Origin: Bacteroidales bacterium
GTDB taxonomy: Bacteria; Bacteroidota; Bacteroidia; Bacteroidales; GCA-2748055
Direction: 5' to 3'
DNA length: 64,000 nt
NCBI GenBank assembly: GCA_038316435.1
Contig: JBBQAQ010000001.1
Location: forward strand, 2,267 to 66,266
The stretch's first letter is position 1, and the number at the start of each line of letters is the position of its first letter. Under the pieces are notes generated by a model. It saw only the letters and a program-made list of their open reading frames with translations. It made no database searches and was not told where the DNA came from. This document shows positions 1 to 64,000 of the stretch, one piece after another. The position numbers and the translations under genes are program-made.

Positions 1-132
1 ATAGTGTACATCTGAACCGCAAACTCCAAGAGTTTTCATTTTTATCAAAACATCATCATCATTGATAATTGCGGGGTTTGGGACTTCAAACATTTTCATT
101 TGCCGGATACCGGTGAGCATCATTGATTTCAT
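1..132 (-). CDS. Zn-dependent medium-chain dehydrogenase/reductase, N-terminal fragment (gene runs off the left edge)
   Basis: My own reverse-strand translation from the ATG at 130-132 gives MKSMMLTGIRQMKMFEVPNPAIINDDDVLIKMKTLGVCGSDVHY. It carries the GxCGSDxH zinc-ligand motif of sorbitol/threonine-dehydrogenase-like MDRs. It is not in the ORF track because it is truncated. Confidence 0.6.
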   Translation of the reverse strand, partial: MKSMMLTGIRQMKMFEVPNPAIINDDDVLIKMKTLGVCGSDVHY

Positions 133-285
133 TGTTCTGAGATATTAAATCGTTACTAAGATAAAACTAATTTAGGCATTTACTGTTGAAAAAATTAGAC
201 AGTACCTGTAATTTTCAAATTCTCAAATTTACTAATGTCGAATTGTCGAATTAAGAGTAACTTTGTTCCAAATAATTACAATAAG

Positions 286-1242
286 ATGAATCTTCTCGAA
301 CAACTTAAACAATACACTCTTGTGGTTGCCGATACTGGCGATTTTGAGAGTATTGCTCAATTCAAACCGATTGATGCAACTACAAATCCCTCTTTAATTT
401 ATGCCGCTTCCCAAAAAAAAGAATATGCTCATATTGTGGATGCAGCGATAGAATATGGAAGGAAAAAGGGAAACAGTTTTGAAGAAAGACTTGCTGAAAG
501 TCTTGACATGCTTGCTGTAAAGTTCGGTATAGAAATATTAAAAATTGTACCGAGAAGGGTTTCAACTGAAGTAGATGCACGACTTTCCTTTGATATCGAA
601 GGGAGTTTAAAAAAAGCCAGAAAAATTATTGGCTTATATGAAGATAATGGAATTTCCCGCGAAAAAATTTTGGTTAAACTTGCAAGCACTTGGGAGGGTA
701 TAAGGGCAGCAGAACAACTTGAAAAAGAGGGGATTCATAACAATCTGACACTTCTATTCAGCAAGGCACAGGCAATCGCATGTGCTGAAGCCAATGTTAG
801 GCTTATTTCACCTTTTGTAGGCAGAATATACGACTGGCATAAGAAAAATCTTGGAGTAGATTCAATTCCTTCACCCGAAGATCCTGGGGTACTTTCTGTA
901 AATTATATTTATAACTATTATAAAAAGTTTGGCTATAAAACCGAAGTAATGGGCGCCAGCTTCAGAAATATCGGTGAAATTATTGAACTCGCAGGTTGTG
1001 ATCTGCTAACTATTTCTCCGAATCTTCTTGCTGAACTTGAGAGTAATCAGTCTCAATTGATTAGAAAACTCGACCCTGAAAAGGCAGTAAAGTCTGGCTT
1101 ACAGCAAATCCATCTAGATGAAAAATCCTACCGGTGGATGCATAATGAAGATGCAATGGCAGTCGAAAAATTGTCTGAAGGAATTAGAAAATTTACTGAA
1201 GACCTTATTAAACTTGAAAAATTCATATCTGCAAAATTATAA
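286..1242 (+). CDS. tal: Transaldolase (TalB-type)
   Basis: ORF 235..1242. [23 protein letters not shown]...DATTNPSL and the TLLFS/ISPFVGR(I)YDW motifs are classic transaldolase B. The internal ATG at 286 gives the canonical ~318 aa length. Confidence 0.9.
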
Positions 1243-1248
1243 GTTATT

Positions 1249-1872
1249 ATGACATCTCATTCTGATGTTCTTGTGGAAATAGTAAACCTTCTCAAAAAGG
1301 AGTCCGAAGCCATACAGAACATACCCGTTTCAGAAAGTTTTATACATGCGGTTGACCTTATTTACCAGAAAGTGCATAAGGAAGGAGGTAAGGTTATTGC
1401 AAGTGGCATGGGGAAAGCCGGCCAGATTGCTGAAAACATTGCAACTACTCTGAGTTCTACAGGTACTCCTGCTGTTTTTATTCATCCCAGTGAAGCCCAG
1501 CATGGCGATCTTGGAGTTATTCGTGAAAACGATGTTCTGTTGGTGCTATCAAATTCAGGTAAGACCCGCGAAATCATTGAACTCGTTGAATTAACCCATA
1601 ACCTTTACGAACAGGTTCCTCTTATTGTAATCACTGGAAATCCGGATGGTGAGCTTCCAAAATTTGCCCAGGTAAGCATCTTTACCGGTAATCCTAAAGA
1701 AGTATGTGCATTGGGACTTACACCAACAACTTCAACCACCACAATGACGGTTATTGGTGATATTCTGGTGGTTCTGGAAATGAAGAAAATTGGATTTTCT
1801 CATGCCGATTATGCAAAAAGACACCATGGAGGTTACCTTGGGCAGAAATCAAGAAACGCAGCTAAATTATAA
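1249..1872 (+). CDS. Single-domain SIS sugar-phosphate isomerase (KpsF/GutQ-like arabinose-5-phosphate isomerase core, no CBS pair)
   Basis: GKVIASGMGKAGQIAENIATTLSSTGTPAVFIHPSEAQHGDLGVI...LSNSGKT closely matches the KpsF SIS core. The protein ends at 207 aa without CBS domains. It starts 7 nt after the tal stop. Confidence 0.75.
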   Translation: MTSHSDVLVEIVNLLKKESEAIQNIPVSESFIHAVDLIYQKVHKEGGKVIASGMGKAGQIAENIATTLSSTGTPAVFIHPSEAQHGDLGVIRENDVLLVLSNSGKTREIIELVELTHNLYEQVPLIVITGNPDGELPKFAQVSIFTGNPKEVCALGLTPTTSTTTMTVIGDILVVLEMKKIGFSHADYAKRHHGGYLGQKSRNAAKL

Positions 1873-2414
1873 TGAGGATTCTAAAAAATAAAACAATCGG
1901 TATTTTCATTGATATTCAGGAAAAGCTTTTCCCCCATATGCAGGAAAAGGAAATCCTGATAAAAAATCTTATCAAACTTAGTACTGGTCTTAAAATTCTG
2001 AATGTTCCAATTATTGTTACAGAACAATATCCACGAGGTCTTGGATTCACTGTTACTCCACTTAAAGATGCCTTGGAACAACTTGTACCCATTGAAAAAA
2101 CTGCTTTTTCAACTTGTGATGAACCACAGTTTATGAAAGTTCTAAACGAATCTTCAAAAAAAAATGTTATTCTTTGCGGAATTGAAACACATGTATGTGT
2201 TCTGCAAACGAGTATTGACCTGATAAATAGAGGATTTATCCCTGTGGTTATTGAGGACTGCGTATCATCCCGCAAGACATCTGATAAAAATATTGCTTTG
2301 GAAAGAATGAGACAGGAGGGAGTTATAATTTCTAGTCTGGAATCAATTCTATTTGAACTGACACGTTATAGCGGAACTGAAATATTTAAATCAATTTCGA
2401 ACTTAGTTAAATAA
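1872..2414 (+). CDS. Isochorismatase-family cysteine hydrolase
   Basis: 180 aa with an IGIFIDIQ..F start, a VILCGIETHVCVLQT catalytic-Cys segment and a family-typical length. The TAATG start overlaps the upstream stop. Confidence 0.7.
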   Translation: MRILKNKTIGIFIDIQEKLFPHMQEKEILIKNLIKLSTGLKILNVPIIVTEQYPRGLGFTVTPLKDALEQLVPIEKTAFSTCDEPQFMKVLNESSKKNVILCGIETHVCVLQTSIDLINRGFIPVVIEDCVSSRKTSDKNIALERMRQEGVIISSLESILFELTRYSGTEIFKSISNLVK

Positions 2415-2441
2415 CATTTTTCCATTTTAATTTGTAATGCA

Positions 2442-3362
2442 ATGCCCCAAATATTCACTTTTGGAGAAACGGTATACGACATTATCTTCAAAAACAATAA
2501 ACCTGTTGCTGCAAAAGCTGGAGGTTCCATGCTTAATACTTCTGTAAGCCTTGGTAGATTAGGAATGAAGGTAAACTTCGTTTCAGATATGGGAAGAGAT
2601 TTTATTGGTGATACTATTGTTAGTTTTCTTGCGGAAAATGGAGTGTCCACTAAGGCTATTGCTCAATATGAAAATCGTAAAACAGCTATTGCCATTGCTT
2701 TTCTGAATGATGATAATGACGCATCCTATACATTTTATAAAGATTTTCCTGACAATCGCTTATCAACAGTAAATCCTGAATTCAACGAGGGTGATATTGT
2801 ATTGTTCGGAAGTTTCTTTGCGTTAACAGAAAATATCAGACCGGTTTTGTTGAAATTTCTGAAGAAGGCACGTGAGAAAGGATGTATCACTATTTACGAC
2901 CCGAATTTCAGAAAAGCACATCTGCATGAAATTGATGCATTGAAACCATTTATAATAGAAAACATTGGACTTTCAGATCTGGTAAGAGGTTCAGACGAGG
3001 ATTTTAATCTAATTTTTGGTGCGGAAAATTCTGATGATGCTTTTCAGATTGTTTTAAAATATGGTTGCGCAAATCTGATTTATACAGCAAACCGAAACGA
3101 GGTTCTGATGATGTCACCTGATTATAAAGTTACTTCACAGGTACCGGCTATAACACCTCTTAGTACTATAGGTGCAGGGGATAACTTCAATGCAGGGATA
3201 ATCTGGACACTTGTCAGGAATGAACTTACAGTAAAGGATATGGGACATCTTAATGAAAGACTTATGGAGAAGATAATTGGAAATGGGATTTCTTTTGCTT
3301 CTGAAGTGTGTATGAGTTATGATAATTATGTTTCGCGGGAATTTGCTGCTGGTTTATTATAA
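2442..3362 (+). CDS. PfkB-family carbohydrate kinase (fructokinase-like)
   Basis: GGSMLNTSVSLGRLG N-terminal motif and the C-terminal TIGAGDNFNAG PfkB signature. Confidence 0.85.
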   Translation: MPQIFTFGETVYDIIFKNNKPVAAKAGGSMLNTSVSLGRLGMKVNFVSDMGRDFIGDTIVSFLAENGVSTKAIAQYENRKTAIAIAFLNDDNDASYTFYKDFPDNRLSTVNPEFNEGDIVLFGSFFALTENIRPVLLKFLKKAREKGCITIYDPNFRKAHLHEIDALKPFIIENIGLSDLVRGSDEDFNLIFGAENSDDAFQIVLKYGCANLIYTANRNEVLMMSPDYKVTSQVPAITPLSTIGAGDNFNAGIIWTLVRNELTVKDMGHLNERLMEKIIGNGISFASEVCMSYDNYVSREFAAGLL

Positions 3363-3371
3363 TAAATGTAA

Positions 3372-4382
3372 ATGAAAAAAATCATAATATTTTTCATTCT
3401 GATTCCTCTATTCATTAGTTGCTCAAATCTGGAAATCAAGAATTCAGAACATAAATTTGCTTTGGTAATTCACGGAGGAGCAGGGGTAATGGCCTCTTCA
3501 GAAATGAGCAATGAAAAACAAAATGCCTTTACAGCTGCATTGGATACGGCCTTGAATATAGGTATGAAAGCTCTTACTGAAGGGAAAAGTTCTTTGGATG
3601 CCGTTGTTGATGTAATAGTTTACCTTGAAGATAATCCACTATTTAATGCTGGAAGAGGTGCTGTGTTTAACCATGATGGTATTAATGAGTTGGATGCTTC
3701 CATAATGTCGGGAATAGATCTGTCAGCCGGAGCTGTTGCGGGTGTGAGGGATGTCAAAAATCCAATTATTCTGGCCCGCACAATTAAAGAAAAATCAGAT
3801 CATGTAATGCTCTCAAATGCTGGTGCTACTCAGTTTGCGAGGGAACAGGGCCTTGAAATTGTTGATTCGTCATGGTTTTTTACAAAGGGGAGTTACGAAA
3901 GACTTCAAAAAACGCTCGAACAGGAAAAACTACTTACAAACATATCCTCAAAAATATCAGATTATAAATTTGGGACAGTTGGTTGTGTTGCATTGGATAA
4001 AAACGGAAATCTTGCTGCGGGCACCTCAACCGGAGGTATGACTAATAAAAAATATGGCAGAATAGGAGATGCTCCAATTATTGGTGCAGGAACCTATGCT
4101 AACAATAAAACCTGTGCGGTCTCAGCAACCGGACACGGTGAGTTTTTCATCAGGTACACTGTTGCACATGATATTTCAGCATTAATGGAATATAAAGGGA
4201 TGTCAATTACAGAAGCCGCCAAAGAAGTGATTTTTAACAAACTTGAACCGGTAAACGGCTTTGGAGGTGTGATCTGTCTGGATAAAGCCGGTAATTATGC
4301 TATGGAGTTTAATACTTCAGGCATGTTCAGAGCTTATGGAAACTCAGATGGTCAGAGAATTGTAAAGATTTTTAAGGATTAA
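3372..4382 (+). CDS. Isoaspartyl peptidase / L-asparaginase (Ntn hydrolase), lipoprotein
   Basis: Lipobox-like LFISC signal, HGGAG, an autoproteolytic GTVGCVALD site (Thr nucleophile) and GAGTYA. Confidence 0.85.
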   Translation: MKKIIIFFILIPLFISCSNLEIKNSEHKFALVIHGGAGVMASSEMSNEKQNAFTAALDTALNIGMKALTEGKSSLDAVVDVIVYLEDNPLFNAGRGAVFNHDGINELDASIMSGIDLSAGAVAGVRDVKNPIILARTIKEKSDHVMLSNAGATQFAREQGLEIVDSSWFFTKGSYERLQKTLEQEKLLTNISSKISDYKFGTVGCVALDKNGNLAAGTSTGGMTNKKYGRIGDAPIIGAGTYANNKTCAVSATGHGEFFIRYTVAHDISALMEYKGMSITEAAKEVIFNKLEPVNGFGGVICLDKAGNYAMEFNTSGMFRAYGNSDGQRIVKIFKD

Positions 4383-4396
4383 GAAAAAAGCACATT

Positions 4397-5659
4397 TTAT
4401 ATATTGGGTGCATTAGAAATAAGATAGTTTTCCGCTTCAAGAGACCATAAACCTCCATTTTTCTTAACAAGATTATCCAACTCTTTCATAAAAGGGAATG
4501 TTGCTGCCCCTGTAGAAAGCTCATCCAATGCGACTAATGGGAATTCTTTATGAGTATAGATCAGTTTTTTCCCACCCGGGATGGAAGGAAGATGTTTCGT
4601 GGTTTCGATTACAGCGTCCAAACCCCCAATATGAGTTATCATTCCTGCCGGATTGATTTTACCTTCAGCCATCATTTTTAATGCTTCACGCATATCATCG
4701 GTGTTTCCACCACTTGTGCCTACAATGTGAGTGAAGGCATAATGAACATTGTAAAAATTGAATTCCGCTTTAAATCCCGGATCAGCGGGACCTGCAAAAA
4801 AATTCATACAACCATCAAATGCCAGAAGCTGATCAGCCTGTTCAACAACTTGTTTTACCGGAGCAAACACGAAAACATCATCAAAACCTTTTCCGTTGGT
4901 TAAGGCTTTTAAGTCATTTACTGCTGTTGCAGGATTTGATGTATTAACATAAACCAGATGAATTCCCTGCTTCTCAGCTTCTTCGGGCGAATGAAGACCG
5001 GCAGCTCTATCAAGTCGCTTTTGGTCAATGTCCGTTACGACCATTAAACCCGGTTTTCGATCACAATGAAGTGCATAATCTATTGCGGCAAGCCCCATCG
5101 GACCTACACCCGCAAGGATAGCCAGATTTCCACCCTCCTTTATTCCCATCTCATGAATATAGGATCCAGATCGGGTATGGTAATTGGCATGGAAAGCACC
5201 TATTACGCAAGACATAGGTTCAGACAAAGATGCCAGAAAAAACTCAGCTCCATCATATGGCAGAAGACAGTCCATTTCCATAACTTCTGATGGAATAAGC
5301 ACATAAGTTGCATTTCCACCTATCCATCTGAATGAATATCCAGGGGCATCAAGACTTCCCTTGTAATTAAGTGCAGGTTGAATGGAAAATTTTTCACCTG
5401 ACTTAAACTTATGCTGCCATTTTTTCCCTACTGAAATAATAACACCACTAAATTCATGTCCGATTATTGTAGGATTTATATTTACATCATCGGGAATGCG
5501 CTTGTGATCGGGTCCCTGCTTTGTTGCTTTGTAAGACGACATGCAGATACTGTCTGAGATTACTTTAGCAAGAATCTCATTTTCTTTCATCTCCGGAAGT
5601 TCAAATTCATCCAGCCTTAAATCATCTTTTCCGTATATTCTGACTGCTTTTGTCTTCAT
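4397..5659 (-). CDS. Zn-dependent MDR dehydrogenase, long (~420 aa) form; possibly a ketose-phosphate reductase (L-sorbose-1-phosphate-reductase-like)
   Basis: GHEFSGVIISVG, a Rossmann GVGPMGLAAIDYA motif and a 420-aa length typical of SorE-like reductases. The substrate is not inferable from sequence alone. Confidence 0.7.
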   Translation of the reverse strand: MKTKAVRIYGKDDLRLDEFELPEMKENEILAKVISDSICMSSYKATKQGPDHKRIPDDVNINPTIIGHEFSGVIISVGKKWQHKFKSGEKFSIQPALNYKGSLDAPGYSFRWIGGNATYVLIPSEVMEMDCLLPYDGAEFFLASLSEPMSCVIGAFHANYHTRSGSYIHEMGIKEGGNLAILAGVGPMGLAAIDYALHCDRKPGLMVVTDIDQKRLDRAAGLHSPEEAEKQGIHLVYVNTSNPATAVNDLKALTNGKGFDDVFVFAPVKQVVEQADQLLAFDGCMNFFAGPADPGFKAEFNFYNVHYAFTHIVGTSGGNTDDMREALKMMAEGKINPAGMITHIGGLDAVIETTKHLPSIPGGKKLIYTHKEFPLVALDELSTGAATFPFMKELDNLVKKNGGLWSLEAENYLISNAPNI

Positions 5660-5680
5660 GTTATCTATAGGTTTGCTGTT

Positions 5681-6985
5681 TTAATTGACCATTTCTTGTC
5701 CACCGGTCACAGGAATTGCCTGACCTGTCTCATATTCCTGCGATACAACGTAATAAATTGCTTTCATTATATCCTTTACTTGACATCCCCGGCCCAAAGG
5801 AACCTGATTTTCGTAATAACGCCTTACATCTTCGATTGTTTTTGCGCCAGCTACTTTTCCTGCTTTGAGGTACTGCACAAACAGCCCTTTTTCAGGGTCA
5901 GCCCAAAGTGGACCCTCAAAAAAATTACCGGGACAAATTGCATTTACCTTAATACGAGAGGGCGCAAGTTCCAAAGCAAATGATTGAGTTAGCCCGATAC
6001 CACCGAATTTTCCACCTGAATAAGCAAAGTTTCTGTTGCTGCCTTTTAAACCGGATTTTGAGTTAATTTGAATGATATCAGCGAAATAATCTTCTTTTTG
6101 TAGAGTTTGATTTTTCATTACTGCTGAGGCATATTTTGCACATAGAAAATATCCTTCATAGTTTATTTTGGTCATAAGTTCAAAGCTGGCAGGATCCATT
6201 TCTTCTAAACCTCCGGCTTTTAAAATACCAGCATTTGATATAAAAAGATCAATACCACCAAAATGTTTAACCACAGAGAAAATCAGGTTCTTTACAGAAT
6301 CCGGATTTGAAACATCTGTTTTTATAAAGCTTACTTCGTTTGCGCCACATAATGCAGATAATTCCTTACAAGTAGAAAGTCCTTTTTCAACATTCAGATC
6401 AGCAATGATCAGGTTTGCATGATCACATACAAGGCTTCTTGAAATACCCTCACCGAATCCTTGCGCGCCACCAGTAACTACACATATTTTTTGATTCAAT
6501 ATGCCGGGAAAGGCATTTGTGTATTCATATTTTGCATGGTTTTCCTGTTGAACTTCTAATTCTGAGATGCCTTTTTTAGATTGATTTAAGAAATGCAATA
6601 AACAGCTTTCAACTTCTTCATGCAATTGGCTAACTGCATGGGAATGATCTTCTGACGCGAGGATTCCGTAGTCTTTTATGAATATTACTTTTGGCTGGGT
6701 TGAATTTACGGATTTAAAAATGTTTAATTCATGAATAAAAGATTTTAAGATTATTTCAGGGGATGAAGATTGGTTGAGAAATAAGAATTTTCCGTCCCAA
6801 AGTGCGGATTCAGAGGGTTTGTAAGTTGAAACAGCTTTTTCCAGCATTATAAGGTCATTGCAGAAAGGCATAGTGAATGTTTTGCTTTGCAGTCTGACAA
6901 TTTTTAAACATTTATCAGACAAAATCATACGGATTGACGGTATGAACTCAATGATATTCGCGTTTACCGATATTTCTTTTTCCAT
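5681..6985 (-). CDS. Short-chain dehydrogenase/reductase with an ~165-aa N-terminal extension (related to the SDR half of bifunctional aldolase/SDR proteins or to sorbitol-6-P dehydrogenase)
   Basis: VVTGGAQGFGEGI (TGxxxGxG), NAG, and a YSGGKFGG active-site Y..K region from about aa 166 onward. The N-terminal part has no motif I recognise. Confidence 0.7.
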   Translation of the reverse strand: MEKEISVNANIIEFIPSIRMILSDKCLKIVRLQSKTFTMPFCNDLIMLEKAVSTYKPSESALWDGKFLFLNQSSSPEIILKSFIHELNIFKSVNSTQPKVIFIKDYGILASEDHSHAVSQLHEEVESCLLHFLNQSKKGISELEVQQENHAKYEYTNAFPGILNQKICVVTGGAQGFGEGISRSLVCDHANLIIADLNVEKGLSTCKELSALCGANEVSFIKTDVSNPDSVKNLIFSVVKHFGGIDLFISNAGILKAGGLEEMDPASFELMTKINYEGYFLCAKYASAVMKNQTLQKEDYFADIIQINSKSGLKGSNRNFAYSGGKFGGIGLTQSFALELAPSRIKVNAICPGNFFEGPLWADPEKGLFVQYLKAGKVAGAKTIEDVRRYYENQVPLGRGCQVKDIMKAIYYVVSQEYETGQAIPVTGGQEMVN

Positions 6986-7019
6986 ACTTTTAAAAATTCA
7001 TTTAAAATCTCAGGTAAAA

Positions 7020-8252
7020 CTATTTCTGCAGAAAGTATTCAATCACGGCATTTCCAAGCTCAATAAATTCATCTATTTGTTCGGTTTTGGCAATTCCGTG
7101 CTCATTGATATAACCTTCGAGTTTTTTGGATCTTAAATACTGATGAGCCGCAATAATACACGCGCCTTCAAAAGAAATGGATTTAAGCTCTTCATCCAGT
7201 GATCTACCTCCCTTTGAATCAACTTTTAAAGGTATCATTTCAGGAGAATTATGTTCAGTACCAAAAAGTACAATAAATTTCCTGTCGTGAAAAAACACAC
7301 TATATTCTTTTACCCTGCTGAAAGAATTTCTTAAAGGGATTAGTTCAACAGCATAAATATTTTTGGAGGTTAACTCAAGAAAAAGTGTTTCTAAAACCTT
7401 CTCAAAATCTGTGAAATTATCATTTTTGTCATCACATAGAATTGGATAGCAGGGAATCCCTCCAGCATCAAGAATAGTTGAAATTAATTTTTCCAGATTT
7501 AGGAATGCTTTTGGGTCCTCCACTACAAATCCGGGTCCACCTGACTTTAAAACGCGACTTCTTATTTCATCTTCAAGAGAACTGACATTATTCAAATCTG
7601 AAACACATTCTTTCCCACTAAATATTAAGGAAAATGCTTTTTTTCTTTCCTCAGTTGTTGCATATTTTTCATAAACCTTAATTCTTACAGCCTTTGCAAT
7701 ATGCCTTTCCCGGAGCATACCTTTGGTGTGTTTTGCAAGGATTTCATCATAATCCAAAAAAAGTTCAGGATTGATTTCGCAAAGGTGTGCTGAAGTTTTT
7801 TCAACCATTTCCCGTGTTTGAACCAGGCTCTCTGCGGATAAAAAATTTATAATTTCCATTGCCTCACTATCCTGTATAACAGGAAAATCAAGCCCTTTAC
7901 CGCAAAAATAAATCCTGCCCGGGTTATTTGGATCGTTTATTCGTATTCCTTTTTCCTGCTCATCTTTAAGCAGACCCATGAATTCAATATTGTAGAGTGG
8001 GAATTTATGATACAATTCGCATAATTCAGTAAACTCTTCGTATCCGGCAGTAGTATAGAAATCATTTATTCCCAAAACATTTACTTTTTCCTTTTCAGCC
8101 ATTTGAAATACTTGTTTCAAATCAGTAAAAGCGCTGAACGAGTAGGGTGTATGAAAGTGAGCATTTACTTCGTGTATCTGATTACTTCCATTGATATTAT
8201 ACCAGTTCAGTAAGTCTTCGTAAGATGGAAAATCTTCAAGTAAGTTTTTCAT
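7020..8252 (-). CDS. PHP-like metal-dependent phosphoesterase (putative)
   Basis: N-terminal EVNAHFHTPYSFSAF resembles the HxH metal motif of PHP/histidinol-phosphatase-like domains. The remainder is unrecognised. Confidence 0.4.
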   Translation of the reverse strand: MKNLLEDFPSYEDLLNWYNINGSNQIHEVNAHFHTPYSFSAFTDLKQVFQMAEKEKVNVLGINDFYTTAGYEEFTELCELYHKFPLYNIEFMGLLKDEQEKGIRINDPNNPGRIYFCGKGLDFPVIQDSEAMEIINFLSAESLVQTREMVEKTSAHLCEINPELFLDYDEILAKHTKGMLRERHIAKAVRIKVYEKYATTEERKKAFSLIFSGKECVSDLNNVSSLEDEIRSRVLKSGGPGFVVEDPKAFLNLEKLISTILDAGGIPCYPILCDDKNDNFTDFEKVLETLFLELTSKNIYAVELIPLRNSFSRVKEYSVFFHDRKFIVLFGTEHNSPEMIPLKVDSKGGRSLDEELKSISFEGACIIAAHQYLRSKKLEGYINEHGIAKTEQIDEFIELGNAVIEYFLQK

Positions 8253-8305
8253 TTATTCTATGTTTATTATTTCGAAATTAATCACCGAAATTAAATGTTT
8301 TAAGA

Positions 8306-8950
8306 TTACCAGTTTAAACAGTCATCGGGAGCGTAAGTAAGATCATTAATTTTCCAGTCGGCTAGGATAAATTCTTCGGCTTTAAAACTGCCTGTTATAG
8401 CCAACACCTTACAACCTGCAGATTTTCCTGATTTTTCGCCACTTATAGCATCTTCAACAACAAGACAATCTTTTGGGTCGACATTTAATCGTTTGGCGGC
8501 TTCCATATAAATATCAGGAAAGGGTTTTTTTCTCTCAACTTCGAGACCATTAACCGTTGCATCAAATATTGAAGCGGGTATTCCTATTTCATTAAGATTT
8601 GCATTCATTTTAATTGCATCGGCGCTTGTAGCTATGGCAATTTTTAATTTCTTTTGCCTGCATCTCCCAATAAAATCAACCACTCCGGGAAGAGGCGCAA
8701 GTTTTCCCCGGGTAATTTCAATATAAATTTCATAAGTTCTTTGCTTATACTTAACTAGGTCAAAAGGGAAATTGTATTTTTCTGCGACACCTCCAAGATA
8801 CCTGTTTTCACCGGTCCCGATAAATGGGATAAAATCCTTTTCGCGAACTAAAAGCCCTTTCTCCTTAAACATCAAAATGGCTGCCTGACAAATGAATTCT
8901 TCCGAATCCACCAGAACACCATCCATATCGAATAAAACAGCTTTAATCAT
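8306..8950 (-). CDS. HAD-IA hydrolase (beta-phosphoglucomutase/sugar-phosphatase-like)
   Basis: Motif I is LFDMDGVLVDSE, motif II is IAIATSA and motif IV is VEDAISG. Confidence 0.85.
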   Translation of the reverse strand: MIKAVLFDMDGVLVDSEEFICQAAILMFKEKGLLVREKDFIPFIGTGENRYLGGVAEKYNFPFDLVKYKQRTYEIYIEITRGKLAPLPGVVDFIGRCRQKKLKIAIATSADAIKMNANLNEIGIPASIFDATVNGLEVERKKPFPDIYMEAAKRLNVDPKDCLVVEDAISGEKSGKSAGCKVLAITGSFKAEEFILADWKINDLTYAPDDCLNW

Positions 8951-9256
8951 CTAATTGAAACGTATTGTTTAATGCAACTCCTCTCGAAATAAACTTAAAA
9001 AATCAATCAGTAAATATCAATCAATGTCGTTGACCTAAGCCTGAAATACAAGCTTTTTTAAATAAGCGGAATTTCAATTTTAACAAATATTATTATCACA
9101 TTAATATTTTCAAATGTTTCCTTAAGTCAACGAAATTGAAATACCAATTATCGTTTTTCAAAGGTACTAAAAACAAGATACAGCATTTTGAGTTTTCTGA
9201 ATAGTTTTCATTCATTCACTTACACATTTATGCACATAGAAAATATCCATAGCGGT

Positions 9257-11725
9257 TTATATCCCTTTCTTATTCCTTTCAAGTATTGTAGTGTCGCTAA
9301 AGTCATTTTCTGAAATATACCCTTGAAGAGGAACAATTTTTTGATGTATTGCATCAAGTATCCACTCTGTCTGAGGAAAAAAGAAGTCTTCAAGTTCATG
9401 TGCAGGAACAATCCAGTTTCTGGAGCCAACTACAACAGGAGGGGCATCCAGATCGTCAAAAGCAAGTTCTGAAATTGTATGCGCCATTTCTTTTAGGAAT
9501 GATCCACGCGAATTTGCATCACTGGTAAGTACAATCCGACCTGTTTTTTTGACCGATTCAATAACCAGATCATAATTAAATGGCACCAGGCTTCGCGCAT
9601 CAATGACCTCAGCAGAGAGGCCATACTTTTCCTTCAAAATGTCGGCCGCTTCTATTGCCCTGTAAAGTGTCGCACCAACTGATAATATGGTTATATCTTC
9701 TCCTTTACGCTTAATATCAGGCTCACCGATTGGAATTTCATAGTATTCTTCTGGAACGCCACCTTCATGAAATAGCTCAGCAACATCATATATTCTCTGA
9801 CTCTCGAAGAAAATTACAGGGTCTGTGCCTTGTAATGCAGAATTCATAAGACCTTTTGCATCATAAGGTGTTGCTGGAAATGCAACTTTTAATCCGGGTA
9901 TATGTGCTACAAGTGAGGTCCAATCCTGAGAATGCTGAGCACCATATTTAGATCCCACGGAAACTCTAATAACAACGGGCATTTTAATGATATTTCCACT
10001 CATTGCCTGCCATTTTGGGAGCTGGTTGAAAACTTCATCTCCACATCGCCCAAGAAAATCACAATACATTATTTCGGCAATTACTCTTCCGCCTGCCATT
10101 CCATAACCGATTGCTGTTCCAACGATTGCACCTTCTGCAATAGGCGAATTGAAAAGCCTGTGATAAGGCAATGCCTCTGTCAGACCACGGTATACAGCAA
10201 ATGCACCACCCCAATCTCTGTTTTCTTCTCCGTATGCAATCAGGGTTGGATCCTTATAAAATCGGTCAATGATTGCTTCGAAAATTCCATCTTTTAGCTG
10301 GTATGTTTTTAATTTGGATATTGGTTTACCTTCTTTATCGAGACCAAACCTTTCCTTTTTCTTAAGTTGCTGAACTCTGGGATTATCCTCAAGCCTCATA
10401 AGTGTTTCAGGTACCCGGTTTTCCATTTTATCAACAGATCCATCTGAAAACATCATATTTCCTATTAATTCAGGATTACTTCGAACATCCATTCTTGGAG
10501 AAATAGTATCATCAATTGACTTCTTAAGTGTTTTGATCATTATTTCAACCACTGTTGCTTTGATAGATTCAATTTCATCCTTGGCCGCAATCCCGGAATG
10601 GATTATATCATTGGCGAAGGTTAGGATTGAATCTTGCTTTTCCCAGGCTTCGATTTCTTCTTTGCTTCGGTATGAGGAAGCATCAGAAGGGGAGTGACCT
10701 GTGAAACGATAGGTAAGTGTATCGAGCAAAACCGGGCCTTTCTTCTCTTCTAAAATTCTCTTTTTTCTGCGGAATGCATCAATTACTGCAAGTGGATTGA
10801 ATCCGTCAATACGTTCCGAGTGCATCATCTCAGGGTTTACTCCGGCTCCTACACGCGCAAGCATGTCGTAACCCATGGTTTCTCCCCGTGTTTGACCACC
10901 CATACCATATTGATTATTCATGAAATTAAAAATAATTGGCAAACCTCCCCGAAATGGTTCCTCCCAAAGTGTACGGAACTGATCCATACTGGCAAAACTG
11001 ATTCCTTCCCAAACAGGTCCACATGCCATGGAGGCGTCGCCAATGTTGGCAACCACAATACCAGGTTTTGAGTTAACCTTTTTGTATAGGGCTGCACCTA
11101 CAGAAATATCACCTGATCCGCCAACTATTGCATTGTTTGGATAAACACCGAAAGGGGTAAAAAATGCATGCATTGATCCACCGAGACCTTTGTTAAATCC
11201 GGTTTTCCTTGCGAAAATCTCAGCAAGTGTCCCGTAGAGAAGGAAGTTGATAGCCAACTCTTTAACGTTGCCTTTGAACCCACTTTCTACAACACGAAGA
11301 GTTTCTCCCTCGAAATGAACTTTCATTATGTTCATCAAGTCGCTTTCATTCAGCTGATGTATTGCTGATAAGCCTTTTGCCAGTATCTCTCCATGCGATC
11401 GATGCGAGCCAAATATAAAATCATCAACACTCAGATTGTATGCCATACCTACAGCGGAGGCTTCCTGTCCGATTGACAAGTGCGCAGGCCCGGGATGATT
11501 GTATGGAACTCCTTGATACTCACCTGCAGTTTTAATCAGGTTAAGCATTGTTTCAAATTCCCTGATTATCAGCATATCCCGATAAATTCTCAGAAAATCA
11601 TCCTTTGAATAAACGCACTTTTCGTCCTCAATGCTTTTGCTATAATGATTAACAGGGATTGACTTGAACTTTATTTCCCCTTTTTTTCTTGCATTATCTG
11701 GATCAATAAATAATGATTTAGGCAT
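9257..11725 (-). CDS. 2-oxoacid (acetoin/branched-chain/pyruvate-type) dehydrogenase E1 component, fused alpha+beta subunits, TPP-dependent
   Basis: 822 aa. The N-terminal half has E1alpha features (SIGQEA, GSHRSHGE, the GDAS...N TPP motif). The C-terminal half has E1beta features (YGEENRDWGGAF, FNSPIAEGAIVG, VVGSRNW). Confidence 0.85.
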   Translation of the reverse strand: MPKSLFIDPDNARKKGEIKFKSIPVNHYSKSIEDEKCVYSKDDFLRIYRDMLIIREFETMLNLIKTAGEYQGVPYNHPGPAHLSIGQEASAVGMAYNLSVDDFIFGSHRSHGEILAKGLSAIHQLNESDLMNIMKVHFEGETLRVVESGFKGNVKELAINFLLYGTLAEIFARKTGFNKGLGGSMHAFFTPFGVYPNNAIVGGSGDISVGAALYKKVNSKPGIVVANIGDASMACGPVWEGISFASMDQFRTLWEEPFRGGLPIIFNFMNNQYGMGGQTRGETMGYDMLARVGAGVNPEMMHSERIDGFNPLAVIDAFRRKKRILEEKKGPVLLDTLTYRFTGHSPSDASSYRSKEEIEAWEKQDSILTFANDIIHSGIAAKDEIESIKATVVEIMIKTLKKSIDDTISPRMDVRSNPELIGNMMFSDGSVDKMENRVPETLMRLEDNPRVQQLKKKERFGLDKEGKPISKLKTYQLKDGIFEAIIDRFYKDPTLIAYGEENRDWGGAFAVYRGLTEALPYHRLFNSPIAEGAIVGTAIGYGMAGGRVIAEIMYCDFLGRCGDEVFNQLPKWQAMSGNIIKMPVVIRVSVGSKYGAQHSQDWTSLVAHIPGLKVAFPATPYDAKGLMNSALQGTDPVIFFESQRIYDVAELFHEGGVPEEYYEIPIGEPDIKRKGEDITILSVGATLYRAIEAADILKEKYGLSAEVIDARSLVPFNYDLVIESVKKTGRIVLTSDANSRGSFLKEMAHTISELAFDDLDAPPVVVGSRNWIVPAHELEDFFFPQTEWILDAIHQKIVPLQGYISENDFSDTTILERNKKGI

Positions 11726-11753
11726 GATATTATACTTTTTACTTGTTTTTAAT

Positions 11754-13007
11754 TTAAATAAGCTCCTGACTTAAACTTTGTATTTGATTTCTAACTTCTG
11801 CTAAGAATGCAGAAGCAGGGGCGCCATCAATAGCTCTGTGGTCGTATGTAAGTGAAAGTCCTATTACAGGGATAATACCGATGATGCCATTCCCAATATC
11901 TGAGGGTCTGTATATGATGGTATTTACCCCTAGTATTCCAACCTGCGGCAGGTTTATAACCGGAGTAAACATTTCAATTCCATACGACCCTAGGTTTGAA
12001 ACAGTAAAGCTCGCTTTATCGCTTTGCAATAATTCAGGATCAACATTTCCTTTTTTGCAACTTTCTGCAAGTGATTTTATTTTAACAGAAAGCGCACGTA
12101 AATTCAGATCATCGGCATCTCTTATTACAGGAACCATAAGTCCACGTTCTGTGTCAACCGCAATTCCTAGATGAACCTTAGAAAATGTCCGGATACGATC
12201 TCCATGCAATTGAGAATTCATTGCAGGTGTCTTTTGCAATGCACGAATAACAGCAAAGCAAACCATATCATTCAAGGTAATATTTGGAACTTCTCCCTTT
12301 TCAGATTTACCTTTTATAATCGATCTGAATTCAAGTATTTTCCTTGCGTCGGCACTCGTATGATGAGTAAGTTGAGCTGAATTTTGCAAAGATGCATGCA
12401 TTCCTTTAGCAATGATCTTTCGAATATTGCTTAATGGGACTTCAGAATAATCAATTGAGGAACTTGTAATTACGGATTTAAAAGTGGATACAGACTCATT
12501 CTTCATTAATGGAGGAGTTCCTACATGTTCTAAATCTCTCACGATTATCCTGCCATTTGGTCCAGAGCCAATAACAGCAGACAGATTAATTGATAATGTT
12601 TCCGCCAAACGCTTTGCCCTGGGGGATATTTTTATTTTTTTATCCGGGATTATCTGAGTCGCTGTCGGTGGCTGAATTTCAGAATGTTGGTTTGCACTGG
12701 GGGAATCATTTGTTTTATTGGCACTTATTGCTTGCTCCGGATTTGCGCGAAAAGATTCTATGTTTTCACCAGCTTTACCAATTACACCAACATTTGCCAA
12801 TACGGGAACTTCATCCCCCTCCTGGTAGAAAACTTCCAATAGTATTCCATCAGATTTTGCAGTTTCTTCAAACGCTGCCTTGTCGGTTTCGTAGCAAAAC
12901 AGCACATCGCCCGTTTTTACAACTTCACCTTTTTTCTTAACCCATTCGGTAATAATACATGATTCAACCGATTGACCAAGTCTGGGCATAAATACAGCTT
13001 CTGCCAT
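11754..13007 (-). CDS. Dihydrolipoamide acyltransferase (E2)
   Basis: Lipoyl domain with ETDKA (lipoyl-Lys), a peripheral subunit-binding domain (SPRAKRLA..GSGPNGRI) and a catalytic DHRAIDG motif. Confidence 0.9.
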   Translation of the reverse strand: MAEAVFMPRLGQSVESCIITEWVKKKGEVVKTGDVLFCYETDKAAFEETAKSDGILLEVFYQEGDEVPVLANVGVIGKAGENIESFRANPEQAISANKTNDSPSANQHSEIQPPTATQIIPDKKIKISPRAKRLAETLSINLSAVIGSGPNGRIIVRDLEHVGTPPLMKNESVSTFKSVITSSSIDYSEVPLSNIRKIIAKGMHASLQNSAQLTHHTSADARKILEFRSIIKGKSEKGEVPNITLNDMVCFAVIRALQKTPAMNSQLHGDRIRTFSKVHLGIAVDTERGLMVPVIRDADDLNLRALSVKIKSLAESCKKGNVDPELLQSDKASFTVSNLGSYGIEMFTPVINLPQVGILGVNTIIYRPSDIGNGIIGIIPVIGLSLTYDHRAIDGAPASAFLAEVRNQIQSLSQELI

Positions 13008-13151
13008 ATTGATAATGTTTAAGTAATACTAATAATTCAATTCAAAAATATAGTAACATGTTAATATAAGATCAATAATTATTATTTTTAAATCTCACGA
13101 AATAACTATTAAATCGTTATATTAAATATATTCGCAAAATTATAATAATAA

Positions 13152-13167
13152 ACTTGTATATACAAGT
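13152..13167. promoter_or_regulatory. Perfect 16-bp palindrome ACTTGTATATACAAGT; candidate HutC/GntR operator in the divergent E2 / gntR intergenic region
   Basis: Self-complementary when read directly. The core GTaTAtAC fits the GT-n-TA-n-AC pattern of HutC-subfamily operators. It lies 10 nt upstream of a TAAATTTG box at 13177-13184 and 52 nt upstream of the regulator ATG. Confidence 0.5.
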
Positions 13168-13176
13168 AAAACCATG

Positions 13177-13184
13177 TAAATTTG
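13177..13184 (+). promoter_or_regulatory. Candidate Bacteroidota -7 promoter box (TAnnTTTG) for the GntR-kinase-GH43 unit
   Basis: TAAATTTG lies 35 nt upstream of the ATG at 13219. Confidence 0.35.
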
Positions 13185-13218
13185 AATTTTATATAAAAAA
13201 ATCTTTATATTTGAAACT

Positions 13219-13938
13219 ATGAGTCAACAAGTACAAAGATTACCTCAATACCGAAAACTGTATGAGGTGCTTCGTGAGCAAATCATTGAAGGTGTATATT
13301 CAGAAGGTGATATTTTGCCCTCTGAAAATGAACTATGTGCAATTCACAGTCTGACACGTCCAACAATCCGACATGCTCTGGATGCGCTGGTTAATGAAGG
13401 TTTTATTAAGAAACATCAGGGAAAGGGGAGTATTGTTCATCGACCACCAAAAGGCATCGGGATTCTTTCAATTGCAGGCACCACAACGGCACTTGGCGAG
13501 AAAAACCAGCGATCTGAAATTGTGATAAAACCGATTGTCAGACCTTGGCAAGAGCCTTTTATGTTTAAACTTACCGAAACTGAAAAGAAATCCGGCTGTA
13601 TTTATATGGAAAGGATTCGCTTTTTCAACAACAAACCAATATTTTATGACATAAATTTTATTCCCAATATTAATTTTCCTCGCTTTACATCCCGTACTTT
13701 TGAAAATAAATCGCTGTTTGATATTCTGCGCAAATATTATCAAGTAGAAATAAAGGGAGGAGAACAGAAAATAAAGGCAATCCATGCTAATGATATAATT
13801 GCAGACTTTTTATCCGTCAAGATAGGTCATCCGGTTCTTCATCTGGAAAGAAAATTCGATACCAACCGGCCAGATCTGTCAATTTATTCTTCAATATATT
13901 GCAATACGGAAGAACAGGCAGTATATGGTCTTTTTTAA
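13219..13938 (+). CDS. GntR-family transcriptional regulator, HutC subfamily (wHTH + UTRA effector domain)
   Basis: The N-terminal YRKLYEVLREQIIEGVYSEGDILPSENELCAIHSLTRPTIRHALDALVNEGFI segment is a GntR wHTH. The length and C-terminal half fit UTRA. Confidence 0.9.
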   Translation: MSQQVQRLPQYRKLYEVLREQIIEGVYSEGDILPSENELCAIHSLTRPTIRHALDALVNEGFIKKHQGKGSIVHRPPKGIGILSIAGTTTALGEKNQRSEIVIKPIVRPWQEPFMFKLTETEKKSGCIYMERIRFFNNKPIFYDINFIPNINFPRFTSRTFENKSLFDILRKYYQVEIKGGEQKIKAIHANDIIADFLSVKIGHPVLHLERKFDTNRPDLSIYSSIYCNTEEQAVYGLF

Positions 13939-14009
13939 AATATCAGGTATATTTAACCTTCTTAGAATTAAAAAATTGTCTATTTTTAAATTGACAAATT
14001 ATTACACAA

Positions 14010-15509
14010 ATGACAGCAAAATATTTCCTTGCCTTTGATTTCGGTGCTGAAAGTGGAAGGGCAGTTTTAGGAACTCTTGAGGATAACAAAATTTCGCTTG
14101 ATGAGATCCACCGCTTTCCTACCGGGATGGTAAAAATGGATAATCACCTTTATTGGAATATTTATCGCTTTTACGAAGAAATTCTTAAATCTTTATCCAA
14201 TTGTTTAAATGTACATCATGTTCAACCTGAATCCATTGCTGTTGATACCTGGGGAGTTGATTTTGGATTGATCGCAGAAGATAATACCTTAATCCGTATT
14301 CCTTATGCATACAGGGATGCGCAATCTGCTGCGGGTATGAATGATTTTCTGGAACATGTTATGCCTTCAAAGGAAGTATATCTCCGAACAGGAATATCAA
14401 TACAGCCCTTTAACAGTCTGTATCATCTTCACGCAATGAAAAAAAGCGGCGACAGGGCTCTAAGCAATGCCAAATGCATTCTTTTTATACCTGACATCAT
14501 TAATTTTCTTTTATCGGGAGTAATTTCTACTGAGTTTTCTTTTGCAACTACATCACAGCTATTTAACCCTGTAAAGATGGATTGGGATGAAGTTTTAATT
14601 GAATCTATTGGTTTGCGAAAATCACTTTTTAATAAAATTGTTCAACCCGCAACAGTAATTGGCTCCTTGAAGCAGGATATAACTAAATCTATTGGTTCTG
14701 ACCCTGTTAAGGTAATTTCTGTTTGCTCTCATGACACAGCCAGCGCCATTGTTGCGGTTCCTGCTGAAGGAGAAGATTGGGCCTATATCAGCTCAGGAAC
14801 ATGGTCTTTAATGGGAGTTGAGCTGGAAAAGCCTCTGATTAATGATCTTAGTTATAAGTACAATTTTACCAATGAAGGAGGCGCAGATAACAGAATTATT
14901 TTCCTCAAAAACATTATGGGGCTTTGGTTGCTTCAACAATGCAGAAACTCATGGCTGAAATCTAATAGCAGTATTAGTTATGATGAACTGATTTCGTTTT
15001 CTCAAACAGCTCAAGCCTTCAAATCATTTATAGATCCCGATTACATGGGATTTTATAATCCATTGGATATGCCATCAGCAATAGATGAATACTGCCAAAT
15101 GACGCATCAGCAGGCACCACAGAATATAGGAGAATATGTTCGAATTATCCTTGAAAGCCTTGCTTTTAAATATCGCTTAACACTTGACCAACTCAGAGAG
15201 CTGACAGGGAAACCAATTAATCGAATACATATTATCGGGGGAGGGGGTCAAAACAAATTCCTTTGCCAGTTTACAGCAAATGCAACAGGCTTAAAAGTTA
15301 TTGCAGGTCCTTCTGAAGGTACAGCAACCGGAAATATACTCATGCAGGCAAAGGCACTTGGATATCTCAAAAACCTTCCTGAAATAAGACAGGTCGTGAA
15401 GAGTTCATTCCATTTTGAAGAATATTACCCAGAGGAAACTAACGACTGGGAAATTGCTTATGGAAAATTTCAACAGATATTGGTGAAAACGAACTCTGAT
15501 AAAAAATAG
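14010..15509 (+). CDS. rhaB: FGGY-family sugar kinase, rhamnulokinase-like
   Basis: AFDFGAESGR, DTWGVDFGL, YAYRD, SGTWSLMGVE, TNEGGA..FLKNIMGLWLLQ and IIGGGGQN all align well with my memory of E. coli RhaB. Confidence 0.7.
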   Translation: MTAKYFLAFDFGAESGRAVLGTLEDNKISLDEIHRFPTGMVKMDNHLYWNIYRFYEEILKSLSNCLNVHHVQPESIAVDTWGVDFGLIAEDNTLIRIPYAYRDAQSAAGMNDFLEHVMPSKEVYLRTGISIQPFNSLYHLHAMKKSGDRALSNAKCILFIPDIINFLLSGVISTEFSFATTSQLFNPVKMDWDEVLIESIGLRKSLFNKIVQPATVIGSLKQDITKSIGSDPVKVISVCSHDTASAIVAVPAEGEDWAYISSGTWSLMGVELEKPLINDLSYKYNFTNEGGADNRIIFLKNIMGLWLLQQCRNSWLKSNSSISYDELISFSQTAQAFKSFIDPDYMGFYNPLDMPSAIDEYCQMTHQQAPQNIGEYVRIILESLAFKYRLTLDQLRELTGKPINRIHIIGGGGQNKFLCQFTANATGLKVIAGPSEGTATGNILMQAKALGYLKNLPEIRQVVKSSFHFEEYYPEETNDWEIAYGKFQQILVKTNSDKK

Positions 15510-15578
15510 TTTTCAAAATGCAAATTGTTTTTTTATGTGCTGTAAATTTCAATAAATCAGACTCTTAATAAGTATTCA

Positions 15579-16922
15579 ATGAATCATATTTTCATCCACA
15601 TAGCAGGAATATGTATCTTATCTATTTGTTCATTTTTCCATGCAATTTTACTTCAGGCTCAGAATCCAATCTGTCCTGAAGGTGTCTACTTTGCTGACCC
15701 TTCCGCTCATGTATGGAAAAATGGAAAACTTTATCTTTACGGATCGCTTGATGAAAGTACAGATTATTACTGCTCTACAAAACACCACATTCTGGAAACT
15801 AGCGATATGAAGTCGTGGAAAGTACTTGAAAACAGGTTTTCCTCTAGTGGAAAGGATGATCAGGTGCCCTATAACAATGAATTGCTTTATGCCCCTGATT
15901 GTGCTTTCAGAAATGATACATTTTATCTTTATTATTGTCAACCTGACAGAATTTCTGCAGAAGGTGTTGCAACATCAACTCTCCCTGGAGGCCCTTTCAC
16001 TGGTGGTGAAATGCTGAAACTACCTGATTATCAGGAAATCGATCCCTCTTTATTTATCGATGATGATGGTCAAGCATATTATATGTGGGGACAATTTAGC
16101 CTTAAGATGGCAAAAATGGGTAGCAATATGCGAGACCTTGATTTGAGTACATTTAAAGACAGTATTATTACAGAAGCTGACCACTATTTTCATGAAGGTG
16201 CCTATATGGCAAAGAGAAATGGAGTTTATTATCTTATCTATGCTGATATTAGCAGGTCAGTCATGCCTACCTGTATTGGATATGCTACATCTGATTCTCC
16301 ATTCGGACCCTTTAAATACGGTGGTGTTATCATTGACAACGATAATTGTGATCCCGGAAACTGGAACAATCATGGCTCAATTGCTGAATTCAATAATAAC
16401 TGGTATGTGTTCTATCACCGTGCCACACACGGATCAACTATGATGAGAAAAGCTTGCGTAGAACCAATTTATTTTTTACCTGATGGCGGAATTCCTGAAG
16501 TTGAAATGACTTCTCAGGGAGCTGGCGGCCCATTAAAAGCAAACGAAAAGATTGGCGCTGAAAGGGCCTGTTTACTCCATGGAAATATCAGAATTCAGGC
16601 AGTGGATAATCAGAATGAAGTGCTTACCCAAATAAAAAATGGTGATAAAGCAGTATTTAAGTATATCGACTTCGGTGATGGAATGAAATCAGTGAAAATC
16701 AGATTTTCCCCCGGATCAAAAAATTGTACATTAGTAATTTCTGCTGATAGTCCTTGGAAAAATCAACTTGCATCAATTAATATTAAAGCCAACTCCGATC
16801 CAAAAGAATGGAAAACAGAGTCTTTTGAAATTTCAAAAATTTCCGGTGTACATGCCCTGTGGTTTCAATTCTGGGGAGAAGAGGGCGAAAGCATGTCCAT
16901 CGACTGGTTCCTTTTCGAGTAA
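15579..16922 (+). CDS. Secreted glycoside hydrolase family 43 with a C-terminal carbohydrate-binding (CBM6-like) module
   Basis: Signal peptide plus the GH43 catalytic triad contexts FADPSAHVW (Asp base), EIDPSLFIDDDG (Asp) and HEGAYM (Glu acid). The C-terminal beta-sandwich ends in DWFLFE. Confidence 0.8.
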   Translation: MNHIFIHIAGICILSICSFFHAILLQAQNPICPEGVYFADPSAHVWKNGKLYLYGSLDESTDYYCSTKHHILETSDMKSWKVLENRFSSSGKDDQVPYNNELLYAPDCAFRNDTFYLYYCQPDRISAEGVATSTLPGGPFTGGEMLKLPDYQEIDPSLFIDDDGQAYYMWGQFSLKMAKMGSNMRDLDLSTFKDSIITEADHYFHEGAYMAKRNGVYYLIYADISRSVMPTCIGYATSDSPFGPFKYGGVIIDNDNCDPGNWNNHGSIAEFNNNWYVFYHRATHGSTMMRKACVEPIYFLPDGGIPEVEMTSQGAGGPLKANEKIGAERACLLHGNIRIQAVDNQNEVLTQIKNGDKAVFKYIDFGDGMKSVKIRFSPGSKNCTLVISADSPWKNQLASINIKANSDPKEWKTESFEISKISGVHALWFQFWGEEGESMSIDWFLFE

Positions 16923-17617
16923 TTAAAAGTGTAAACTGCAGCTAATCCAATAATATAGCTACTTTGGGGTGCTGTTACATTCATTTCTTTCTCATAATGA
17001 AAATAACTGTCAATATCGAGATCATTTGTTAGTTTCCACTCAAAACCAATAGTGTAGCGGTTTTGGCGTATTTCATTCATTCCATCAAGTCTGAAAAAAT
17101 TATCCCATCCAAGATATGGATCAACAAGTTTGCTCAGATTGTAACTTAATCCAAAGGCATTCCTTATATAATGATCTGACGAATTTGTAGTACTAATAAA
17201 ATGTTTTGAAACCTCGCTTGTACTCTTCCATGTATCCTGATATCGAATTCTGTAACTGATTTTAATATCTTTATTAAAAATATTCGTACCTGTTGCCGCA
17301 TCAAAGGAAAATCTTGACTTATTGTATTTTGTAACGTACGGAATGGTCTCAGCATCTGAAGGTATTAGGTAATATCTGTAAATAGCCTTTACATCAAGGT
17401 ATTTAAATACTTTATATCTCAAGGAGAATTCTGATAAGGTGTAATTGTACCGACTTATATTCTCATTAAACCGGAATTGCTGTTCAAAATCAAATCTTAA
17501 CTTTTTAGAAATATTATATTTTATAACCGGACCAGTCCATAATTCAGTACTTTTTACCTGAGCGCCGACAACTGCAAATAAACCCGTTAACACCAAAACC
17601 GTAAATAACTTTTTCAT
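16865..17617 (-). CDS. Outer-membrane beta-barrel-like protein (DUF2490-like)
   Basis: Signal peptide (LFAVVGAQV), alternating aromatic/polar beta-strand pattern and a GLAAVYTF beta-signal-like motif near the C-terminus. The 3' end overlaps the GH43 3' end by 58 nt. Confidence 0.5.
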   Translation of the reverse strand: MKKLFTVLVLTGLFAVVGAQVKSTELWTGPVIKYNISKKLRFDFEQQFRFNENISRYNYTLSEFSLRYKVFKYLDVKAIYRYYLIPSDAETIPYVTKYNKSRFSFDAATGTNIFNKDIKISYRIRYQDTWKSTSEVSKHFISTTNSSDHYIRNAFGLSYNLSKLVDPYLGWDNFFRLDGMNEIRQNRYTIGFEWKLTNDLDIDSYFHYEKEMNVTAPQSSYIIGLAAVYTFNYSKRNQSMDMLSPSSPQN

Positions 17618-18601
17618 TTAGTCATAGTCTTTATAAACAATATTACATTTTTCCCTGATAGAGTCCAGCAGTCTCAATAACTGAAGGCTAAAATCAAGGG
17701 TTAAAACAGCCGACTCAGTTCTTCCCTGAGCAATACATTTCATTACTTCTTCGGCCTCATATTCATATCCGTTAGCTTTTGCCTGGAATGAAAATTCTTC
17801 AAGCTTTTCATCGTGCCTTGTTAAAACTATTCCTGAAGGGCGAAACCATTGATGTTTAATTTGGATTTTTCCTCGGTCTCCATAAATATTCGCATCAGTG
17901 GTTGTATGGGTAGCAAAGGTACAATGCAGACATGCAAGGGCACCGCTTTCATAGGAAAGAGAGATGCTCATTGACTCATCAACACCGGTAGGTGCTTTGT
18001 TTGCAACTGCCTGAATTTCTTTAGGATACCCAAGTAACAAAAGGCTTAGAAAAACAGGGTAAATGCCAATGTCTAAAAGACTTCCTCCCCCTAATTCAGG
18101 CTTAAATAAGCGTGATTCGGGATTATAGTTTGCCTTGAATCCAAAATCGGCATTGAGTATTTTTATTTTGCCAATTTGATTTTGTGAAATAAGCTCAAGC
18201 GTTTTTTCAATTCCCGGATGAAATCTTGTCCACATCGCTTCCATAAGGAAGATTTTATTCTCTCTTGCTGTTTTTACAAGAATTTCAAGTTGCCCGGAAT
18301 TAATTGTAAAAGGTTTTTCGCACAAAACAGCTTTTCCCTTTTTCAAACACATTAAGGTATTCTCAAAATGCAGGTGATGAGGAGTAGCAATATAAATCAC
18401 ATCAACCTCAGGATCATCGGCAAGTTCAGAATAGCTTCCATAAGCTTTCTGAAAACCGAATTCCTTTGCAAAATCAGATGCTTTTTCTAGCGAACGTGAT
18501 GCAACTGCGAATAATTCAGCGTTTTCCGTAACCTTTAACCCAGCTACAAACCCTCTTGCAATATGTCCGGGGGCAATAATTCCCCATTTAATCTTCCTCA
18601 T
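17618..18601 (-). CDS. Gfo/Idh/MocA-family NAD(P)-dependent oxidoreductase
   Basis: An N-terminal Rossmann motif (KWGIIAPGHIA) and the EKP motif (LCEKPFT). Confidence 0.85.
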   Translation of the reverse strand: MRKIKWGIIAPGHIARGFVAGLKVTENAELFAVASRSLEKASDFAKEFGFQKAYGSYSELADDPEVDVIYIATPHHLHFENTLMCLKKGKAVLCEKPFTINSGQLEILVKTARENKIFLMEAMWTRFHPGIEKTLELISQNQIGKIKILNADFGFKANYNPESRLFKPELGGGSLLDIGIYPVFLSLLLLGYPKEIQAVANKAPTGVDESMSISLSYESGALACLHCTFATHTTTDANIYGDRGKIQIKHQWFRPSGIVLTRHDEKLEEFSFQAKANGYEYEAEEVMKCIAQGRTESAVLTLDFSLQLLRLLDSIREKCNIVYKDYD

Positions 18602-18602
18602 T

Positions 18603-19589
18603 TTACTTTAGAATTTCTTCTATTGCAGCAAGCTCTTCTTTAGAAAATGCGATATTTTGCAGGCATGCAAGGTTATCGTTCAATTGCTGAACACTACTGG
18701 CGCCAATTAAAACTGAAGTAATTCTTTCGTCTCTCAGCAACCATGCAAGAGCCATTTGCGCTAGCTTTTGACCCCGCTTTGATGCCAGATGATTCAGTTT
18801 CTTAATTTGTGTTAAATACTCAGGAGTAATTTGATCCTTCTTCAAAAACCCTTCTTTACTCGCCCTTGACCCATCAGGAATGCCATTTAGATAGCGATCA
18901 GTCAGCATTCCTTGTGCTAATGGAGAGAATGCAATACACCCAATTCCTTCATGCTCCAAAATATCCAGTAATCCGCCTTCAACCCAACGTTCGAACATTG
19001 AATATTTAGGCTGATGAATAAGGCATGGGGTTCCTAGTGACTTTAAAATAGCACTTGCTTCAGCGGTTTGTTTTGCGCTATAATTAGATATCCCAGCATA
19101 TAGAGCTTTTCCCTGACGAACTACCTGATCAAGAGCCATCATTGTTTCTTCTAAAGGTGTATTCGGATCAGGGCGATGCGAATAGAAAATATCCACATAC
19201 TCCAAATGCATCCTTTTCAGACTCTGATCGAGACTCGATATGAGATATTTCTTTGATCCCCATTCACCATAAGGCCCGGACCACATATAATAACCCGCTT
19301 TTGTAGAAATAATCATTTGGTCGCGATAAGGCCTGAAGTCTAAATCAAGGGTCTTACCAAAATTCTCTTCTGCTGAGCCTGCTGGCGGACCATAATTATT
19401 TGCTAAGTCAAAGTGTGTTATCCCTGAATCAAAGGCTCTTCGTATAATAGCTCTTCCATTTTCGAAATTATCTACTCCACCGAAATTGTGCCAGAGTCCA
19501 AGTGAAATTGCAGGTAGCAATATCCCACTTTTCCCGGATCTACGATATAACATTGTACTATATCGATCTGTAGAGGCTATGTAATTCAT
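18603..19589 (-). CDS. Aldo/keto reductase (YghZ/L-glyceraldehyde-3-phosphate-reductase-like)
   Basis: MNYIASTDRYSTMLYRRSGKSGILLPAISLGLWHNFG aligns with the YghZ N-terminus. I chose the internal ATG at 19589 over the track start at 19664. Confidence 0.85.
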   Translation of the reverse strand: MNYIASTDRYSTMLYRRSGKSGILLPAISLGLWHNFGGVDNFENGRAIIRRAFDSGITHFDLANNYGPPAGSAEENFGKTLDLDFRPYRDQMIISTKAGYYMWSGPYGEWGSKKYLISSLDQSLKRMHLEYVDIFYSHRPDPNTPLEETMMALDQVVRQGKALYAGISNYSAKQTAEASAILKSLGTPCLIHQPKYSMFERWVEGGLLDILEHEGIGCIAFSPLAQGMLTDRYLNGIPDGSRASKEGFLKKDQITPEYLTQIKKLNHLASKRGQKLAQMALAWLLRDERITSVLIGASSVQQLNDNLACLQNIAFSKEELAAIEEILK

Positions 19590-19745
19590 AATGTTATTTT
19601 TAAGTAACAATGATAACAATAAGAATCGTTTTCCCCAAGTATTTATGAAATTCAATTCAATCAAAACCCCTTAATAATACATTGGAACTCATTTTTTTTT
19701 CATATTTTTAAAATCGAATAAGCAAATTAATAAAATAGAATTATT

Positions 19746-20900
19746 ATGAAATATCAGAGAAAACTCAGAATGGGAATGATAGGAGGAGGTATTGGTTCTT
19801 TTATAGGAGCAGTGCACCGCAAAGCTGCCATAATGGACGGCGAAATAGAACTTGTTTGTGGCGTTTTTGATGTTAATCCAGAAACATCAAAGGAATCTGG
19901 TCTTCAATATTTTCTAGATCCCTCACGTCTTTACTCATCCTATGCTGAAATGATAAGCAGAGAAAAGGATTTGCCCGAAGATGTGCGTATGGATTTTGTA
20001 GTTATTGTTACCCCAAACCATGTTCATTTTGAACCGGCGAAGCTTGCCCTTGAAAATGGGTTTCACGTTGTCTGCGAAAAACCAGTTACAATGACTTCCG
20101 ATGAGGCTATAGAATTGTCTGATCTTGTTTATAAAACCGGATTACAGTTTGCTATTACTCACCCTTATACTTCTTACCCAATGGTGAAAGAAGCCCGGGA
20201 TTTTGTGCAATCTGGCAAAATTGGTACCATTCGAAAAGTAATTGTTGAATACTCTCAGGGATGGCTTTCGACTTTTCTCGAAAGCACCGGAAATCAGCAA
20301 GCTGGATGGCGAACTGATCCAAAAAGAGCAGGCAAAGCAGGTAGCATCGGTGATATAGGTACTCATGCATTTAACCTTGCCGAATTTGTTACCGGCCTGC
20401 AGGTCGAGTCGCTTTGTGCTGATTTGTCAACATTTGTAGAAGGTCGACTTCTCGATGATGATGCTAACATTTTAATGCGTTATGATAATGGCGCTAAAGG
20501 GATTCTCGTTGCAAGTCAGATTTCAGCCGGAGAAGAGAACCGAATTAACATCAGGGTGTACGGGGAATTGGGAAGTATCGATTGGTCGCAGATGGAGCCA
20601 AACTCATTGATAATCCGTTGGATCGATAAACCCATGCAGATACTCAGAGCCGGAGACACTGGTAACCTTGGCAAGAATGCAATATTTAACACCAGGCTCC
20701 CAATGGGCCATCCGGAAGGACTTATCGAAGCATTTGCCAATATTTACAGGAATTTCGCACTTACAATACGCTACCCTCAAATGGCATCAGGTCTCGAATT
20801 CCCAACAATTGCAGATGGAGTGAGAACTATGCAGTTTATTGACGCTGTAGTAAAATCAAATACATCCTCAGAAAAATGGGTGGATTTTGAAGAAGATTAA
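19746..20900 (+). CDS. Gfo/Idh/MocA-family oxidoreductase
   Basis: MGMIGGGIGSFIGAVH Rossmann motif and VCEKPVT. Confidence 0.85.
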   Translation: MKYQRKLRMGMIGGGIGSFIGAVHRKAAIMDGEIELVCGVFDVNPETSKESGLQYFLDPSRLYSSYAEMISREKDLPEDVRMDFVVIVTPNHVHFEPAKLALENGFHVVCEKPVTMTSDEAIELSDLVYKTGLQFAITHPYTSYPMVKEARDFVQSGKIGTIRKVIVEYSQGWLSTFLESTGNQQAGWRTDPKRAGKAGSIGDIGTHAFNLAEFVTGLQVESLCADLSTFVEGRLLDDDANILMRYDNGAKGILVASQISAGEENRINIRVYGELGSIDWSQMEPNSLIIRWIDKPMQILRAGDTGNLGKNAIFNTRLPMGHPEGLIEAFANIYRNFALTIRYPQMASGLEFPTIADGVRTMQFIDAVVKSNTSSEKWVDFEED

Positions 20901-20933
20901 GATATTTAAAACTTCCTTAAAAAAAATCTTAAT

Positions 20934-20990
20934 AGCCTGATATACTGAAAGTCTGAAATACATCAGATTTAGTACTTCAGGCTTTTCTTG
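20934..20990 (+). terminator. Weak candidate intrinsic terminator
   Basis: AGCCTGA (20934-20940) pairs with TCAGGCT (20977-20983), with an inner TCTGA/TCAGA stem, followed by TTTCTTGCATTTTCTT. The loop is long, so confidence is low. Confidence 0.3.
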
Positions 20991-21205
20991 CATTTTCTTA
21001 AAGAGTTTATCCATTGAAAAAGTTCAGGATAAGAACCAAATTCCATATCAGTCATTTTATTTTGGCAAATTCATCTCAATTATGTTGAAAAACAATAAAT
21101 CTTTTGTATTTATTTGACTTATATCATGATTCTGATGTTTTCATTACGCTTACTTTGTTACGCATACCTCGAAATCAATCAATTAATAAATTTATAAATC
21201 ACAAA

Positions 21206-21607
21206 ATGAAGCCTAGTCATATTGAACACATTGGAATTGCAGTTGCTAATCTTGATGAAGCAATTGAGTATTATAAAAATGTCCTGGGACTTGAATGCTA
21301 TGCCGTTGAAGAAGTTAAAGATCAGAAAGTGAAGACAGCTTTTTTCAAAATCGGAGATACAAAAATTGAATTACTTGAATCAACTGACCCGGAAGGTCCA
21401 ATTGGAAAATTTATCGAGAAAAAAGGACCTGGAATCCATCATATCGCATTTGCTGTTTCTGATGTGGCTAAGGCATTGAGTGAAGCCGAAAGCAAAGGGG
21501 TTCAACTGATTGATAAACAGCCGAGAAAAGGAGCTGAAGGATTAAGTATCGGATTTCTTCATCCCAAATCTACACTTGGTGTTTTAACTGAATTTTGCGG
21601 AGAATAA
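21206..21607 (+). CDS. mce: Methylmalonyl-CoA epimerase (VOC/glyoxalase fold)
   Basis: [28 protein letters not shown]...GPGIHHIAF. The internal ATG at 21206 gives ~133 aa, and the upstream in-frame extension in the track looks non-coding. Confidence 0.85.
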
Positions 21608-21618
21608 AAATTTTACAT

Positions 21619-23178
21619 ATGTCACAACAGGATAAAATCCGACAGCTTATTGATCTCAGGATCAAAGCAAAACAGGGTGGAGGTTCCACCAGAGTTGAAG
21701 CCCAGCATTCTAAAGGAAAACATACTGCAAGAGAAAGAATCGATATATTACTTGACGAGGGTAGTTTCGAAGAATATGATATGTTCGTTACACACCGTAC
21801 TCATGATTTTGGACTTGAAAATGAGCAATATCTGGGAGATGGAGTTATAACTGGACATGGAACCATTGATGGCCGGATTGTTTTTGTTTATGCACAGGAC
21901 TTTACTGTTTTTGGTGGATCACTTTCAGAAACCCATGCTAAAAAGATCTGCAAAATTATGGATCAGGCTATGAAAGTGGGAGCACCTGTGATAGGTATTA
22001 ACGATAGTGGAGGAGCACGTATTCAGGAAGGAGTAAGGAGTTTGGCAGGGTATGCTGAAATTTTTGAACGCAATATTCTTGCGTCCGGGGTTATACCACA
22101 AATCTCAGCAATCTTTGGTCCTTGTGCAGGGGGAGCAGTTTATTCTCCCGCACTTACCGACCTTATTATTATGAGTGACCTTACATCCTATATGTTTGTT
22201 ACCGGCCCAAGGGTTACAAAAACGGTAACAGGTGAAGTAATTTCTATTGAAGAACTTGGTGGTGCAAAGGTACATGCCACAAAATCAGGAGTTTGCCATT
22301 TTGTAGCTCAGGACGAAGAGGAAGGTTTATTGTTGATCAGAAAGCTTATTTCATACTTTCCACAGAATAACCTTGAAGATCCTATTACCACTGAATGTAA
22401 TGATCCTATCGACAGGCTTGAAGATACTTTAAATGAAATTATCCCGGAAAACTCCAATGAGCCTTATGATGTTAAAGATGTAATTTTTGCTATTGTTGAT
22501 AATGGCGAATTTCTTGAGGTTCACAGAGATTATGCTAAAAATATAGTAGTAGGTTTTGCAAAATTCAATGGGTCACCTGTGGGAATCGTTGCCAATCAGC
22601 CTATTCACCTTGCCGGAGTTCTTGATATCAATTCATCGCGCAAAGCTGCGCGCTTTGTAAGGATGTGTGATAGTTTTAATATCCCTGTTGTTACTCTTGT
22701 TGATGTTCCGGGGTTTTTGCCTGGTAGTGCACAGGAATATGGGGGAATTATCATTCAGGGGGCTAAATTAATGTTTGCTTATGGTGAAGCTACAGTTCCG
22801 AAAGTTACTGTAACACTCAGAAAATCATATGGTGGAGCTCATGATGTAATGAGTTCCAAACAGCTTCGGGGGGATTTAAATTATGCCTGGCCAAGTGCAG
22901 AGATCGCTGTAATGGGGCCAAAAGGTGCCATTGAAATTCTGGAAGGAAAGAATATTGCCGGTTTTACCAGTGAAGAAGAAGCGAAAAAATATACGGAAAT
23001 GAAGGAGGATGAGTATAAAGAAAAATTTGCAACGCCTTATGAAGCAGCTAAATATGGCTATATAGACGATGTCATTGAACCACGAAATACCCGTTTCAGG
23101 GTTATTCGTGCCCTCCAGACACTTTCTACTAAAAAGGAAATGAATCCGCCTAAAAAACATCCAAATATACCTTTGTAA
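21619..23178 (+). CDS. mmdA: Methylmalonyl-CoA decarboxylase alpha subunit / acyl-CoA carboxyltransferase
   Basis: The carboxyltransferase family is recognisable from [31 protein letters not shown] and [12 protein letters not shown]. It is followed by oadG-like, BCCP and oadB-like genes. Confidence 0.9.
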
Positions 23179-23180
23179 AC

Positions 23181-23537
23181 ATGGGAACTATTCTGAGTTT
23201 TAGCGATATCAACTCATTTATTATAATGATTGCGATTCTGGGATACGTGATCGTATTCTTTTCCCTCCTTTTTTTGTATTTGTTTTTTTATTATCTCCCC
23301 AAACTGCTCTATTACAACTGGAAAAGAGAAAAGAAATCTTCCGGGAAAGAAATGCAAACAGTTGATGATTTAAATATCACAGGGGAAGAAACCGCTGCTA
23401 TAGCAATGGCTCTGCACCTTTTTCTGGAAGTGCATGACGAAGAAAGTGGGGTTTTAACTATCAATAAAGTTTCAAAACCCTATTCTCCATGGAGTTCAAA
23501 AATCTATGCTGTAAGAAATCAGTTTAACAGAATTTGA
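23181..23537 (+). CDS. OadG-family small membrane subunit of a Na+-translocating decarboxylase
   Basis: A single TM helix plus a GEETAAIAMALHLF motif typical of OadG/MmdD-type subunits, and its position between the carboxyltransferase and BCCP. Confidence 0.6.
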   Translation: MGTILSFSDINSFIIMIAILGYVIVFFSLLFLYLFFYYLPKLLYYNWKREKKSSGKEMQTVDDLNITGEETAAIAMALHLFLEVHDEESGVLTINKVSKPYSPWSSKIYAVRNQFNRI

Positions 23538-23551
23538 AAAAAGTTACTGAA

Positions 23552-23974
23552 ATGAAGAGTTACAAATTTACTATTAATGGCAATGCATATAGCGTTGATA
23601 TTCATGAAATTGAGAACAACACTGTTCACCTTGATGTGAATGGGACATCTTTCAATGTTGAGCTAGATCGGAAAATTAAAACAACGAAAACTCCTACAAT
23701 CGTCAGATCAAATTCAACGGATCCACTTAAACCAAAAATAGAAAAGTCTGAAGAAGGCACTGCCTTTGCTATTTCTTCTCCTTTACCGGGGCTAATAGTT
23801 GATGTTTTTGTTCGTCCGGGTGATATAATCCGACAGGGCCAAAAAATTCTTAGTATGGAGGCCATGAAAATGGTAAATCAGATTCTGTCTGAAAAAGATG
23901 GAGTAGTTGAAAGTGTAAAAGTCGCACCAGGCCAGCATGTACTTCAAGGGGATACTCTAATTGAAATTATCTGA
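23552..23974 (+). CDS. Biotin carboxyl carrier subunit (biotinyl domain)
   Basis: C-terminal LSMEAMKMVNQI (the biotinyl-Lys EAMKM motif). The track start at 23534 is a TTG, so I prefer the ATG at 23552. Confidence 0.85.
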   Translation: MKSYKFTINGNAYSVDIHEIENNTVHLDVNGTSFNVELDRKIKTTKTPTIVRSNSTDPLKPKIEKSEEGTAFAISSPLPGLIVDVFVRPGDIIRQGQKILSMEAMKMVNQILSEKDGVVESVKVAPGQHVLQGDTLIEII

Positions 23975-23978
23975 TCCC

Positions 23979-25355
23979 ATGAAAAAACTCTTAACTATTT
24001 TTGCAATAATTGCAATACTAACTGTACTTCGATCCCTTGTAATACCTGATCAAGCAGATCAGAATACAAAAGTTCTTCAAACCGAACTGAATCAACAACT
24101 CGTCAATGCTGATAATGGCACTGAAGTTCAGAATAAAACTGATAATCTGGTTCAGCAAACTAAACAAGGCCTTATAAAATTTTGGGCATATACCGGTTTC
24201 AGAAATGCTACCCCAGGTCATTTTGTGATGATTCTGGTTGCACTTCTTTTTATTTTTCTGGCAATCAAGTTTGATTATGAGCCTCTTCTGCTCGTGCCTA
24301 TCGGCGTTGGAATTATTCTTGGAAATATTCCTTTTTTTCAGGATGGGGGTGCAAACCTGCAAATCGGAATTTATCAACCAGGAAGTGTTTTGTATTACTT
24401 GTATTTTGGAGTTATTAAAGGGATTTATCCACCTTTAATATTTCTTGGAATCGGTGCCATGACTGATTTTTCATCCTTGATATCTAATCCAAAGCTTATT
24501 CTGCTTGGTGCAGCAGCCCAAGTGGGAATATTTATAACATTTATTGGAGCAATTGCATTAGGATTTCATGCTCGCGAAGCTGGTGCTATTGGTATTATAG
24601 GTGGAGCTGATGGCCCAACTGCAATTTATCTGGCATCAAAACTGGCAAATGGAGTGGATATCATCGGACAAACAATAAATGGAGATCCAATATTTGTGAA
24701 AAATCTGATAGGTCCGATTGCTATTGCTGCATACTCTTATATGGCTCTGGTACCGGTTATTCAACCTCCAATTATGTATTTGTTTACAACAAAAAAAGAG
24801 CGTTTAATACGAATGAAACCGCCAAGAGCTGTTTCGAAACTTGAAAAAATACTTTTCCCAATAATTGGACTGATTCTTACATGTTTCATTTCACCTGCTG
24901 CATTGCCACTTCTTGGAATGCTTTTTCTGGGAAACTTACTGAAAGAGTCAACTGTTACAAAACGATTAGCTGAAACTGCACGAAATCCCTTAATTGATAT
25001 TGTTACGATTATTATCGGCGTGACAGTTGGAGCATCCACGCAAGCCGATGTATTCCTTACAAACGATTCGTTGATTATTTTTGGATTAGGTGCGGTTTCC
25101 TTTATGTTTGCTACTGCAGGTGGAGTGGTGTTTGCCAAAGTAATGAACCTATTTACATCTAAAGACAATCAAATCAATCCATTAATCGGAGCTGCCGGTG
25201 TTTCAGCGGTTCCTGACAGTGCCAGAGTTGTGCAAAATGTTGGTTTAAAGGAAGATCCAACCAATCACCTCCTGATGCATGCAATGGCTCCTAATGTTGC
25301 AGGAGTTATCGGTTCAGCAGTTGCAGCAGGTATATTATTGAGTTTCCTTATTTAA
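23979..25355 (+). CDS. mmdB: Na+-translocating decarboxylase beta subunit (OadB/MmdB/GcdB family)
   Basis: A polytopic membrane protein with family-typical segments (GAMTDF, IIGGADGPTAIY, GAAGVSAVP, MAPNVAGVIGSAVAAG). I prefer the ATG at 23979 to the TTG at 23961. Confidence 0.9.
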   Translation: MKKLLTIFAIIAILTVLRSLVIPDQADQNTKVLQTELNQQLVNADNGTEVQNKTDNLVQQTKQGLIKFWAYTGFRNATPGHFVMILVALLFIFLAIKFDYEPLLLVPIGVGIILGNIPFFQDGGANLQIGIYQPGSVLYYLYFGVIKGIYPPLIFLGIGAMTDFSSLISNPKLILLGAAAQVGIFITFIGAIALGFHAREAGAIGIIGGADGPTAIYLASKLANGVDIIGQTINGDPIFVKNLIGPIAIAAYSYMALVPVIQPPIMYLFTTKKERLIRMKPPRAVSKLEKILFPIIGLILTCFISPAALPLLGMLFLGNLLKESTVTKRLAETARNPLIDIVTIIIGVTVGASTQADVFLTNDSLIIFGLGAVSFMFATAGGVVFAKVMNLFTSKDNQINPLIGAAGVSAVPDSARVVQNVGLKEDPTNHLLMHAMAPNVAGVIGSAVAAGILLSFLI

Positions 25356-25391
25356 TGTTTTAAAGCAAGCATCCCATTTGTAGGAATAAAG

Positions 25392-25399
25392 TAAATTTG
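25392..25399 (+). promoter_or_regulatory. Candidate -7 promoter box (TAnnTTTG) in the mmdB-citDE gap
   Basis: TAAATTTG lies 16 nt upstream of the ATG at 25415. It suggests citrate lyase may have its own promoter. Confidence 0.3.
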
Positions 25400-25414
25400 T
25401 GAAAAAAGAAATTA

Positions 25415-26632
25415 ATGGGAAAAATTGCCAATGCAGGTAATAAAGGGGATAAGGTACGTTCGGATTGCTTTATGGAGCTCGAATTAACTGACTCCGGAGG
25501 AATTCAGATTGAATTAAAAAGTAAGGTTACTGCTCTGTTTGGGGCCGATATCAGGAAAAATGCACAGGAAATGTTGCGTTTTTTTGGTATTGCTAATGCC
25601 CGGTTATCAATCGAAGACTCTGGTGCTTTGCCTTATGTATTGGCTGCTCGTCTGGAAGCCATTATAAATCAACTTATTAAAACCAACAAACCCTTTTTAC
25701 TCCCTTTAATAGAAGAAAACAACTATCATAGTTCAAAAGAGAAATTCAGGTTTTCCCGTTTGTACCTACCAGGAAATTCACCAGCAATGATGATTAATGC
25801 CGGGATTCATAAGCCTAATGGTATTATCCTTGATCTTGAGGATTCAGTTGCTTTTGAGAAAAAGCCTGAGGCCCGATTTCTTGTGAGAAATGCACTTCTT
25901 CAGGTCAACTTCTTCGGTGCTGAAAGAATGGTAAGGATTAATCAAATGCCAGCAGGGTTAGATGACCTTGAATACATCATTCCCTATAATACTCATCTTA
26001 TCCTCTTGCCAAAATGTGAAAGTGCTGATCAAATAATTACACTTGAAAATGAAATTAATCGAATTCAAACTGCTTGTGGTCAAAACAATACGATTTTTAT
26101 TATGCCAATAATTGAAAGTGCACTGGGAGTTGAAAAAGCTTTTGAAATTGCATGTGCATCTGAAAATATTGTTGCATTGGCAATTGGTCTTGAGGATTAT
26201 ACTGCGGATCTCGGAGTACAGCGCACAATAGGAGGAACAGAATCGTTATATGCCAGGACTCGTCTTGTAAATGCATGCAAAGCAGCTGGAATACAAGCAA
26301 TTGACTCAGTATTTTCTGATGTGGGTGATATGGAAGCTCTGTTTACAAACGTGAAAAATTCGAAAAGTCTTGGTTTTGAGGGAATGGGATGTATTCATCC
26401 GAGGCAGATCGAGATAATTCATAAAGGCTTTGCCCCTGATAATGAGGAAATTGAAAAGTCAAAAAAGATAGTCAATGCGTTCGATACGGCAAAAGAAAAA
26501 GGCTTAGGCGTTGTTTCTGTAGGTACTAAAATGATCGATGCTCCCGTAGTAAAGAGAGCTCAGAAAACTATTGACCTGGCAATAAAATTAGGAATGCTTT
26601 CAAAGAATTGGAGGAACGGGTATGTCGCATAA
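25415..26632 (+). CDS. Citrate lyase acyl-carrier (CitD, gamma) fused to citryl-CoA lyase (CitE, beta)
   Basis: The first ~95 aa align with CitD (AGNKGDKVRSD.. versus AGTLESGD; EDSGALPYVLAARLEAI versus DDKGALDCILRARLEAL). The remainder is CitE-like (RLYLPGNSPAMM, ILDLEDSV). Confidence 0.8.
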   Translation: MGKIANAGNKGDKVRSDCFMELELTDSGGIQIELKSKVTALFGADIRKNAQEMLRFFGIANARLSIEDSGALPYVLAARLEAIINQLIKTNKPFLLPLIEENNYHSSKEKFRFSRLYLPGNSPAMMINAGIHKPNGIILDLEDSVAFEKKPEARFLVRNALLQVNFFGAERMVRINQMPAGLDDLEYIIPYNTHLILLPKCESADQIITLENEINRIQTACGQNNTIFIMPIIESALGVEKAFEIACASENIVALAIGLEDYTADLGVQRTIGGTESLYARTRLVNACKAAGIQAIDSVFSDVGDMEALFTNVKNSKSLGFEGMGCIHPRQIEIIHKGFAPDNEEIEKSKKIVNAFDTAKEKGLGVVSVGTKMIDAPVVKRAQKTIDLAIKLGMLSKNWRNGYVA

Positions 26633-28184
26633 TAAAATGATTCTTAATGCCGCAGGTCGACTGGTTCCGGAAGAGATAAATGGGGAAAAACAAATTCCAT
26701 TTATGGGAGTGGGCAAATATACTCCCACTGGAAGAAAAGCATCCGGTATAATTAAAAGTAATACTCAGTTTCCAGAGGATGGTAATAAATTGGTAAACAG
26801 TCTAAAAGAAGCTTTACTTAAAGCGGGACTTAAAGATGGAATGACCATTTCCACCCATCATCATTTTCGCAATGGCGACCTGCTTGCAAACATGATATTT
26901 GATATTGCTCACGAACTGGGAGTTAAAAACTTAAGATGGTTTCCATCTGCATCCTTTTCATGCCACGCACATCTGATCCCTTATCTTGAAGACGGCACGA
27001 TCCATTCTATCGAAGGTAGTATGAACGGACCCTTGGGTAAATTTGTAACTGAAGGGAGAATGGCAGGAACAGCAATTCTACGTTCACATGGTGGCCGGTA
27101 TCAGGCAATTCAGGATGGGGAAGTTAAAATAGATATTGCGGTAATCGGTGCTCCAACTGCTGATGTATTTGGTAATGCCAATGGTTTATTTGGGCCATCA
27201 GCCTGCGGATTACTTGGGTTTGCACTTGGCGACTCGGAATATGCTGATAAAGTGATAGTTGTTACCGATAATCTGGTTCCGTTTCCATGTATCCCATGGC
27301 AAATTCAGGGAAATAATATTGATTTTACAGTTGTAATAGATAAACTCGGAGACCCGGAAAAGATTGTATCCGGCACAACTCAGATTACAAAGAGTCCCGA
27401 TCGACTTCTGCTCGCAGAACTAACTGCAAAATTCTGTGATGCCGCAGGGATAATTAAGGATGGCTTTTCATTTCAGGCAGGTGCCGGTGGAACATCCCTC
27501 TCAGTTGCTGAATATTTCAGAGCAATTATGAAGGAAAAAGGGATAAAGGCTCGTTTTGCCAGAGGGGGTAGTAACAAATATCTGGTTGAAATGCTTAAAG
27601 AGGGTTTAGTTGATTATATTCTTGATGGTCAGACATTTGACCTAGATGGTGTGCGATCAATGGCTGAAAACCCTAATCATACATGGACAACACCTTTTAC
27701 AAGCTATAATTATCATTCCAAAGGCAATTTTGCTGAGTTTGTTGATGTAGTAATTCTAGGAGCTACAGAAGTGGACATTAATTTTAATGCAAATGTTGTA
27801 ACACACTCTGATGGCTATCTCCTGCACGGAATTGGAGGGTGGCAGAATTGTTTGTTTTCCAAAACTGTAATAATACCGGTTCCTTTATTTCGTGACAGAA
27901 TACCAGTGGTTCGTGATCAGGTTACAACGCTTTGTGGACCTGGTGAATTGATTGATGTTATTGTAACGGAGAGGGGTATTGCAATTAATCCCCTGAGAAA
28001 AGATCTAATAGAGAAAACAAAAGATTCAGGACTTCCTTTCAAATCAATTCAGGAGCTTAAAACTGAAGCGGAAAAGATTTGTGGAAAGCCTGATTTGCCT
28101 GTTTTAGAGGATAAAATAATTGCCGGAATCAAATGGGTTGATGGAACTCTTATTGATATAGTAAGGCAGGTTAAAACTTCTTAA
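26622..28184 (+). CDS. citF: Citrate lyase alpha subunit (citrate CoA-transferase)
   Basis: 520 aa, with a CitF-like N-terminus (..GR.VPEEINGEKQIPFMGVGKY) and family length. It overlaps citDE by 11 nt. Confidence 0.85.
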   Translation: MSHNKMILNAAGRLVPEEINGEKQIPFMGVGKYTPTGRKASGIIKSNTQFPEDGNKLVNSLKEALLKAGLKDGMTISTHHHFRNGDLLANMIFDIAHELGVKNLRWFPSASFSCHAHLIPYLEDGTIHSIEGSMNGPLGKFVTEGRMAGTAILRSHGGRYQAIQDGEVKIDIAVIGAPTADVFGNANGLFGPSACGLLGFALGDSEYADKVIVVTDNLVPFPCIPWQIQGNNIDFTVVIDKLGDPEKIVSGTTQITKSPDRLLLAELTAKFCDAAGIIKDGFSFQAGAGGTSLSVAEYFRAIMKEKGIKARFARGGSNKYLVEMLKEGLVDYILDGQTFDLDGVRSMAENPNHTWTTPFTSYNYHSKGNFAEFVDVVILGATEVDINFNANVVTHSDGYLLHGIGGWQNCLFSKTVIIPVPLFRDRIPVVRDQVTTLCGPGELIDVIVTERGIAINPLRKDLIEKTKDSGLPFKSIQELKTEAEKICGKPDLPVLEDKIIAGIKWVDGTLIDIVRQVKTS

Positions 28185-28187
28185 CTC

Positions 28188-28227
28188 AAAAAAAAAGCTG
28201 AATATTTATTTATTCAGCTCTTTTTTT
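28188..28227. terminator. Bidirectional intrinsic terminator between convergent citF and the DUF4956 gene
   Basis: A 9-bp perfect stem, AGCTGAATA (28196-28204) / TATTCAGCT (28211-28219), with a 6-nt loop. It is flanked by an A-run upstream and a T-run downstream. Confidence 0.65.
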
Positions 28228-28228
28228 A

Positions 28229-28906
28229 TCAGGATTGATATCCGCCTTCTTCAAGATTCTTTCCGTGTTCCTTAATATTGAAAAAGATTCTGATGCGGGC
28301 TGAATCTCTTAAGAAATCTATCTTACCAATTTCTACACGAGTAATATCAAGACCAGTACGTTCTTTCAGATCAGCAATCAGATCAGCTTCTCTATCAGGT
28401 TTTATAAGGTCAATTTTTTCATATTCAACCATCTTTTTTCCTTCTTTGTTAACCAGCCAGATTTTTTCCATTATCCATACAAGGAAAATGATGATAAGAT
28501 TTGTAAAGAATAACTCAGCGTAGGATATCTTTTTATTTGCCAGAGCATTTATTACAGAAACTCCGATTACAATGAACAGGAAAGTCATATCTTTTATAGA
28601 TATCGAATCAGTTCTGTAACGAATTATTCCAAATATAGCGAACAGCCCTAATGCAAAACCAATTTGGAGTTTTACACTATTAAGCAGGAAACACAAAAGA
28701 AAAATTACTGCGCTGATCATAATATAAGAAAACAGATAATCCTTTTGCTTGGAAGTTGAATAATACAAATACCTCACAATTACTACAATAACTGCTAGAT
28801 TCAGGAAAAAGCGCAATAATAATTCCCCGAAATCAGGCGTATTAATTAGTTCGATGCCAAATATCTGAGATGAAGTGGCAAGTAGTGTTAGAATGTTAAC
28901 CATCAT
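28229..28906 (-). CDS. DUF4956-like polytopic membrane protein
   Basis: About 5 TM helices followed by a soluble charged C-terminal domain. The IFGIIRYRT segment is as I recall for DUF4956. Its start overlaps the upstream VTC gene by 11 nt. Confidence 0.55.
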   Translation of the reverse strand: MMVNILTLLATSSQIFGIELINTPDFGELLLRFFLNLAVIVVIVRYLYYSTSKQKDYLFSYIMISAVIFLLCFLLNSVKLQIGFALGLFAIFGIIRYRTDSISIKDMTFLFIVIGVSVINALANKKISYAELFFTNLIIIFLVWIMEKIWLVNKEGKKMVEYEKIDLIKPDREADLIADLKERTGLDITRVEIGKIDFLRDSARIRIFFNIKEHGKNLEEGGYQS

Positions 28907-29651
28907 TTACTTTTTTATATGCTTTAACTTTTATTTTGAAATTATTATTCTTGGTATGTTCTTCAATCATTGCAATAGCCGTGCAATATTTACTAAAGGA
29001 TGAACTTTTAATGCCTAACTCCTGTAGCTTCTGTTCTATAAAAGTGATAGGTTCGTCCTTTGATTTCTTAACTTCTGCAATTACTAAATTTCCCAAGTTA
29101 GCTTCTTTCCCAAGCCTCTCGAGCTTAAGGTTAAAATCCATGGTAATTCGTTCTCTTTCATTATTACTCACCAGAGTAATCCTGTTAAAATGGTTTGTTG
29201 CTTGTGCAAGGAGTTGATCGCCAGAAAGATGAGTATGCTTTGAAAAAAAAGCTCTATCTTCATCAGTAAGTACCTCCAGATTTTTATCTGTACTAACCCG
29301 TCTTTTGAATGTTATTCCTTTGTTACTCTTAAACTTAATCTCTGAAAAAGAAATATTATTGGCGATATATAGTCGTTTCCTTAATTTAAAACGATTCAGT
29401 TTGCCATTGTGATGATCAAGGTAAAGTTTTAACGAGGGAGTGTCGTAATATACTGTTTTATAGGGTTGCACTAAATATTTTTCAACTTGTAATATCCTGT
29501 AATGATCCTGAATTTCCGAAATAAGCCAGGGTAAAAGTTTTAAACTGAAAAAGTATTTTATGTCAATACGCTCATTAAAAGCAATTTGCTTCATATCTTC
29601 CAGGCGGGTAACTTTAAAGCCTCCTACAAGTGAATTCAAATCTATTGACAT
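28896..29651 (-). CDS. VTC-domain protein (triphosphate-tunnel, polyphosphate-polymerase-like)
   Basis: Alternating basic/acidic beta-strand signature of the VTC/TTM tunnel: ERIDIKYF, YKTVYYDT, NRFKLRKRLY, SEIKFK, RERITMDFNL, VIAEVK and SFSKYC. Confidence 0.65.
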   Translation of the reverse strand: MSIDLNSLVGGFKVTRLEDMKQIAFNERIDIKYFFSLKLLPWLISEIQDHYRILQVEKYLVQPYKTVYYDTPSLKLYLDHHNGKLNRFKLRKRLYIANNISFSEIKFKSNKGITFKRRVSTDKNLEVLTDEDRAFFSKHTHLSGDQLLAQATNHFNRITLVSNNERERITMDFNLKLERLGKEANLGNLVIAEVKKSKDEPITFIEQKLQELGIKSSSFSKYCTAIAMIEEHTKNNNFKIKVKAYKKVNDG

Positions 29652-29878
29652 TGATGTATGTAATATATTAAAAAATTGTGTTTATAAAGTTAATTTTATT
29701 TTTTCAAAAAGCTTGAGTTTTTGTAAAAAAGGTCTGAATTTACAATGTTTCTAATTAGTAGATTAAAAATGGTAAAGCACTAAAAGCTCCTTTATATTGT
29801 TTTTCTGTTTTAGTTTTATTGCACACAAAAAAAACAATAAAATGTATTTGCTTCTTGAGATACAAGGCATATTTTTTA

Positions 29879-29886
29879 TACTTTTG
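29879..29886 (+). promoter_or_regulatory. Candidate -7 promoter box (TAnnTTTG) for rubredoxin
   Basis: TACTTTTG lies 48 nt upstream of the ATG at 29934. Confidence 0.3.
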
Positions 29887-29933
29887 TTCCAGTCAATTAA
29901 ATCATTGAATCTTATTATTTTATAACAACAAAA

Positions 29934-30095
29934 ATGCAAAAATTTAAATGCATTATCTGCGGATTTGTATACGATCCGGAAGAAGGAGATCCCGATGGAG
30001 GAATACCTCCTGGAACGGCATTTGAAGATATTCCGGATACATGGATATGTCCTGTTTGTGGTGTTAGAAAAGCTGACTTTGAACCCGTTGATTAA
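29934..30095 (+). CDS. Rubredoxin
   Basis: My own translation is [53 protein letters not shown], with two CxxCG iron-binding knuckles. It is absent from the ORF track, presumably because it is only 53 aa. Confidence 0.9.
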
Positions 30096-30103
30096 TATCT
30101 ACT

Positions 30104-31564
30104 TCATTTTTTAGGTGTTTTTTCCAAAACAGAAAGCAGTAATTTCCAGAATTTTGAAGTAGATTCTATACTTAATCTTTCATCCGGTGAGTGTGCACCT
30201 CGAATTGTTGGTCCAAATGATACCATGTCAAGTTCTGGAAATTTCTCCAGAAATAGTCCACATTCAAGTCCTGCATGTATTGCTCTTACTATCGGCTCAT
30301 TCCCAAATAATTCCTTGTAACTTTCTTTGGATATTTTAAGAATTTCACTGTTCTGATTTGGCTTCCAGCCAGGATAGCCAGTACTGTGACTTACGCTTGC
30401 TTTACCCATAGTAAAAATATTCTGAACCTGATCAGAGATATCTTTTCGTGCTGAATCAACGGAGCTTCTCTGACTAGTGGTAACCTGAATCTCACTGTCA
30501 CTTATAAATTTGATTGAAGCCAAATTGGTAGAAGTTTCAACTAATCCAGGCATTTCCCTGCTCCATTCGATAACTCCATGTGGGCAGGCATATAAGCAGT
30601 CGAGCAATCTTGATTGAGCTTTTTTGTTTATAACATTTAGAGGTGGATCTGCATGCAAAAGTTGCATAATTAGGGAAGGCTCAGTAGTTTTTAATTCTGA
30701 ACCGACAAGGATTACATAATTATCAAAATATGCTTTACAGCCTTCATAATGCTCCGGAGCTATTGTGAAAATAGCCCGCGCTTCTCTTGCGATAGCATTT
30801 CGGAGATTCCCACCGTCAAAATGAGCAAGCCTTGCACCAAAATCATTTGATATGTTCCACAAAAATCGTGTGATAATCTTATTTGAGTTTCCTAATCCTT
30901 TGTGAATATCATCTCCTGAATGTCCACCTTTTAGACCTTTTACACTTATTTCGAATGCTAAACATTTTTCAGGTGCATTCTTCAACTTGTATTTAAAAAT
31001 AGCAACCGTATCATTTCCCCCGGCGCAACCAATAAAAAGTTCACCTTCATCTTCTGAATCAAGATTTAACAATGTCTTTCCTTCAAAAAAGCCCTTTTCA
31101 AGTGCAAATGCACCAGATAGACCTGTTTCTTCATCAACAGTAAAAAGACATTCAATAGAGCCATGCGCTATATCATCAGACGCCAGAACAGCCATTTGGG
31201 CAGCTACTCCTATACCATCATCTGCACCTAAAGTAGTTCCCTTTGCTTTTACCCAATCTCCCTCAATAAAAACTTTGAGTGAGTCCTTTTCGAAATCATG
31301 CAATGTATCAGAGTTTTTCTCTCCAACCATATCGAGATGAGATTGCAAAACAATTGTTTTACATTTTTCCATACCCTTTGTGGCGCCTTTTTTTATTAAT
31401 AGGTTTCCGGCCTTATCAACCTGATAATCAAGCTTGAATTTTTTTGCAAATTCAATTATGTGATTACGTATCTGTTCTTCTTTTTTAGATGGACGAGGTA
31501 TTGCGCATATATCTTCAAAATACATCCACAGTTCTTTTGGCTCCAGAACACTTAGTTTTTTCAT
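30104..31564 (-). CDS. pepD: Aminoacyl-histidine (Xaa-His) dipeptidase, M20C
   Basis: LEPKELWMYFEDICAIPRPSKKEE, LQSHLDMV, GTTLGADDGIG and HAGLECG are hallmark PepD segments. Confidence 0.9.
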   Translation of the reverse strand: MKKLSVLEPKELWMYFEDICAIPRPSKKEEQIRNHIIEFAKKFKLDYQVDKAGNLLIKKGATKGMEKCKTIVLQSHLDMVGEKNSDTLHDFEKDSLKVFIEGDWVKAKGTTLGADDGIGVAAQMAVLASDDIAHGSIECLFTVDEETGLSGAFALEKGFFEGKTLLNLDSEDEGELFIGCAGGNDTVAIFKYKLKNAPEKCLAFEISVKGLKGGHSGDDIHKGLGNSNKIITRFLWNISNDFGARLAHFDGGNLRNAIAREARAIFTIAPEHYEGCKAYFDNYVILVGSELKTTEPSLIMQLLHADPPLNVINKKAQSRLLDCLYACPHGVIEWSREMPGLVETSTNLASIKFISDSEIQVTTSQRSSVDSARKDISDQVQNIFTMGKASVSHSTGYPGWKPNQNSEILKISKESYKELFGNEPIVRAIHAGLECGLFLEKFPELDMVSFGPTIRGAHSPDERLSIESTSKFWKLLLSVLEKTPKK

Positions 31565-31673
31565 ATATTCTCAAAAAATATGTTGTATAAAACAATGCTA
31601 CTAAATAGCTTTTTCAATAAATACAGGATCGTTTTTTTATAATACATTTACCCGTCAAAAATAACAAATTATC

Positions 31674-32864
31674 ATGGCTAAAAAAACAATAATAGCTATG
31701 CCTGGTGATGGCATCGGCAGAGTAGTACTTGAAGAAGCAATCAGAGTTCTTGATGCAGCAGGCTTTCAGGCTGATTATATCGAAGGTGATATAGGTTGGG
31801 AGTTCTGGGTAAAGGAAGGTAATCCGTTACCAGAAAGAACTATCAAACTTCTTGAAGAACATAAAGTTGGGCTTTTTGGTGCTATTACGTCGAAGCCTAA
31901 AGATGCTGCTGCTGCTGAGTTGTCAGATAATCTGAAAGGTAAAGGTTTGGTTTATTCAAGCCCTATTGTAAGTCTACGGCAGTATTTCGACCTCGATATT
32001 TGCATTCGTCCATGTAAAACATATAAAGGGAACCCGCTGAATTTTATCAGGCGTGGAATTGGTAATACAATTGAAGAACCTGTTGTTGATGTGGTTATTT
32101 TCAGACAAAATACAGAAGGTTTATATGGTGGGGTCGAATGGACTAACCCTCCGGACCTTGTATACCAAGGACTTCTTTCGCATCCTAAATTTGTTCAAAA
32201 TTTCGGACATGTACCAAAGGAGGAACTATCAATCTCAACGAGGATTTTCAGCCGTAAAGCTACCGAAAGAATTCTTCGCGCATCATTTAATCATGCCAGG
32301 AAGTGGGGATATAAATCTGTGACTGTTTGTGAGAAGCCTAATGTAATCAGAGAAACATCAGGGATGATGTATAAGCTAGCACAAGAAATTCAAAAAACCG
32401 ATTTCCTGGAAATTGAATTATGGAATACAAACATCGATGCACAGATGATGTGGCTTACTAAAAACCCTGAAGACTATGGTGTAATTGTTGCAGGAAATAT
32501 GTTTGGTGACATTGTATCTGATGGATTTGCTGGTCTCATCGGTGGATTGGGATTTGCTTGCAGTGCAAACCTTGGTCAAAAAGTATCTGTATTTGAACCA
32601 ACCCATGGTTCAGCACCTAAATATGCCGACTATCCGGTTTCTATCGTAAATCCAATTGCTATGATTGCTTCAGCATGTATGATGCTGGATCATTTGGGTG
32701 AAAAAAACATCTCATCACGTATTTCGGCCTCAATTGAAAAAGTAATTTCTGAAGGTAAGGTCAAAACCTATGATATGATGAAGATGACCGGAAGACCTGA
32801 TGTAATTCAGAAAGGGGCAGCATCAACTCATCAGATGGCAGATGCAATAATCGCAAATTTGTAA
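31674..32864 (+). CDS. Isocitrate/isopropylmalate dehydrogenase-family enzyme
   Basis: IAMPGDGIGRVV N-terminus, NMFGDIVSDGFAGLIGGLG and EPTHGSAP motifs. Confidence 0.8.
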   Translation: MAKKTIIAMPGDGIGRVVLEEAIRVLDAAGFQADYIEGDIGWEFWVKEGNPLPERTIKLLEEHKVGLFGAITSKPKDAAAAELSDNLKGKGLVYSSPIVSLRQYFDLDICIRPCKTYKGNPLNFIRRGIGNTIEEPVVDVVIFRQNTEGLYGGVEWTNPPDLVYQGLLSHPKFVQNFGHVPKEELSISTRIFSRKATERILRASFNHARKWGYKSVTVCEKPNVIRETSGMMYKLAQEIQKTDFLEIELWNTNIDAQMMWLTKNPEDYGVIVAGNMFGDIVSDGFAGLIGGLGFACSANLGQKVSVFEPTHGSAPKYADYPVSIVNPIAMIASACMMLDHLGEKNISSRISASIEKVISEGKVKTYDMMKMTGRPDVIQKGAASTHQMADAIIANL

Positions 32865-32900
32865 TTTACGTCGGTTAATTGTGTTTTTATATCTTAAACT

Positions 32901-33446
32901 ATGAATAAAGAAATCTTAGCCCTCTGGCCTGAACTAGAATGGATTAGTGACAAGGAACTTAGGGAAAAAACAGCTAAAACATGGGAGGTTGCGCTTGAAA
33001 GAAGCGTTCTGACTATTGATGATTTAAATACCATTCCCTTTACTTTGCTGGTACCAGGACTTAAGGTTACTTTTATGGCTCATAAGCGCTGCGTAGTTCA
33101 TATAGCCAAAGAAGCGGGGGAGAAGTCGAATGCATTTTTTGGGTCTGATCTGCCTGTAAATATGGATGTTTTAATTTCAGGCGCAATCCTAGCGGATGTT
33201 GGTAAGCTTTTAGAATATGAACTAAAAGATGGAAAGGCTTTCCAGGGAAACTACGGAAAATACCTTCGCCATCCTTTTAGCGGTGTGTCTCTTGCTGAAT
33301 CTTGTGGAATACCTGCTGAAGTTTGCCATATAATTGCTACACATGCAGGCGAAGGGGATATGGTTAAACGTACCACAGAGGCATACATAGTTCATCATGC
33401 TGATTTTATGACTTTTGAGCCATTTCGCAGCCGCTTACAGGTCTGA
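32901..33446 (+). CDS. HD-domain protein (putative metal-dependent phosphohydrolase)
   Basis: H..HIAKEA, ILADVGK, ATHAGEGD and HHADF resemble the dispersed HD motif. Confidence 0.6.
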   Translation: MNKEILALWPELEWISDKELREKTAKTWEVALERSVLTIDDLNTIPFTLLVPGLKVTFMAHKRCVVHIAKEAGEKSNAFFGSDLPVNMDVLISGAILADVGKLLEYELKDGKAFQGNYGKYLRHPFSGVSLAESCGIPAEVCHIIATHAGEGDMVKRTTEAYIVHHADFMTFEPFRSRLQV

Positions 33447-33563
33447 TCCATATTTCTATTTAGATTTCTCAATTTTTAATTAGCTAATAATCAATTTGAT
33501 GATTGCCTAACCTCTTTTTGGTTTTAGCTTTGATATGCATTTTCACATATAGTTCTAAAAACT

Positions 33564-33571
33564 TACCTTTG
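33564..33571 (+). promoter_or_regulatory. Candidate -7 promoter box (TAnnTTTG) for the MFS gene
   Basis: TACCTTTG lies 27 nt upstream of the GTG start at 33598. Confidence 0.3.
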
Positions 33572-33597
33572 GTTTTTTAATATATCTTCAAACGATC

Positions 33598-34761
33598 GTG
33601 AAGGAAACCATCAAACTCCCAATTTTTTATTTTCTACTGTATTCTGCTTTCGCCTCCTGGATGGCTTTTTTTAATGTTCATCTTACAAAATTAGGTTTTA
33701 CCGGATTGCAAATCGGAGCGCTAAATGCTGTATTTATTTCAACCAGTGCAATTGTTGTTCCTTTTTGGGGAATGATGGCTGACCATCGTGGAAGTAACAG
33801 AATTCTTTTATTATTATCAGCATTCTGTGCGGTTCTGGTATTTTTTTTATCCTATACTACTGCTTATCTGTCTATTCTTGCAGTGGTATTTCTGATTTCG
33901 CTTTTTCAGCAACCCATGGGGGCTGTAGTTGATGGAATGGCGCTCGGACTTGTAAGGACGCGACCAGAATTATCGTATGGTAAATTTCGACTGTTTGGCT
34001 CCGCAGGTTACGCACTATCTGCCTTCGTTGTTGGATACTTCGCAATGAAAAATACTTCAGTAATTTTCAGTATTGCAGCAATTTTGTTTTCAATAATATT
34101 GGTAATTAATTTAATTACTCTTCCCCCGAAACCGCTTACTGGCAGAAACCTCGTTAATTTCGGTAGTCTGAAGGTATTCATGCAGAATAAAGTGGTTATT
34201 TCATTCTTTTTTCTAATGTTGTTTTATGGAATTGCAATTTCCCCCCTACACCAGTTTATAAATCTATATTACATTGAAATTGGAGCTTCAAATAAATTAA
34301 TAGGAACAGCATTTGCAATACAAGCAGGATTTGAAATACCATTCTTCATATTTGGAATTAAGCTTGTTAAGCGAACCAGCCCGGAATTTGTAATTTTGTT
34401 GGCCATGTTAGTATCCATCTTACGAATGGTTTTATATGGATTTATTTCAAGCCCTGAAATCGCCATTTTCATTGGTATTTTGCATGGTTTTACAATTTCC
34501 TTTTTTCTGGTGGGAGCGGTGCAGTATGTACAGTCGCATACACCGCCAGAATTAAGCACAACAGGTCAGTCAATGATCTGGGCATTTCATTTTGGCGCCG
34601 GATTAACTTTTGGGTATTTGGTTGTGGGATATTTGAAAGACTTGGTTGGAATGCAGAAAACAATGCATATTGAGGCAGTTTTTGGAATTCTGATATTGAT
34701 TGCTACAATACTGTTTTTCAGGCGCTCCAGAGTCGAACAACCGAAATACTCTAGAGATTAG
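33598..34761 (+). CDS. MFS transporter (12-TM)
   Basis: Hydrophobic 12-helix pattern and a G..ADHRGSNR loop 2-3 motif. The start in the track is a GTG. Confidence 0.75.
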   Translation: MKETIKLPIFYFLLYSAFASWMAFFNVHLTKLGFTGLQIGALNAVFISTSAIVVPFWGMMADHRGSNRILLLLSAFCAVLVFFLSYTTAYLSILAVVFLISLFQQPMGAVVDGMALGLVRTRPELSYGKFRLFGSAGYALSAFVVGYFAMKNTSVIFSIAAILFSIILVINLITLPPKPLTGRNLVNFGSLKVFMQNKVVISFFFLMLFYGIAISPLHQFINLYYIEIGASNKLIGTAFAIQAGFEIPFFIFGIKLVKRTSPEFVILLAMLVSILRMVLYGFISSPEIAIFIGILHGFTISFFLVGAVQYVQSHTPPELSTTGQSMIWAFHFGAGLTFGYLVVGYLKDLVGMQKTMHIEAVFGILILIATILFFRRSRVEQPKYSRD

Positions 34762-34798
34762 CGCTTCAACTGAATTTAACCTTAACTCCAAAAACTTT

Positions 34799-36412
34799 TT
34801 ATAGACTACTATTACAGGGTATGGAAAAAATAAAATTACTACCTTCTCCGGGTTTGCTTTCCACATGAATTTCCCCTTTGTGCTTCTCTATAAAATCTTT
34901 ACAAATGATTAATCCTAAACCGGTACCCGTTTCATTTGCAGTGCCTGTTCTGGAATGAGTTTCTGCAACATTAAAAAGTTTGTTTGCAAATTCAGTATCC
35001 ATCCCAATACCATTATCGGAAACCGATATTTTTATTGAGTCAATTGTTTTTACAGCTTTAACATCAATACAACCATCTGTATTAGTGAATTTTATTGCAT
35101 TTGAAACAAGATTTCGCAAAATAGTTTTTAGCATATCAGGATCGGCAAATACAATAATATCACTACTACCTGAATAATTTAAAGAAATCCTTTTTGAAAA
35201 AGCATTTTGACTGTGAATTTCGAAAATATTCATACATAGTGACTTCAAATTAAGTATTTGAGGATCAAAAGGAATTTTACCTGACTGCGACCGTATCCAT
35301 AATAATAAATCCTCAAGCAAATTAAATGTGTTTTGAGCTGCTTTATCCATCAATCCAATAATTCGCTCAGTTTTCTCAATCTCATAAACACGAATATTTG
35401 AATTCAATAAGCCTATAAAACCCAAAATTGAACTAAAAGGACTTTTTAAATCATGTGCGAGAATTGAAATAAATTTATCCTTATCCCCATTTGCCCTTGT
35501 CAGCTCTTCATTTTTATTCTTTATTTCTGCTTCAGCCTGCTTTCGATCGGAAATATCACGAGCAATTCCATAAGCCTCGCCTTTGTTTAAGGGTATTGTA
35601 TTAATTAGGGCTGTGCGAATTGTTCCGTCACTCCTTAGGTATTCAACCTCTCCCATATCAATAACATTGTTCTCATTTACTATTCTTTCCAATCGCTTAA
35701 CAGCACCATGAGGCGCTAGATCCATAGTAATGAGACTCTTTAATTCTTCCAGAGATTTTCCTATGAGAATTTCAGCTGCTTTGTTTGCATCAAGATATTT
35801 ACCAGTTTTAGTATCAACAATAAAAATTGCATCAATAGATCGTTCAAACAACATCCTGTAGCGTTGCTCGCTGATTAATAGTTTCTCTTCAGCAATTTTT
35901 CTTTCAGTGATATCATGGTAATTACCTAAAAGACCTTGAATATCAGGATCATGTAATAAATTAATCCCTGTAAATTCTATCCACTTGTAACTTCCGTCTT
36001 TGCATTTATAGCGACATTGAGTGGAATCTTTTGCTCCCGGATCTGTCATTAAGCATCCCATAAAAGCCTTTGCTGGTTCAACATCATCAGGATGAACGTT
36101 TTTCCAAGTACTCTCACCAATTACTTCTTCTGGATCCCAGCCAAACCATTTTTTAATATTCGGACTTTTATATCGATTAATCCCATCCTTATCAATGATT
36201 ACAATCACATCACCAATGTTAGCAACCATTTTGGCTTGTTTGGCTTCTGACCTGTGAAGAGCTTCTTCAGCCATTTTCTGCTCTGTTACATCTCTTCCTA
36301 TACCGACAATTCCAATAATATTTCCATTCTGATCCTTAAGTGGGAGTTTGGAAGTAAGGAAACATTTTTTGGGCTGATCCTTCTGAAACACAAATTCTTC
36401 GCGATTAATCAA
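34799..36412 (-). CDS. PAS-PAS-PAS-HisKA-HATPase sensor histidine kinase, C-terminal fragment of a frameshifted gene
   Basis: H-box ILAHDLKSPF, N/G boxes (NAIKFT, DNGIGM, GTGLGL) and repeated DITERK/DVTEQK PAS ends. The track start is a TTG inside a PAS domain, and the frame stays open upstream to 36532. Confidence 0.8.
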   Translation of the reverse strand: MINREEFVFQKDQPKKCFLTSKLPLKDQNGNIIGIVGIGRDVTEQKMAEEALHRSEAKQAKMVANIGDVIVIIDKDGINRYKSPNIKKWFGWDPEEVIGESTWKNVHPDDVEPAKAFMGCLMTDPGAKDSTQCRYKCKDGSYKWIEFTGINLLHDPDIQGLLGNYHDITERKIAEEKLLISEQRYRMLFERSIDAIFIVDTKTGKYLDANKAAEILIGKSLEELKSLITMDLAPHGAVKRLERIVNENNVIDMGEVEYLRSDGTIRTALINTIPLNKGEAYGIARDISDRKQAEAEIKNKNEELTRANGDKDKFISILAHDLKSPFSSILGFIGLLNSNIRVYEIEKTERIIGLMDKAAQNTFNLLEDLLLWIRSQSGKIPFDPQILNLKSLCMNIFEIHSQNAFSKRISLNYSGSSDIIVFADPDMLKTILRNLVSNAIKFTNTDGCIDVKAVKTIDSIKISVSDNGIGMDTEFANKLFNVAETHSRTGTANETGTGLGLIICKDFIEKHKGEIHVESKPGEGSNFIFSIPCNSSL

Positions 36413-36467
36413 TGGTTTTCCAGTTTGAATAACGTATGAATCGTCGGCAAAGAATTTAGATGCTGTT

Positions 36468-37064
36468 TCATGTTCGTATATGTCGAAATCTGGTAAGCGT
36501 TTCCCCCTTTGAAAAAAGAAGTGTGAAATCCCCTAAAACTTTATTGTCTTTTGAGATTTTAATTATAAATGCTTCACCAAGATTAAAAGTTTTTTCGATT
36601 ATAGAAATTACCTTTTTCGAAATTGTATCGCCTGTAAGTTCATGCAGATTATTAAATCCCGTAATAGTTTGATCTTTAATTTTTTCCGCCCGCAGAAAAT
36701 CATGTTTCCAGTGTTTGTCTATTACATCAAATCCTAGTAAGGACATTCCTTTTTGAACATTCGCATGAATGCCAGCAAGAGCAACAGTTGTGAAGTCAAG
36801 CCCATTGTCGTCAAAAATATTTAAAGTAGCATATTTAGCTCCTGAAATATCAAGTATTATCTGGGCTATCTTTTTATAATCTGGAGTCTCTTCAGAAAAG
36901 TGTATAAAATCTTCTGAAGCATAAATTAGTTTTTCCAGAAAGCTGTTTTCTATTGCTTTCTCCTTAAGGCCCTGTTCCAACTCACCTTTTACACACTCAT
37001 ATTTCTTTTGTAATTCCGATAATTCAAGCGAAAGGTCTTCTCTGGTTTTTTCTAGCTTGTTCAT
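36468..37064 (-). CDS. Coiled-coil + GAF-like sensor domain, N-terminal fragment of the same frameshifted kinase
   Basis: 198 aa. It ends inside an overlap window with the downstream frame. The domain pattern (..ILDISGAKYATLNIFDDNG...LGDFTLLFSKGE) looks GAF-like. Confidence 0.55.
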   Translation of the reverse strand: MNKLEKTREDLSLELSELQKKYECVKGELEQGLKEKAIENSFLEKLIYASEDFIHFSEETPDYKKIAQIILDISGAKYATLNIFDDNGLDFTTVALAGIHANVQKGMSLLGFDVIDKHWKHDFLRAEKIKDQTITGFNNLHELTGDTISKKVISIIEKTFNLGEAFIIKISKDNKVLGDFTLLFSKGETLTRFRHIRT

Positions 37065-37159
37065 CCTGCTGTTTTTATCTTTAATATCGAAGCTATTTTT
37101 TTATATGCGATTCAACTCAAAAAATGAGATAAACCTGCGAAAGAAATTGAGAATTCTCA

Positions 37160-40100
37160 TCAGGATATAAGAAGAATATTTTTTTCTATCATCTTTAATA
37201 GTAAGTCTTCCCGTGCAGGTTTGCTTATATAGTCGTTACATCCTGCTTCAATAGCTTTCTGTTTTTCACCATTTGAAGCATAAGCAGTTTGTGCGATTAT
37301 TTTCAAAGAAGGTTTTATTGGTCTAATTTGCTGTGTTGCTTCATAACCATTAATATCAGGTAGCCTGACATCCATAAGCACTAGGTCAACATCCTGATTA
37401 AGAGCTATTTTTACAGCCTCTTTACCATATTCTGTATGAATAATATTATAACCGGCTGAGGAAAGAATTTCTTTCAAATATTCAGTGTTATACATGTCAT
37501 CTTCCACTAATAAAATTGTTTTTTCGGATGTATTCATAAAATTGTTTTTTTCTGTCTGTACGATTTCTTGATAGGAAGGCATTGAATTTTTGAATGGTAT
37601 GCAGAAGGAAAAAGTACTTCCTATACCGGGCTTGGATTCTAGGATTATTTCTCCACCTAAAAGAGTAATTAATCCTTTTACAATCGAAAGGCCTAATCCA
37701 GTGCCGCTAACAAGTTTGTTAGCTCCTGGGTTAAGTTGGGTAAACCTTTCGAAAATTCTGCTTTGCTGATTCTCGGGAATTCCAATTCCTGTATCTGAAA
37801 CAAAAAAGATTAATTGGTTATTATTGTCTACTCTGCAACCCGCTTCAATTGATCCATTTTCAGTAAATTTAAATGCATTGCCAATTAGGTTTATAAAAAT
37901 TTGTTTGAGTTTTCCTGAATCAGTTACAATTATGTTTTGGTTATCATTGCAATTGGATTGCAGGCTAAAATTTATATGCTCTTTGCCTAAATGTTTCTGA
38001 TGTTCAGTAAAGAAAGAAGTGAGGTCTGAAAACAAACTATTAAGATCGCATTTTTCCAAATTTATTGGTAGTTGACCCGACTCAATTTTAGCAATATCAA
38101 GTATGTCGTTAATAATGTCAAGCAGGTCATTACAACGCTGACTAATGATATCAGAGAATTTTTCGAGCTTAGGTCTATTATCAAAATTATTTTTCAAAAG
38201 CGCAGAAAATCCCATAATAGCATTCATTGGAGTCCTGATTTCGTGGCTCATATTCTGAAGAAATGCTGTTTTCAATCGATCGCTCTCTTCTGCATGTAAT
38301 TTTGCTTTGTGTAATTCGTCATTAGTCTGTATTAGTTCTTCATTAATCTGCTGATATTCTTCATTTTGCGATTCAATTTCATCGGTTTTTTCACGAAGGA
38401 GAATTTCTGCAAGTTTTCGTTTAGAAATGTCAAGTACTGTAAATGTAACTCCCTTGGAATGGTCTGAAGCGTCAATTGGCGTAGAAGCAAGAATTACATC
38501 CATCTTTTCGCCATCTTTTTTGATCCAGATTGTTTCAACAACTCCAGTTCCTTTTTCAGCAATTTGGCGGTATTTCTCTTTTCCGACAAAATCATATTCT
38601 TCCTGACTTGAGTATAGAATTACGGAGGGTTTACCAATGAGTTCATCAGCAGAATACCCTGTTAATTCACATATTTTCGGGTTAACCTCTGTTATAATTC
38701 TTTCCTTAACGACTCCAATTCCTGTAGGAGCAACAAGAAAAATACTTTCAAGCCTCTTTTCGCTTAATCGTAATTTGTTTTCAATTGATTTAAGGTTTGT
38801 AATATCCTGTGAAATGATTTGAATTCCGGAAATTTCCTGGTTCTGATTGAGAATTTTGGAAAATGTACTTAAGAAGTGTTTTTCTCCTCCGGGCAGTTGA
38901 ACACAATCTTCGAATACCAACGACTCTTTAGATAGCACACTCTCTTTAATTCTGTTATGATAAAACTCAGCCTCTGCCTTTGGATATATTGAGTAAATAG
39001 ATTTCCCTGTAAAATCTTCAGGAACTCCATTCATGTGACTGGCAGCAAGTTTGTTATATGAGATAACTGTTCCATCTGGCTTATAGTAACCTATTCCTAT
39101 ACCAGTATTTTCATGTAAATGCCTGTACTTCTCTTCACTTTCAATAAGTTTTTTTTCTGCAGTTTTTCTTTTTGTAATTTCAAGGAAAGCAGCAACAAAA
39201 TGATCCGGTTTATATTGGTACCCAACGCAATCATACCATCTATTATTCGCTTCAAGAAACTGTTCAAATCGAATTGTTTCCCCAGTTTTTGCAACCTTTC
39301 CAAATGTTCCTATCCAATCGAAAGCATCCTTTTCAATGCCGGGAAATGCTTCAGTTGCCATTTTTCCCCGGGGATCAACACCTGTCAATTCGATATAACT
39401 TTCGTTTGCATCTAGAAATAGGTAGTCTACCGGATTGTTGTTATCATCGTAAATCATTTGATGATAAGCAACACCTATCGGTCCTTTTTCAAATAATGCA
39501 CGGAACTTCCATTCTGCTTCTTTTCTTGCTTCTGAAGCTCTGGCCAAAACCAGATTTGAATGACTTAATGAAGAGATCATATTTGCAAGCTTTGTATAGA
39601 AGACAAGTGCTTTCTCGATTGCTTCTCTGCTCCAGACAGGAACTTTCCTGATAGCTTTCATATATTCCGTCACATCGAATCCGTACTTTGCAGCCTGATC
39701 AATAAAAACCTGATCATCAGGGATTGCATCTTCAAAGAAAAATTGTCCAGTAAAAAGATTTCCAACATGCTTTTCTCCAACTATAAGAGGTGTTACATTA
39801 TCCCATAAGTTGTTTTTACAGAGGTAGGATTTAAATGTTCCTGACTTTACATCTTTTGATAATTCGGTATCACATTCGAAACATTTCTTTCTAGTTTCGA
39901 GATGGACGCGATGAAATTTTAAACAGACATCCTGCCAACCTGTATTGACAAGCAGGTTATTATTTAGATCAATAATTGCTACAGGGATATTTGTAAGTGC
40001 ATAAATATCATCCATCATAGATTGAATGGCTTCAATATCAATGATATCAGCAAGTTCAAGATCTCCGATTGGATTTTCTCCAGATAAAATACTGTTTAGT

Positions 40101-40633
40101 TTTTTACGATTCTGGGATTCACTTTCCACTAATGCCATTTCAGCATATTTAAGTTTAGTAATATCAGCTGCAAGGGTAAGATTAAGAATTACTTTTCCAG
40201 TTTCATCTTTCACGGGATTGGCAGTAGCTAAAAAATACAGTTTTTTGTTGGGGAGGGGAACCTCTACTTCGATTGATTCACTTTCTCCAGTTTGAAACAC
40301 TCTGTTTGTAGTTTCAAATCTAATATCAGCTTGTTCTTTATCATAAATATCCCAAAATGTTTTACCAATAAAGTAATCGGGTGTTTGGCCAAAAGTAGAT
40401 GCAAAAAGTTGATTAGTAAATTGATATTCACCTTTTTCATCTACGCAGAAAATTGCATCACTTGAGCATTCGATGAGAGAGCGGTATTTTAATTCACTCG
40501 CTTTTAGCTTTTGCTCGGTATCGGCTAAGAATTTACGGTCTTCCATAGAAGAAGATTTTAATGAACGGTTTTCTTCAAGTAACTCTGTTACTTTGCTTAG
40601 CAGTTCATCTTTAGATTTACTTTGCATACACAT
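37160..40633 (-). CDS. Hybrid sensor histidine kinase: PAS-PocR-PAS(x3-4)-HisKA-HATPase-REC
   Basis: A PocR-like Cys-containing block at about aa 195-350 (VCLKFH..KKCFECD..YLCKNNLWD..VGNLFTGQFF..AAKYGFDVTEYMKAIRKVPV), H-box MSHEIRTPMN, GTGLGLSIV and a receiver DLVLMDVRLPD. Confidence 0.85.
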   Translation of the reverse strand: MCMQSKSKDELLSKVTELLEENRSLKSSSMEDRKFLADTEQKLKASELKYRSLIECSSDAIFCVDEKGEYQFTNQLFASTFGQTPDYFIGKTFWDIYDKEQADIRFETTNRVFQTGESESIEVEVPLPNKKLYFLATANPVKDETGKVILNLTLAADITKLKYAEMALVESESQNRKKLNSILSGENPIGDLELADIIDIEAIQSMMDDIYALTNIPVAIIDLNNNLLVNTGWQDVCLKFHRVHLETRKKCFECDTELSKDVKSGTFKSYLCKNNLWDNVTPLIVGEKHVGNLFTGQFFFEDAIPDDQVFIDQAAKYGFDVTEYMKAIRKVPVWSREAIEKALVFYTKLANMISSLSHSNLVLARASEARKEAEWKFRALFEKGPIGVAYHQMIYDDNNNPVDYLFLDANESYIELTGVDPRGKMATEAFPGIEKDAFDWIGTFGKVAKTGETIRFEQFLEANNRWYDCVGYQYKPDHFVAAFLEITKRKTAEKKLIESEEKYRHLHENTGIGIGYYKPDGTVISYNKLAASHMNGVPEDFTGKSIYSIYPKAEAEFYHNRIKESVLSKESLVFEDCVQLPGGEKHFLSTFSKILNQNQEISGIQIISQDITNLKSIENKLRLSEKRLESIFLVAPTGIGVVKERIITEVNPKICELTGYSADELIGKPSVILYSSQEEYDFVGKEKYRQIAEKGTGVVETIWIKKDGEKMDVILASTPIDASDHSKGVTFTVLDISKRKLAEILLREKTDEIESQNEEYQQINEELIQTNDELHKAKLHAEESDRLKTAFLQNMSHEIRTPMNAIMGFSALLKNNFDNRPKLEKFSDIISQRCNDLLDIINDILDIAKIESGQLPINLEKCDLNSLFSDLTSFFTEHQKHLGKEHINFSLQSNCNDNQNIIVTDSGKLKQIFINLIGNAFKFTENGSIEAGCRVDNNNQLIFFVSDTGIGIPENQQSRIFERFTQLNPGANKLVSGTGLGLSIVKGLITLLGGEIILESKPGIGSTFSFCIPFKNSMPSYQEIVQTEKNNFMNTSEKTILLVEDDMYNTEYLKEILSSAGYNIIHTEYGKEAVKIALNQDVDLVLMDVRLPDINGYEATQQIRPIKPSLKIIAQTAYASNGEKQKAIEAGCNDYISKPAREDLLLKMIEKNILLIS

Positions 40634-40662
40634 TGTATAAACTATATTTTAAGCAATATTTT

Positions 40663-42498
40663 TTATATAAATTGAGCTTTGTCTAAATGAGGCAGTTTAA
40701 AACAGAAAATGCTTCCATACCCTTCTTGGCTTTCAACTTTAAGTTCTCCTCCATGCTTTTCAATAAACTCTTTACATAGTAACAACCCTAATCCCGTTCC
40801 GCTTTCATTTTCTGTTCCTTTAGTTGTAAAGCTACCCGAAACATCAAAAAGTTTTTCTTTAGATTTTGCAGATAATCCAATACCATCATCAGAAACTGAA
40901 ATAATCATATGGGTTTCAGTTTCCACAGCATGAATTTCAATATGTCCGTTATTGTGTGTGAATTTTATTGCGTTTGAAATAAGATTTCTTAAAACTGTTT
41001 TCAGCATATCAATATCAGAATAAATAAGAAGCTCTTTATCCGTTGGAAATTTTATATTGATATTTTTGGTTTTAGCATTTAGTTTTAATCCGTCAACAAC
41101 AATCTCGCAGACATCAAAAAGACTTGTTATTTGAGGTTCAAATGGAATTTTTCCGGATTGTGATCGAGCCCATAACAATAAATCTTCAAGCAAGTTATAG
41201 GTACTTTTGGCTGTCTTATTTATTATTCCAGCATATTTTTCAATTTTGTCAATATCGTAATTCCTGATATTAAGGCTTAACAAATCTGAGAACCCAAGCA
41301 AGCCATTAAAAGGACTTTTTAAGTCATGCGCAAGAATTGACATAAACCTGTCTTTATCAGTATTTACACGGATTAATTCTTCATTTTTCAATTTGAGATC
41401 TTGCTCAACTTTCTTTCTTTCAGTAATGTCTATAAGTATCCCATCAGTTGATACCGCTATATCATTTACATATATGTGTATCCAATGATCCTGCAGAAAT
41501 TTAAACGATCCGTCTTTGCACTTCCACCATGCGTCCTGTTTAAAAACTGATTCATTGGAACCCACTAATTCCAAATATGTGAGGTTTGAATCCACTAGTA
41601 CTTCATTGCTTAAAACCTGAGATAAGAAGGAGTTTCTTCCTCCCATTTTGTTAATGTCATAAATTGAATAACCTGTTATTTTCTCAAAGGAAGGGCTGAG
41701 ATATGCAAATTCTTTAGTATTTACATCAACACTATATACTATGTCCTTTATATTCGTTATTAAAAGCCGATACTTTTCTTCACTAATCCTGATTTTTTCA
41801 GACTGGATTTTATTAAAAATGGCTTTTTGCTTGTTTAAAATTGTCACAAAGAGAAAATAAAGTGCAAAAATCATTAAACTTACAGGTAACATACATTCCT
41901 TTATTATCAGGATTATCCAGTGCTTTACTGAGACATCCAGGCCTAATACAGCGATTAATTCTCCATTTATCTGATTTTTAACTGGGATAAAAATGCTCAT
42001 CCAGTTACCCCATTTATCTTTAAGTGGTCCTTCAAAACTTTCATTTCCTGATTTGAATGATGATCTCAATATTGAAGAGGCTTCTGAGTAGATATCACCG
42101 GGTAAAGATTCATCCGGGGATCCTATAGGTTCAGAATCGGCAATAAAATAAATACTAACCAACCTGATCCCTAATAAATAAACAAATCGTGCTTCTGGTA
42201 TGGTTTTAATTACTTGATTTAACTGATGTTTTATCTGTTTGTAATCATTTTTCGTAGTATCTGAAATGTTGTTATTTAATGAAGATATTGATTCCTGACT
42301 TATTATGATTGAAGTAATTCTGGCATGACGAAGTAAATCGTTATAAAGATTGCGTCTTGCTTTAATTGCTGTAATCCATATAAATGAACCTCCAAAAAAT
42401 AATAATACAACCAGATAGTATATCACTTTTCGGTTGATACTCGAGTGCTTTTCGGGTTTTGCTTCAAAAGAATTAATATTTCCTATTTCATCTATCAT
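40663..42498 (-). CDS. Membrane sensor histidine kinase: TM-extracytoplasmic (Cache/PDC-like) domain-TM-PAS-HisKA-HATPase
   Basis: Two TM helices flank an ~150-aa domain (..PGDIYSEAS..DKWGNWMSIFIPV..IAVLGLDV). H-box ILAHDLKSPF and GTGLGL. Confidence 0.85.
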   Translation of the reverse strand: MIDEIGNINSFEAKPEKHSSINRKVIYYLVVLLFFGGSFIWITAIKARRNLYNDLLRHARITSIIISQESISSLNNNISDTTKNDYKQIKHQLNQVIKTIPEARFVYLLGIRLVSIYFIADSEPIGSPDESLPGDIYSEASSILRSSFKSGNESFEGPLKDKWGNWMSIFIPVKNQINGELIAVLGLDVSVKHWIILIIKECMLPVSLMIFALYFLFVTILNKQKAIFNKIQSEKIRISEEKYRLLITNIKDIVYSVDVNTKEFAYLSPSFEKITGYSIYDINKMGGRNSFLSQVLSNEVLVDSNLTYLELVGSNESVFKQDAWWKCKDGSFKFLQDHWIHIYVNDIAVSTDGILIDITERKKVEQDLKLKNEELIRVNTDKDRFMSILAHDLKSPFNGLLGFSDLLSLNIRNYDIDKIEKYAGIINKTAKSTYNLLEDLLLWARSQSGKIPFEPQITSLFDVCEIVVDGLKLNAKTKNINIKFPTDKELLIYSDIDMLKTVLRNLISNAIKFTHNNGHIEIHAVETETHMIISVSDDGIGLSAKSKEKLFDVSGSFTTKGTENESGTGLGLLLCKEFIEKHGGELKVESQEGYGSIFCFKLPHLDKAQFI

Positions 42499-42580
42499 AT
42501 CAGAAAACTTACTTTTTAATTTTTTTATATCCTTTTAGCTTGTTTAATATATTTATCTTTAACTATTGAAATAGTAAAAA

Positions 42581-45436
42581 TTATGTATTAAGTTGATTGT
42601 TGATCATATTCAATAGCATACTTTCTTTTATTGGCTTAGCTATATAATCATTGCATCCGGCTTCAAGAGCCTTAAGCTTTTCACTATTAGATGCATAAGC
42701 GGTTTGCGCAATGATCTTAAGAGAAGGTTTTTTAGACCTGATCATCACCGTTGCTTCATACCCGTTGATGTCAGGAATTCTGACATCCATGAGTACAATA
42801 TCAATCTCCTGTGATAGTGCTATTTGAACAGCTTCTTTCCCATACATAGTATGAATAATTTTATAACCGGCAGATTTTAGGATTTCCTCGAGGTAAGCAG
42901 TATTGAATGGATCATCTTCTACAAGAAGTATTGTTCTTTCAGAAGGAATCTTTTCATAAAAAGGCTCTGCTGGCAGCCCTTTAGACTGATTTATTTTCGA
43001 ATTATCGGATGTAATTGTAAAGGAAAAAGTGCTTCCTTCACCAGGTTGGGATTTTAGATTTATTTCTCCGCCTAATAGGTTAATTAACCCCTTTACGATT
43101 GACAATCCCAATCCGGTTCCGCTTACCAGCTTGTTCACACCGGGATTTAACTGCGTAAATCTTTCGAAAATATTATCATGCTTATTAGGAGGAATACCAA
43201 TTCCGGTATCTGAAACAAAAAAGATAATTTTGTTATTTTCGTCAAACCTGCATCCAGCTTCAATTGTACCTGTTTCAGTAAATTTAAATGCGTTGACAAT
43301 CAGGTTTATGAAGATCTGTTTGAGCTTTCCTGTGTCAGTTACAATTACCTTCCGAATATCTCCACAATCATTTTTTAAACTAAAGGCAATATGTTCTTTT
43401 TCTATGTGCTTTTGATGCTCAGTAAAGAATGATGCTAGCTCCAAAAACATTTTTTCCAGATCGCATTCTTCCATATTTACAGTAAGTTGACCGGACTCAA
43501 TTTTGGCGATATCCAGGATATCATTAATAATATCCAATAAGTCGTTGCAGCGTTGATTTATAATCTCAGAAAATTTTTCAAGTTTAGGTTTATTATCGAA
43601 ATTGTTTTTCAAAAGCGCAGAAAACCCCATAATTGCATTCATAGGAGTTCTAATTTCATGGCTCATATTTTGCAAAAACGCAGTTTTCAGACGATCGCTT
43701 TCCTCTGCATGCTCCTTTGCGAGGGTTAATTCTTTATTTATTTGAAGCAATTCTTCATTTAGTTGCAGATACTCTTCATTTTGACTTTCAATTTGTTCGG
43801 TTTTATCGATTAGGAGTTGTTCATATTTTTTCTGTTCAGAAATATCATGAACAACGCCAAAAACGATATTGCTACTTTTATCAAACGTTGCAATTGAATG
43901 AATATAAGTAATTTCACCGTCGTTAACTCTTTGAATTTTAAACTCTACATTGTAAGATGTACCTTTTGTAATTAAGTTAATGAGAGCTGTATTTAAAGTT
44001 TCCCTGTACTCAAGAAGTGGAATATTCTGAACAATTTCAAGGTTAAACTGGTTTTCCTCAATACCATAAATATCAATTGCACCATGTGATGCGATTATTT
44101 GCCTGGAGTCTAATAAAAGCTTCCAGTTTCCTATTTTCGCAATTTTTTCGGCACGTGATAATCGCTCTTCACTTTCAATTAAGGCTTTTTCCGATTCAGT
44201 TCTAAGCTGATTAGCTATTTGTGCTTCGTAGTTTTTTCTCTTTAAATAAAAGAAATACAAAATAACGGTAATTGACAACAGAATTAAAATGAAGATAACT
44301 ATCTGCGCAATTATTAGTGAATTCTTCTTTTCAATAGTTAAATGTTGTATTTGAATTTGTTTGTCTCGTAACTCAACTTCCTGCTTTTTTTCAATATTGG
44401 CAATTTCAACTTTAGTGTCATTTGAGAAAATTGAATCCATATTGTCGGAATACTCTTTATAATATTTAAGAGCATTTTTTGTGTCGTCTAATCTTTCATA
44501 AACTTGCGACAGACTTTGTGATGTCTCAGAAATTAAAGCTAAATCATCTATTTTCTCTAAATAGAAAAGACCATTTATTAAGTATTTTTTGGCAAGAAGT
44601 AAATTACTTCGAAAATCGGTTGAATAATAGGGGCAAGACCTACTGTTTTTTAATGTATCACATGCAATTTTGTAATAAATAGCACCAATATAACTGCAGT
44701 AGGTTGCAATATCGTAGGTTATATTGTTTTCAATGCTGATATCTAATGCTTTGATAGCCATTTCGATCGCATCACAATATTCTTTTGTGAATGTTTTATT
44801 ATCTGCAATATTGATAAGTATTTGAGAAGCCAGATCCTCATTTTTTATTTCTTGGGATAATTCTAAAGCTTCGAAATAATAACTATTCGACTCATTAAAC
44901 TCCAATTTTTCAGCATAAATATTTCCAATATTAATATAATTTTTAACAAGTTCATATTTATTTCCAATTCCTGAATTGATTGATATTGATATGTTTATAT
45001 ATTCAATTGCCTTTGAGTATTCTTTATGAATACGGTAAAAATTCGCTAGATTATTATTCAGAAATGCAATTCCCTGCTGGTCATCTGCTTCATTATATTT
45101 CACCAAGGATTTATTAAAATAATCCAGAGCTTGTGGGAAATTACCTTTAACTGCAAAATTTGTACCCAGGTAATTATAAGAAAAAGCAATACCTGTAGTC
45201 CATTTTAATTTTTCAGAAAGACTTAGAGCCTTCTGTCCATAATAAACTCCTGAGTCTGTATCAAATCTATAATACAAAAAAGATAGTTTTCCCAGAATTC
45301 TTGCCTGACTCGTATCTTCCTTTGCATTGGATAATTGCAATTTTAAGGAATCGATTAATTCAATTCCCTGTATCTGCGAAAAAGTGTTTTCAATTAGAAA
45401 AACAAAAGCAATTAGTATTATTATCCGTTTGAACAT
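42581..45436 (-). CDS. Hybrid sensor histidine kinase: signal peptide-TPR repeats-TM-PAS-HisKA-HATPase-REC
   Basis: About 380 aa of TPR-like repeats after a signal peptide, a TM helix (IVIFILILLSITVILYFFYL), H-box MSHEIRTPMN and a receiver DIVLMDVRIPD. Confidence 0.85.
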   Translation of the reverse strand: MFKRIIILIAFVFLIENTFSQIQGIELIDSLKLQLSNAKEDTSQARILGKLSFLYYRFDTDSGVYYGQKALSLSEKLKWTTGIAFSYNYLGTNFAVKGNFPQALDYFNKSLVKYNEADDQQGIAFLNNNLANFYRIHKEYSKAIEYINISISINSGIGNKYELVKNYINIGNIYAEKLEFNESNSYYFEALELSQEIKNEDLASQILINIADNKTFTKEYCDAIEMAIKALDISIENNITYDIATYCSYIGAIYYKIACDTLKNSRSCPYYSTDFRSNLLLAKKYLINGLFYLEKIDDLALISETSQSLSQVYERLDDTKNALKYYKEYSDNMDSIFSNDTKVEIANIEKKQEVELRDKQIQIQHLTIEKKNSLIIAQIVIFILILLSITVILYFFYLKRKNYEAQIANQLRTESEKALIESEERLSRAEKIAKIGNWKLLLDSRQIIASHGAIDIYGIEENQFNLEIVQNIPLLEYRETLNTALINLITKGTSYNVEFKIQRVNDGEITYIHSIATFDKSSNIVFGVVHDISEQKKYEQLLIDKTEQIESQNEEYLQLNEELLQINKELTLAKEHAEESDRLKTAFLQNMSHEIRTPMNAIMGFSALLKNNFDNKPKLEKFSEIINQRCNDLLDIINDILDIAKIESGQLTVNMEECDLEKMFLELASFFTEHQKHIEKEHIAFSLKNDCGDIRKVIVTDTGKLKQIFINLIVNAFKFTETGTIEAGCRFDENNKIIFFVSDTGIGIPPNKHDNIFERFTQLNPGVNKLVSGTGLGLSIVKGLINLLGGEINLKSQPGEGSTFSFTITSDNSKINQSKGLPAEPFYEKIPSERTILLVEDDPFNTAYLEEILKSAGYKIIHTMYGKEAVQIALSQEIDIVLMDVRIPDINGYEATVMIRSKKPSLKIIAQTAYASNSEKLKALEAGCNDYIAKPIKESMLLNMINNQLNT

Positions 45437-45440
45437 TATC

Positions 45441-47456
45441 TTATTTTTCGAAATATTTTTTTAATAATCCCTTCAAAACATCCTGTTTTAAAGGTTTTGA
45501 TATGTAGTCATTGCATCCTGATGTCAATGCTTTATCAATATCCCCTGAAAGAGCAAATGCAGTTTGAGCAATAATAATCAGTTCCTTATTGAACTTGCGG
45601 ATTTCTTTTGTAGCCTCGTAGCCTCCCATGTCGGGCATTTTTATATCCATGAGAACCAGATCAATATCTGTGTTCTTTTGACAAGTACTTACTGCTTCAA
45701 TTCCAGTTTTAGCATAAAGAATTTCTTTAGCATAAACATCAATTAATTCAGCAAGAAGCATTGATGATGTTTCATCGTCCTCAGCAATAAGGACTTTTAG
45801 CTTCTTTATTGGATCATGATCATTATCATTCATTTTGGAATAATTTTTATGAATAGTAGTTTTGTCGTCTAAATTGCTTGGTAAGGTAAAATAGAATGTA
45901 GAACCTTTCCCAGGTTCACTTTTTACCCAAATTTTTCCTCCAAGCATTTCTATATAAGCTTTAGAAATGGCAAGACCCAGACCAGCTCCCTGAAATGCCC
46001 TTTTATCGGAAATATCAGCCTGGATAAACCTTTCAAAAATTGCTTGTTGCCTGTCAATTGGAATGCCGATACCTGTGTCGTGAACGAAAAATTCCAATGT
46101 ACTTCCCTTTTGTTTATACCCAAATTCAATAGAACCTTTGTCACAATATTTAATACTATTTTTAACTATATTAATAAGGATTGCATAGATCTTTTCCCTA
46201 TCAGTTCTAATAATCGCATTTTGAGAACTGAGATCATTATGGAAGCGAAGCTCCATTCCTTTATTCTCGATTTCAGGTTTAAAAAAAGTATATATAAATT
46301 CGATGAGTTTATTGATATTTGTTTCTGAAATTGTTGTTTTCATCAAACCTGACTCAATTTTAGAAATATCAATAATATCGTTAATAATATTGAGCATCCT
46401 TGAACCGCTCTTCTCAATAATACCTAAATACAGCTGCTGCTTATCATCGGTCAAGTCAGGCTTTTTCAGAAGTTCAGCAAACCCAAGGATTCCATTCATC
46501 GGAGTACGGATTTCATGGCTCATATTTGCGAGAAATGCAGTTTTTAAGCGATCACTTTCCTCAGCATGTTCTTTTTCCTTTTTTAATTCCGCGTTTGTTT
46601 TAATTAGTTCCTCATTGAGTTGCTGCGATTCTAAACTTTTTTTATGCAATAATATTTCGGCTTCTTTACGTTCGGTAATATCCCTGACAGTAGTAATGGC
46701 TCCAACAATATTCCCGAATGAATCATACACAGGTGCAGTAGTATTGGACGACCAACCTGTTTTACCTGTTTGAAGAGTATAGGGTATATCAATTTCTGTG
46801 GATAATATTCCATCAAGGGCTTTACTAACAATATCATAAACTCCAAAATCTTTAAGGAATGGGAAATAAACAGTTGGATCTTTTCCGATAATGTCTGATG
46901 CGGAGATTCCTGATAATCCCTCCATATAAGGATTCCATACCTGATATTTCATTTCACGATCATAAACAATAATTCCCTCCTGAGCACTTTGAATGATTTG
47001 TTTGTTAAACTGGTTTGATTCAATAAGTGCCTGCTCAACAAGCCTTAGTTTACTCTCATTTTCAATTTCCTTGCTAACCCTTGCAATTATAAGAGGTATC
47101 ATTTCAAGAAAGTGGATATCTTTTATGACATAATCCTTTGCGCCAAGTTTCATCATGTCAACTGCGATTCTCTCGTCACCCTGGCCTGTTGATACTATAA
47201 ATGGAGCTAGATTTAGCCCAATAGTAGTTACTTCATCGATAAACTCTTTCCCGTTCATATCGGGTAAGCTAAAATCGAGGATAATAAGGAAAGGAGAATG
47301 AAATTTTAACCACTCAATTGCATTCCTGCCATTTTTAAAATGGATAGTTTGATGACCGCTTTCAATGATTCTTTCTGTTAGTAACTCAATTAACCCTTCA
47401 TCATCCTCAATTAAGAGAATTGTTTTAATGTTTGCCTTCATTTTTTGTTTTTTCAT
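45441..47456 (-). CDS. Hybrid sensor histidine kinase: REC-PAS-HisKA-HATPase-REC
   Basis: N-terminal receiver (ILLIEDDEG..LIILDFSLPD), H-box MSHEIRTPMN, GAGLGLAIS and a C-terminal receiver (DLVLMDIKMPD). I prefer the ATG at 47456 to the TTG at 47495. Confidence 0.85.
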   Translation of the reverse strand: MKKQKMKANIKTILLIEDDEGLIELLTERIIESGHQTIHFKNGRNAIEWLKFHSPFLIILDFSLPDMNGKEFIDEVTTIGLNLAPFIVSTGQGDERIAVDMMKLGAKDYVIKDIHFLEMIPLIIARVSKEIENESKLRLVEQALIESNQFNKQIIQSAQEGIIVYDREMKYQVWNPYMEGLSGISASDIIGKDPTVYFPFLKDFGVYDIVSKALDGILSTEIDIPYTLQTGKTGWSSNTTAPVYDSFGNIVGAITTVRDITERKEAEILLHKKSLESQQLNEELIKTNAELKKEKEHAEESDRLKTAFLANMSHEIRTPMNGILGFAELLKKPDLTDDKQQLYLGIIEKSGSRMLNIINDIIDISKIESGLMKTTISETNINKLIEFIYTFFKPEIENKGMELRFHNDLSSQNAIIRTDREKIYAILINIVKNSIKYCDKGSIEFGYKQKGSTLEFFVHDTGIGIPIDRQQAIFERFIQADISDKRAFQGAGLGLAISKAYIEMLGGKIWVKSEPGKGSTFYFTLPSNLDDKTTIHKNYSKMNDNDHDPIKKLKVLIAEDDETSSMLLAELIDVYAKEILYAKTGIEAVSTCQKNTDIDLVLMDIKMPDMGGYEATKEIRKFNKELIIIAQTAFALSGDIDKALTSGCNDYISKPLKQDVLKGLLKKYFEK

Positions 47457-47463
47457 TTTCCAA

Positions 47464-47922
47464 CTAAACCTTAACAATCTGAATAAATAAACCAAGCCTT
47501 TTCAAGGTTTCAGTAAATTTCTTAAAATCTACAGGTTTGGTGATGTACATATTACATCCAATTTTGTAACAAGCTTCGACTTCCCTTGGATCGTCGGTGG
47601 TTGTAAGCATCATAACGGGAATCTCCTTTAATTCGTCGTTTGATTTCATTCGTTTTAAAACTTCAATACCGTCTAATTTTGGCATATTTATATCAAGGAG
47701 CAAGAGGTAACCTTTAGTTTTATCACGAACCTCCGTGTTACCGTTTCCTGACAGAAAATTCCATATCTCCTCGCCGTTTGAAAAACGAATGAATCTATTG
47801 CAAACTCCTGATTCTTCTAGTCCTTCTCTTATTAGGTCTGCATGCCCATCATCATCTTCAGCAATCAGAATTATCATTTCTTTGTAATTTTTCATAGTAC
47901 TTAATTTATTATAAATTTTCAT
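47464..47922 (-). CDS. Stand-alone receiver (CheY/Rcp1-like response regulator without an output domain)
   Basis: ILIAEDDDGHADLI..LLLLDINMPKLDG..IPVMMLTTTDD..YITKP. At 152 aa there is no room for an effector domain. Confidence 0.85.
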   Translation of the reverse strand: MKIYNKLSTMKNYKEMIILIAEDDDGHADLIREGLEESGVCNRFIRFSNGEEIWNFLSGNGNTEVRDKTKGYLLLLDINMPKLDGIEVLKRMKSNDELKEIPVMMLTTTDDPREVEACYKIGCNMYITKPVDFKKFTETLKRLGLFIQIVKV

Positions 47923-47925
47923 TGT

Positions 47926-50436
47926 TTATTCAGAAAAAGGTCTTTTTTGTAATTCAATATAAAAGATGCTTCCTGTTTCTTCAACGGATTCAGCCCATAT
48001 CTTGCCTTTGTGTTTTTCTGTTATTCGTTTCGCCAGACTTAGCCCAATTCCTTCTCCGGCTATAGGTGAGCCAGAATCTACTCTGTAGAATATATCCCAG
48101 ATCCTTTCGAGATGCCTTTGAGCTATACCAATACCAGTATCCTGAATTGAGTAAACAACCTTGTTGAATTGAACAGCGCACCCAATTTTAATCACCATCT
48201 TCCTTTTTTTATCCCTGTATTTAAGAGCATTTCCGATAATATTGGAAAATAACTGATTTAATTGATTTTCATCACCATAACAGTCCGAAAGATTTTCGAC
48301 CTGAACTTCACCAGATATTTCAGCAATTTGAAAATTTAGTGCTGAAATAATGGTTTTAATCAATTGGTTCATGTTAATCTGTGCAATGCTCACTTTTATT
48401 CTCCCAGTGCGCGATATTTGCAATAAGCCATTAATAAGAGAATCCATTTTTGTAACGTTGGAATATATGAAACTTAAGGTTTTTGGAATATCCTCTTTAG
48501 TGATTTTGTTTAATACCAATTGGGTTTCATTATCCAGATTCGCATCTGCTACAAAGGTGTTTATAGCATTTGCTTGTTTTTGAAGTCGCTGACTAAAACC
48601 TTGAATATTTACAAGTGGGGATCTTAAATCATGGGATGCAACATATAAATAGTTTTCAAGTTCCTTATTTTTTGTTGTTATAACTTCCTGTATTTGTTGG
48701 ATAGCAGATATATCGGTAGTAATAGTTGCAAAATGATTCTTTTTTGGGGAAACTACAGAAATCATAAAATGCTTATCCATCGGCTCAAAATAGGTATTGT
48801 ATTCAAATGATTTACCTGTGATTGCTACATTTGAAAATTCCTTTAAATAGGGGGGTGTTTGAGTTCCGTAAACTTCTGTTGCTAGTTTTCCGATTGCATT
48901 TTCTTTATTAATACCTGTTATTGAAGTAAAAGCATTATTGCAATCAGTAATTCTATAATTTATCACTTCACCAGTCTCACCGAAAACAAGTTCATGCAAT
49001 GCAACCATCTCAGTCATAGAAATAAACAACGTACTTAATTTTTCTTCATTTTCTCTTAGGGCTTCTTCAACTTGCTTTCGTTCAGTAATATCTTTTATAA
49101 TACCATCATACGAAACAAGCTTTCCATTAGGGTTATATTTGGGTATTGCCTGATCGCTTATCCATCGGATTTTACCATCCTTGTGTATAATCCTGTGTTC
49201 AAAAGCAGGTAAATCATTGCCTTCAAGGATTTGAAGAAACCGACCCGCTACACTTACCCTTTCTTCAGGTACCACCATGTTTATCCATAAATAAGGGTCA
49301 GATATTAGCTCCTCAGAAGTATATCCTGTTACTGTTAAACATGCCTCACTATGGTGTGTTTCAATTGCTTTTCCATTTCTCACTTCCACGGTATACAGGT
49401 AATCGGTGATGCCTGCAGTAATTCTTTTATACCGTTCTTCGCTTTCCAATAGTTTAAGCTCTGCTTTTTTGCGCTCGGTTATATCAACAACAAAGCCTTC
49501 GAAGTATTTTACCTTACCGGTTTCATCTTTTATTGCCTGTGCATCTTCATAAAACCAAAGCCTTTTGCCATTTTTATCTTTTACTTCATATTCATATCCT
49601 TTAACAAATCCCTGATCTTCCATCAATTTCAGAAAAACATCTCTTTCCTTAGGATCCATATAGGCATCTTTTGAAATATCAGTCCTGCTGCTAATCAACT
49701 CTTCAGGACTTGCAAAGCCGTACATTTTTGCTAATGCAGGATTTACTGAAACATAAGACCCATCAACAGTTGTCTGGAAAATTCCTTCCTGTGCATTTTC
49801 AAAAATGTTCCGGAACTTTTTTTCATTTTCCTGAAGTGCAGATTCTGCTTGATTTCTTTCTTCTATTTGTTGCTTTAAAAGTAAGTTTCTATATGCTTTT
49901 TCTGATAATTCACCAGCAAAGGCATAAAGCATTTTGGAAACTTTATTAAACTGTTCCTCAGACATTACCGGAACTTCTTTTAGAGCTTTTAAAAAATCAT
50001 TCTGATTTGCGCCAATTTCACTTGCGTATTGCAACATCTTTTTTTCATTAATTTCCTCATTCCTGACCTGACCTATAAGCCAATTAGCTATATGAATACC
50101 TCCAACAGAAATGCTTGCTCCTGCATCCCATAATCCTCCACTTAAACAGGGCTGTACCACAGGACCAGTAGAATTATTTTGGCCAAGTACTGAATCAGAT
50201 TTTTGACAGTTTGCAAGACCTTTTGCGGTTTTTCGGATAATATCACTACAAAGGGTACAAAAGTTACTTGGCTTAGTAATTGGTTTTCCATCGGGAAATG
50301 TAATAATGGAAGCAACACCACAGGAATCAGAAAAAAGATCCTGTAGGTTTTGAATTTCTTCAAGTTTAAAGAGATCAATAAATTGAACCGATTTCGATTT
50401 GGAATTAGATTTCCCTTTATTTTGCTTTAGCTTCAT
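47926..50436 (-). CDS. Sensor histidine kinase: PocR-PAS(x3-4)-HisKA-HATPase
   Basis: N-terminal PocR block (GVASIITFPDGKPITKPSNFCTLCSDIIRKTAKGLANCQKSD..QPCLSGGLWDAGASISVGG..ALKEVPVMSEEQF), H-box VASHDLRSPL and GEGIGLSLA. Confidence 0.85.
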   Translation of the reverse strand: MKLKQNKGKSNSKSKSVQFIDLFKLEEIQNLQDLFSDSCGVASIITFPDGKPITKPSNFCTLCSDIIRKTAKGLANCQKSDSVLGQNNSTGPVVQPCLSGGLWDAGASISVGGIHIANWLIGQVRNEEINEKKMLQYASEIGANQNDFLKALKEVPVMSEEQFNKVSKMLYAFAGELSEKAYRNLLLKQQIEERNQAESALQENEKKFRNIFENAQEGIFQTTVDGSYVSVNPALAKMYGFASPEELISSRTDISKDAYMDPKERDVFLKLMEDQGFVKGYEYEVKDKNGKRLWFYEDAQAIKDETGKVKYFEGFVVDITERKKAELKLLESEERYKRITAGITDYLYTVEVRNGKAIETHHSEACLTVTGYTSEELISDPYLWINMVVPEERVSVAGRFLQILEGNDLPAFEHRIIHKDGKIRWISDQAIPKYNPNGKLVSYDGIIKDITERKQVEEALRENEEKLSTLFISMTEMVALHELVFGETGEVINYRITDCNNAFTSITGINKENAIGKLATEVYGTQTPPYLKEFSNVAITGKSFEYNTYFEPMDKHFMISVVSPKKNHFATITTDISAIQQIQEVITTKNKELENYLYVASHDLRSPLVNIQGFSQRLQKQANAINTFVADANLDNETQLVLNKITKEDIPKTLSFIYSNVTKMDSLINGLLQISRTGRIKVSIAQINMNQLIKTIISALNFQIAEISGEVQVENLSDCYGDENQLNQLFSNIIGNALKYRDKKRKMVIKIGCAVQFNKVVYSIQDTGIGIAQRHLERIWDIFYRVDSGSPIAGEGIGLSLAKRITEKHKGKIWAESVEETGSIFYIELQKRPFSE

Positions 50437-50443
50437 AGTTATC

Positions 50444-50806
50444 TTAGTTAAAATACTTCTTCATCAGTTCAATCAATGAAGATTGATTGATTGGTTTAGA
50501 TATGTAATCGGTACAGCCTGCTGCAATTGCTTTTTCACGCTCGCCTGATAGAGCAAATGCTGTTTGAGCTATGATTACCACATCTTTATTAAATTGCCTG
50601 ATATTTCTAGTTGCATCATATCCATTCATTTTTGGCATTTGAACGTCCATTAAAACCAAATCAAAATCAGGATTACTTCGACATGCTTCAACTGCCTCTA
50701 TTCCAGTAATTGCATATTTGAATTCCTTCCCATACATTTCAATCAATTCTGTAAGGAGCATTCCTGAGGTTTCATCGTCTTCGGCTATCAAAATTTTCAG
50801 TTTCAT
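50444..50806 (-). CDS. Stand-alone receiver domain protein
   Basis: 120 aa, ILIAEDDETSGMLL..DLVLMDVQMPKMNG..IIAQTAFALSGE..YISKP. It is a close paralog of the C-terminal REC of 45441..47456. Confidence 0.85.
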   Translation of the reverse strand: MKLKILIAEDDETSGMLLTELIEMYGKEFKYAITGIEAVEACRSNPDFDLVLMDVQMPKMNGYDATRNIRQFNKDVVIIAQTAFALSGEREKAIAAGCTDYISKPINQSSLIELMKKYFN

Positions 50807-50857
50807 AATTCTTATTTTAATAAATTTTCAGAAATTTCATTTAATTGAATTCAGCAT

Positions 50858-50865
50858 CAAAATTA
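50858..50865 (-). promoter_or_regulatory. Candidate -7 promoter box (TAnnTTTG on the minus strand) for the signalling island
   Basis: Plus-strand CAAAATTA equals minus-strand TAATTTTG, 52 nt upstream of the ATG at 50806. Confidence 0.3.
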
Positions 50866-51114
50866 ATCTGAGGTGCTGATATAAAACTCATAATCAAATC
50901 AGAAGAATATTATGCAATACTATTCTGAATAAATATACTGTTTGGAATATTGCCTCACAACATGGTTAGCACTTGTTTGCTTACGAAAAATACCTGTGTT
51001 AACAGAGTATTTTTACGTGATTTATACAAGTGTTTTTACCTGTAAGAAAACATTGGAGAATGATTGATAGGAAGGGTATTCTGCTTTGAAGAGTTTATAT
51101 ATTGAAATATCAAT

Positions 51115-51155
51115 TGCAAAAAAGCACAAAAATCCCAATCTGGAAACAGGTTGGG
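51115..51155 (-). terminator. Intrinsic terminator downstream of 51198..51467
   Basis: A 9-bp stem, CCCAATCTG (51134-51142) / CAGGTTGGG (51147-51155), with one G-U pair and a GAAA (UUUC on the minus strand) tetraloop. On the minus strand it is followed by ATTTTTGTGCTTTTTT. Confidence 0.65.
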
Positions 51156-51197
51156 AATGTTCTAAAGGAGTATAGAAATAATTAGATTTTATCTTTA

Positions 51198-51467
51198 CTA
51201 ATACTTTAATAAACTTACGGAACCATCTGTTGCATTTATAGATATCAATTTCCCAGTTTCTTCTGTGCCATTGGTTTCACGTATATATTTCTCATTACCA
51301 TCTGTATTATTTTCAAGAATTTTAAATTCCGCAATGTTTATTTCTCCATTTTCGGAATTGCCAGTTTGATCAAAGGAAGTTTCCTTATTTATTCCAATTT
51401 TATAATTGCCTCTGGTATTTTCAATCTTTATACTTTCGAAAGAAGGGATGATGCTTTTCCTCATCAT
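51198..51467 (-). CDS. Hypothetical small protein (89 aa, Asn/Glu/Thr-rich)
   Basis: An ORF with an ATG start that is followed by a good terminator. I recognise no motif. Confidence 0.4.
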   Translation of the reverse strand: MMRKSIIPSFESIKIENTRGNYKIGINKETSFDQTGNSENGEINIAEFKILENNTDGNEKYIRETNGTEETGKLISINATDGSVSLLKY

Positions 51468-51573
51468 TTCAAATTAAAGTCGTAAAGAAAAACGAAATGC
51501 TGCATCTTTAATAACCTCTTTATATTATAAGGGGTGTAAAAATTCTATGTGGCAAAAAGCCATAAATACCAGT

Positions 51574-52470
51574 TTAAGATTCCTCCTCTTTAGTATTCGA
51601 ACCTAAACCAAATTCAGGTTTGATAATCTTATAACAAACCAAAATAGATGATAAATAAATCATTCCGGTTTTAATAGTTCCTGAATCATAATTTAGCTCT
51701 GAACCTCTTGCACTGTGAGGAATATATGAAATAACCAGAACTACAAGGGCTGCAAGGATCACAAGATATTTTCTTTCTTTCTTTAGGTTTCCTAACCATG
51801 CAATCACCCAAGCTAAAAAGCCAATTAAAGCTTTATTATCAGTTAAATCTTTTCCATAAGGAAACCCTGTCCAGTATTCATTAAATGCAAATTTCTGAAC
51901 AATAGGGCCAAAAATCATTCCTCCCAGTAAAAACATTAAAAGTGTCAATCCTGTATAGAATCGGTAGGATGGAATTTTTCCTAAAGCAAAGAATGCTGAA
52001 AGAGTTGACAGCAACATAGCAGCAAAAATAAACAGGATATGGGGTATAAGTACAATCGCAGGAACATTATCCTTAAACCTAATTTTTATAACTTCATTAT
52101 TAGCAATTTCAAGAAATTTACCATCACGATATAATTCCACTTTATATTCAAGCTTACCAGCTGCTTTTTGTTTTGGCAACCAGGCAATTAGAGTTTCGGC
52201 TTCGCGATTAAAACTAAGTGTATCCCATGAATCACTTGTCGGGAATCGACGGTAAATTATTTTGCCGGTAATAAGCGGATCTGCCAAAGCAATTTTAACC
52301 TTACAATCTGAGTATCCGTTCTGGCTCCGAGGAAGTGAGTACTTATATTCAGTACTGTCAATCATAACCTTAAACCTTTTAGGATACGTCGGCCCGGTTG
52401 TTCTTTGGTAATAAGCAGTGAATAAGGTTATTACTACTGTTAAAATCCAGAAAATCACTTTCTTTGTCAT
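51574..52470 (-). CDS. Hypothetical membrane protein (N-terminal anchor + beta-rich domain + ~5 TM helices)
   Basis: Hydrophobicity pattern only. Confidence 0.5.
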   Translation of the reverse strand: MTKKVIFWILTVVITLFTAYYQRTTGPTYPKRFKVMIDSTEYKYSLPRSQNGYSDCKVKIALADPLITGKIIYRRFPTSDSWDTLSFNREAETLIAWLPKQKAAGKLEYKVELYRDGKFLEIANNEVIKIRFKDNVPAIVLIPHILFIFAAMLLSTLSAFFALGKIPSYRFYTGLTLLMFLLGGMIFGPIVQKFAFNEYWTGFPYGKDLTDNKALIGFLAWVIAWLGNLKKERKYLVILAALVVLVISYIPHSARGSELNYDSGTIKTGMIYLSSILVCYKIIKPEFGLGSNTKEEES

Positions 52471-52508
52471 GGGTTTTCTTTTAAGAGTTGCTTTTTGAAA
52501 TATGTAAT

Positions 52509-54275
52509 TTATAATTGAACAAGTAGCTCCGTTTTAGTTGAACCTCGAATAACAGTTACTACCACGATATCTCCGGCTTTTAATTGCCCAAGCCTAAACA
52601 TATAGTCCTGTACATTTCCAACTGGTTTTCCATCTATTGCTGTAATAATATCGCCTTTTTTCATTCCAGAATTACTAGCAGGTTTTCCCGGAGTTACCGC
52701 CAGTACTTTCATTCCGCCTGTTCCTTCTTCTGAAACATCAGGCATAATGCCAAAAGTAATTTTCCCTCTGTATCTGCCAGAAGTTGATTCTTTGGGTCCA
52801 GCTTCTTTAAATGGTAAACCGCCTTCTAGATTTGAAAAATATATTGCAAGGTCTGAAACATAGTTACTTACCTCTTTTAATCCCTCTAAATTAATTGAAT
52901 CAACTTTATCATTTGGAGTATGATAATCCTGATGTGCTCCGGTTGAGAAAAACAATACAGGTTTGTCTTTTGCGTAAAAGGCAGCATGGTCGGAAGGGCC
53001 ATAACCTGCTTCACTCAGACTAAATTTAAAAGCTGTGTTTTTCTCGGTTTGGTTTAAAATATTTCTGAGTTCCGGAGAAGTGCCAACACCACCAACTTGA
53101 AGACTTGAATCCCTTAAACGACCAACCATATCAAGGTTTAACATTAATTCAATTTTATCCAAGGGGACAGGAGGGTGAGAAACAAAATAATTTGCTCCAA
53201 TAATGCCTTTTTCTTCCGCACCAAACGTCACAAAAATTATACTTCTTCCTGGCTTAAGACTTTTAAATTTTTCAGCTAGTTCTAAAACTGCCGTTACCCC
53301 TGAAGCATTATCGTCTGCGCCATAATGAATTGCAGTAGTATCAGGCATTCTGGAAGAACTACCTTGTCCGCCCATTCCAAGATGGTCATGATGTGCGCCA
53401 ATTACAATATATTCACCTGAGAGTGAAGGATTACTACCTTTAATGTAGGCAATGACATTTCCAGTTTTTGTTTTTTCCTGAATTACATCAGAAACTCCAT
53501 TCAGAATCGTTTTGGTTTCAAATGATTTAATAATTTGTTTTTGGAATAATAAATCTTCCAACTGAGTTATAGTCTGACTTTCAGTCAACAAAATTTTATC
53601 AGCAAATGGTCGGGTAATCTGAAAACAAGGAATGCCGACGTCAGAAGAATTTACCGACATGGCAGTTAATTCATCCTTTGGATCAAATTTGTTACCAGAT
53701 ACCAGCAAAACTCCTGCAGCACCTTTGTCTTTAGCAAGCATAACTTTATCACGATCTTTTTCTACATCGGAAAATGCATTTTTCTGATCATTAGAAAGTG
53801 GATTCCCTCTTAATATCATTACCCATTTTCCTTTCACATCTATCCCAGTGTAGTCATTCCTGCTTAAAGTGTCATTTTTCATTTCATAGCCATATCCGGC
53901 AAAAACAACTTTAGCATTTATTGTGTTACTTGAAGAGAAACTGCATGGCATAAAATCAGTTGATAAAGCTTTATCCCGACCATTTAAAGTAATTGAGTTA
54001 GAACTTCCTTGCTTTACACTACTTATAAAGTCAAAGTTTTGAATTCCGTTACCACTGAAAAACTCCAATCCTGAAGACCTGAAATCATTTGAGATATATC
54101 TTAATAGGAGAGAGTCCTCGAGTGTTCCGGGGTATCTTCCCTTAAACTGTTCCCCTGCAAGATTTCTCAAATGAGAATTTAATTCAGGAATTGTAATATC
54201 TGGATTATTCTGTGAATTGCAGGAATAGAAGCCTGCAAGTGTAAGACCTATGCTAAGAATTAATATTTTTCTCAT
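52509..54275 (-). CDS. M28-family Zn aminopeptidase lipoprotein with a PA domain and a C-terminal PDZ domain
   Basis: Lipobox LAGFYSC, PA-like VVFAGYG..VKGKWVMILRG, M28 metal ligands (GAHHDHLG, GADDNASG, FGAEEKG) and a PDZ-like segment (GMKVLAVTPGKPASNSGMKKGDIITAIDGKPV). Confidence 0.85.
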   Translation of the reverse strand: MRKILILSIGLTLAGFYSCNSQNNPDITIPELNSHLRNLAGEQFKGRYPGTLEDSLLLRYISNDFRSSGLEFFSGNGIQNFDFISSVKQGSSNSITLNGRDKALSTDFMPCSFSSSNTINAKVVFAGYGYEMKNDTLSRNDYTGIDVKGKWVMILRGNPLSNDQKNAFSDVEKDRDKVMLAKDKGAAGVLLVSGNKFDPKDELTAMSVNSSDVGIPCFQITRPFADKILLTESQTITQLEDLLFQKQIIKSFETKTILNGVSDVIQEKTKTGNVIAYIKGSNPSLSGEYIVIGAHHDHLGMGGQGSSSRMPDTTAIHYGADDNASGVTAVLELAEKFKSLKPGRSIIFVTFGAEEKGIIGANYFVSHPPVPLDKIELMLNLDMVGRLRDSSLQVGGVGTSPELRNILNQTEKNTAFKFSLSEAGYGPSDHAAFYAKDKPVLFFSTGAHQDYHTPNDKVDSINLEGLKEVSNYVSDLAIYFSNLEGGLPFKEAGPKESTSGRYRGKITFGIMPDVSEEGTGGMKVLAVTPGKPASNSGMKKGDIITAIDGKPVGNVQDYMFRLGQLKAGDIVVVTVIRGSTKTELLVQL

Positions 54276-54408
54276 TTTATTGTAATAATTTTAAGGGGCT
54301 AAATATACTCACTTTTTTAAAGATTCGCTCAAAAAGAAATGCAAACAATTATCTAATTAGGCACAACTTAATTTTGATTTCGTATTAAAATGATATATTT
54401 TTACAAAC

Positions 54409-54432
54409 TTGTTTAACGAAGTCGTCAAACAA
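54409..54432. promoter_or_regulatory. Imperfect palindrome TTGTTTAACGA-ag-TCGTCAAACAA; candidate TetR operator
   Basis: The arms match at 10 of 11 positions. It lies 30 nt upstream of the TetR ATG at 54462. Confidence 0.45.
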
Positions 54433-54461
54433 ACCAGTTAAATATTTATTTTCTATTACCA

Positions 54462-55085
54462 ATGAATAAACCTGAATTGAAGAATTTATCCCAGGAAATG
54501 GAAGATAAGATTTTATTTTCTGCCACCCGAATTTTTGTCAGGAAAGGAAAGGCAGGTACATCAATGCAGGATATTGCTGATGAGGCAGGGATTAACAGAA
54601 CTTTACTTAACTACTATTTCAGAAGTAAAGAAAACTTATTTGAACAGGTTTTTATTAAAATATTCAGTCGCTTTTTACCGGTGATTGTTTCTACACTTCA
54701 ATCTGAAATACACATATTAAAGCGGTTAGAAAGCTTTATAGATTATTATTTTACTATTCTTATTGAAAATCCCATTATACCCGTATTTATTCTTCAGGAA
54801 TTATCTACAAACCCGCAGAGAATAGTCTCTTTACTCAAAGAAGGAGGGATTAATATTTCACCTTTTCTGGTTGCATTGGAAAGTGAAATGGAAAAAGGAA
54901 CCATTCGTAAAATGGATCCAAAAGAAATCATGGTAAACCTTATGTCGCTTATTATATTCCCTTTTGCTGCCCGACGTATTTTTGAAGAGATTATTTTTAA
55001 AGGAGACATAAAATCCTACACGGAATTTATTATTCAAAGAAATAAGAATCTGAAGAGTTCTTTTATTGAATCCCTAAAACCCTGA
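54462..55085 (+). CDS. TetR/AcrR-family transcriptional regulator
   Basis: The N-terminal HTH is ILFSATRIFVRKGKAGTSMQDIADEAGINRTLLNYYFRSKENLF. Confidence 0.85.
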   Translation: MNKPELKNLSQEMEDKILFSATRIFVRKGKAGTSMQDIADEAGINRTLLNYYFRSKENLFEQVFIKIFSRFLPVIVSTLQSEIHILKRLESFIDYYFTILIENPIIPVFILQELSTNPQRIVSLLKEGGINISPFLVALESEMEKGTIRKMDPKEIMVNLMSLIIFPFAARRIFEEIIFKGDIKSYTEFIIQRNKNLKSSFIESLKP

Positions 55086-55088
55086 TAT

Positions 55089-56357
55089 ATGTTTAAATTT
55101 ATTACATTTTTTACGTTTTTTCAGGCCGGATTGATACTTTCCAGTTTTTCACAGGATACAATATCATTGTCATGGTGCCTGGATAAAACGGTTCAAAATC
55201 ATCCAAGGAATGGCAATTCAGCAATTATCCAAGGTATTTCTGACAATAAAATTAGAAACATTCGGTCGGGAAACTTACCGCAGATGGAATTAAATGGAAA
55301 GGCGAGTTATCAATCTGATGCTATTACTATCGATATCCCTATTCCCGGAATTGATTTTCCTTCCAGCCCCAAAGACCAGTATAAAGTAAGTCTTGACATC
55401 ACTCAATCTATTTATGATGGAGGGATTTCTAAAAGCAAAGAGAAAATTGAAGAAATATCAAAACAGGTAGATATTTCGCAACTGGAAATAGATCTGTACA
55501 CTTCAAAAATGCAGGTGAAAGATTTATATTATTCAATACTGTTGATCCAAAAAAGTCTGGAAATAACTGAAATTTCCGTAAAACAACTCCAAGAAAACAG
55601 GGTCATTATTGAAACAGGAATTAAGAATGGTGTTCTTTTGGATACCGACAGAGATTTGCTGGATGTTGAAACTATTAAATTGCAGCAAAGGAAATCCGAA
55701 CTTAAAGCGGCCAAAGTTGCCGGTATTAAGGTACTTGCTTTCAAATTAGGTGAAAATATTGATCAATCAGCTACTTTGGCGGTAACGACATTTAAATCCC
55801 CCGAAAAAGATTCTATTCAAAGAATTGAAGAAGCACTATTTGGTTTTCAGTCGGAGGCATTGAATAGTAGCAAAGCATTAGTTAAATCTCGATCATTGCC
55901 TAAACTATACGCATTCGGACAGTTTGCTTATGGAAATCCTGGCCTTAATATGTTAAAGGATGAGTTTAATTCTTATTATATAGTTGGAGCAGGTCTTAAA
56001 TGGACTATTTGGGATTGGAATGTAAATAGCAGGGATAGAGAAGTGATTGAATATCAGAAGAGTATTATTGAAAGCCGTAAATTGCAATTTGAATCTGAAA
56101 TTAACTCCGCCTTAATCAATCAAAAATCAGTTATTAAGAATCATGAGGAAAATCTTATAGCTTTTGAAAACATTCTTAATCTAAGAACCAGAATCTCAAT
56201 GACAGCTAAGGTGCAATTAGAGCAAGGAGTAATTAAAACTCTTGATTATATAGCAGTTTTTAATCAGGAAGTAATTGCCAGAATGCAACTGGAAAACGAG
56301 CGAACTCTTTTACAACAGTCAATTGCAAAATATCTGGAAATATCCGGTGAAATATAA
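55089..56357 (+). CDS. TolC-family outer-membrane efflux protein
   Basis: Signal peptide, a repeated coiled-coil/beta pattern, 422 aa and operon context. Confidence 0.8.
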   Translation: MFKFITFFTFFQAGLILSSFSQDTISLSWCLDKTVQNHPRNGNSAIIQGISDNKIRNIRSGNLPQMELNGKASYQSDAITIDIPIPGIDFPSSPKDQYKVSLDITQSIYDGGISKSKEKIEEISKQVDISQLEIDLYTSKMQVKDLYYSILLIQKSLEITEISVKQLQENRVIIETGIKNGVLLDTDRDLLDVETIKLQQRKSELKAAKVAGIKVLAFKLGENIDQSATLAVTTFKSPEKDSIQRIEEALFGFQSEALNSSKALVKSRSLPKLYAFGQFAYGNPGLNMLKDEFNSYYIVGAGLKWTIWDWNVNSRDREVIEYQKSIIESRKLQFESEINSALINQKSVIKNHEENLIAFENILNLRTRISMTAKVQLEQGVIKTLDYIAVFNQEVIARMQLENERTLLQQSIAKYLEISGEI

Positions 56358-56392
56358 TTGATAAACAAAATATCCTGTGTAATATAAATTAT

Positions 56393-57283
56393 ATGAAGAC
56401 AATAAAATATTTAGTCGTAGCGTCAATAGGAATTTTATTCCTGTTTAGTTCATGTAAATCAAAAGAACAGGTTGCCTTTGCCTATGGAAATTTTGAATCG
56501 GAAGAAATAATAATTTCTGCAGAGTCATCGGGTAAGCTTATTGAATTCCCTATATCAGAAGGACAGAAACTATCTGTTTCTGAATATTGCGGTTGTATTG
56601 ATACAAGTCAGCAATACCTTAAAAAACTGCAGTTAATATCCGGTTACAGTTCTGTAAAGGCCCGTCTTTCCCAAGTTGAAAGTCAGGTGGCAGTTAATGA
56701 GGTTACACTTGCGAATCTTTCCAGAGAGAAAAAAAGAATTGCCTCTCTTCTTGAAGGGAATGCTGCAACTTCAAAGCAGTTGGATGATATTTCCGGTCAG
56801 ATTGATCTGGTAAATGCTCAAAATAATGTGCAGATATCCCAAAAAGCTATAATCAGGGCTGAAAAGGAATCTTTGGATATTCAAATTCTACAAGTAAATG
56901 ACCTGATCTCAAAATCTATAATAAAATCACCTTCTGCCGGAACCGTTTTGGAGAAATACATTTATACCGGTGAGTTAGTAATTATGGGAAAACCATTATA
57001 TAAAATGGCAGACTTATCGGCAATGATTTTACGTGTTTTTGTTTCAGGGAATCAGCTTGAACAAGTTAAATTGGGCTCAGAAGTTGAAGTTTTAATTGAC
57101 TCAAATAATGGAGAAATGAAAAAGTTCAAAGGTATTGTTACATGGGTCGCAGCTAATTCTGAATTTACTCCAAAGATTATTCAAACCAGAGATGAGAGAG
57201 TGAATTTGGTTTATGCAATAAAAGTGCGTGTTCCAAATGACGGAAGCCTTAAAATAGGAATACCAGGGGAGATACGGTTATAA
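56393..57283 (+). CDS. HlyD-family membrane-fusion (periplasmic adaptor) protein
   Basis: Lipobox FSSC, a long coiled-coil and a C-terminal beta-barrel motif (SEFTPKIIQT..R....YAIKV) typical of YbhG-like adaptors. Confidence 0.8.
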   Translation: MKTIKYLVVASIGILFLFSSCKSKEQVAFAYGNFESEEIIISAESSGKLIEFPISEGQKLSVSEYCGCIDTSQQYLKKLQLISGYSSVKARLSQVESQVAVNEVTLANLSREKKRIASLLEGNAATSKQLDDISGQIDLVNAQNNVQISQKAIIRAEKESLDIQILQVNDLISKSIIKSPSAGTVLEKYIYTGELVIMGKPLYKMADLSAMILRVFVSGNQLEQVKLGSEVEVLIDSNNGEMKKFKGIVTWVAANSEFTPKIIQTRDERVNLVYAIKVRVPNDGSLKIGIPGEIRL

Positions 57284-58194
57284 TGCCTGAAATAAATGTG
57301 CATAATATTCATAAGTCCTATGGTGCAATTAATGCACTTAAGGATATCTCTTTTCAAGTAGAAAAAGGAGAAATATTTGGCATAATAGGCCCGGATGGTG
57401 CTGGAAAAACTTCACTTTTCAGAATTCTTGTTTCTTTATTATTGCCCGATTCCGGACAAGTGAATATCGCAGGATTGGATGTAATAAATGATTATAAAAA
57501 ATTACGAAATATTGTAGGCTACATGCCTGGCCGGTTTTCACTTTATCAAGACTTAAGTGTTGAAGAGAACCTGAAATTCTTTGCTACAGTTTTCGGCACC
57601 AATATAGAAGAACATTATGAATTGATCCGTGATATTTATGTGCAGATAGAGCCCTTTAAGAAACGTCTTGCAGGAAAGCTTTCAGGTGGAATGAAGCAGA
57701 AGTTGGCTCTTTCTTGTGCCTTAATACATCGCCCGCAGATATTAGTTCTCGATGAGCCAACAACTGGCGTAGATGCTGTTTCAAGGGTCGAATTTTGGGA
57801 TCTTCTGCGTAAAATAAAAAAAGAGGGTATAACAATAATTGTATCAACTCCTTATATGGATGAGGCTGCACGTTGCGATAGGGTTGCTTTAATGCAAAAA
57901 GGAGAATTTATGAGTATTAATAAACCTTCTGAAATTTATAAAGGTTTTACTAAAATACTATACGAACTCCGGCTTGAAGACGGTGCATACAAACTTTTAA
58001 AGAGCATAAGGGAAATGAAGTGGTGTGCAAATGCATGGTTATTTGGACAAACTGTCCATCTTACCCTGAATAGTCCCGAAGATGAATTAGATTTTATAGT
58101 TTATGCAAAACAAATAGGGATTGAAACTCAGAGAATAACTCCGGGCATTGAAGATACTTTTATGGAATTAATGAAGAACCCTGAAAATGGATAG
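57283..58194 (+). CDS. ABC transporter ATP-binding protein
   Basis: Walker A GPDGAGKTS, signature LSGGMKQK and Walker B ILVLDEPT. Confidence 0.9.
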   Translation: MPEINVHNIHKSYGAINALKDISFQVEKGEIFGIIGPDGAGKTSLFRILVSLLLPDSGQVNIAGLDVINDYKKLRNIVGYMPGRFSLYQDLSVEENLKFFATVFGTNIEEHYELIRDIYVQIEPFKKRLAGKLSGGMKQKLALSCALIHRPQILVLDEPTTGVDAVSRVEFWDLLRKIKKEGITIIVSTPYMDEAARCDRVALMQKGEFMSINKPSEIYKGFTKILYELRLEDGAYKLLKSIREMKWCANAWLFGQTVHLTLNSPEDELDFIVYAKQIGIETQRITPGIEDTFMELMKNPENG

Positions 58195-58924
58195 TCCTGA
58201 CAATATAATTGTTGTTAAGAATATGGTTAAGAAATTTGGAAATTTCATAGCCAATGACCGGCTTTCATTTGAAGTTAGAAAAGGCGAAATATTTGGATTT
58301 TTGGGAGCAAATGGTGCAGGAAAGACAACAGCTATAAGAATCCTCTGTGGATTGTCATTTCCAACCTCAGGAGATATTTCGGTAGCAGGTTATAATGCAT
58401 ATACACAAAGGGAATTGATAAAAAAAAATATTGGATATATGAGTCAGAAGTTCTCCTTATATGATGATCTTACAATTGTTGAAAACATCAGATTTTATGC
58501 GAGAATATATGGAATGAATTCAAAGCTGATTGAATCACGAACATCTGAGTTATTGAGTTCTCTTGGACTCGAAGAAATACGTAATCGACTGATCAGAGAC
58601 ATACCATTAGGATGGAAGCAAAAACTCGCTTTTTCTGTGGCTGTATTTCATAAGCCTGCAATCGTATTTCTTGATGAACCTACAGGTGGAGTTGATCCTG
58701 TAACAAGAAGACAGTTTTGGGAAATGATAAATGAAGCTGCCTTAAATGGAATTACCGTTTTTGTAACAACACATTATATGGATGAGGCCGAATATTGCGA
58801 TCGGGTTTCAATAATGGTTGATGGTAAAATTGCTGCTCTAGATGCCCCGCAAAATCTTAAAAAAATTTATAAAACTACTGATATGAATGGGGTATTTATT
58901 ACCCTGGCCAGAGGAGAAAAGTAA
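58187..58924 (+). CDS. ABC transporter ATP-binding protein (second ATPase)
   Basis: Walker A GANGAGKTT, a degenerate signature (PLGWKQK) and Walker B IVFLDEPT. Confidence 0.9.
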   Translation: MDSPDNIIVVKNMVKKFGNFIANDRLSFEVRKGEIFGFLGANGAGKTTAIRILCGLSFPTSGDISVAGYNAYTQRELIKKNIGYMSQKFSLYDDLTIVENIRFYARIYGMNSKLIESRTSELLSSLGLEEIRNRLIRDIPLGWKQKLAFSVAVFHKPAIVFLDEPTGGVDPVTRRQFWEMINEAALNGITVFVTTHYMDEAEYCDRVSIMVDGKIAALDAPQNLKKIYKTTDMNGVFITLARGEK

Positions 58925-58925
58925 T

Positions 58926-59582
58926 ATGCTAAAACAAAGAATCGGGATAATATTCGATATGGATGGTGTAATTGTTGATAACGATATTTACCATTTTCGT
59001 GCATGGGGAGAATTATGCAAAAATTATGGGCTGGAGGTCAGTCAGGATGAAGTGAAAACCTGGTTTGGAAATACCAATCCAATGATTCTTAAAAGACTGT
59101 TTGGAGATGATATTGAACAGGAAAAGATCATAAGAATAGGAGGTGAGAAGGAAGCGATCTATAGGGATCTCTACCAGAATGATATTAAAGCATTAGAAGG
59201 TCTTGTTTCATTATTGCGCAGCTTGCATGACAGTGGTTTCACCTTGGCAATCGCAACAGCAGCTCCCACAGAAAATGTTGACTTTGTACTTGAGCACACA
59301 GGTATAAGGCATTTCTTTCATAAAATTGTTGATGCTTCCATGATATCAGAAGGGAAACCATCCCCTGAAATATATCTCAAAGCAGCTAAAGTATTGAATC
59401 TTGATGTAAAAGATTGTCTTGTGTTTGAAGATTCTTTTCATGGGATTGAATCTGCTGTGAGGGCTGGCATGAAAGTTATTGGAGTCGCAACTACTCATCC
59501 CTCTGAAAAACTTAAATCAACGATAAGGAATATATCCGACTTCACGGAAATTAATGCTGCCGATATAATTCAATTGTTTTAA
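58926..59582 (+). CDS. HAD-IA hydrolase (beta-phosphoglucomutase/sugar-phosphatase-like) embedded in the exporter operon
   Basis: IIFDMDGVIVDND, LAIATAA, GKPSPEIY and VFEDSFHG. The ATG at 58926 lies 1 nt after the upstream stop, and the track extension from 58887 overlaps the ATPase. Confidence 0.85.
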   Translation: MLKQRIGIIFDMDGVIVDNDIYHFRAWGELCKNYGLEVSQDEVKTWFGNTNPMILKRLFGDDIEQEKIIRIGGEKEAIYRDLYQNDIKALEGLVSLLRSLHDSGFTLAIATAAPTENVDFVLEHTGIRHFFHKIVDASMISEGKPSPEIYLKAAKVLNLDVKDCLVFEDSFHGIESAVRAGMKVIGVATTHPSEKLKSTIRNISDFTEINAADIIQLF

Positions 59583-59593
59583 ACCTGCTATAT

Positions 59594-60703
59594 ATGAGGC
59601 GATATTGGGGTTTTGTACTAAAGGAGTTTTACCATATTTTTAGGGATTTCCGTACTTTGCTCATTCTCTTCGGCATACCGGTTGCTCAGGTATTGATTTT
59701 CGGTTTTGTAATTTCAAATGATATCAAGAATATTAAAATCTCTATTCTCGACTATTCAGGAGATGAGATTACACAAAAAATTACTGATAAGATTTTTTCT
59801 GGCGGCTATTTTGAACTGCATTCGAAGCTTCAGAATTATGAACAGATTGAGCCTGCCTTTCGAACAGGAAATGTTAAAGAGGTAATTATTTTCGAACCGG
59901 GATTTTCACAAAATCTTGGTAGAACCGGAACTGCATCCATGAGAATAGTTTCGGATGCTTCAGATGCTAATACTGGAAGACTTATTGCAGTTTATACACA
60001 GGGAATCGTTATGAATTATATACAGGAGATAATGGCCGAAAATGGTCTTGCGCCCTATACAATAAATGCCAAATCGAGGATGTATTTCAATCAGGGAATG
60101 AAGGGGGTTTATATGTTTGTCCCGGGAACTATGGCTCTTATCCTGACATTGATCTCAGCATTAATGACCTCTATTTCAATCACGAGGGAGAAAGAAATGG
60201 GTACTATGGAAGTGCTACTTGTATCTCCCTTGAAACCAATACAAATAATCCTTGGTAAAGTAACCCCATATATAGGATTGGCATTTATTAATGCAATAAT
60301 GATATTAATAATCGGGTATTTTGTTTTTGGTCTTCCTGTTAATGGAAGCATAGTGTTGCTGCTGCTTGAAACCATTTTATATATTACTCTTGCCTTATCT
60401 CTGGGGATTTTTATTTCGACGGTAGCAAAAAATCAGCAAATGGCAATGTTTATTTCTATGCTTGCACTGATGCTTCCAACAACACTTTTATCAGGTTTTA
60501 TCTTCCCTGTAGAGAATATGCCAGTGATCCTGCAATGGTTTTCTGCTATAATTCCTCCCAGATGGTTCATCGTGATTTTGAAAAATATTATGCTTAAAGG
60601 CACAGGTATTATGTTTGTTTGGAAGGAAACTCTGATTTTAATAGGTATGACAGTTGTTTTTATATCACTCAGTGTTAAGCGATTTAAAATAAGATTGGAA
60701 TAA
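59594..60703 (+). CDS. ABC-2-type transporter permease (YbhS/YbhR-like)
   Basis: An N-terminal TM helix, a large extracytoplasmic loop, then 5 TM helices. REKEMGTMEVLLVSP motif. Confidence 0.85.
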   Translation: MRRYWGFVLKEFYHIFRDFRTLLILFGIPVAQVLIFGFVISNDIKNIKISILDYSGDEITQKITDKIFSGGYFELHSKLQNYEQIEPAFRTGNVKEVIIFEPGFSQNLGRTGTASMRIVSDASDANTGRLIAVYTQGIVMNYIQEIMAENGLAPYTINAKSRMYFNQGMKGVYMFVPGTMALILTLISALMTSISITREKEMGTMEVLLVSPLKPIQIILGKVTPYIGLAFINAIMILIIGYFVFGLPVNGSIVLLLLETILYITLALSLGIFISTVAKNQQMAMFISMLALMLPTTLLSGFIFPVENMPVILQWFSAIIPPRWFIVILKNIMLKGTGIMFVWKETLILIGMTVVFISLSVKRFKIRLE

Positions 60704-60709
60704 TTTGAC

Positions 60710-61828
60710 ATGAGAACCTTGATAGCTTTACTTAGAAAAGAGTTTACTCAGATTTTCAGAAATAGGGTAATGCTCCCGTTTATTTTCATTGTTCCCATTG
60801 TGCAGATGGTTGTTCTTGTTTTTGCAGCTAATCTGGAAATGAAGGAAATTCGTGTTTATACGGTCGATCTTGACCTTTCTGAAACATCCCGTATACTAAG
60901 ATCTGAATTTACTGCATCACCTTTTTTTAAAGATGAAGGGATCGGTTTTAGCCTTTCTGAAGGGGAAGCAATGCTGCTAAAGGATAGAGCCGACCTGATA
61001 ATAGTTTTTAATAGTGGATTTGGTTCTAAGCTCAGGAAAGAAAGTTCATCTGACTTGCAACTGCTGATCAATGCAATTAACACCACGAAAGCTGGACTTG
61101 TTTATGCGTATTCAGAAGCAATCATCCGCGAATTCAATCAGGATTTACGCATAAACTGGTTGGGAGTATCAGCAACTAATGCTACTCAAAACATTGATAT
61201 TACCTATAGTTATTGGTATAATCAGCAATTGAATTATAAAATTTTTATGCTTCCGGGGATACTTGTAATATTGGTCACCATTATTGGGATGTTTCTTACT
61301 GCTATGAATCTTGTGAGAGAAAAAGAGATGGGAACTGCTGAGCAGATTAACGTTACACCTATAAAAAAATATCAGCTGATTATTGGTAAACTGCTGCCTT
61401 TTTGGTTGATTGCCTTATTTGAACTTGCATTCGGAATGTCAATAGGGAAACTATTTTTTCACTTGCCGGTTATGGGTAACCCGGCCATTTTATTCAGTTT
61501 TGCCGGTGTTTATCTTCTTGTTGTTTTGGGAATTGGACTTTTACTCTCTACGCTTGCTGACACACAACAGCAGGTTATGTTTCTAGCCTTCTTTTTTATG
61601 CTTTCATTCATTCTTATGAGTGGAATATTTACTCCAGTTGAAAGTATGCCTTATTGGGCACAAAAAGTAAATATCATAAATCCTTTTTCCTATTTCATGA
61701 GAGTAATTAGAATGATACTACTTAAGGGTTCAGGATTCCGCGATATTCAGCATGAATTCCTTTCCATGTTCGTGTATGCAACGGGTATTTTAGGTTTGGC
61801 TATCTGGAGGTATCGTAAGACAAACTGA
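60710..61828 (+). CDS. ABC-2-type transporter permease (paralog)
   Basis: Same architecture as the preceding permease, with an REKEMGTAEQINVTP motif. Confidence 0.85.
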   Translation: MRTLIALLRKEFTQIFRNRVMLPFIFIVPIVQMVVLVFAANLEMKEIRVYTVDLDLSETSRILRSEFTASPFFKDEGIGFSLSEGEAMLLKDRADLIIVFNSGFGSKLRKESSSDLQLLINAINTTKAGLVYAYSEAIIREFNQDLRINWLGVSATNATQNIDITYSYWYNQQLNYKIFMLPGILVILVTIIGMFLTAMNLVREKEMGTAEQINVTPIKKYQLIIGKLLPFWLIALFELAFGMSIGKLFFHLPVMGNPAILFSFAGVYLLVVLGIGLLLSTLADTQQQVMFLAFFFMLSFILMSGIFTPVESMPYWAQKVNIINPFSYFMRVIRMILLKGSGFRDIQHEFLSMFVYATGILGLAIWRYRKTN

Positions 61829-61830
61829 TT

Positions 61831-62424
61831 TTAAAGTCCCAATAGTTCATCCAGTTTTCTCCTCAAGTCTTTTGAATTCCAGTTGGCGGCACCTTTCTTA
61901 TGTATAATTATTTCACCCTTAGAGGAAATAAGAAAAGTGGTAGGATATGAGTTAATATCCAGAATTCCAGTTGATCTGGACTTTTGGAAGTATACAGGAA
62001 TGTGGTATCCCGATTCCTTAAGGAATTTTGATACTTTTTCCTTTTCTTCACTAGTAATCAGAAATATAGGTAATTTTTCCCCATACCTATCAGCCATTTT
62101 TTGAATTGATGGCATTTCTGCTCTACAGGGAGCGCACCAAGTTGCCCAGAAACTTATTAATATCGTCTGATTTGAATATTCTGAAAGGTTTACACTATTT
62201 CCATCCAAATCTTCCAGCGCTAATTGATAATCTTCAGTTTTCATAGTAACTCCAGAGGATTCTGTAATTATCTTTGGACGAAAAAGTGTAGCTCTGATAA
62301 GCATAGTCCGGGAAGTTGGAATCAGCAGAAGTAGGATCAATAAATAAAATAGAATATCGCTACCAATTTTCAACTTGCTTGACTTTTCAAAATAGGTGTT
62401 AAAATAAATTTTAAGCTTTTCCAT
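61831..62424 (-). CDS. TlpA/ResA-like membrane-anchored thiol:disulfide oxidoreductase
   Basis: An N-terminal TM helix and a thioredoxin fold with a WATWCAPC active site. Confidence 0.8.
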   Translation of the reverse strand: MEKLKIYFNTYFEKSSKLKIGSDILFYLLILLLLIPTSRTMLIRATLFRPKIITESSGVTMKTEDYQLALEDLDGNSVNLSEYSNQTILISFWATWCAPCRAEMPSIQKMADRYGEKLPIFLITSEEKEKVSKFLKESGYHIPVYFQKSRSTGILDINSYPTTFLISSKGEIIIHKKGAANWNSKDLRRKLDELLGL

Positions 62425-62519
62425 AGTTTTTATATCAAACTCCGTTTATGATCCTGAATTGAGTTAATTATGTCCAGTTTAATAATTGACATATCTAATT
62501 TAAATGGATTATTTTAGAA

Positions 62520-63212
62520 TTAGAAATTGTTAACTCTATTTAAAACCAGATTCTCACTTTCCTTTGAAACCCTTAAAACAAAGTCAAAGCGATTAAGATC
62601 AAGACAGAGATCAAAATCTGAGGATGGAGAATATTCTTGTTTTCCCTCTTCAAAAAACCGCTTCCCACTTCCTTCACGAAGAATCTTCTTCATTAAACCA
62701 AAATCACTTGTTTTCCCTTCGATTTCATTTTTAATATATTCGGCACAAAAAGTATCTTCTTCGATTGGATGCATAGCTGAATACCCCATGCATACTAAAG
62801 AAACTATAGAGGGATTGTTTTTCTGGATAAACCTGACGATAGCACCGGCATTTAAAAAGCTACCAGTGATCAGAATATCTGCTTCTTTTGCATTTACAAT
62901 TCCCTGTGTTCCTGCACTGGTCGTGTGCACGAGAGTTTTTCCCGTGAAATTCTCATGAAGAATATGAGTAGGGGAGTTTCCAAAATCAAAACCCGGCATT
63001 TTTTGCTCATTTCTTTCGCCCAATAAAATGAATTCCGGATTAGATTCTTTTAACTCATACGCTTTTTCGATACTACCCACTGGAATAATCCTTTCAGCTC
63101 CTCTGTCAAAAGCATAACAGGCCAGAGAAAATGCTCTGAAAACGTCTATTACAACAGTTAATCCTCGTGCATTTTTAGCTCCCTCAATTAGTTGCAAAAT
63201 CCTTATATCCAT
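62520..63212 (-). CDS. 2-phosphosulfolactate phosphatase family protein (ComB-like)
   Basis: VVIDVFRAFS, LLGERN..PGFDFGNSP and TTSAGTQ match the ComB family pattern as I recall it. Confidence 0.75.
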   Translation of the reverse strand: MDIRILQLIEGAKNARGLTVVIDVFRAFSLACYAFDRGAERIIPVGSIEKAYELKESNPEFILLGERNEQKMPGFDFGNSPTHILHENFTGKTLVHTTSAGTQGIVNAKEADILITGSFLNAGAIVRFIQKNNPSIVSLVCMGYSAMHPIEEDTFCAEYIKNEIEGKTSDFGLMKKILREGSGKRFFEEGKQEYSPSSDFDLCLDLNRFDFVLRVSKESENLVLNRVNNF

Positions 63213-63277
63213 TTTACTTTTAAATATATAAATTACTTTCTCTGAAAATTTAAGATCCAGGTAATAATAGATTCTCC

Positions 63278-63347
63278 CTCTGTGATCCTCTGTGACTACT
63301 CTGTTAACCTCTGTGAAATCTATTTTTTTATACAGAATACCACAGAG
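63278..63347. repeat. Helically phased array of four direct CTCTGTGA/CTCTGTTA octamers plus one inverted copy
   Basis: Direct copies start at 63278, 63288, 63299 and 63309, giving spacings of 10, 11 and 10 bp. The inverted copy CCACAGAG is at 63340-63347. The array sits in the divergent comB-like / yihY intergenic region. Confidence 0.7.
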
Positions 63348-63507
63348 TCAAAATCTGGCAACCTTCTGCTTAAATAACCTGAACAGTTAGACTTATTCTG
63401 TATTTGATCACAAATTAAACTCCCTATTTTGACAATCCAAATATAGGACAAATCATCATTACTAAAAATCTACACATTCTCAGTTATTCAAATGTCCAAT
63501 ATTCCTT

Positions 63508-63515
63508 TATATTTG
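63508..63515 (+). promoter_or_regulatory. Candidate -7 promoter box (TAnnTTTG) for the yihY-like gene
   Basis: TATATTTG lies 26 nt upstream of the ATG at 63541. Confidence 0.35.
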
Positions 63516-63540
63516 TATTGATCAATCGAAAACAATTTAT

Positions 63541-64000
63541 ATGATTAAGAGAATTAAAACCTTTATGCAGGTTGATGTATGGCAAACACCATTGCATGAC
63601 AAATCGAAGCGATATTCTTTTCTGATCCGGCAAATCAGAATATTTATTGTAGCTTTTAAAGGTTTTATGGATAACCGCGTAAATCTTAGAGCCTCCGCTT
63701 TGACTTTTTACACATTACTTTCTATGGTTCCCATCGTTGCAATGGGTTTTGGTGTGGCAGCTGGTTTTGGATTCGACAGAAAGCTTGAAGAGTTCATTAT
63801 AGCTAACTTTAAGGGTCAGGAAGAGGTTATGAATTGGATTATCAATATGTCATACGATGTTCTGGAAGGTGTTGAAGGTGGACTTTTAGCTGGTATTGGC
63901 CTAATCGTGCTGATTTGGTCAGTTATGCAGGTTCTTACTAATATCGAGAATTCATTTAATGCCATCTGGGAAGTTAAAAAAGCCCGGAGTTTTGTTCGCA
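63541..64000 (+). CDS. YihY/BrkB-family membrane protein, N-terminal part (runs off the right edge)
   Basis: My own translation is MIKRIKTFMQVDVW...NLRASALTFYTLLSMVPIVAM..LIWSVMQVLTNIENSFNAIW, a typical YihY N-terminus. Confidence 0.75.
   Translation, partial: MIKRIKTFMQVDVWQTPLHDKSKRYSFLIRQIRIFIVAFKGFMDNRVNLRASALTFYTLLSMVPIVAMGFGVAAGFGFDRKLEEFIIANFKGQEEVMNWIINMSYDVLEGVEGGLLAGIGLIVLIWSVMQVLTNIENSFNAIWEVKKARSFVR

Follow-up and report, generated by a model that had tools for sequence, protein, structure and literature searches.

A stand-alone VTC-type triphosphate tunnel protein and its overlapping DUF4956 membrane partner in a Bacteroidales genome: a putative two-gene unit of polyphosphate metabolism

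The stretch of DNA analysed here, to which we refer as the window, comprises 64 kb of a Bacteroidales genome and contains, on its reverse strand, a gene coding for a 251-aa protein of the VTC family followed by a gene coding for a 225-aa DUF4956 protein (Table 1). The junction between both genes reads ATGATGGTTAA, where the stop codon of the VTC gene (TAA, 28898-28896) lies beyond the ATG of the DUF4956 gene (28906), resulting in an overlap of 11 nt, or of 8 nt if the second ATG is used. Such a stop/start overlap implies that the two genes are co-transcribed, and probably also coupled in translation. Between the stop of the DUF4956 gene and the convergent citrate-lyase alpha gene there is a hairpin common to both genes, with a 9-bp stem (28196..28219) that has an A-run on one side and a T-run on the other. 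Its folding energy, when these runs are included in the pairing, is -19 kcal/mol (z = -6.2 relative to shuffled sequences, 0/200 of which were as stable), and the hairpin can terminate transcription in both directions.

Table 1. Features of the VTC/DUF4956 locus, in positions of the window.
Feature	Position	Strand	Evidence
VTC-type triphosphate tunnel enzyme, stand-alone	28896..29651	-	Pfam PF09359, AF2, Foldseek, hhalign map, column conservation
DUF4956 inner-membrane partner	28229..28906	-	Pfam PF16316, AF2 model, invariant columns
Stop/start overlap of 11 nt, ATGATGGTTAA	28896..28906	-	sequence
Hairpin terminator flanked by A7 and T9 runs	28187..28228	.	folding, shuffles
AT-rich conserved block AAAATAAAAYTAACTTTA, candidate promoter element	29685..29704	-	four-genome alignment

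The divergent rubredoxin gene (29934..30095, forward strand) lies upstream of the VTC gene, beyond an AT-rich spacer of 282 bp (21% GC). Most of this spacer is poorly conserved, except for the block AAAATAAAAYTAACTTTA, situated 33 nt ahead of the VTC gene, which is near-identical across four syntenic genomes (Y standing for its one T/C position). This block comes within one mismatch of the -7 box of Bacteroidota, TAnnTTTG, and is a candidate promoter element as judged from the alignment; no exact copy of the box occurs in the spacer, the sole nearby match being within the ORF. The flanking genes, identified by reading their translations, encode citrate lyase, the dipeptidase PepD, rubredoxin, and an isocitrate/isopropylmalate-type dehydrogenase, and show no evident relationship in function to the pair. 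A prediction made previously from the nucleotide sequence had described the pair as overlapping by 11 nt, provided with its own bidirectional terminator, and isolated between unrelated genes, and in these three respects it is borne out by the present analysis. The low GC content of the 28-30 kb bin raised the possibility of a foreign origin, which was rejected because the GC3 of the pair matches that of its neighbours and the synteny is conserved. We also asked whether a DUF2490 gene (16865..17617) might be a third member that had moved away, but its context of sugar and oxidoreductase genes does not link it to the pair.

The VTC protein matches the Pfam model VTC (PF09359) with an E-value of 9.3e-24 and 84.7 bits (cutoff 23) over profile positions 2-233 of 235, and consists of the tunnel domain alone, without signal peptide, SPX domain, or transmembrane segment. 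Its AF2 model (pLDDT 90.7) shows the eight-stranded beta-barrel of the triphosphate tunnel fold, and its best Foldseek matches are chains of Vtc4, 8i6v_E and 3g3r (E ~1e-11, TMq 0.62), at a sequence identity of just 13-16%. The top 13 matches are all tunnel domains of Vtc4, Vtc3, or Vtc2 (E 1e-11 to 3e-9). The CYTH/TTM hydrolases, such as ygiF from Escherichia coli, the archaeal and plant TTMs, and thiamine triphosphatase, share the tunnel fold and rank behind Vtc4 as second-tier matches (E 5e-9 to 1e-5), the E-value for Vtc4 being ~400-fold better than that for ygiF. Searches against PDB sequences were weak: single-sequence searches with both proteins returned chance matches or nothing, and a 37-sequence VTC profile reached only Vtc2 (E 0.56). 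For this reason, three sources provide the link to Vtc4: the match to the Pfam model, the search by fold, and an hhalign alignment at low stringency.

This last alignment, of low confidence when taken alone (Prob 18%), was anchored on exact motifs. Since the link between profile and Vtc4 sequence is weak by itself, the residue map relies on both the matching motifs and the matching fold. In this map, with the residue of the VTC protein given before that of Vtc4, the correspondences are R28/R196, K32/K200, K89/R264, R91/R266, E104/E279, K106/K281, K116/K294, F155/Y359, R157/R361, R168/R373, E193/E426, K195/K428, S220/S457, and K221/K458. In Vtc4, K200, R264, R266, K281, R361, S457, K458, and the Mn ligand E426 are essential for polyphosphate (polyP) synthesis, and K458 is replaced by Ile or Leu in the inactive Vtc2 and Vtc3 (bioRxiv 10.1101/2023.01.27.525886). 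With the exception of Y359, all the mapped triphosphate and Mn ligands of Vtc4 are invariant or near-invariant among 267 family members. Thus, K32, K89, R91, K106, R157, S220, and K221 are conserved in 265-267 of the 267 homologues, K89 representing a conservative replacement of Arg by Lys, and the equivalent of the Mn2+ ligand, E193, whose motif AEVK is aligned to LEVK, is found in all of them (267/267).

The exception, Y359, corresponds to F155 in the VTC protein, and this position is occupied by Phe in 147 of the 267 sequences (55%), by Tyr in 116, and by Cys in four. The substitution Y359F lowers polyP in yeast (bioRxiv 10.1101/2023.01.27.525886), an observation which speaks against a polymerase. 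The first strand also departs from the ExExK motif of the CYTH proteins, reading R28-I-D30-I-K32, where the Arg is invariant and the second position is invariably Asp or Glu; the acidic residue D30, at the position of the second Glu, would also suit hydrolysis and is likewise a point against a polymerase. Even though the CYTH/TTM hydrolases and the VTC protein would both bind a metal-triphosphate, the former have ExExK instead of RxDxK, lack a membrane partner coupled in an operon, and do not belong to PF09359.

The VTC protein is a true VTC-family triphosphate tunnel protein. This family is large, with 7,837 clusters at 50% identity (E<=1e-3), and is under purifying selection; its 150 best-scoring clusters are all stand-alone proteins of ~250 aa, and no natural fusion of VTC with DUF4956 occurs among these 150 representatives. 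A defence-system reading of the pair was dropped because neither protein has a model in NCBIfam or PADLOC.

The closest known system is the yeast VTC complex, in which the catalytic central domain of Vtc4 (PDB 3G3Q/3G3R, 7YTJ, 8I6V) shares with the VTC protein the Pfam family, the tunnel beta-barrel, and the triphosphate and Mn ligands, including the polymerase-specific K458, and also works with a membrane protein as partner. However, the eukaryotic complex combines SPX domains with a C-terminal transmembrane pore formed with Vtc1, whereas the protein in the window has neither the SPX domain nor the fused three-helix transmembrane domain, there are no subunits resembling Vtc1, Vtc2, or Vtc3, and the membrane protein that accompanies it is encoded separately and comes from an unrelated family. 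The Phe in the place of Y359, the additional invariant Asp on the first strand, and the low sequence identity further set the two proteins apart.

The membrane partner matches Pfam DUF4956 (PF16316) over the full profile, positions 1-169 of 169, with an E-value of 8.4e-55 and 185.5 bits (cutoff 30.6). In its AF2 model (pLDDT 76), five helices (23-52, 56-74, 78-98, 104-122, and 129-151) are followed by a beta-alpha-beta-beta domain (155-210), which gives only weak fold matches to ACT domains and is probably cytoplasmic. These results agree with the original prediction, which had assigned the two frames to VTC and DUF4956 and described the latter as a five-TM protein with a charged soluble tail. 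The motif of highest conservation, GFALGLFAIFGIIRYRT, is located in TM3, and the conserved basic residues map to helix ends in the alignment and the model, with no obvious pore lining. Besides DUF4956 itself, no Pfam family is matched even at E<=10, including MgtC and the VTC transmembrane domain (Pfam DUF202), and the fold search of the PDB detected no similarity to any solved channel. Proteins of the MgtC/SapB family resemble DUF4956 in having about five transmembrane helices and then a small, ACT-like cytoplasmic domain, but there is no significant sequence or profile similarity between them: a comparison with a purpose-built MgtC alignment (PF02308) gave Prob 0.08% and E 0.66, both alignments being shallow (Neff ~2) and thus able to miss a very remote relationship. 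The MgtC homology suggested for this family (PMC12345266) is, thus, unsupported by this comparison. The fold search, for its part, gave no MgtC match because the PDB matches included no full-length MgtC structure.

The two genes form an obligate pair across phyla. In a Bacteroidota-dominated set, all 78 loci that could be assessed have them side by side, co-directional in 77, and separated by gaps near zero or negative (-83 to +32 nt) in 75. Beyond this set, 17 plasmid records represent four other phyla: in 16 of them, from Deinococcota, Alphaproteobacteria (where the gene order is inverted), and Actinomycetota, the two genes are again neighbours, and the 17th, from Gammaproteobacteria, carries a truncated VTC remnant beside DUF4956. 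The co-occurrence proposed earlier as a check on the pair, and the CotH-like kinases anticipated nearby, are both found, the latter at 41 of 81 loci (window included). Other frequent neighbours are DUF2490 barrels, or an inorganic phosphate (Pi) transporter with a phytase-like esterase, as in Nitratireductor, where these two genes follow the pair; outer-membrane barrels or porins lie downstream of the pair at other loci. Contrary to the VTC protein, which has no signal-peptide-like N-terminus, all the recurrent accessory neighbours carry one: 65/70 for DUF2490, 42/47 for CotH, and 34/34 and 26/28 for two families of small lipoproteins. In the window and in three related genomes (77-83% identity), the pair stands bare in conserved synteny, without adjacent CotH or DUF2490. 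No CotH-cluster ORF is present within the whole 64-kb window, and neither is the three-gene arrangement cotH-VTC-DUF4956.

This widespread pair has been annotated before, and the copy in the window is another instance of a known module. NCBI names its members 'polyphosphate polymerase domain-containing protein' and 'DUF4956 domain-containing protein', and a cotH-PPP-DUF4956 module adjoins the pel operons of Gram-positive bacteria (bioRxiv 10.1101/768473). In Streptococcus intermedius, knockouts of this module (SIR_1594-1593-1592) have mild or no phenotypes; CotH is secreted, and the deletion of CotH or DUF4956 alters an extracellular polysaccharide phenotype, whereas the deletion of the VTC homologue has no aggregation or Pel phenotype (PMC12345266), which counts against a polymerase. 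The same study describes the DUF4956 homologue as MgtC-like, with transmembrane helices and an intracellular ACT domain (PMC12345266). The module next to pel contains the same two families in adjacent genes (bioRxiv 10.1101/768473; PMC12345266), but in the window CotH, DUF4832, and pel genes are all missing from the vicinity of the pair, which stands alone among the central-metabolism genes of an organism that is Bacteroidota-like instead of Gram-positive. The original prediction had considered the pair uncharacterised; this no longer applies to its naming, its description beside pel, and its knockout in S. intermedius, and does hold for its biochemistry, as our literature search found no biochemical assay of any bacterial VTC member.

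We propose that the pair constitutes a self-contained operon, in which a cytoplasmic Vtc4-type tunnel enzyme and its inner-membrane partner act as one unit in phosphate/polyphosphate metabolism, most likely as a membrane-tethered polyphosphate polymerase, a proposal to which we give roughly even chances. The family membership, the fold, the conservation of the catalytic residues, the obligate adjacency, and the phosphate- or envelope-related neighbours in other phyla have all been observed here, and we infer the substrate, the formation of a polymer, the physical complex of the pair, and the membrane topology. The set of Lys, Arg, Ser, and Glu residues shared with Vtc4 would allow the tunnel to bind a nucleoside triphosphate together with Mn2+/Mg2+, and the enzyme, acting as a polyphosphate polymerase, would extend a phosphate chain with the gamma-phosphate. 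DUF4956 would then tether the enzyme to the membrane by its cytoplasmic ACT-like domain, and may regulate the enzyme or receive its product. Bacteria usually have PPK1 or PPK2 for polyP, enzymes unrelated in fold and mechanism to the VTC type, with which the pair would share a product (polyP from NTP) only if the polymerase reading is right; that one of them is usually already present is a further point against a polymerase.

The same features could be read otherwise. Like most bacterial triphosphate tunnel enzymes, the VTC protein could be a hydrolase (tripolyphosphatase, polyphosphatase, or NTPase), here tethered to the membrane, that degrades a phosphoanhydride substrate on its inner side. 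This substrate, either polyphosphate or triphosphate, might enter through the DUF2490 barrel or a porin and subsequently through DUF4956. This would suit the invariant D30 and the Phe replacing Y359, as well as the nature of the characterised bacterial TTMs which, as in the case of ygiF, are triphosphatases and the next-best fold matches after Vtc4; the downstream barrels or porins and the PiT and phytase-like neighbours are also as compatible with phosphate scavenging as with export. We consider such a hydrolase fairly unlikely, however, against an invariant Arg that occupies the position of the first Glu of ExExK, as in Vtc4, an invariant equivalent of the Vtc4-specific K458, lost from the inactive Vtc2 and Vtc3, and the far better fold match to Vtc4 than to ygiF. 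A signalling module, with DUF4956 as an MgtC-like regulator carrying an ACT ligand sensor and the tunnel enzyme making or destroying a small signal, such as a cyclic or linear nucleotide (as the CyaB-type CYTH cyclases), seems very improbable. Even though the helices followed by an ACT-like domain parallel MgtC, as described for the S. intermedius homologue, the weak ACT matches concur, and the knockout phenotypes are modulatory rather than essential, the profile comparison with MgtC is non-significant, Pfam MgtC is absent, and the tunnel residues match the polymerase Vtc4 instead of the cyclases.

A bacterial analogue of the VTC polymerase/translocase, as originally suggested, would go beyond a polymerase: an oligomer of DUF4956 would form a pore through which polyP made in the cytoplasm is threaded to reach the periplasm or the surface, there to serve secreted CotH kinases or matrix polymers. 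The Vtc4-type tunnel and residue set sustain one half of this idea, whereas the other half meets a membrane protein without detectable similarity to the VTC channel domain, MgtC, or solved channels, and with its basic residues at the helix ends. The signal-peptide-like accessory neighbours contrasting with the VTC protein, the secreted CotH of S. intermedius with the polysaccharide phenotypes already mentioned, and the tight stop/start coupling, which suggests a stoichiometric complex, all argue for export; the bare pair of the window and its three syntenic relatives argues against it, and on balance we regard this exporter as unlikely. Equally doubtful would be the broader notion of a third, PPK-independent bacterial route for polyP, operating in the manner of the eukaryotic VTC machine: the polymer would be synthesised on the inner side of the membrane and leave via DUF4956, and in Gram-negatives it would continue via DUF2490 or porin barrels. 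If it were true, polyP would provide a phosphoanhydride donor or a polyanion for an ATP-free envelope, for instance for secreted CotH kinases or Pel-type matrix polysaccharides.

If the pair is indeed a polymerase, bacteria would have, beside PPK1 and PPK2, a polyP synthase homologous to the eukaryotic one, which would bear on the origin of the eukaryotic VTC system and on phosphate handling in thousands of Bacteroidota, Firmicutes, Actinomycetota, and Proteobacteria. The strict pairing with DUF4956, a conserved membrane protein, and the CotH kinases, secreted and frequently present, suggest a function directed at the envelope, which could explain the source of the phosphoryl donor of extracytoplasmic kinases. 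To this picture the window contributes the minimal form of the system, a bare two-gene core, syntenic and without accessory genes.

The original prediction placed a VTC-domain gene and a gene for a DUF4956 membrane protein side by side on the minus strand, and both reading frames are present there and are assigned by Pfam to those families; models for either protein are absent from NCBIfam and PADLOC. The predicted 11-nt overlap between them is found within ATGATGGTTAA. The hairpin that follows DUF4956 lies between an A-run and a T-run, has a folding energy of -19 kcal/mol (z = -6.2) and serves as the terminator of the pair, common to the convergent citrate-lyase alpha gene. On the other side, the VTC start and a divergent rubredoxin-like gene are 282 bp apart, across a spacer with 21% GC. 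Given this overlap, the downstream hairpin and the upstream spacer with its divergent neighbour, the pair is a separate transcription unit amid unrelated metabolic genes, as had been claimed; these flanks, named by reading their translations, include an oxaloacetate decarboxylase beta subunit, citrate lyase, PepD and an isocitrate/isopropylmalate-type dehydrogenase.

Features of the window in and around the VTC/DUF4956 pair
Feature	Position	Strand	Remarks
VTC gene	28896..29651	-	251 aa; PF09359, Pfam E 9.3e-24, 84.7 bits against a cutoff of 23, nearly full model
DUF4956 gene	28229..28906	-	225 aa; PF16316, Pfam E 8.4e-55, full model
Hairpin	28196..28219		9-bp stem, downstream of DUF4956
Conserved block AAAATAAAAYTAACTTTA	29685..29704	-	33 nt upstream of VTC start
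Rubredoxin-like gene	29934..30095	+	53 aa; CxxCG...CPxCG
Citrate-fermentation/decarboxylase-like cluster	21595..28184	+	converges on the terminator of the pair
DUF2490 gene	16865..17617	-	Pfam E 6e-18; 11 kb from the pair

Within the spacer, the AAAATAAAAYTAACTTTA block is near-identical in four syntenic genomes (with one Y = T/C position) and is one mismatch away from the Bacteroidota -7 promoter box, while the remaining spacer has diverged. The divergent rubredoxin/VTC arrangement also occurs in one syntenic genome (L001), and two others (L002 and L003) carry rubredoxin-coding sequence upstream of the VTC gene. The cluster converging on the pair encodes a Pfam-confirmed carboxyltransferase, small subunits, an oxaloacetate decarboxylase beta-like membrane subunit, the citrate lyase alpha gene and a citrate lyase beta gene read as fused to the gamma/acyl-carrier part. 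The GC3 of both genes is in line with that of their neighbours, and the order PepD-rubredoxin-VTC-DUF4956-citrate lyase is repeated in three related MAGs with 77-83% protein identity; therefore, the pair is resident in this lineage rather than recently imported.

The co-occurrence of both genes was examined in the best 80 of 519 relatives, obtained from a scan with one genome per species, which together with the window make 81 loci. A DUF4956 reading frame is found in 78 of them, the remaining three lying too near a contig edge to judge, and in 77 of these 78 it is directly downstream of VTC on the same strand, mostly overlapping it or within about 30 nt. An independent set of plasmid and chromid records, 17 with a VTC match and 17 with a DUF4956 match, has both genes adjacent in the same record in 16 of 17 cases, belonging to Deinococcus, Aminobacter, Shinella, Nitratireductor, Nonomuraea and Streptomyces. 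The three alphaproteobacterial plasmid loci (L082, L084 and L085) show the inverted order, DUF4956 then VTC, with the overlap kept. Since adjacency persists through this order flip across phyla, there is strong evidence that VTC and DUF4956 form a functional unit. An apparent DUF4956-only record from Pseudoalteromonas (NZ_CP142031.1) has, directly upstream of intact DUF4956 and porin genes, a VTC remnant absent from the gene table (5661..5975 of locus L083; 104 aa, C-terminal part only, E 9e-17), whose 5' side is overlapped by a lamin-tail-domain gene; this appears to be a module copy in decay. The VTC family is large, with 7,837 clusters for E<=1e-3 and 2,314 for E<=1e-30, and the best 150 clusters listed are all stand-alone VTC proteins of about 250 aa.

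Around this core, the accessory genes vary. In Bacteroidota pairs, a DUF2490 gene follows immediately downstream in 66 of the 81 loci, and two small lipoprotein/signal-peptide families are also recurrent. CotH-like kinases, expected to be frequent neighbours, are indeed encoded near 41 of the 81 pairs and on the Deinococcus plasmid (L081, in the order CotH-VTC-DUF4956), but none adjoins the pair of the window, which, like its three syntenic relatives, has the two-gene core alone. In the three alphaproteobacterial loci, the pair is followed by a gene annotated as 'esterase-like activity of phytase family protein', the Nitratireductor locus having in addition an inorganic phosphate transporter gene. 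In two of the three, ECF sigma/anti-sigma and S8 peptidase genes precede the pair. The DUF2490 gene of the window lies downstream of GFO/IDH/MocA and aldo-keto reductase genes, in a sugar/oxidoreductase context; because this family follows DUF4956 in so many loci, yet is unlinked here, either the family is not confined to the VTC module or its gene has been relocated in the window lineage.

No significant match to the single VTC protein was found in a sequence search of PDB chains, and a 37-sequence profile reached at best only Vtc2 (E 0.56). The kinship is clear from the structure: a confident AlphaFold2 model (mean pLDDT 90.7, pTM 0.87) retrieves with Foldseek, as its top 13 PDB matches, the tunnel domains of yeast Vtc4, Vtc3 and Vtc2 (E 1e-11 to 3e-9; TM-score on the query about 0.6), followed by E. 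coli ygiF (5e-9) and CYTH/thiamine-triphosphatase enzymes (1e-7 to 1e-5). Vtc4, the catalytic subunit of the yeast polymerase, was aligned to the bacterial profile over residues 190-481 (the same sequence as chain 3G3Q_A across 291 residues); the score is weak (Prob 18%), but the path passes through exact motif matches: RxxxKY (R28/K32, Vtc4 R196/K200), YYD, KxR (K89/R91, R264/R266), ExK (E104/K106, E279/K281), a second KxR (K116/R118, K294/R296), NR (R157, R361), RxxxD (R168, R373), a second ExK (E193/K195, E426/K428) and FSK (S220/K221, S457/K458). According to a cryo-EM study of VTC, K200, R264, R266, K281, R361, K458, S457 and Y359 of Vtc4 are triphosphate ligands whose mutation lowers polyphosphate, E426 is the Mn ligand, and K458 is the one residue that tells the active Vtc4 apart from Vtc2 and Vtc3, which are inactive (bioRxiv 10.1101/2023.01.27.525886). 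In 267 family members aligned by HMM, including 50%-identity cluster representatives and the Deinococcus and Aminobacter homologues, all these positions except Y359 are invariant or near-invariant, with a conservative change of R264 to Lys; the Y359 position is Phe in 147, Tyr in 116 and Cys in four, and Phe in the window protein. As in Vtc4, an invariant Arg replaces the first Glu of ExExK, the metal motif of CYTH hydrolases. Contrary to Vtc4, the invariant acidic D30 stands where this motif has its second Glu, and the additional basic residues R93 and K108 are invariant along the strands. Judged by model and alignment, the protein is a Vtc4-type tunnel enzyme that looks active.

The membrane partner is by far the better conserved of the two across Bacteroidota (about 60-68% identity, versus 35-42% for VTC), above all in a glycine-rich motif of helix 3, GFALGLFAIFGIIRYRT. 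Its model (pLDDT 76) has five long helices and a beta-alpha-beta-beta domain at 155-210, in agreement with the five transmembrane segments and charged soluble tail originally described. The charged loops suggest that this C-terminal domain is cytoplasmic, as also predicted for a streptococcal homologue (PMC12345266). In a fold search against solved structures, the whole chain is unmatched and the tail finds only weak ACT-domain matches, such as an aspartate kinase regulatory subunit (probability 0.9, E 0.3). The Pfam scan at E<=10 returns no family besides DUF4956, and thus no detectable kinship to the eukaryotic VTC transmembrane domain or MgtC; a comparison of its profile with that of an MgtC alignment built for the purpose falls short of significance (Prob 0.08%), although both alignments are shallow and a very remote link is possible.

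The module had been regarded as uncharacterised, which holds for its biochemistry, as no assay of any bacterial VTC member was found in the published literature, but not otherwise. NCBI already uses the names 'polyphosphate polymerase domain-containing protein' and 'DUF4956 domain-containing protein'. In 2010, NELoc-2 of C. perfringens was reported to carry CotH together with VTC-domain genes that each precede a gene for a membrane protein of 222-226 aa (PMC2879425). Gram-positive pel operons are adjoined, according to Whitfield et al. (bioRxiv 10.1101/768473), by the accessory genes cotH, DUF4956, DUF4832 and one for a polyphosphate polymerase. In Streptococcus intermedius, Pel levels changed and aggregation in sputum medium fell by half on deletion of the DUF4956 homologue (SIR_1592) or of CotH (SIR_1594), and no effect was reported for deletion of the VTC homologue SIR_1593 (PMC12345266). 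A 2023 review of VTC-domain evolution surveyed eukaryotes only (PMC10657179). The claim that cotH-VTC-DUF4956 synteny is absent outside pel loci (PMC12345266) is contradicted here by Deinococcus and Bacteroidota loci: the synteny occurs on the Deinococcus plasmid and in about half of the loci L004-L080, with no pel genes among the recurrent neighbours, and is therefore much wider than pel loci.

The best-supported reading is that of a membrane-tethered Vtc4-type enzyme with an obligate inner-membrane partner, which would act in phosphate or polyphosphate metabolism. Whether the enzyme polymerises is evenly balanced: the full Vtc4 ligand set, the kept K458 and the Arg in place of the first ExExK Glu favour it, whereas Phe in place of Y359, the retained D30 and the streptococcal VTC knockout, which had no reported effect, weigh against it. 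The main rival, a hydrolase possibly used for scavenging, seems unlikely, and sequence alone cannot settle between these two activities. The original prediction went further in suggesting that the module could be a polymerase/translocase, an idea made attractive by the exported nature of the accessory neighbours, nearly all of the recurrent ones having signal-like N-termini, which the VTC protein lacks. However, DUF4956 has no feature of its own in favour of a channel, and the window, with its bare pair, shows that the core can function without envelope partners. A translocase is slightly less probable than a hydrolase. The original prediction stands as an observation and only in part as an interpretation.

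The VTC/DUF4956 module was already known, and the locus is no new discovery as such. It is a minimal member of a widespread, database-annotated module, touched genetically and biochemically uncharacterised, and merits experimental work.

Follow-up and report, generated by a model that had tools for sequence, protein, structure and literature searches.

The Lhf system of R. palustris is encoded in the order BphP2/BphP3, LhfD/Rpa3017, LhfE/Rpa3018 and LhfA; LhfD was described as a phosphate sink and as the response regulator cognate to the bacteriophytochromes, with LhfE placed after the first kinases in the pathway (PMC6879726). In the Leptospira pathway from LvrA through LvrB to LvrC, the upstream kinase phosphorylates the N-terminal Rec domain of LvrB, turning on autophosphorylation, and Rec-controlled histidine kinases are an established class (PMC13269768). 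We analysed a 64-kb stretch of DNA (hereafter, the window) in which positions 34799-50806 of the minus strand are occupied by the genes g1 to g8, coding for six sensor kinases and two small receivers. Three of them, g2, g3 and g4, share the Lhf order of sensor kinase(s), single-domain receiver of the Rcp1 family and kinase with an N-terminal receiver. However, the island sensor is of the PocR-PAS type and not a phytochrome, g4 contains PAS and an additional receiver at its C terminus, and a further four kinases and another free receiver accompany the three genes in the island. It also lacks a REC-HTH terminal regulator equivalent to LhfA, none being present within ~84 kb (the window and 10 kb past either end), although relatives of the island have one. 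As in the Lvr pathway, g4 opens with a Rec domain and has a kinase gene ahead of it, but LvrB is a bare Rec-DHp-CA protein, whereas g4 carries PAS between Rec and DHp as well as a C-terminal Rec, and the LvrC output (an anti-sigma factor with a Rec domain) has no counterpart in the island.

Other described systems resemble parts of the locus. The receivers of the Cph1-Rcp1, CphA-RcpA and CphB-RcpB pairs are closest to g3 in sequence, and g3 likewise lies directly 3' of its presumed kinase, but g2 lacks PAS-GAF-PHY and its transmitter is not specifically phytochrome-like. In the multikinase networks GacS/RetS/LadS, MrrA-PhyK-LovK (PMC5964349) and CheA3-CheS3-CheY3 (PMC3868531), several inputs converge on few receivers, as may be the case here, with single receivers serving as shuttles or sinks and phosphate moving between kinases; the definition of those networks is biochemical and genetic and most of their genes are scattered, whereas in the island it is clustering and paralogy that suggest interactions. 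The HTCS proteins, probably of the same phylum, also fuse a periplasmic sensor to HK and REC but continue into HTH_AraC in one polypeptide (HK-REC-HTH_AraC), and Pfam found neither HTH_AraC nor any other DNA-binding domain in the nine island ORFs. The hybrid kinases g4, g5 and g7 have intermediary-type C-terminal receivers like those of the classical HK-REC-HPt-REC phosphorelay, from which the island differs in having no HPt and no effector response regulator within ~84 kb. Two-tier cascades that match the core have already been described (Lhf, Lvr), and the island is a duplicated, strain-variable extension of such a cascade, not a new self-contained signalling machine or a new principle. The original prediction that the gene order represented no described system was too strong, as g2-g3-g4 matches the two-tier cascades of Lhf (PMC6879726) and Lvr (PMC13269768).

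Layout and content of the island

The features of the island, from 5' to 3' on the minus strand, are the following.

50858-50865, minus strand: -7 motif TAnnTTTG, 59 nt 5' of the g1 ATG (regular-expression scan of the gaps)
50444-50806, minus strand: g1, 120 aa, stand-alone REC (Pfam Response_reg, 7.7e-24)
47926-50436, minus strand: g2, 836 aa, cytoplasmic PocR-PAS-PAS-PAS-HisKA-HATPase (Pfam PocR, 1e-48; PAS families, HisKA, HATPase_c)
47464-47922, minus strand: g3, 152 aa, REC only (Pfam)
45441-47456, minus strand: g4, 671 aa from the ATG at 47456, REC-PAS-HisKA-HATPase-REC (Pfam)
42581-45436, minus strand: g5, 951 aa, signal/TM-TPR (extracytoplasmic)-TM-PAS-HisKA-HATPase-REC (Pfam TPR_12, HisKA, HATPase_c, REC)
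40663-42498, minus strand: g6, 611 aa, TM-PDC/Cache-like periplasmic domain-TM-weak PAS-HisKA-HATPase, without REC
37160-40633, minus strand: g7, 1157 aa, PAS-PocR-three PAS-HisKA-HATPase-REC (Pfam)
36468-37064, minus strand: g8a, 198 aa, 5' fragment of the broken eighth kinase gene, coiled coil and divergent GAF-fold domain
36490-36491, minus strand: deletion junction in g8 (blastn against contig L089; same junction in contig L003)
34799-36412, minus strand: g8b, 537 aa from a TTG, (half PAS)-PAS-PAS-HisKA-HATPase, 3' fragment of the eighth gene (Pfam and frame analysis)

Eight consecutive minus-strand genes had been predicted, and the strand, the coordinates and gaps of 3-95 nt (7, 3, 7, 4, 82, 29 and 95 nt from g1 to g8) were correct, but the eighth gene is split into two ORFs; the block therefore comprises nine ORFs, of which g8a ends after its GAF domain. 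The domain architectures read from the sequence were recovered for g1-g7 by Pfam, with the Cache-like domain recognized by fold, as was the GAF domain, although GAF-PAS-HK does not form one polypeptide here. Likewise, g1-g7 and g8b do end after a HATPase or REC domain, whereas g8a does not. The predicted diversity of sensors (PocR, PAS, TPR, Cache-like and GAF) was confirmed by Pfam and fold comparisons. The catalytic boxes H, N, G1 and G2 are intact in all six transmitters and the DD/D/T/K residues are retained in all six RECs, and no island protein reached an equivalog cut-off in NCBIfam.

The prediction that the island encodes no HPt or output domain was upheld: zero Pfam matches to HPt, HTH, GGDEF, EAL or CheB/R were obtained at E<=0.01 in the nine ORFs, and no unassigned C-terminal tail of these ORFs was long enough to conceal an output domain. 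PF01627 (Hpt) was absent, besides, from the other ORFs of the window and from the genes called in the 10-kb flanks on both sides. The same ~84 kb held no further REC or HK ORF in a search with profiles derived from the window's own domains, which miss other kinase families, HisKA_3 being detected only via Pfam. Because no other REC or HK ORF occurs in the window or 10 kb past its ends, the clustering of these two-component genes is not chance.

A Bacteroidetes-type -7 motif was found once across the upstream region and the internal gaps, faintly suggesting a single promoter 5' of g1, and no intergenic terminators were found in the block. A sigma-70 scan gave fewer sites than shuffled sequences (66 versus 76) and so carries no information for what is likely a Bacteroidota genome. 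The block is a compact, co-oriented and probably co-transcribed unit, in agreement with part of the original prediction; however, it is not conserved as one device. The 3-7 nt spacing of g1-g5 and the gene order within the species (g1-g7, or g1-g8 in L089) would also be expected of a single integrated device. The host is probably an uncultured member of the Bacteroidota, as judged from its nearest relatives (Bacteroidales MAGs), the TPR_SusR and FimS-like matches, the 35% GC content and the -7 motif.

The g2-g3-g4 triad and its conservation

Among the ten best PDB matches of g3, the first three (3heb, 5ic5 and 5brj) are annotated only as CheY-like or response-regulator proteins, and ranks 4-10 comprise RcpB (1k66), Rcp1 (1i3c/1jlk), RcpA (1k68) and Rpa3017 (4zyl), with E values of 1e-21 to 4e-15. 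By its sequence, g3 is classed as a single-domain receiver of the Rcp1/RcpA/RcpB/Rpa3017 family, having the expected size (about 140-165 aa) and no domain other than REC. It adjoins the 3' side of g2 with a 3-nt gap and so lies directly downstream of a kinase, but this kinase carries PocR and PAS without the GAF-PHY of the phytochrome partners of Rcp1-type receivers. The assignment of g2 as a phytochrome-type kinase was dropped, its transmitter matching generic kinases first, and as well as or better than phytochromes. The open frame of g4 reaches a TTG at 47495; numbered from this TTG, it encodes REC (22-145), PAS, HisKA (318-383), HATPase (432-540) and the extra C-terminal REC. The gene is called as 671 aa in contigs L088 and L089. 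With an N-terminal REC ahead of DHp-CA in the same polypeptide, g4 has the architecture of a Rec-controlled kinase.

As GTDB contains no close representative of the species, synteny was examined through g2 and g3 profiles; a search of genome contigs with g5 alone recovered no relative. Conservation of the eight-gene block, an expectation of the original prediction, was not found. The order g1-g7 recurs in L088 and g1-g8 in L089, both contigs of at least 90% protein identity (L089 is 99.7% identical in DNA), and the eight-gene order is confined to the species. In the next relatives, whose full-length homologs of g2 are 54% and 45% identical to it, the kinase arrays differ but the triad is retained, which was also found in Zixibacteria, Desulfobacterium, Ignavibacteriales, Fimbriimonadaceae, Cloacimonadota and Bacteroidales genomes.

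For a metagenome test, loci were picked by the g3-like REC alone, as the 80 best tblastn matches to g3. In this set, which is enriched for closer g3 relatives and is not a random sample of Rcp1-like receivers, an HK gene lay directly upstream of the g3-like REC at 46 of 53 evaluable loci and a REC-first gene directly downstream at 41 of 46, with the full triad present at 29 of the 38 loci evaluable on both sides. The third gene varies (REC-HK-REC, REC-HK, REC-HisKA_3 kinase or REC-PAS-GGDEF), and a fourth gene encoding REC-GerE is common in relatives, as it is in Lhf, REC-GerE accounting for 20 of 61 REC-X genes. The transmitter of the tier-1 kinase, the lone REC and the N-terminal REC of the third gene are conserved together, with identities of 66, 82 and 64% in one relative (L005) and 52, 64 and 42% in another (L095); the third gene's own transmitter and C-terminal REC drift across triads. 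An alignment of seven REC sequences was too divergent for a pattern search, and an alignment of three was used instead. By these comparisons, what recurs across phyla is the triad of sensor HK, Rcp1-like single REC and REC-first gene, to which g2-g3-g4 corresponds.

Paralogous kinases, the g1 receiver and the broken eighth gene

The transmitters had been described as closely related paralogs, which is true of g5 and g7 (79% identity) and of g6 and g8 (54%, the g8 transmitter being that of g8b), but g4 is only 46-47% identical to g5 and g7, and g2 is 25-34% identical to all others. Their sequences thus fall into three classes and not one close family. The RECs of g5 and g7 are 74% identical, and internal duplications are detectable within the island at the nucleotide level: positions 37226-38392 of g7 match 42641-43807 of g5 with 72.7% identity over 1174 nt. 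Precomputed annotation adds a TPR_SusR domain to g5. The periplasmic region of g6 has no Pfam match, but its AF2 model (pLDDT 80) retrieved the PDC/Cache sensor domains of WalK, KinD, Tlp3 and DctB in Foldseek, and the fold supports a single PDC/Cache-like domain. A CHASE domain in g6, prompted by the Pfam label on the homolog P0160, was rejected, as g6 aligns to the first periplasmic domain of P0160; the label probably belongs to sequence after the second membrane segment of P0160, which g6 lacks. The g6 transmitter is FimS-like (NCBIfam 3.5e-44, below the cut-off).

The stand-alone receiver g1 is 66% identical in amino acids and 70% in nucleotides to the C-terminal REC of g4, and in both NCBIfam and PDB it matches hybrid-kinase REC domains best (BarA/ArcB/RcsC-like). 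The C-terminal receivers of g4, g5 and g7 score best, as g1 does, against BarA, ArcB, TorS, LuxQ and RcsC, and g1 is a paralog of the g4 receiver, a detached copy of it. The alternative that g1 is the tail of a decayed hybrid kinase was rejected, no kinase remnant being found in the 767-bp spacer upstream; an 89-aa ORF in this spacer has only a weak DUF4097 match.

In L089, g8 is intact and encodes 1073 aa. Relative to this contig, a clean, frameshifting deletion of 956 bp (blastn) took ~319 codons, about three PAS domains, out of g8, and the gene is therefore split into two ORFs in different frames (198 and 537 aa), the second beginning within a PAS domain. The identical junction is present in L003, an independently assembled contig, and g8 is dispensable in this strain. 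Although g8a had no Pfam match and no PDB sequence match, and only 10 homologs among 5.8 billion proteins, Foldseek linked its AF2 model (pLDDT 77) to the GAF domains of phytochromes and NreA (E ~1e-6), supporting a GAF fold.

Competing readings of the island

The island could be a single integrated many-input phosphorelay that needs no HPt and whose outputs are the two REC-only proteins, acting through contacts or as sinks. The short gaps (3-95 nt), the one candidate promoter and the lack of internal terminators agree with this reading, as do the intact catalytic residues, the absence of other two-component genes within ~84 kb and the order kept in L088 and L089; the near-identical DHp and REC domains of g5 and g7 suggest convergence on one partner, and MrrA, a single-domain hub for at least six kinases (PMC5964349), provides a precedent. 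However, the composition is not conserved past the species, one kinase has been lost from this strain, the g3 family normally sits between two kinases and is a phosphate sink in Lhf, and g1 copies an intramolecular hybrid receiver. In addition, triad relatives often end in a REC-LuxR regulator, and the pathway therefore normally has a conventional output. We consider the integrated device improbable. The two receivers were originally proposed as its endpoints; because the g3 family (the Rcp1/Rpa3017 context) has an HK upstream and a REC-first gene downstream, and g1 is a receiver of the hybrid-kinase type, they look more like a sink or shuttle. A self-contained HPt-less class, in which the cassette sensor HK-Rcp1-like REC-REC-HK-REC, known from six or more phyla, has no gene for an effector or HPt at its end, is very unlikely in our judgement. 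In such a class, the free receivers g3 and g1 would shuttle phosphate between kinases, as MrrA does, the kinase DHp domains would serve as phosphotransferases, and a receiver would exert the output via protein-protein contact; if so, the Bacteroidota island would be an expanded six-input version.

Conversely, the kinases could be independent orphans, each with an unlinked partner and no collective function, that became neighbours through tandem duplication only. Paralogy at the amino acid and nucleotide levels, the differing array content of relatives, the loss of one member with retention of the rest and the unrelated sensor types fit this view, but the triad is conserved across phyla and its interface domains are conserved with one another, the pairing of hybrid and non-hybrid kinases recurs in other MAGs, and spacings of 3-7 nt indicate co-transcription and perhaps coupled translation, so that we regard mere adjacency as unlikely. 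Classical multistep relays, in which the three hybrid kinases and g1 pass phosphate to an unlinked stand-alone HPt and an effector response regulator, with the island as the input layer only, are possible but less likely than not. The receivers of g1 and of the C termini of g4, g5 and g7 belong to the BarA/ArcB/TorS/LuxQ type, whose usual phosphate acceptor is HPt (PMC9981736), and no HPt is encoded inside ~84 kb; against this, no HPt-annotated family was recurrent in the 25 families listed for 114 small ORFs near the hybrid-kinase loci of relatives, and linkage lends the reading no support.

The reading we favour, and think fairly probable, is that the island is a lineage-specific tandem array, produced by duplication and sensor shuffling around two recurrent sub-modules, and not a fixed eight-gene machine. 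We infer all of its phosphotransfer steps; domain content, catalytic residues, paralogy, the deletion, triad conservation and the local absence of outputs are observations. Module 1 (g2-g3-g4) would be a widely conserved two-tier cassette in which g2, with its PocR-PAS sensor, autophosphorylates and passes phosphate to g3, acting as sink, buffer or shuttle, and also to the N-terminal receiver of g4. Phosphorylation of this receiver would switch on the g4 kinase, as in LvrB and LhfE, and g4 would then phosphorylate its own C-terminal receiver and probably also g1. Module 2 would be a duplicated pair of a BarA-type hybrid kinase and a FimS-type non-hybrid kinase, yielding g5-g6 and g7-g8, between which the sensors were exchanged (TPR, Cache-like, PocR/PAS and GAF/PAS). 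Because their DHp and REC domains are almost identical, g5 and g7 should address the same partner, and g6 and g8, without a receiver of their own, may use neighbouring receivers. The final output, whether HPt protein, effector response regulator or target protein, would be encoded outside the island and its vicinity.

Environmental Bacteroidota and other anaerobes encode many 'orphan' hybrid kinases, and part of this apparent disorder resolves into the recurrent module of tier-1 kinase, Rcp1-like receiver and Rec-controlled second gene, whose effector end is exchangeable (kinase-REC, HisKA_3 kinase with LuxR regulator, or GGDEF). For thousands of kinases that lack annotation, the module suggests a wiring that can be put to the test, and two almost identical strains, one with the g8 kinase and one lacking it, form a natural comparison pair. 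The alternation of hybrid and non-hybrid kinases was also seen in other Bacteroidales MAGs, and among 53 PocR-HK loci spanning 15 kb or more, 10 had arrays of three to six kinase genes.

Gene content of the kinase island

The signalling genes at 34799-50806 form a minus-strand block, as originally predicted, but nine ORFs were present rather than eight genes, because the eighth gene, g8, is represented by two ORFs (g8a and g8b). In transcription order, and with domains assigned using Pfam, these ORFs are as follows:

50444-50806, minus strand: g1, 120 aa, REC
47926-50436, minus strand: g2, 836 aa, PocR, three PAS and HisKA-HATPase
47464-47922, minus strand: g3, 152 aa, REC
45441-47456, minus strand: g4, 671 aa, REC-PAS-HisKA-HATPase-REC
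42581-45436, minus strand: g5, 951 aa, TPR followed towards the C terminus by PAS-HisKA-HATPase-REC
40663-42498, minus strand: g6, 611 aa, N-terminal half without Pfam assignment, then HisKA-HATPase
37160-40633, minus strand: g7, 1157 aa, PAS-PocR-three PAS-HisKA-HATPase-REC
36468-37064, minus strand: g8a, 198 aa, no Pfam match
34799-36412, minus strand: g8b, 537 aa, beginning mid-PAS, then two PAS and HisKA-HATPase

The intergenic gaps from g1 to g8a are 7, 3, 7, 4, 82, 29 and 95 nt. g4 starts at the ATG at 47456, giving the 671-aa product also called in relatives; the open frame extends to a TTG at 47495. Consistent with the claim that output domains are absent, no Hpt, HTH, GGDEF, EAL or CheB/R domain was detected in the nine ORFs (Pfam, E<=0.01), and all kinases stop a few residues past the HATPase or REC domain, which makes a hidden C-terminal module impossible in them. 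The H, N, G1 and G2 boxes are intact in all six transmitters, as are the acidic pair, phospho-Asp, Thr/Ser and Lys in all six receivers.

Among the sensor domains assigned by eye, the TPR of g5 was borne out (SusR-type in the precomputed annotation), and the TPR part is predicted to be extracytoplasmic because hydrophobic segments, one N-terminal and a second at about residues 375-400, flank it. The Cache-like region of g6 had no Pfam match, but its model (pLDDT 80) matched the sensor domains of WalK, KinD, Tlp3 and DctB, which are of the single or double PDC/Cache type. Likewise, the GAF domain proposed for g8a found no Pfam or PDB match, whereas the AlphaFold model (pLDDT 77) matched phytochrome and NreA GAF domains (E about 1e-6). 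This ORF comprises a coiled coil and a divergent GAF-fold domain, to which PAS domains are fused in relatives, and had about ten homologs in a search of 5.8 billion clustered proteins.

g8a and g8b lie in different reading frames. In contig L089 (ENA ERZ27246993, 138 kb), which is 99.7-99.9% identical to the window over 22.5 kb, g8 is a single intact gene of 1073 aa encoding a coiled coil, GAF, five PAS and a histidine kinase, 956 bp of which (L089:14144-15099) are missing between window positions 36491 and 36490 on the minus strand. The deletion relative to L089 is clean, with no obvious flanking repeat. About 319 codons were lost and the frame was shifted; therefore, g8, one of the six predicted kinases, is inactivated or truncated in this strain. 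Since the identical junction occurs in L003, a contig assembled separately, the deletion is a real allele and not an artefact of the window.

Paralogy and conservation of the array

The transmitters had been described as closely related paralogs, which holds in part: g5/g7 share 79% identity, g6/g8b 54%, and g4 shares 46-47% with g5 and g7, whereas g2 shares 25-34% with every other. The C-terminal receivers of g5 and g7 are 74% identical, and g1 is 66% identical to the C-terminal receiver of g4; the g3 receiver shares 26-31% with all other island receivers. The same pairs displayed paralogy at the DNA level (37226-38392 versus 42641-43807, 72.7% over 1174 nt; 34853-35515 versus 40726-41388, 66.5% over 677 nt; 45493-45810 versus 50493-50810, 70% over 320 nt), with offsets of 5.0-5.9 kb. 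On the simplest reading, these similarities suggest that a hybrid and non-hybrid kinase pair was duplicated long ago, with sensor domains then exchanged, and that g1 is a detached copy of the g4 C-terminal receiver.

Synteny of the whole block was retained in L088 (g1-g7; the contig stops in g8) and L089 (g1-g8), whose proteins are at least 90% identical to those of the island (L089 DNA, 99.7%), but not in the next relatives. The contig carrying P0003 (54% identical to g2) encodes HK-REC-(REC-HK-REC)-HK-HK-(PocR-HK)-REC-(REC-HK-REC), and L005-L007 (g2 homolog 45% identical) encode other kinases and (PocR-HK)-REC-(REC-HK). Common to all is a triad in which a sensor kinase gene is followed by a stand-alone receiver (about 145 aa) and then by a receiver-first gene (g2-g3-g4 in the island). 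Among 80 PocR-kinase GTDB loci, the triad was found in Zixibacteria, Desulfobacterium, Ignavibacteriales, Fimbriimonadaceae, Cloacimonadota and Bacteroidales, and operons in relatives usually stop after it.

Metagenome contigs were also profile-scanned with g3-like receivers only (best 80 loci), and neighbours were scored with window-derived profiles. A kinase lay directly upstream in 46 of 53 evaluable loci and a REC-first gene directly downstream in 41 of 46, both being present in 29 of 38. The 41 downstream genes comprised 13 REC-HK, 11 REC-HK-REC and 17 other REC-first genes; the latter and the fourth genes included REC-PAS-GGDEF, REC-HisKA_3 kinases and REC-GerE (LuxR-type) regulators by Pfam, with REC-GerE accounting for 20 of 61 REC-X genes. 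Across triads, three domains are conserved together: the first kinase's transmitter (66% identity in L005, 52% in L095), the single receiver (82 and 64%) and the third gene's N-terminal receiver (64 and 42%), whereas the third gene's own transmitter and C-terminal receiver drift. Joint conservation of this kind would be expected were the first kinase to address both receivers.

The single receiver at L005:12516-12965 is 82-84% identical to g3, whereas the partner kinases share just 45% overall (PocR and transmitter 66-67%, PAS region divergent); the receiver is constrained far more tightly than the sensors. Another branch of the cassette family (L104, L113, L136, L145, L146, L154, L155, L157 and L161) encodes PocR on its own, as a protein of about 300-380 aa, near a short kinase; in L104, L145, L146, L154 and L155 the genes that follow are an Rcp1-like REC, a REC-kinase and another REC gene, which was REC-LuxR where checked. 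This arrangement is in effect a split g2 with conventional output. The first description of PocR concerned the cobalamin/propanediol regulon, and B12-binding-domain proteins lie beside PocR-kinase arrays in two unrelated locus sets (L005-L007, about 5400-6460; L068:10190-10870); a link of these arrays to corrinoid sensing is possible.

Free receivers and proposed signal flow

The best PDB relatives of g3 were 3heb, 5ic5 and 5brj, annotated just as CheY-like or response regulators, followed by RcpB, Rcp1, RcpA and Rpa3017. Rpa3017 (LhfD) of R. palustris serves two bacteriophytochromes as their cognate receiver and has been proposed to be a phosphate sink; LhfE, a REC-kinase encoded next to it, and LhfA, a REC-HTH protein, relay the signal further (PMC6879726). 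The top-scoring families for g1 were the receivers of BarA, HrmK, LuxQ, RcsC and ArcB, and its best matches among solved structures were hybrid-kinase receivers; such receivers make up the intermediary class treated in PMC9981736. Judged by these similarities, neither g1 nor g3 looks like a terminal output, contrary to their proposed role as endpoints.

Architecture, conservation, paralogy and the g8 deletion are observed, whereas each step of the signal flow that follows is inferred. We propose that g2 would sense through PocR/PAS, autophosphorylate and pass phosphate to g3, as sink or shuttle, and to the g4 N-terminal receiver. Phosphorylation of that receiver would switch on the g4 kinase, by analogy with LvrB, a Rec-controlled kinase (PMC13269768), and CheS3 (PMC3868531), for both of which activation through the receiver has been shown. 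g4 would then phosphorylate its own C-terminal receiver and probably also g1. g5 and g7, which probably have specificity determinants in common, should target one partner, and g6 and g8, which have no receiver of their own, may use those of neighbours. At least nine other Bacteroidales loci have a g6-type non-hybrid kinase adjoining a PocR hybrid kinase.

No HPt gene was recurrent among 114 small ORFs near hybrid-kinase loci of relatives. A network lacking HPt, in which the free receivers, like MrrA (PMC5964349), would carry phosphate from kinase to kinase, seems to us an improbable alternative. The original observation was largely right, but the analysis does not support reading the island as a single novel device that lacks an output and ends in two receivers. 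The description that fits best is an array, variable between strains, that surrounds a conserved two-tier cassette of the Lhf/Lvr kind and whose output may be unlinked. Uninterrupted runs of at least three kinase genes occurred in 10 of 53 PocR-kinase loci (loci of at least 15 kb), one of which, L009, has six in a run as in the island; the island therefore represents the high end of a pattern that recurs in these genomes and is not unique.

Surroundings of the island

Profiles built from the window's own domains detected no further REC, transmitter or PocR elsewhere in the 64 kb, and Pfam detected no REC, kinase or Hpt in the other window ORFs or in the called genes 10 kb past both ends. Neighbours over this range are metabolic genes, for citrate lyase, a Na+-pumping decarboxylase, a 2-oxoacid dehydrogenase and the synthesis of histidine, and transport genes, comprising a TetR regulator with ABC-2 efflux. 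The genes at 21104-28184, a Na+-pumping decarboxylase set (carboxyltransferase, OAD gamma, biotin carrier and OAD beta) and then citrate lyase (ACP/beta fusion and CitF), suggest anaerobic citrate or succinate-propionate metabolism. A VTC-domain gene adjoins a DUF4956 gene at 28229-29651 (minus strand). In the 767-bp spacer upstream of g1, an 89-aa ORF (51198-51467) gave a weak match to DUF4097; past it, a multi-pass membrane protein of 298 aa (51574-52470) matched no family. Gene calls in related contigs include both.
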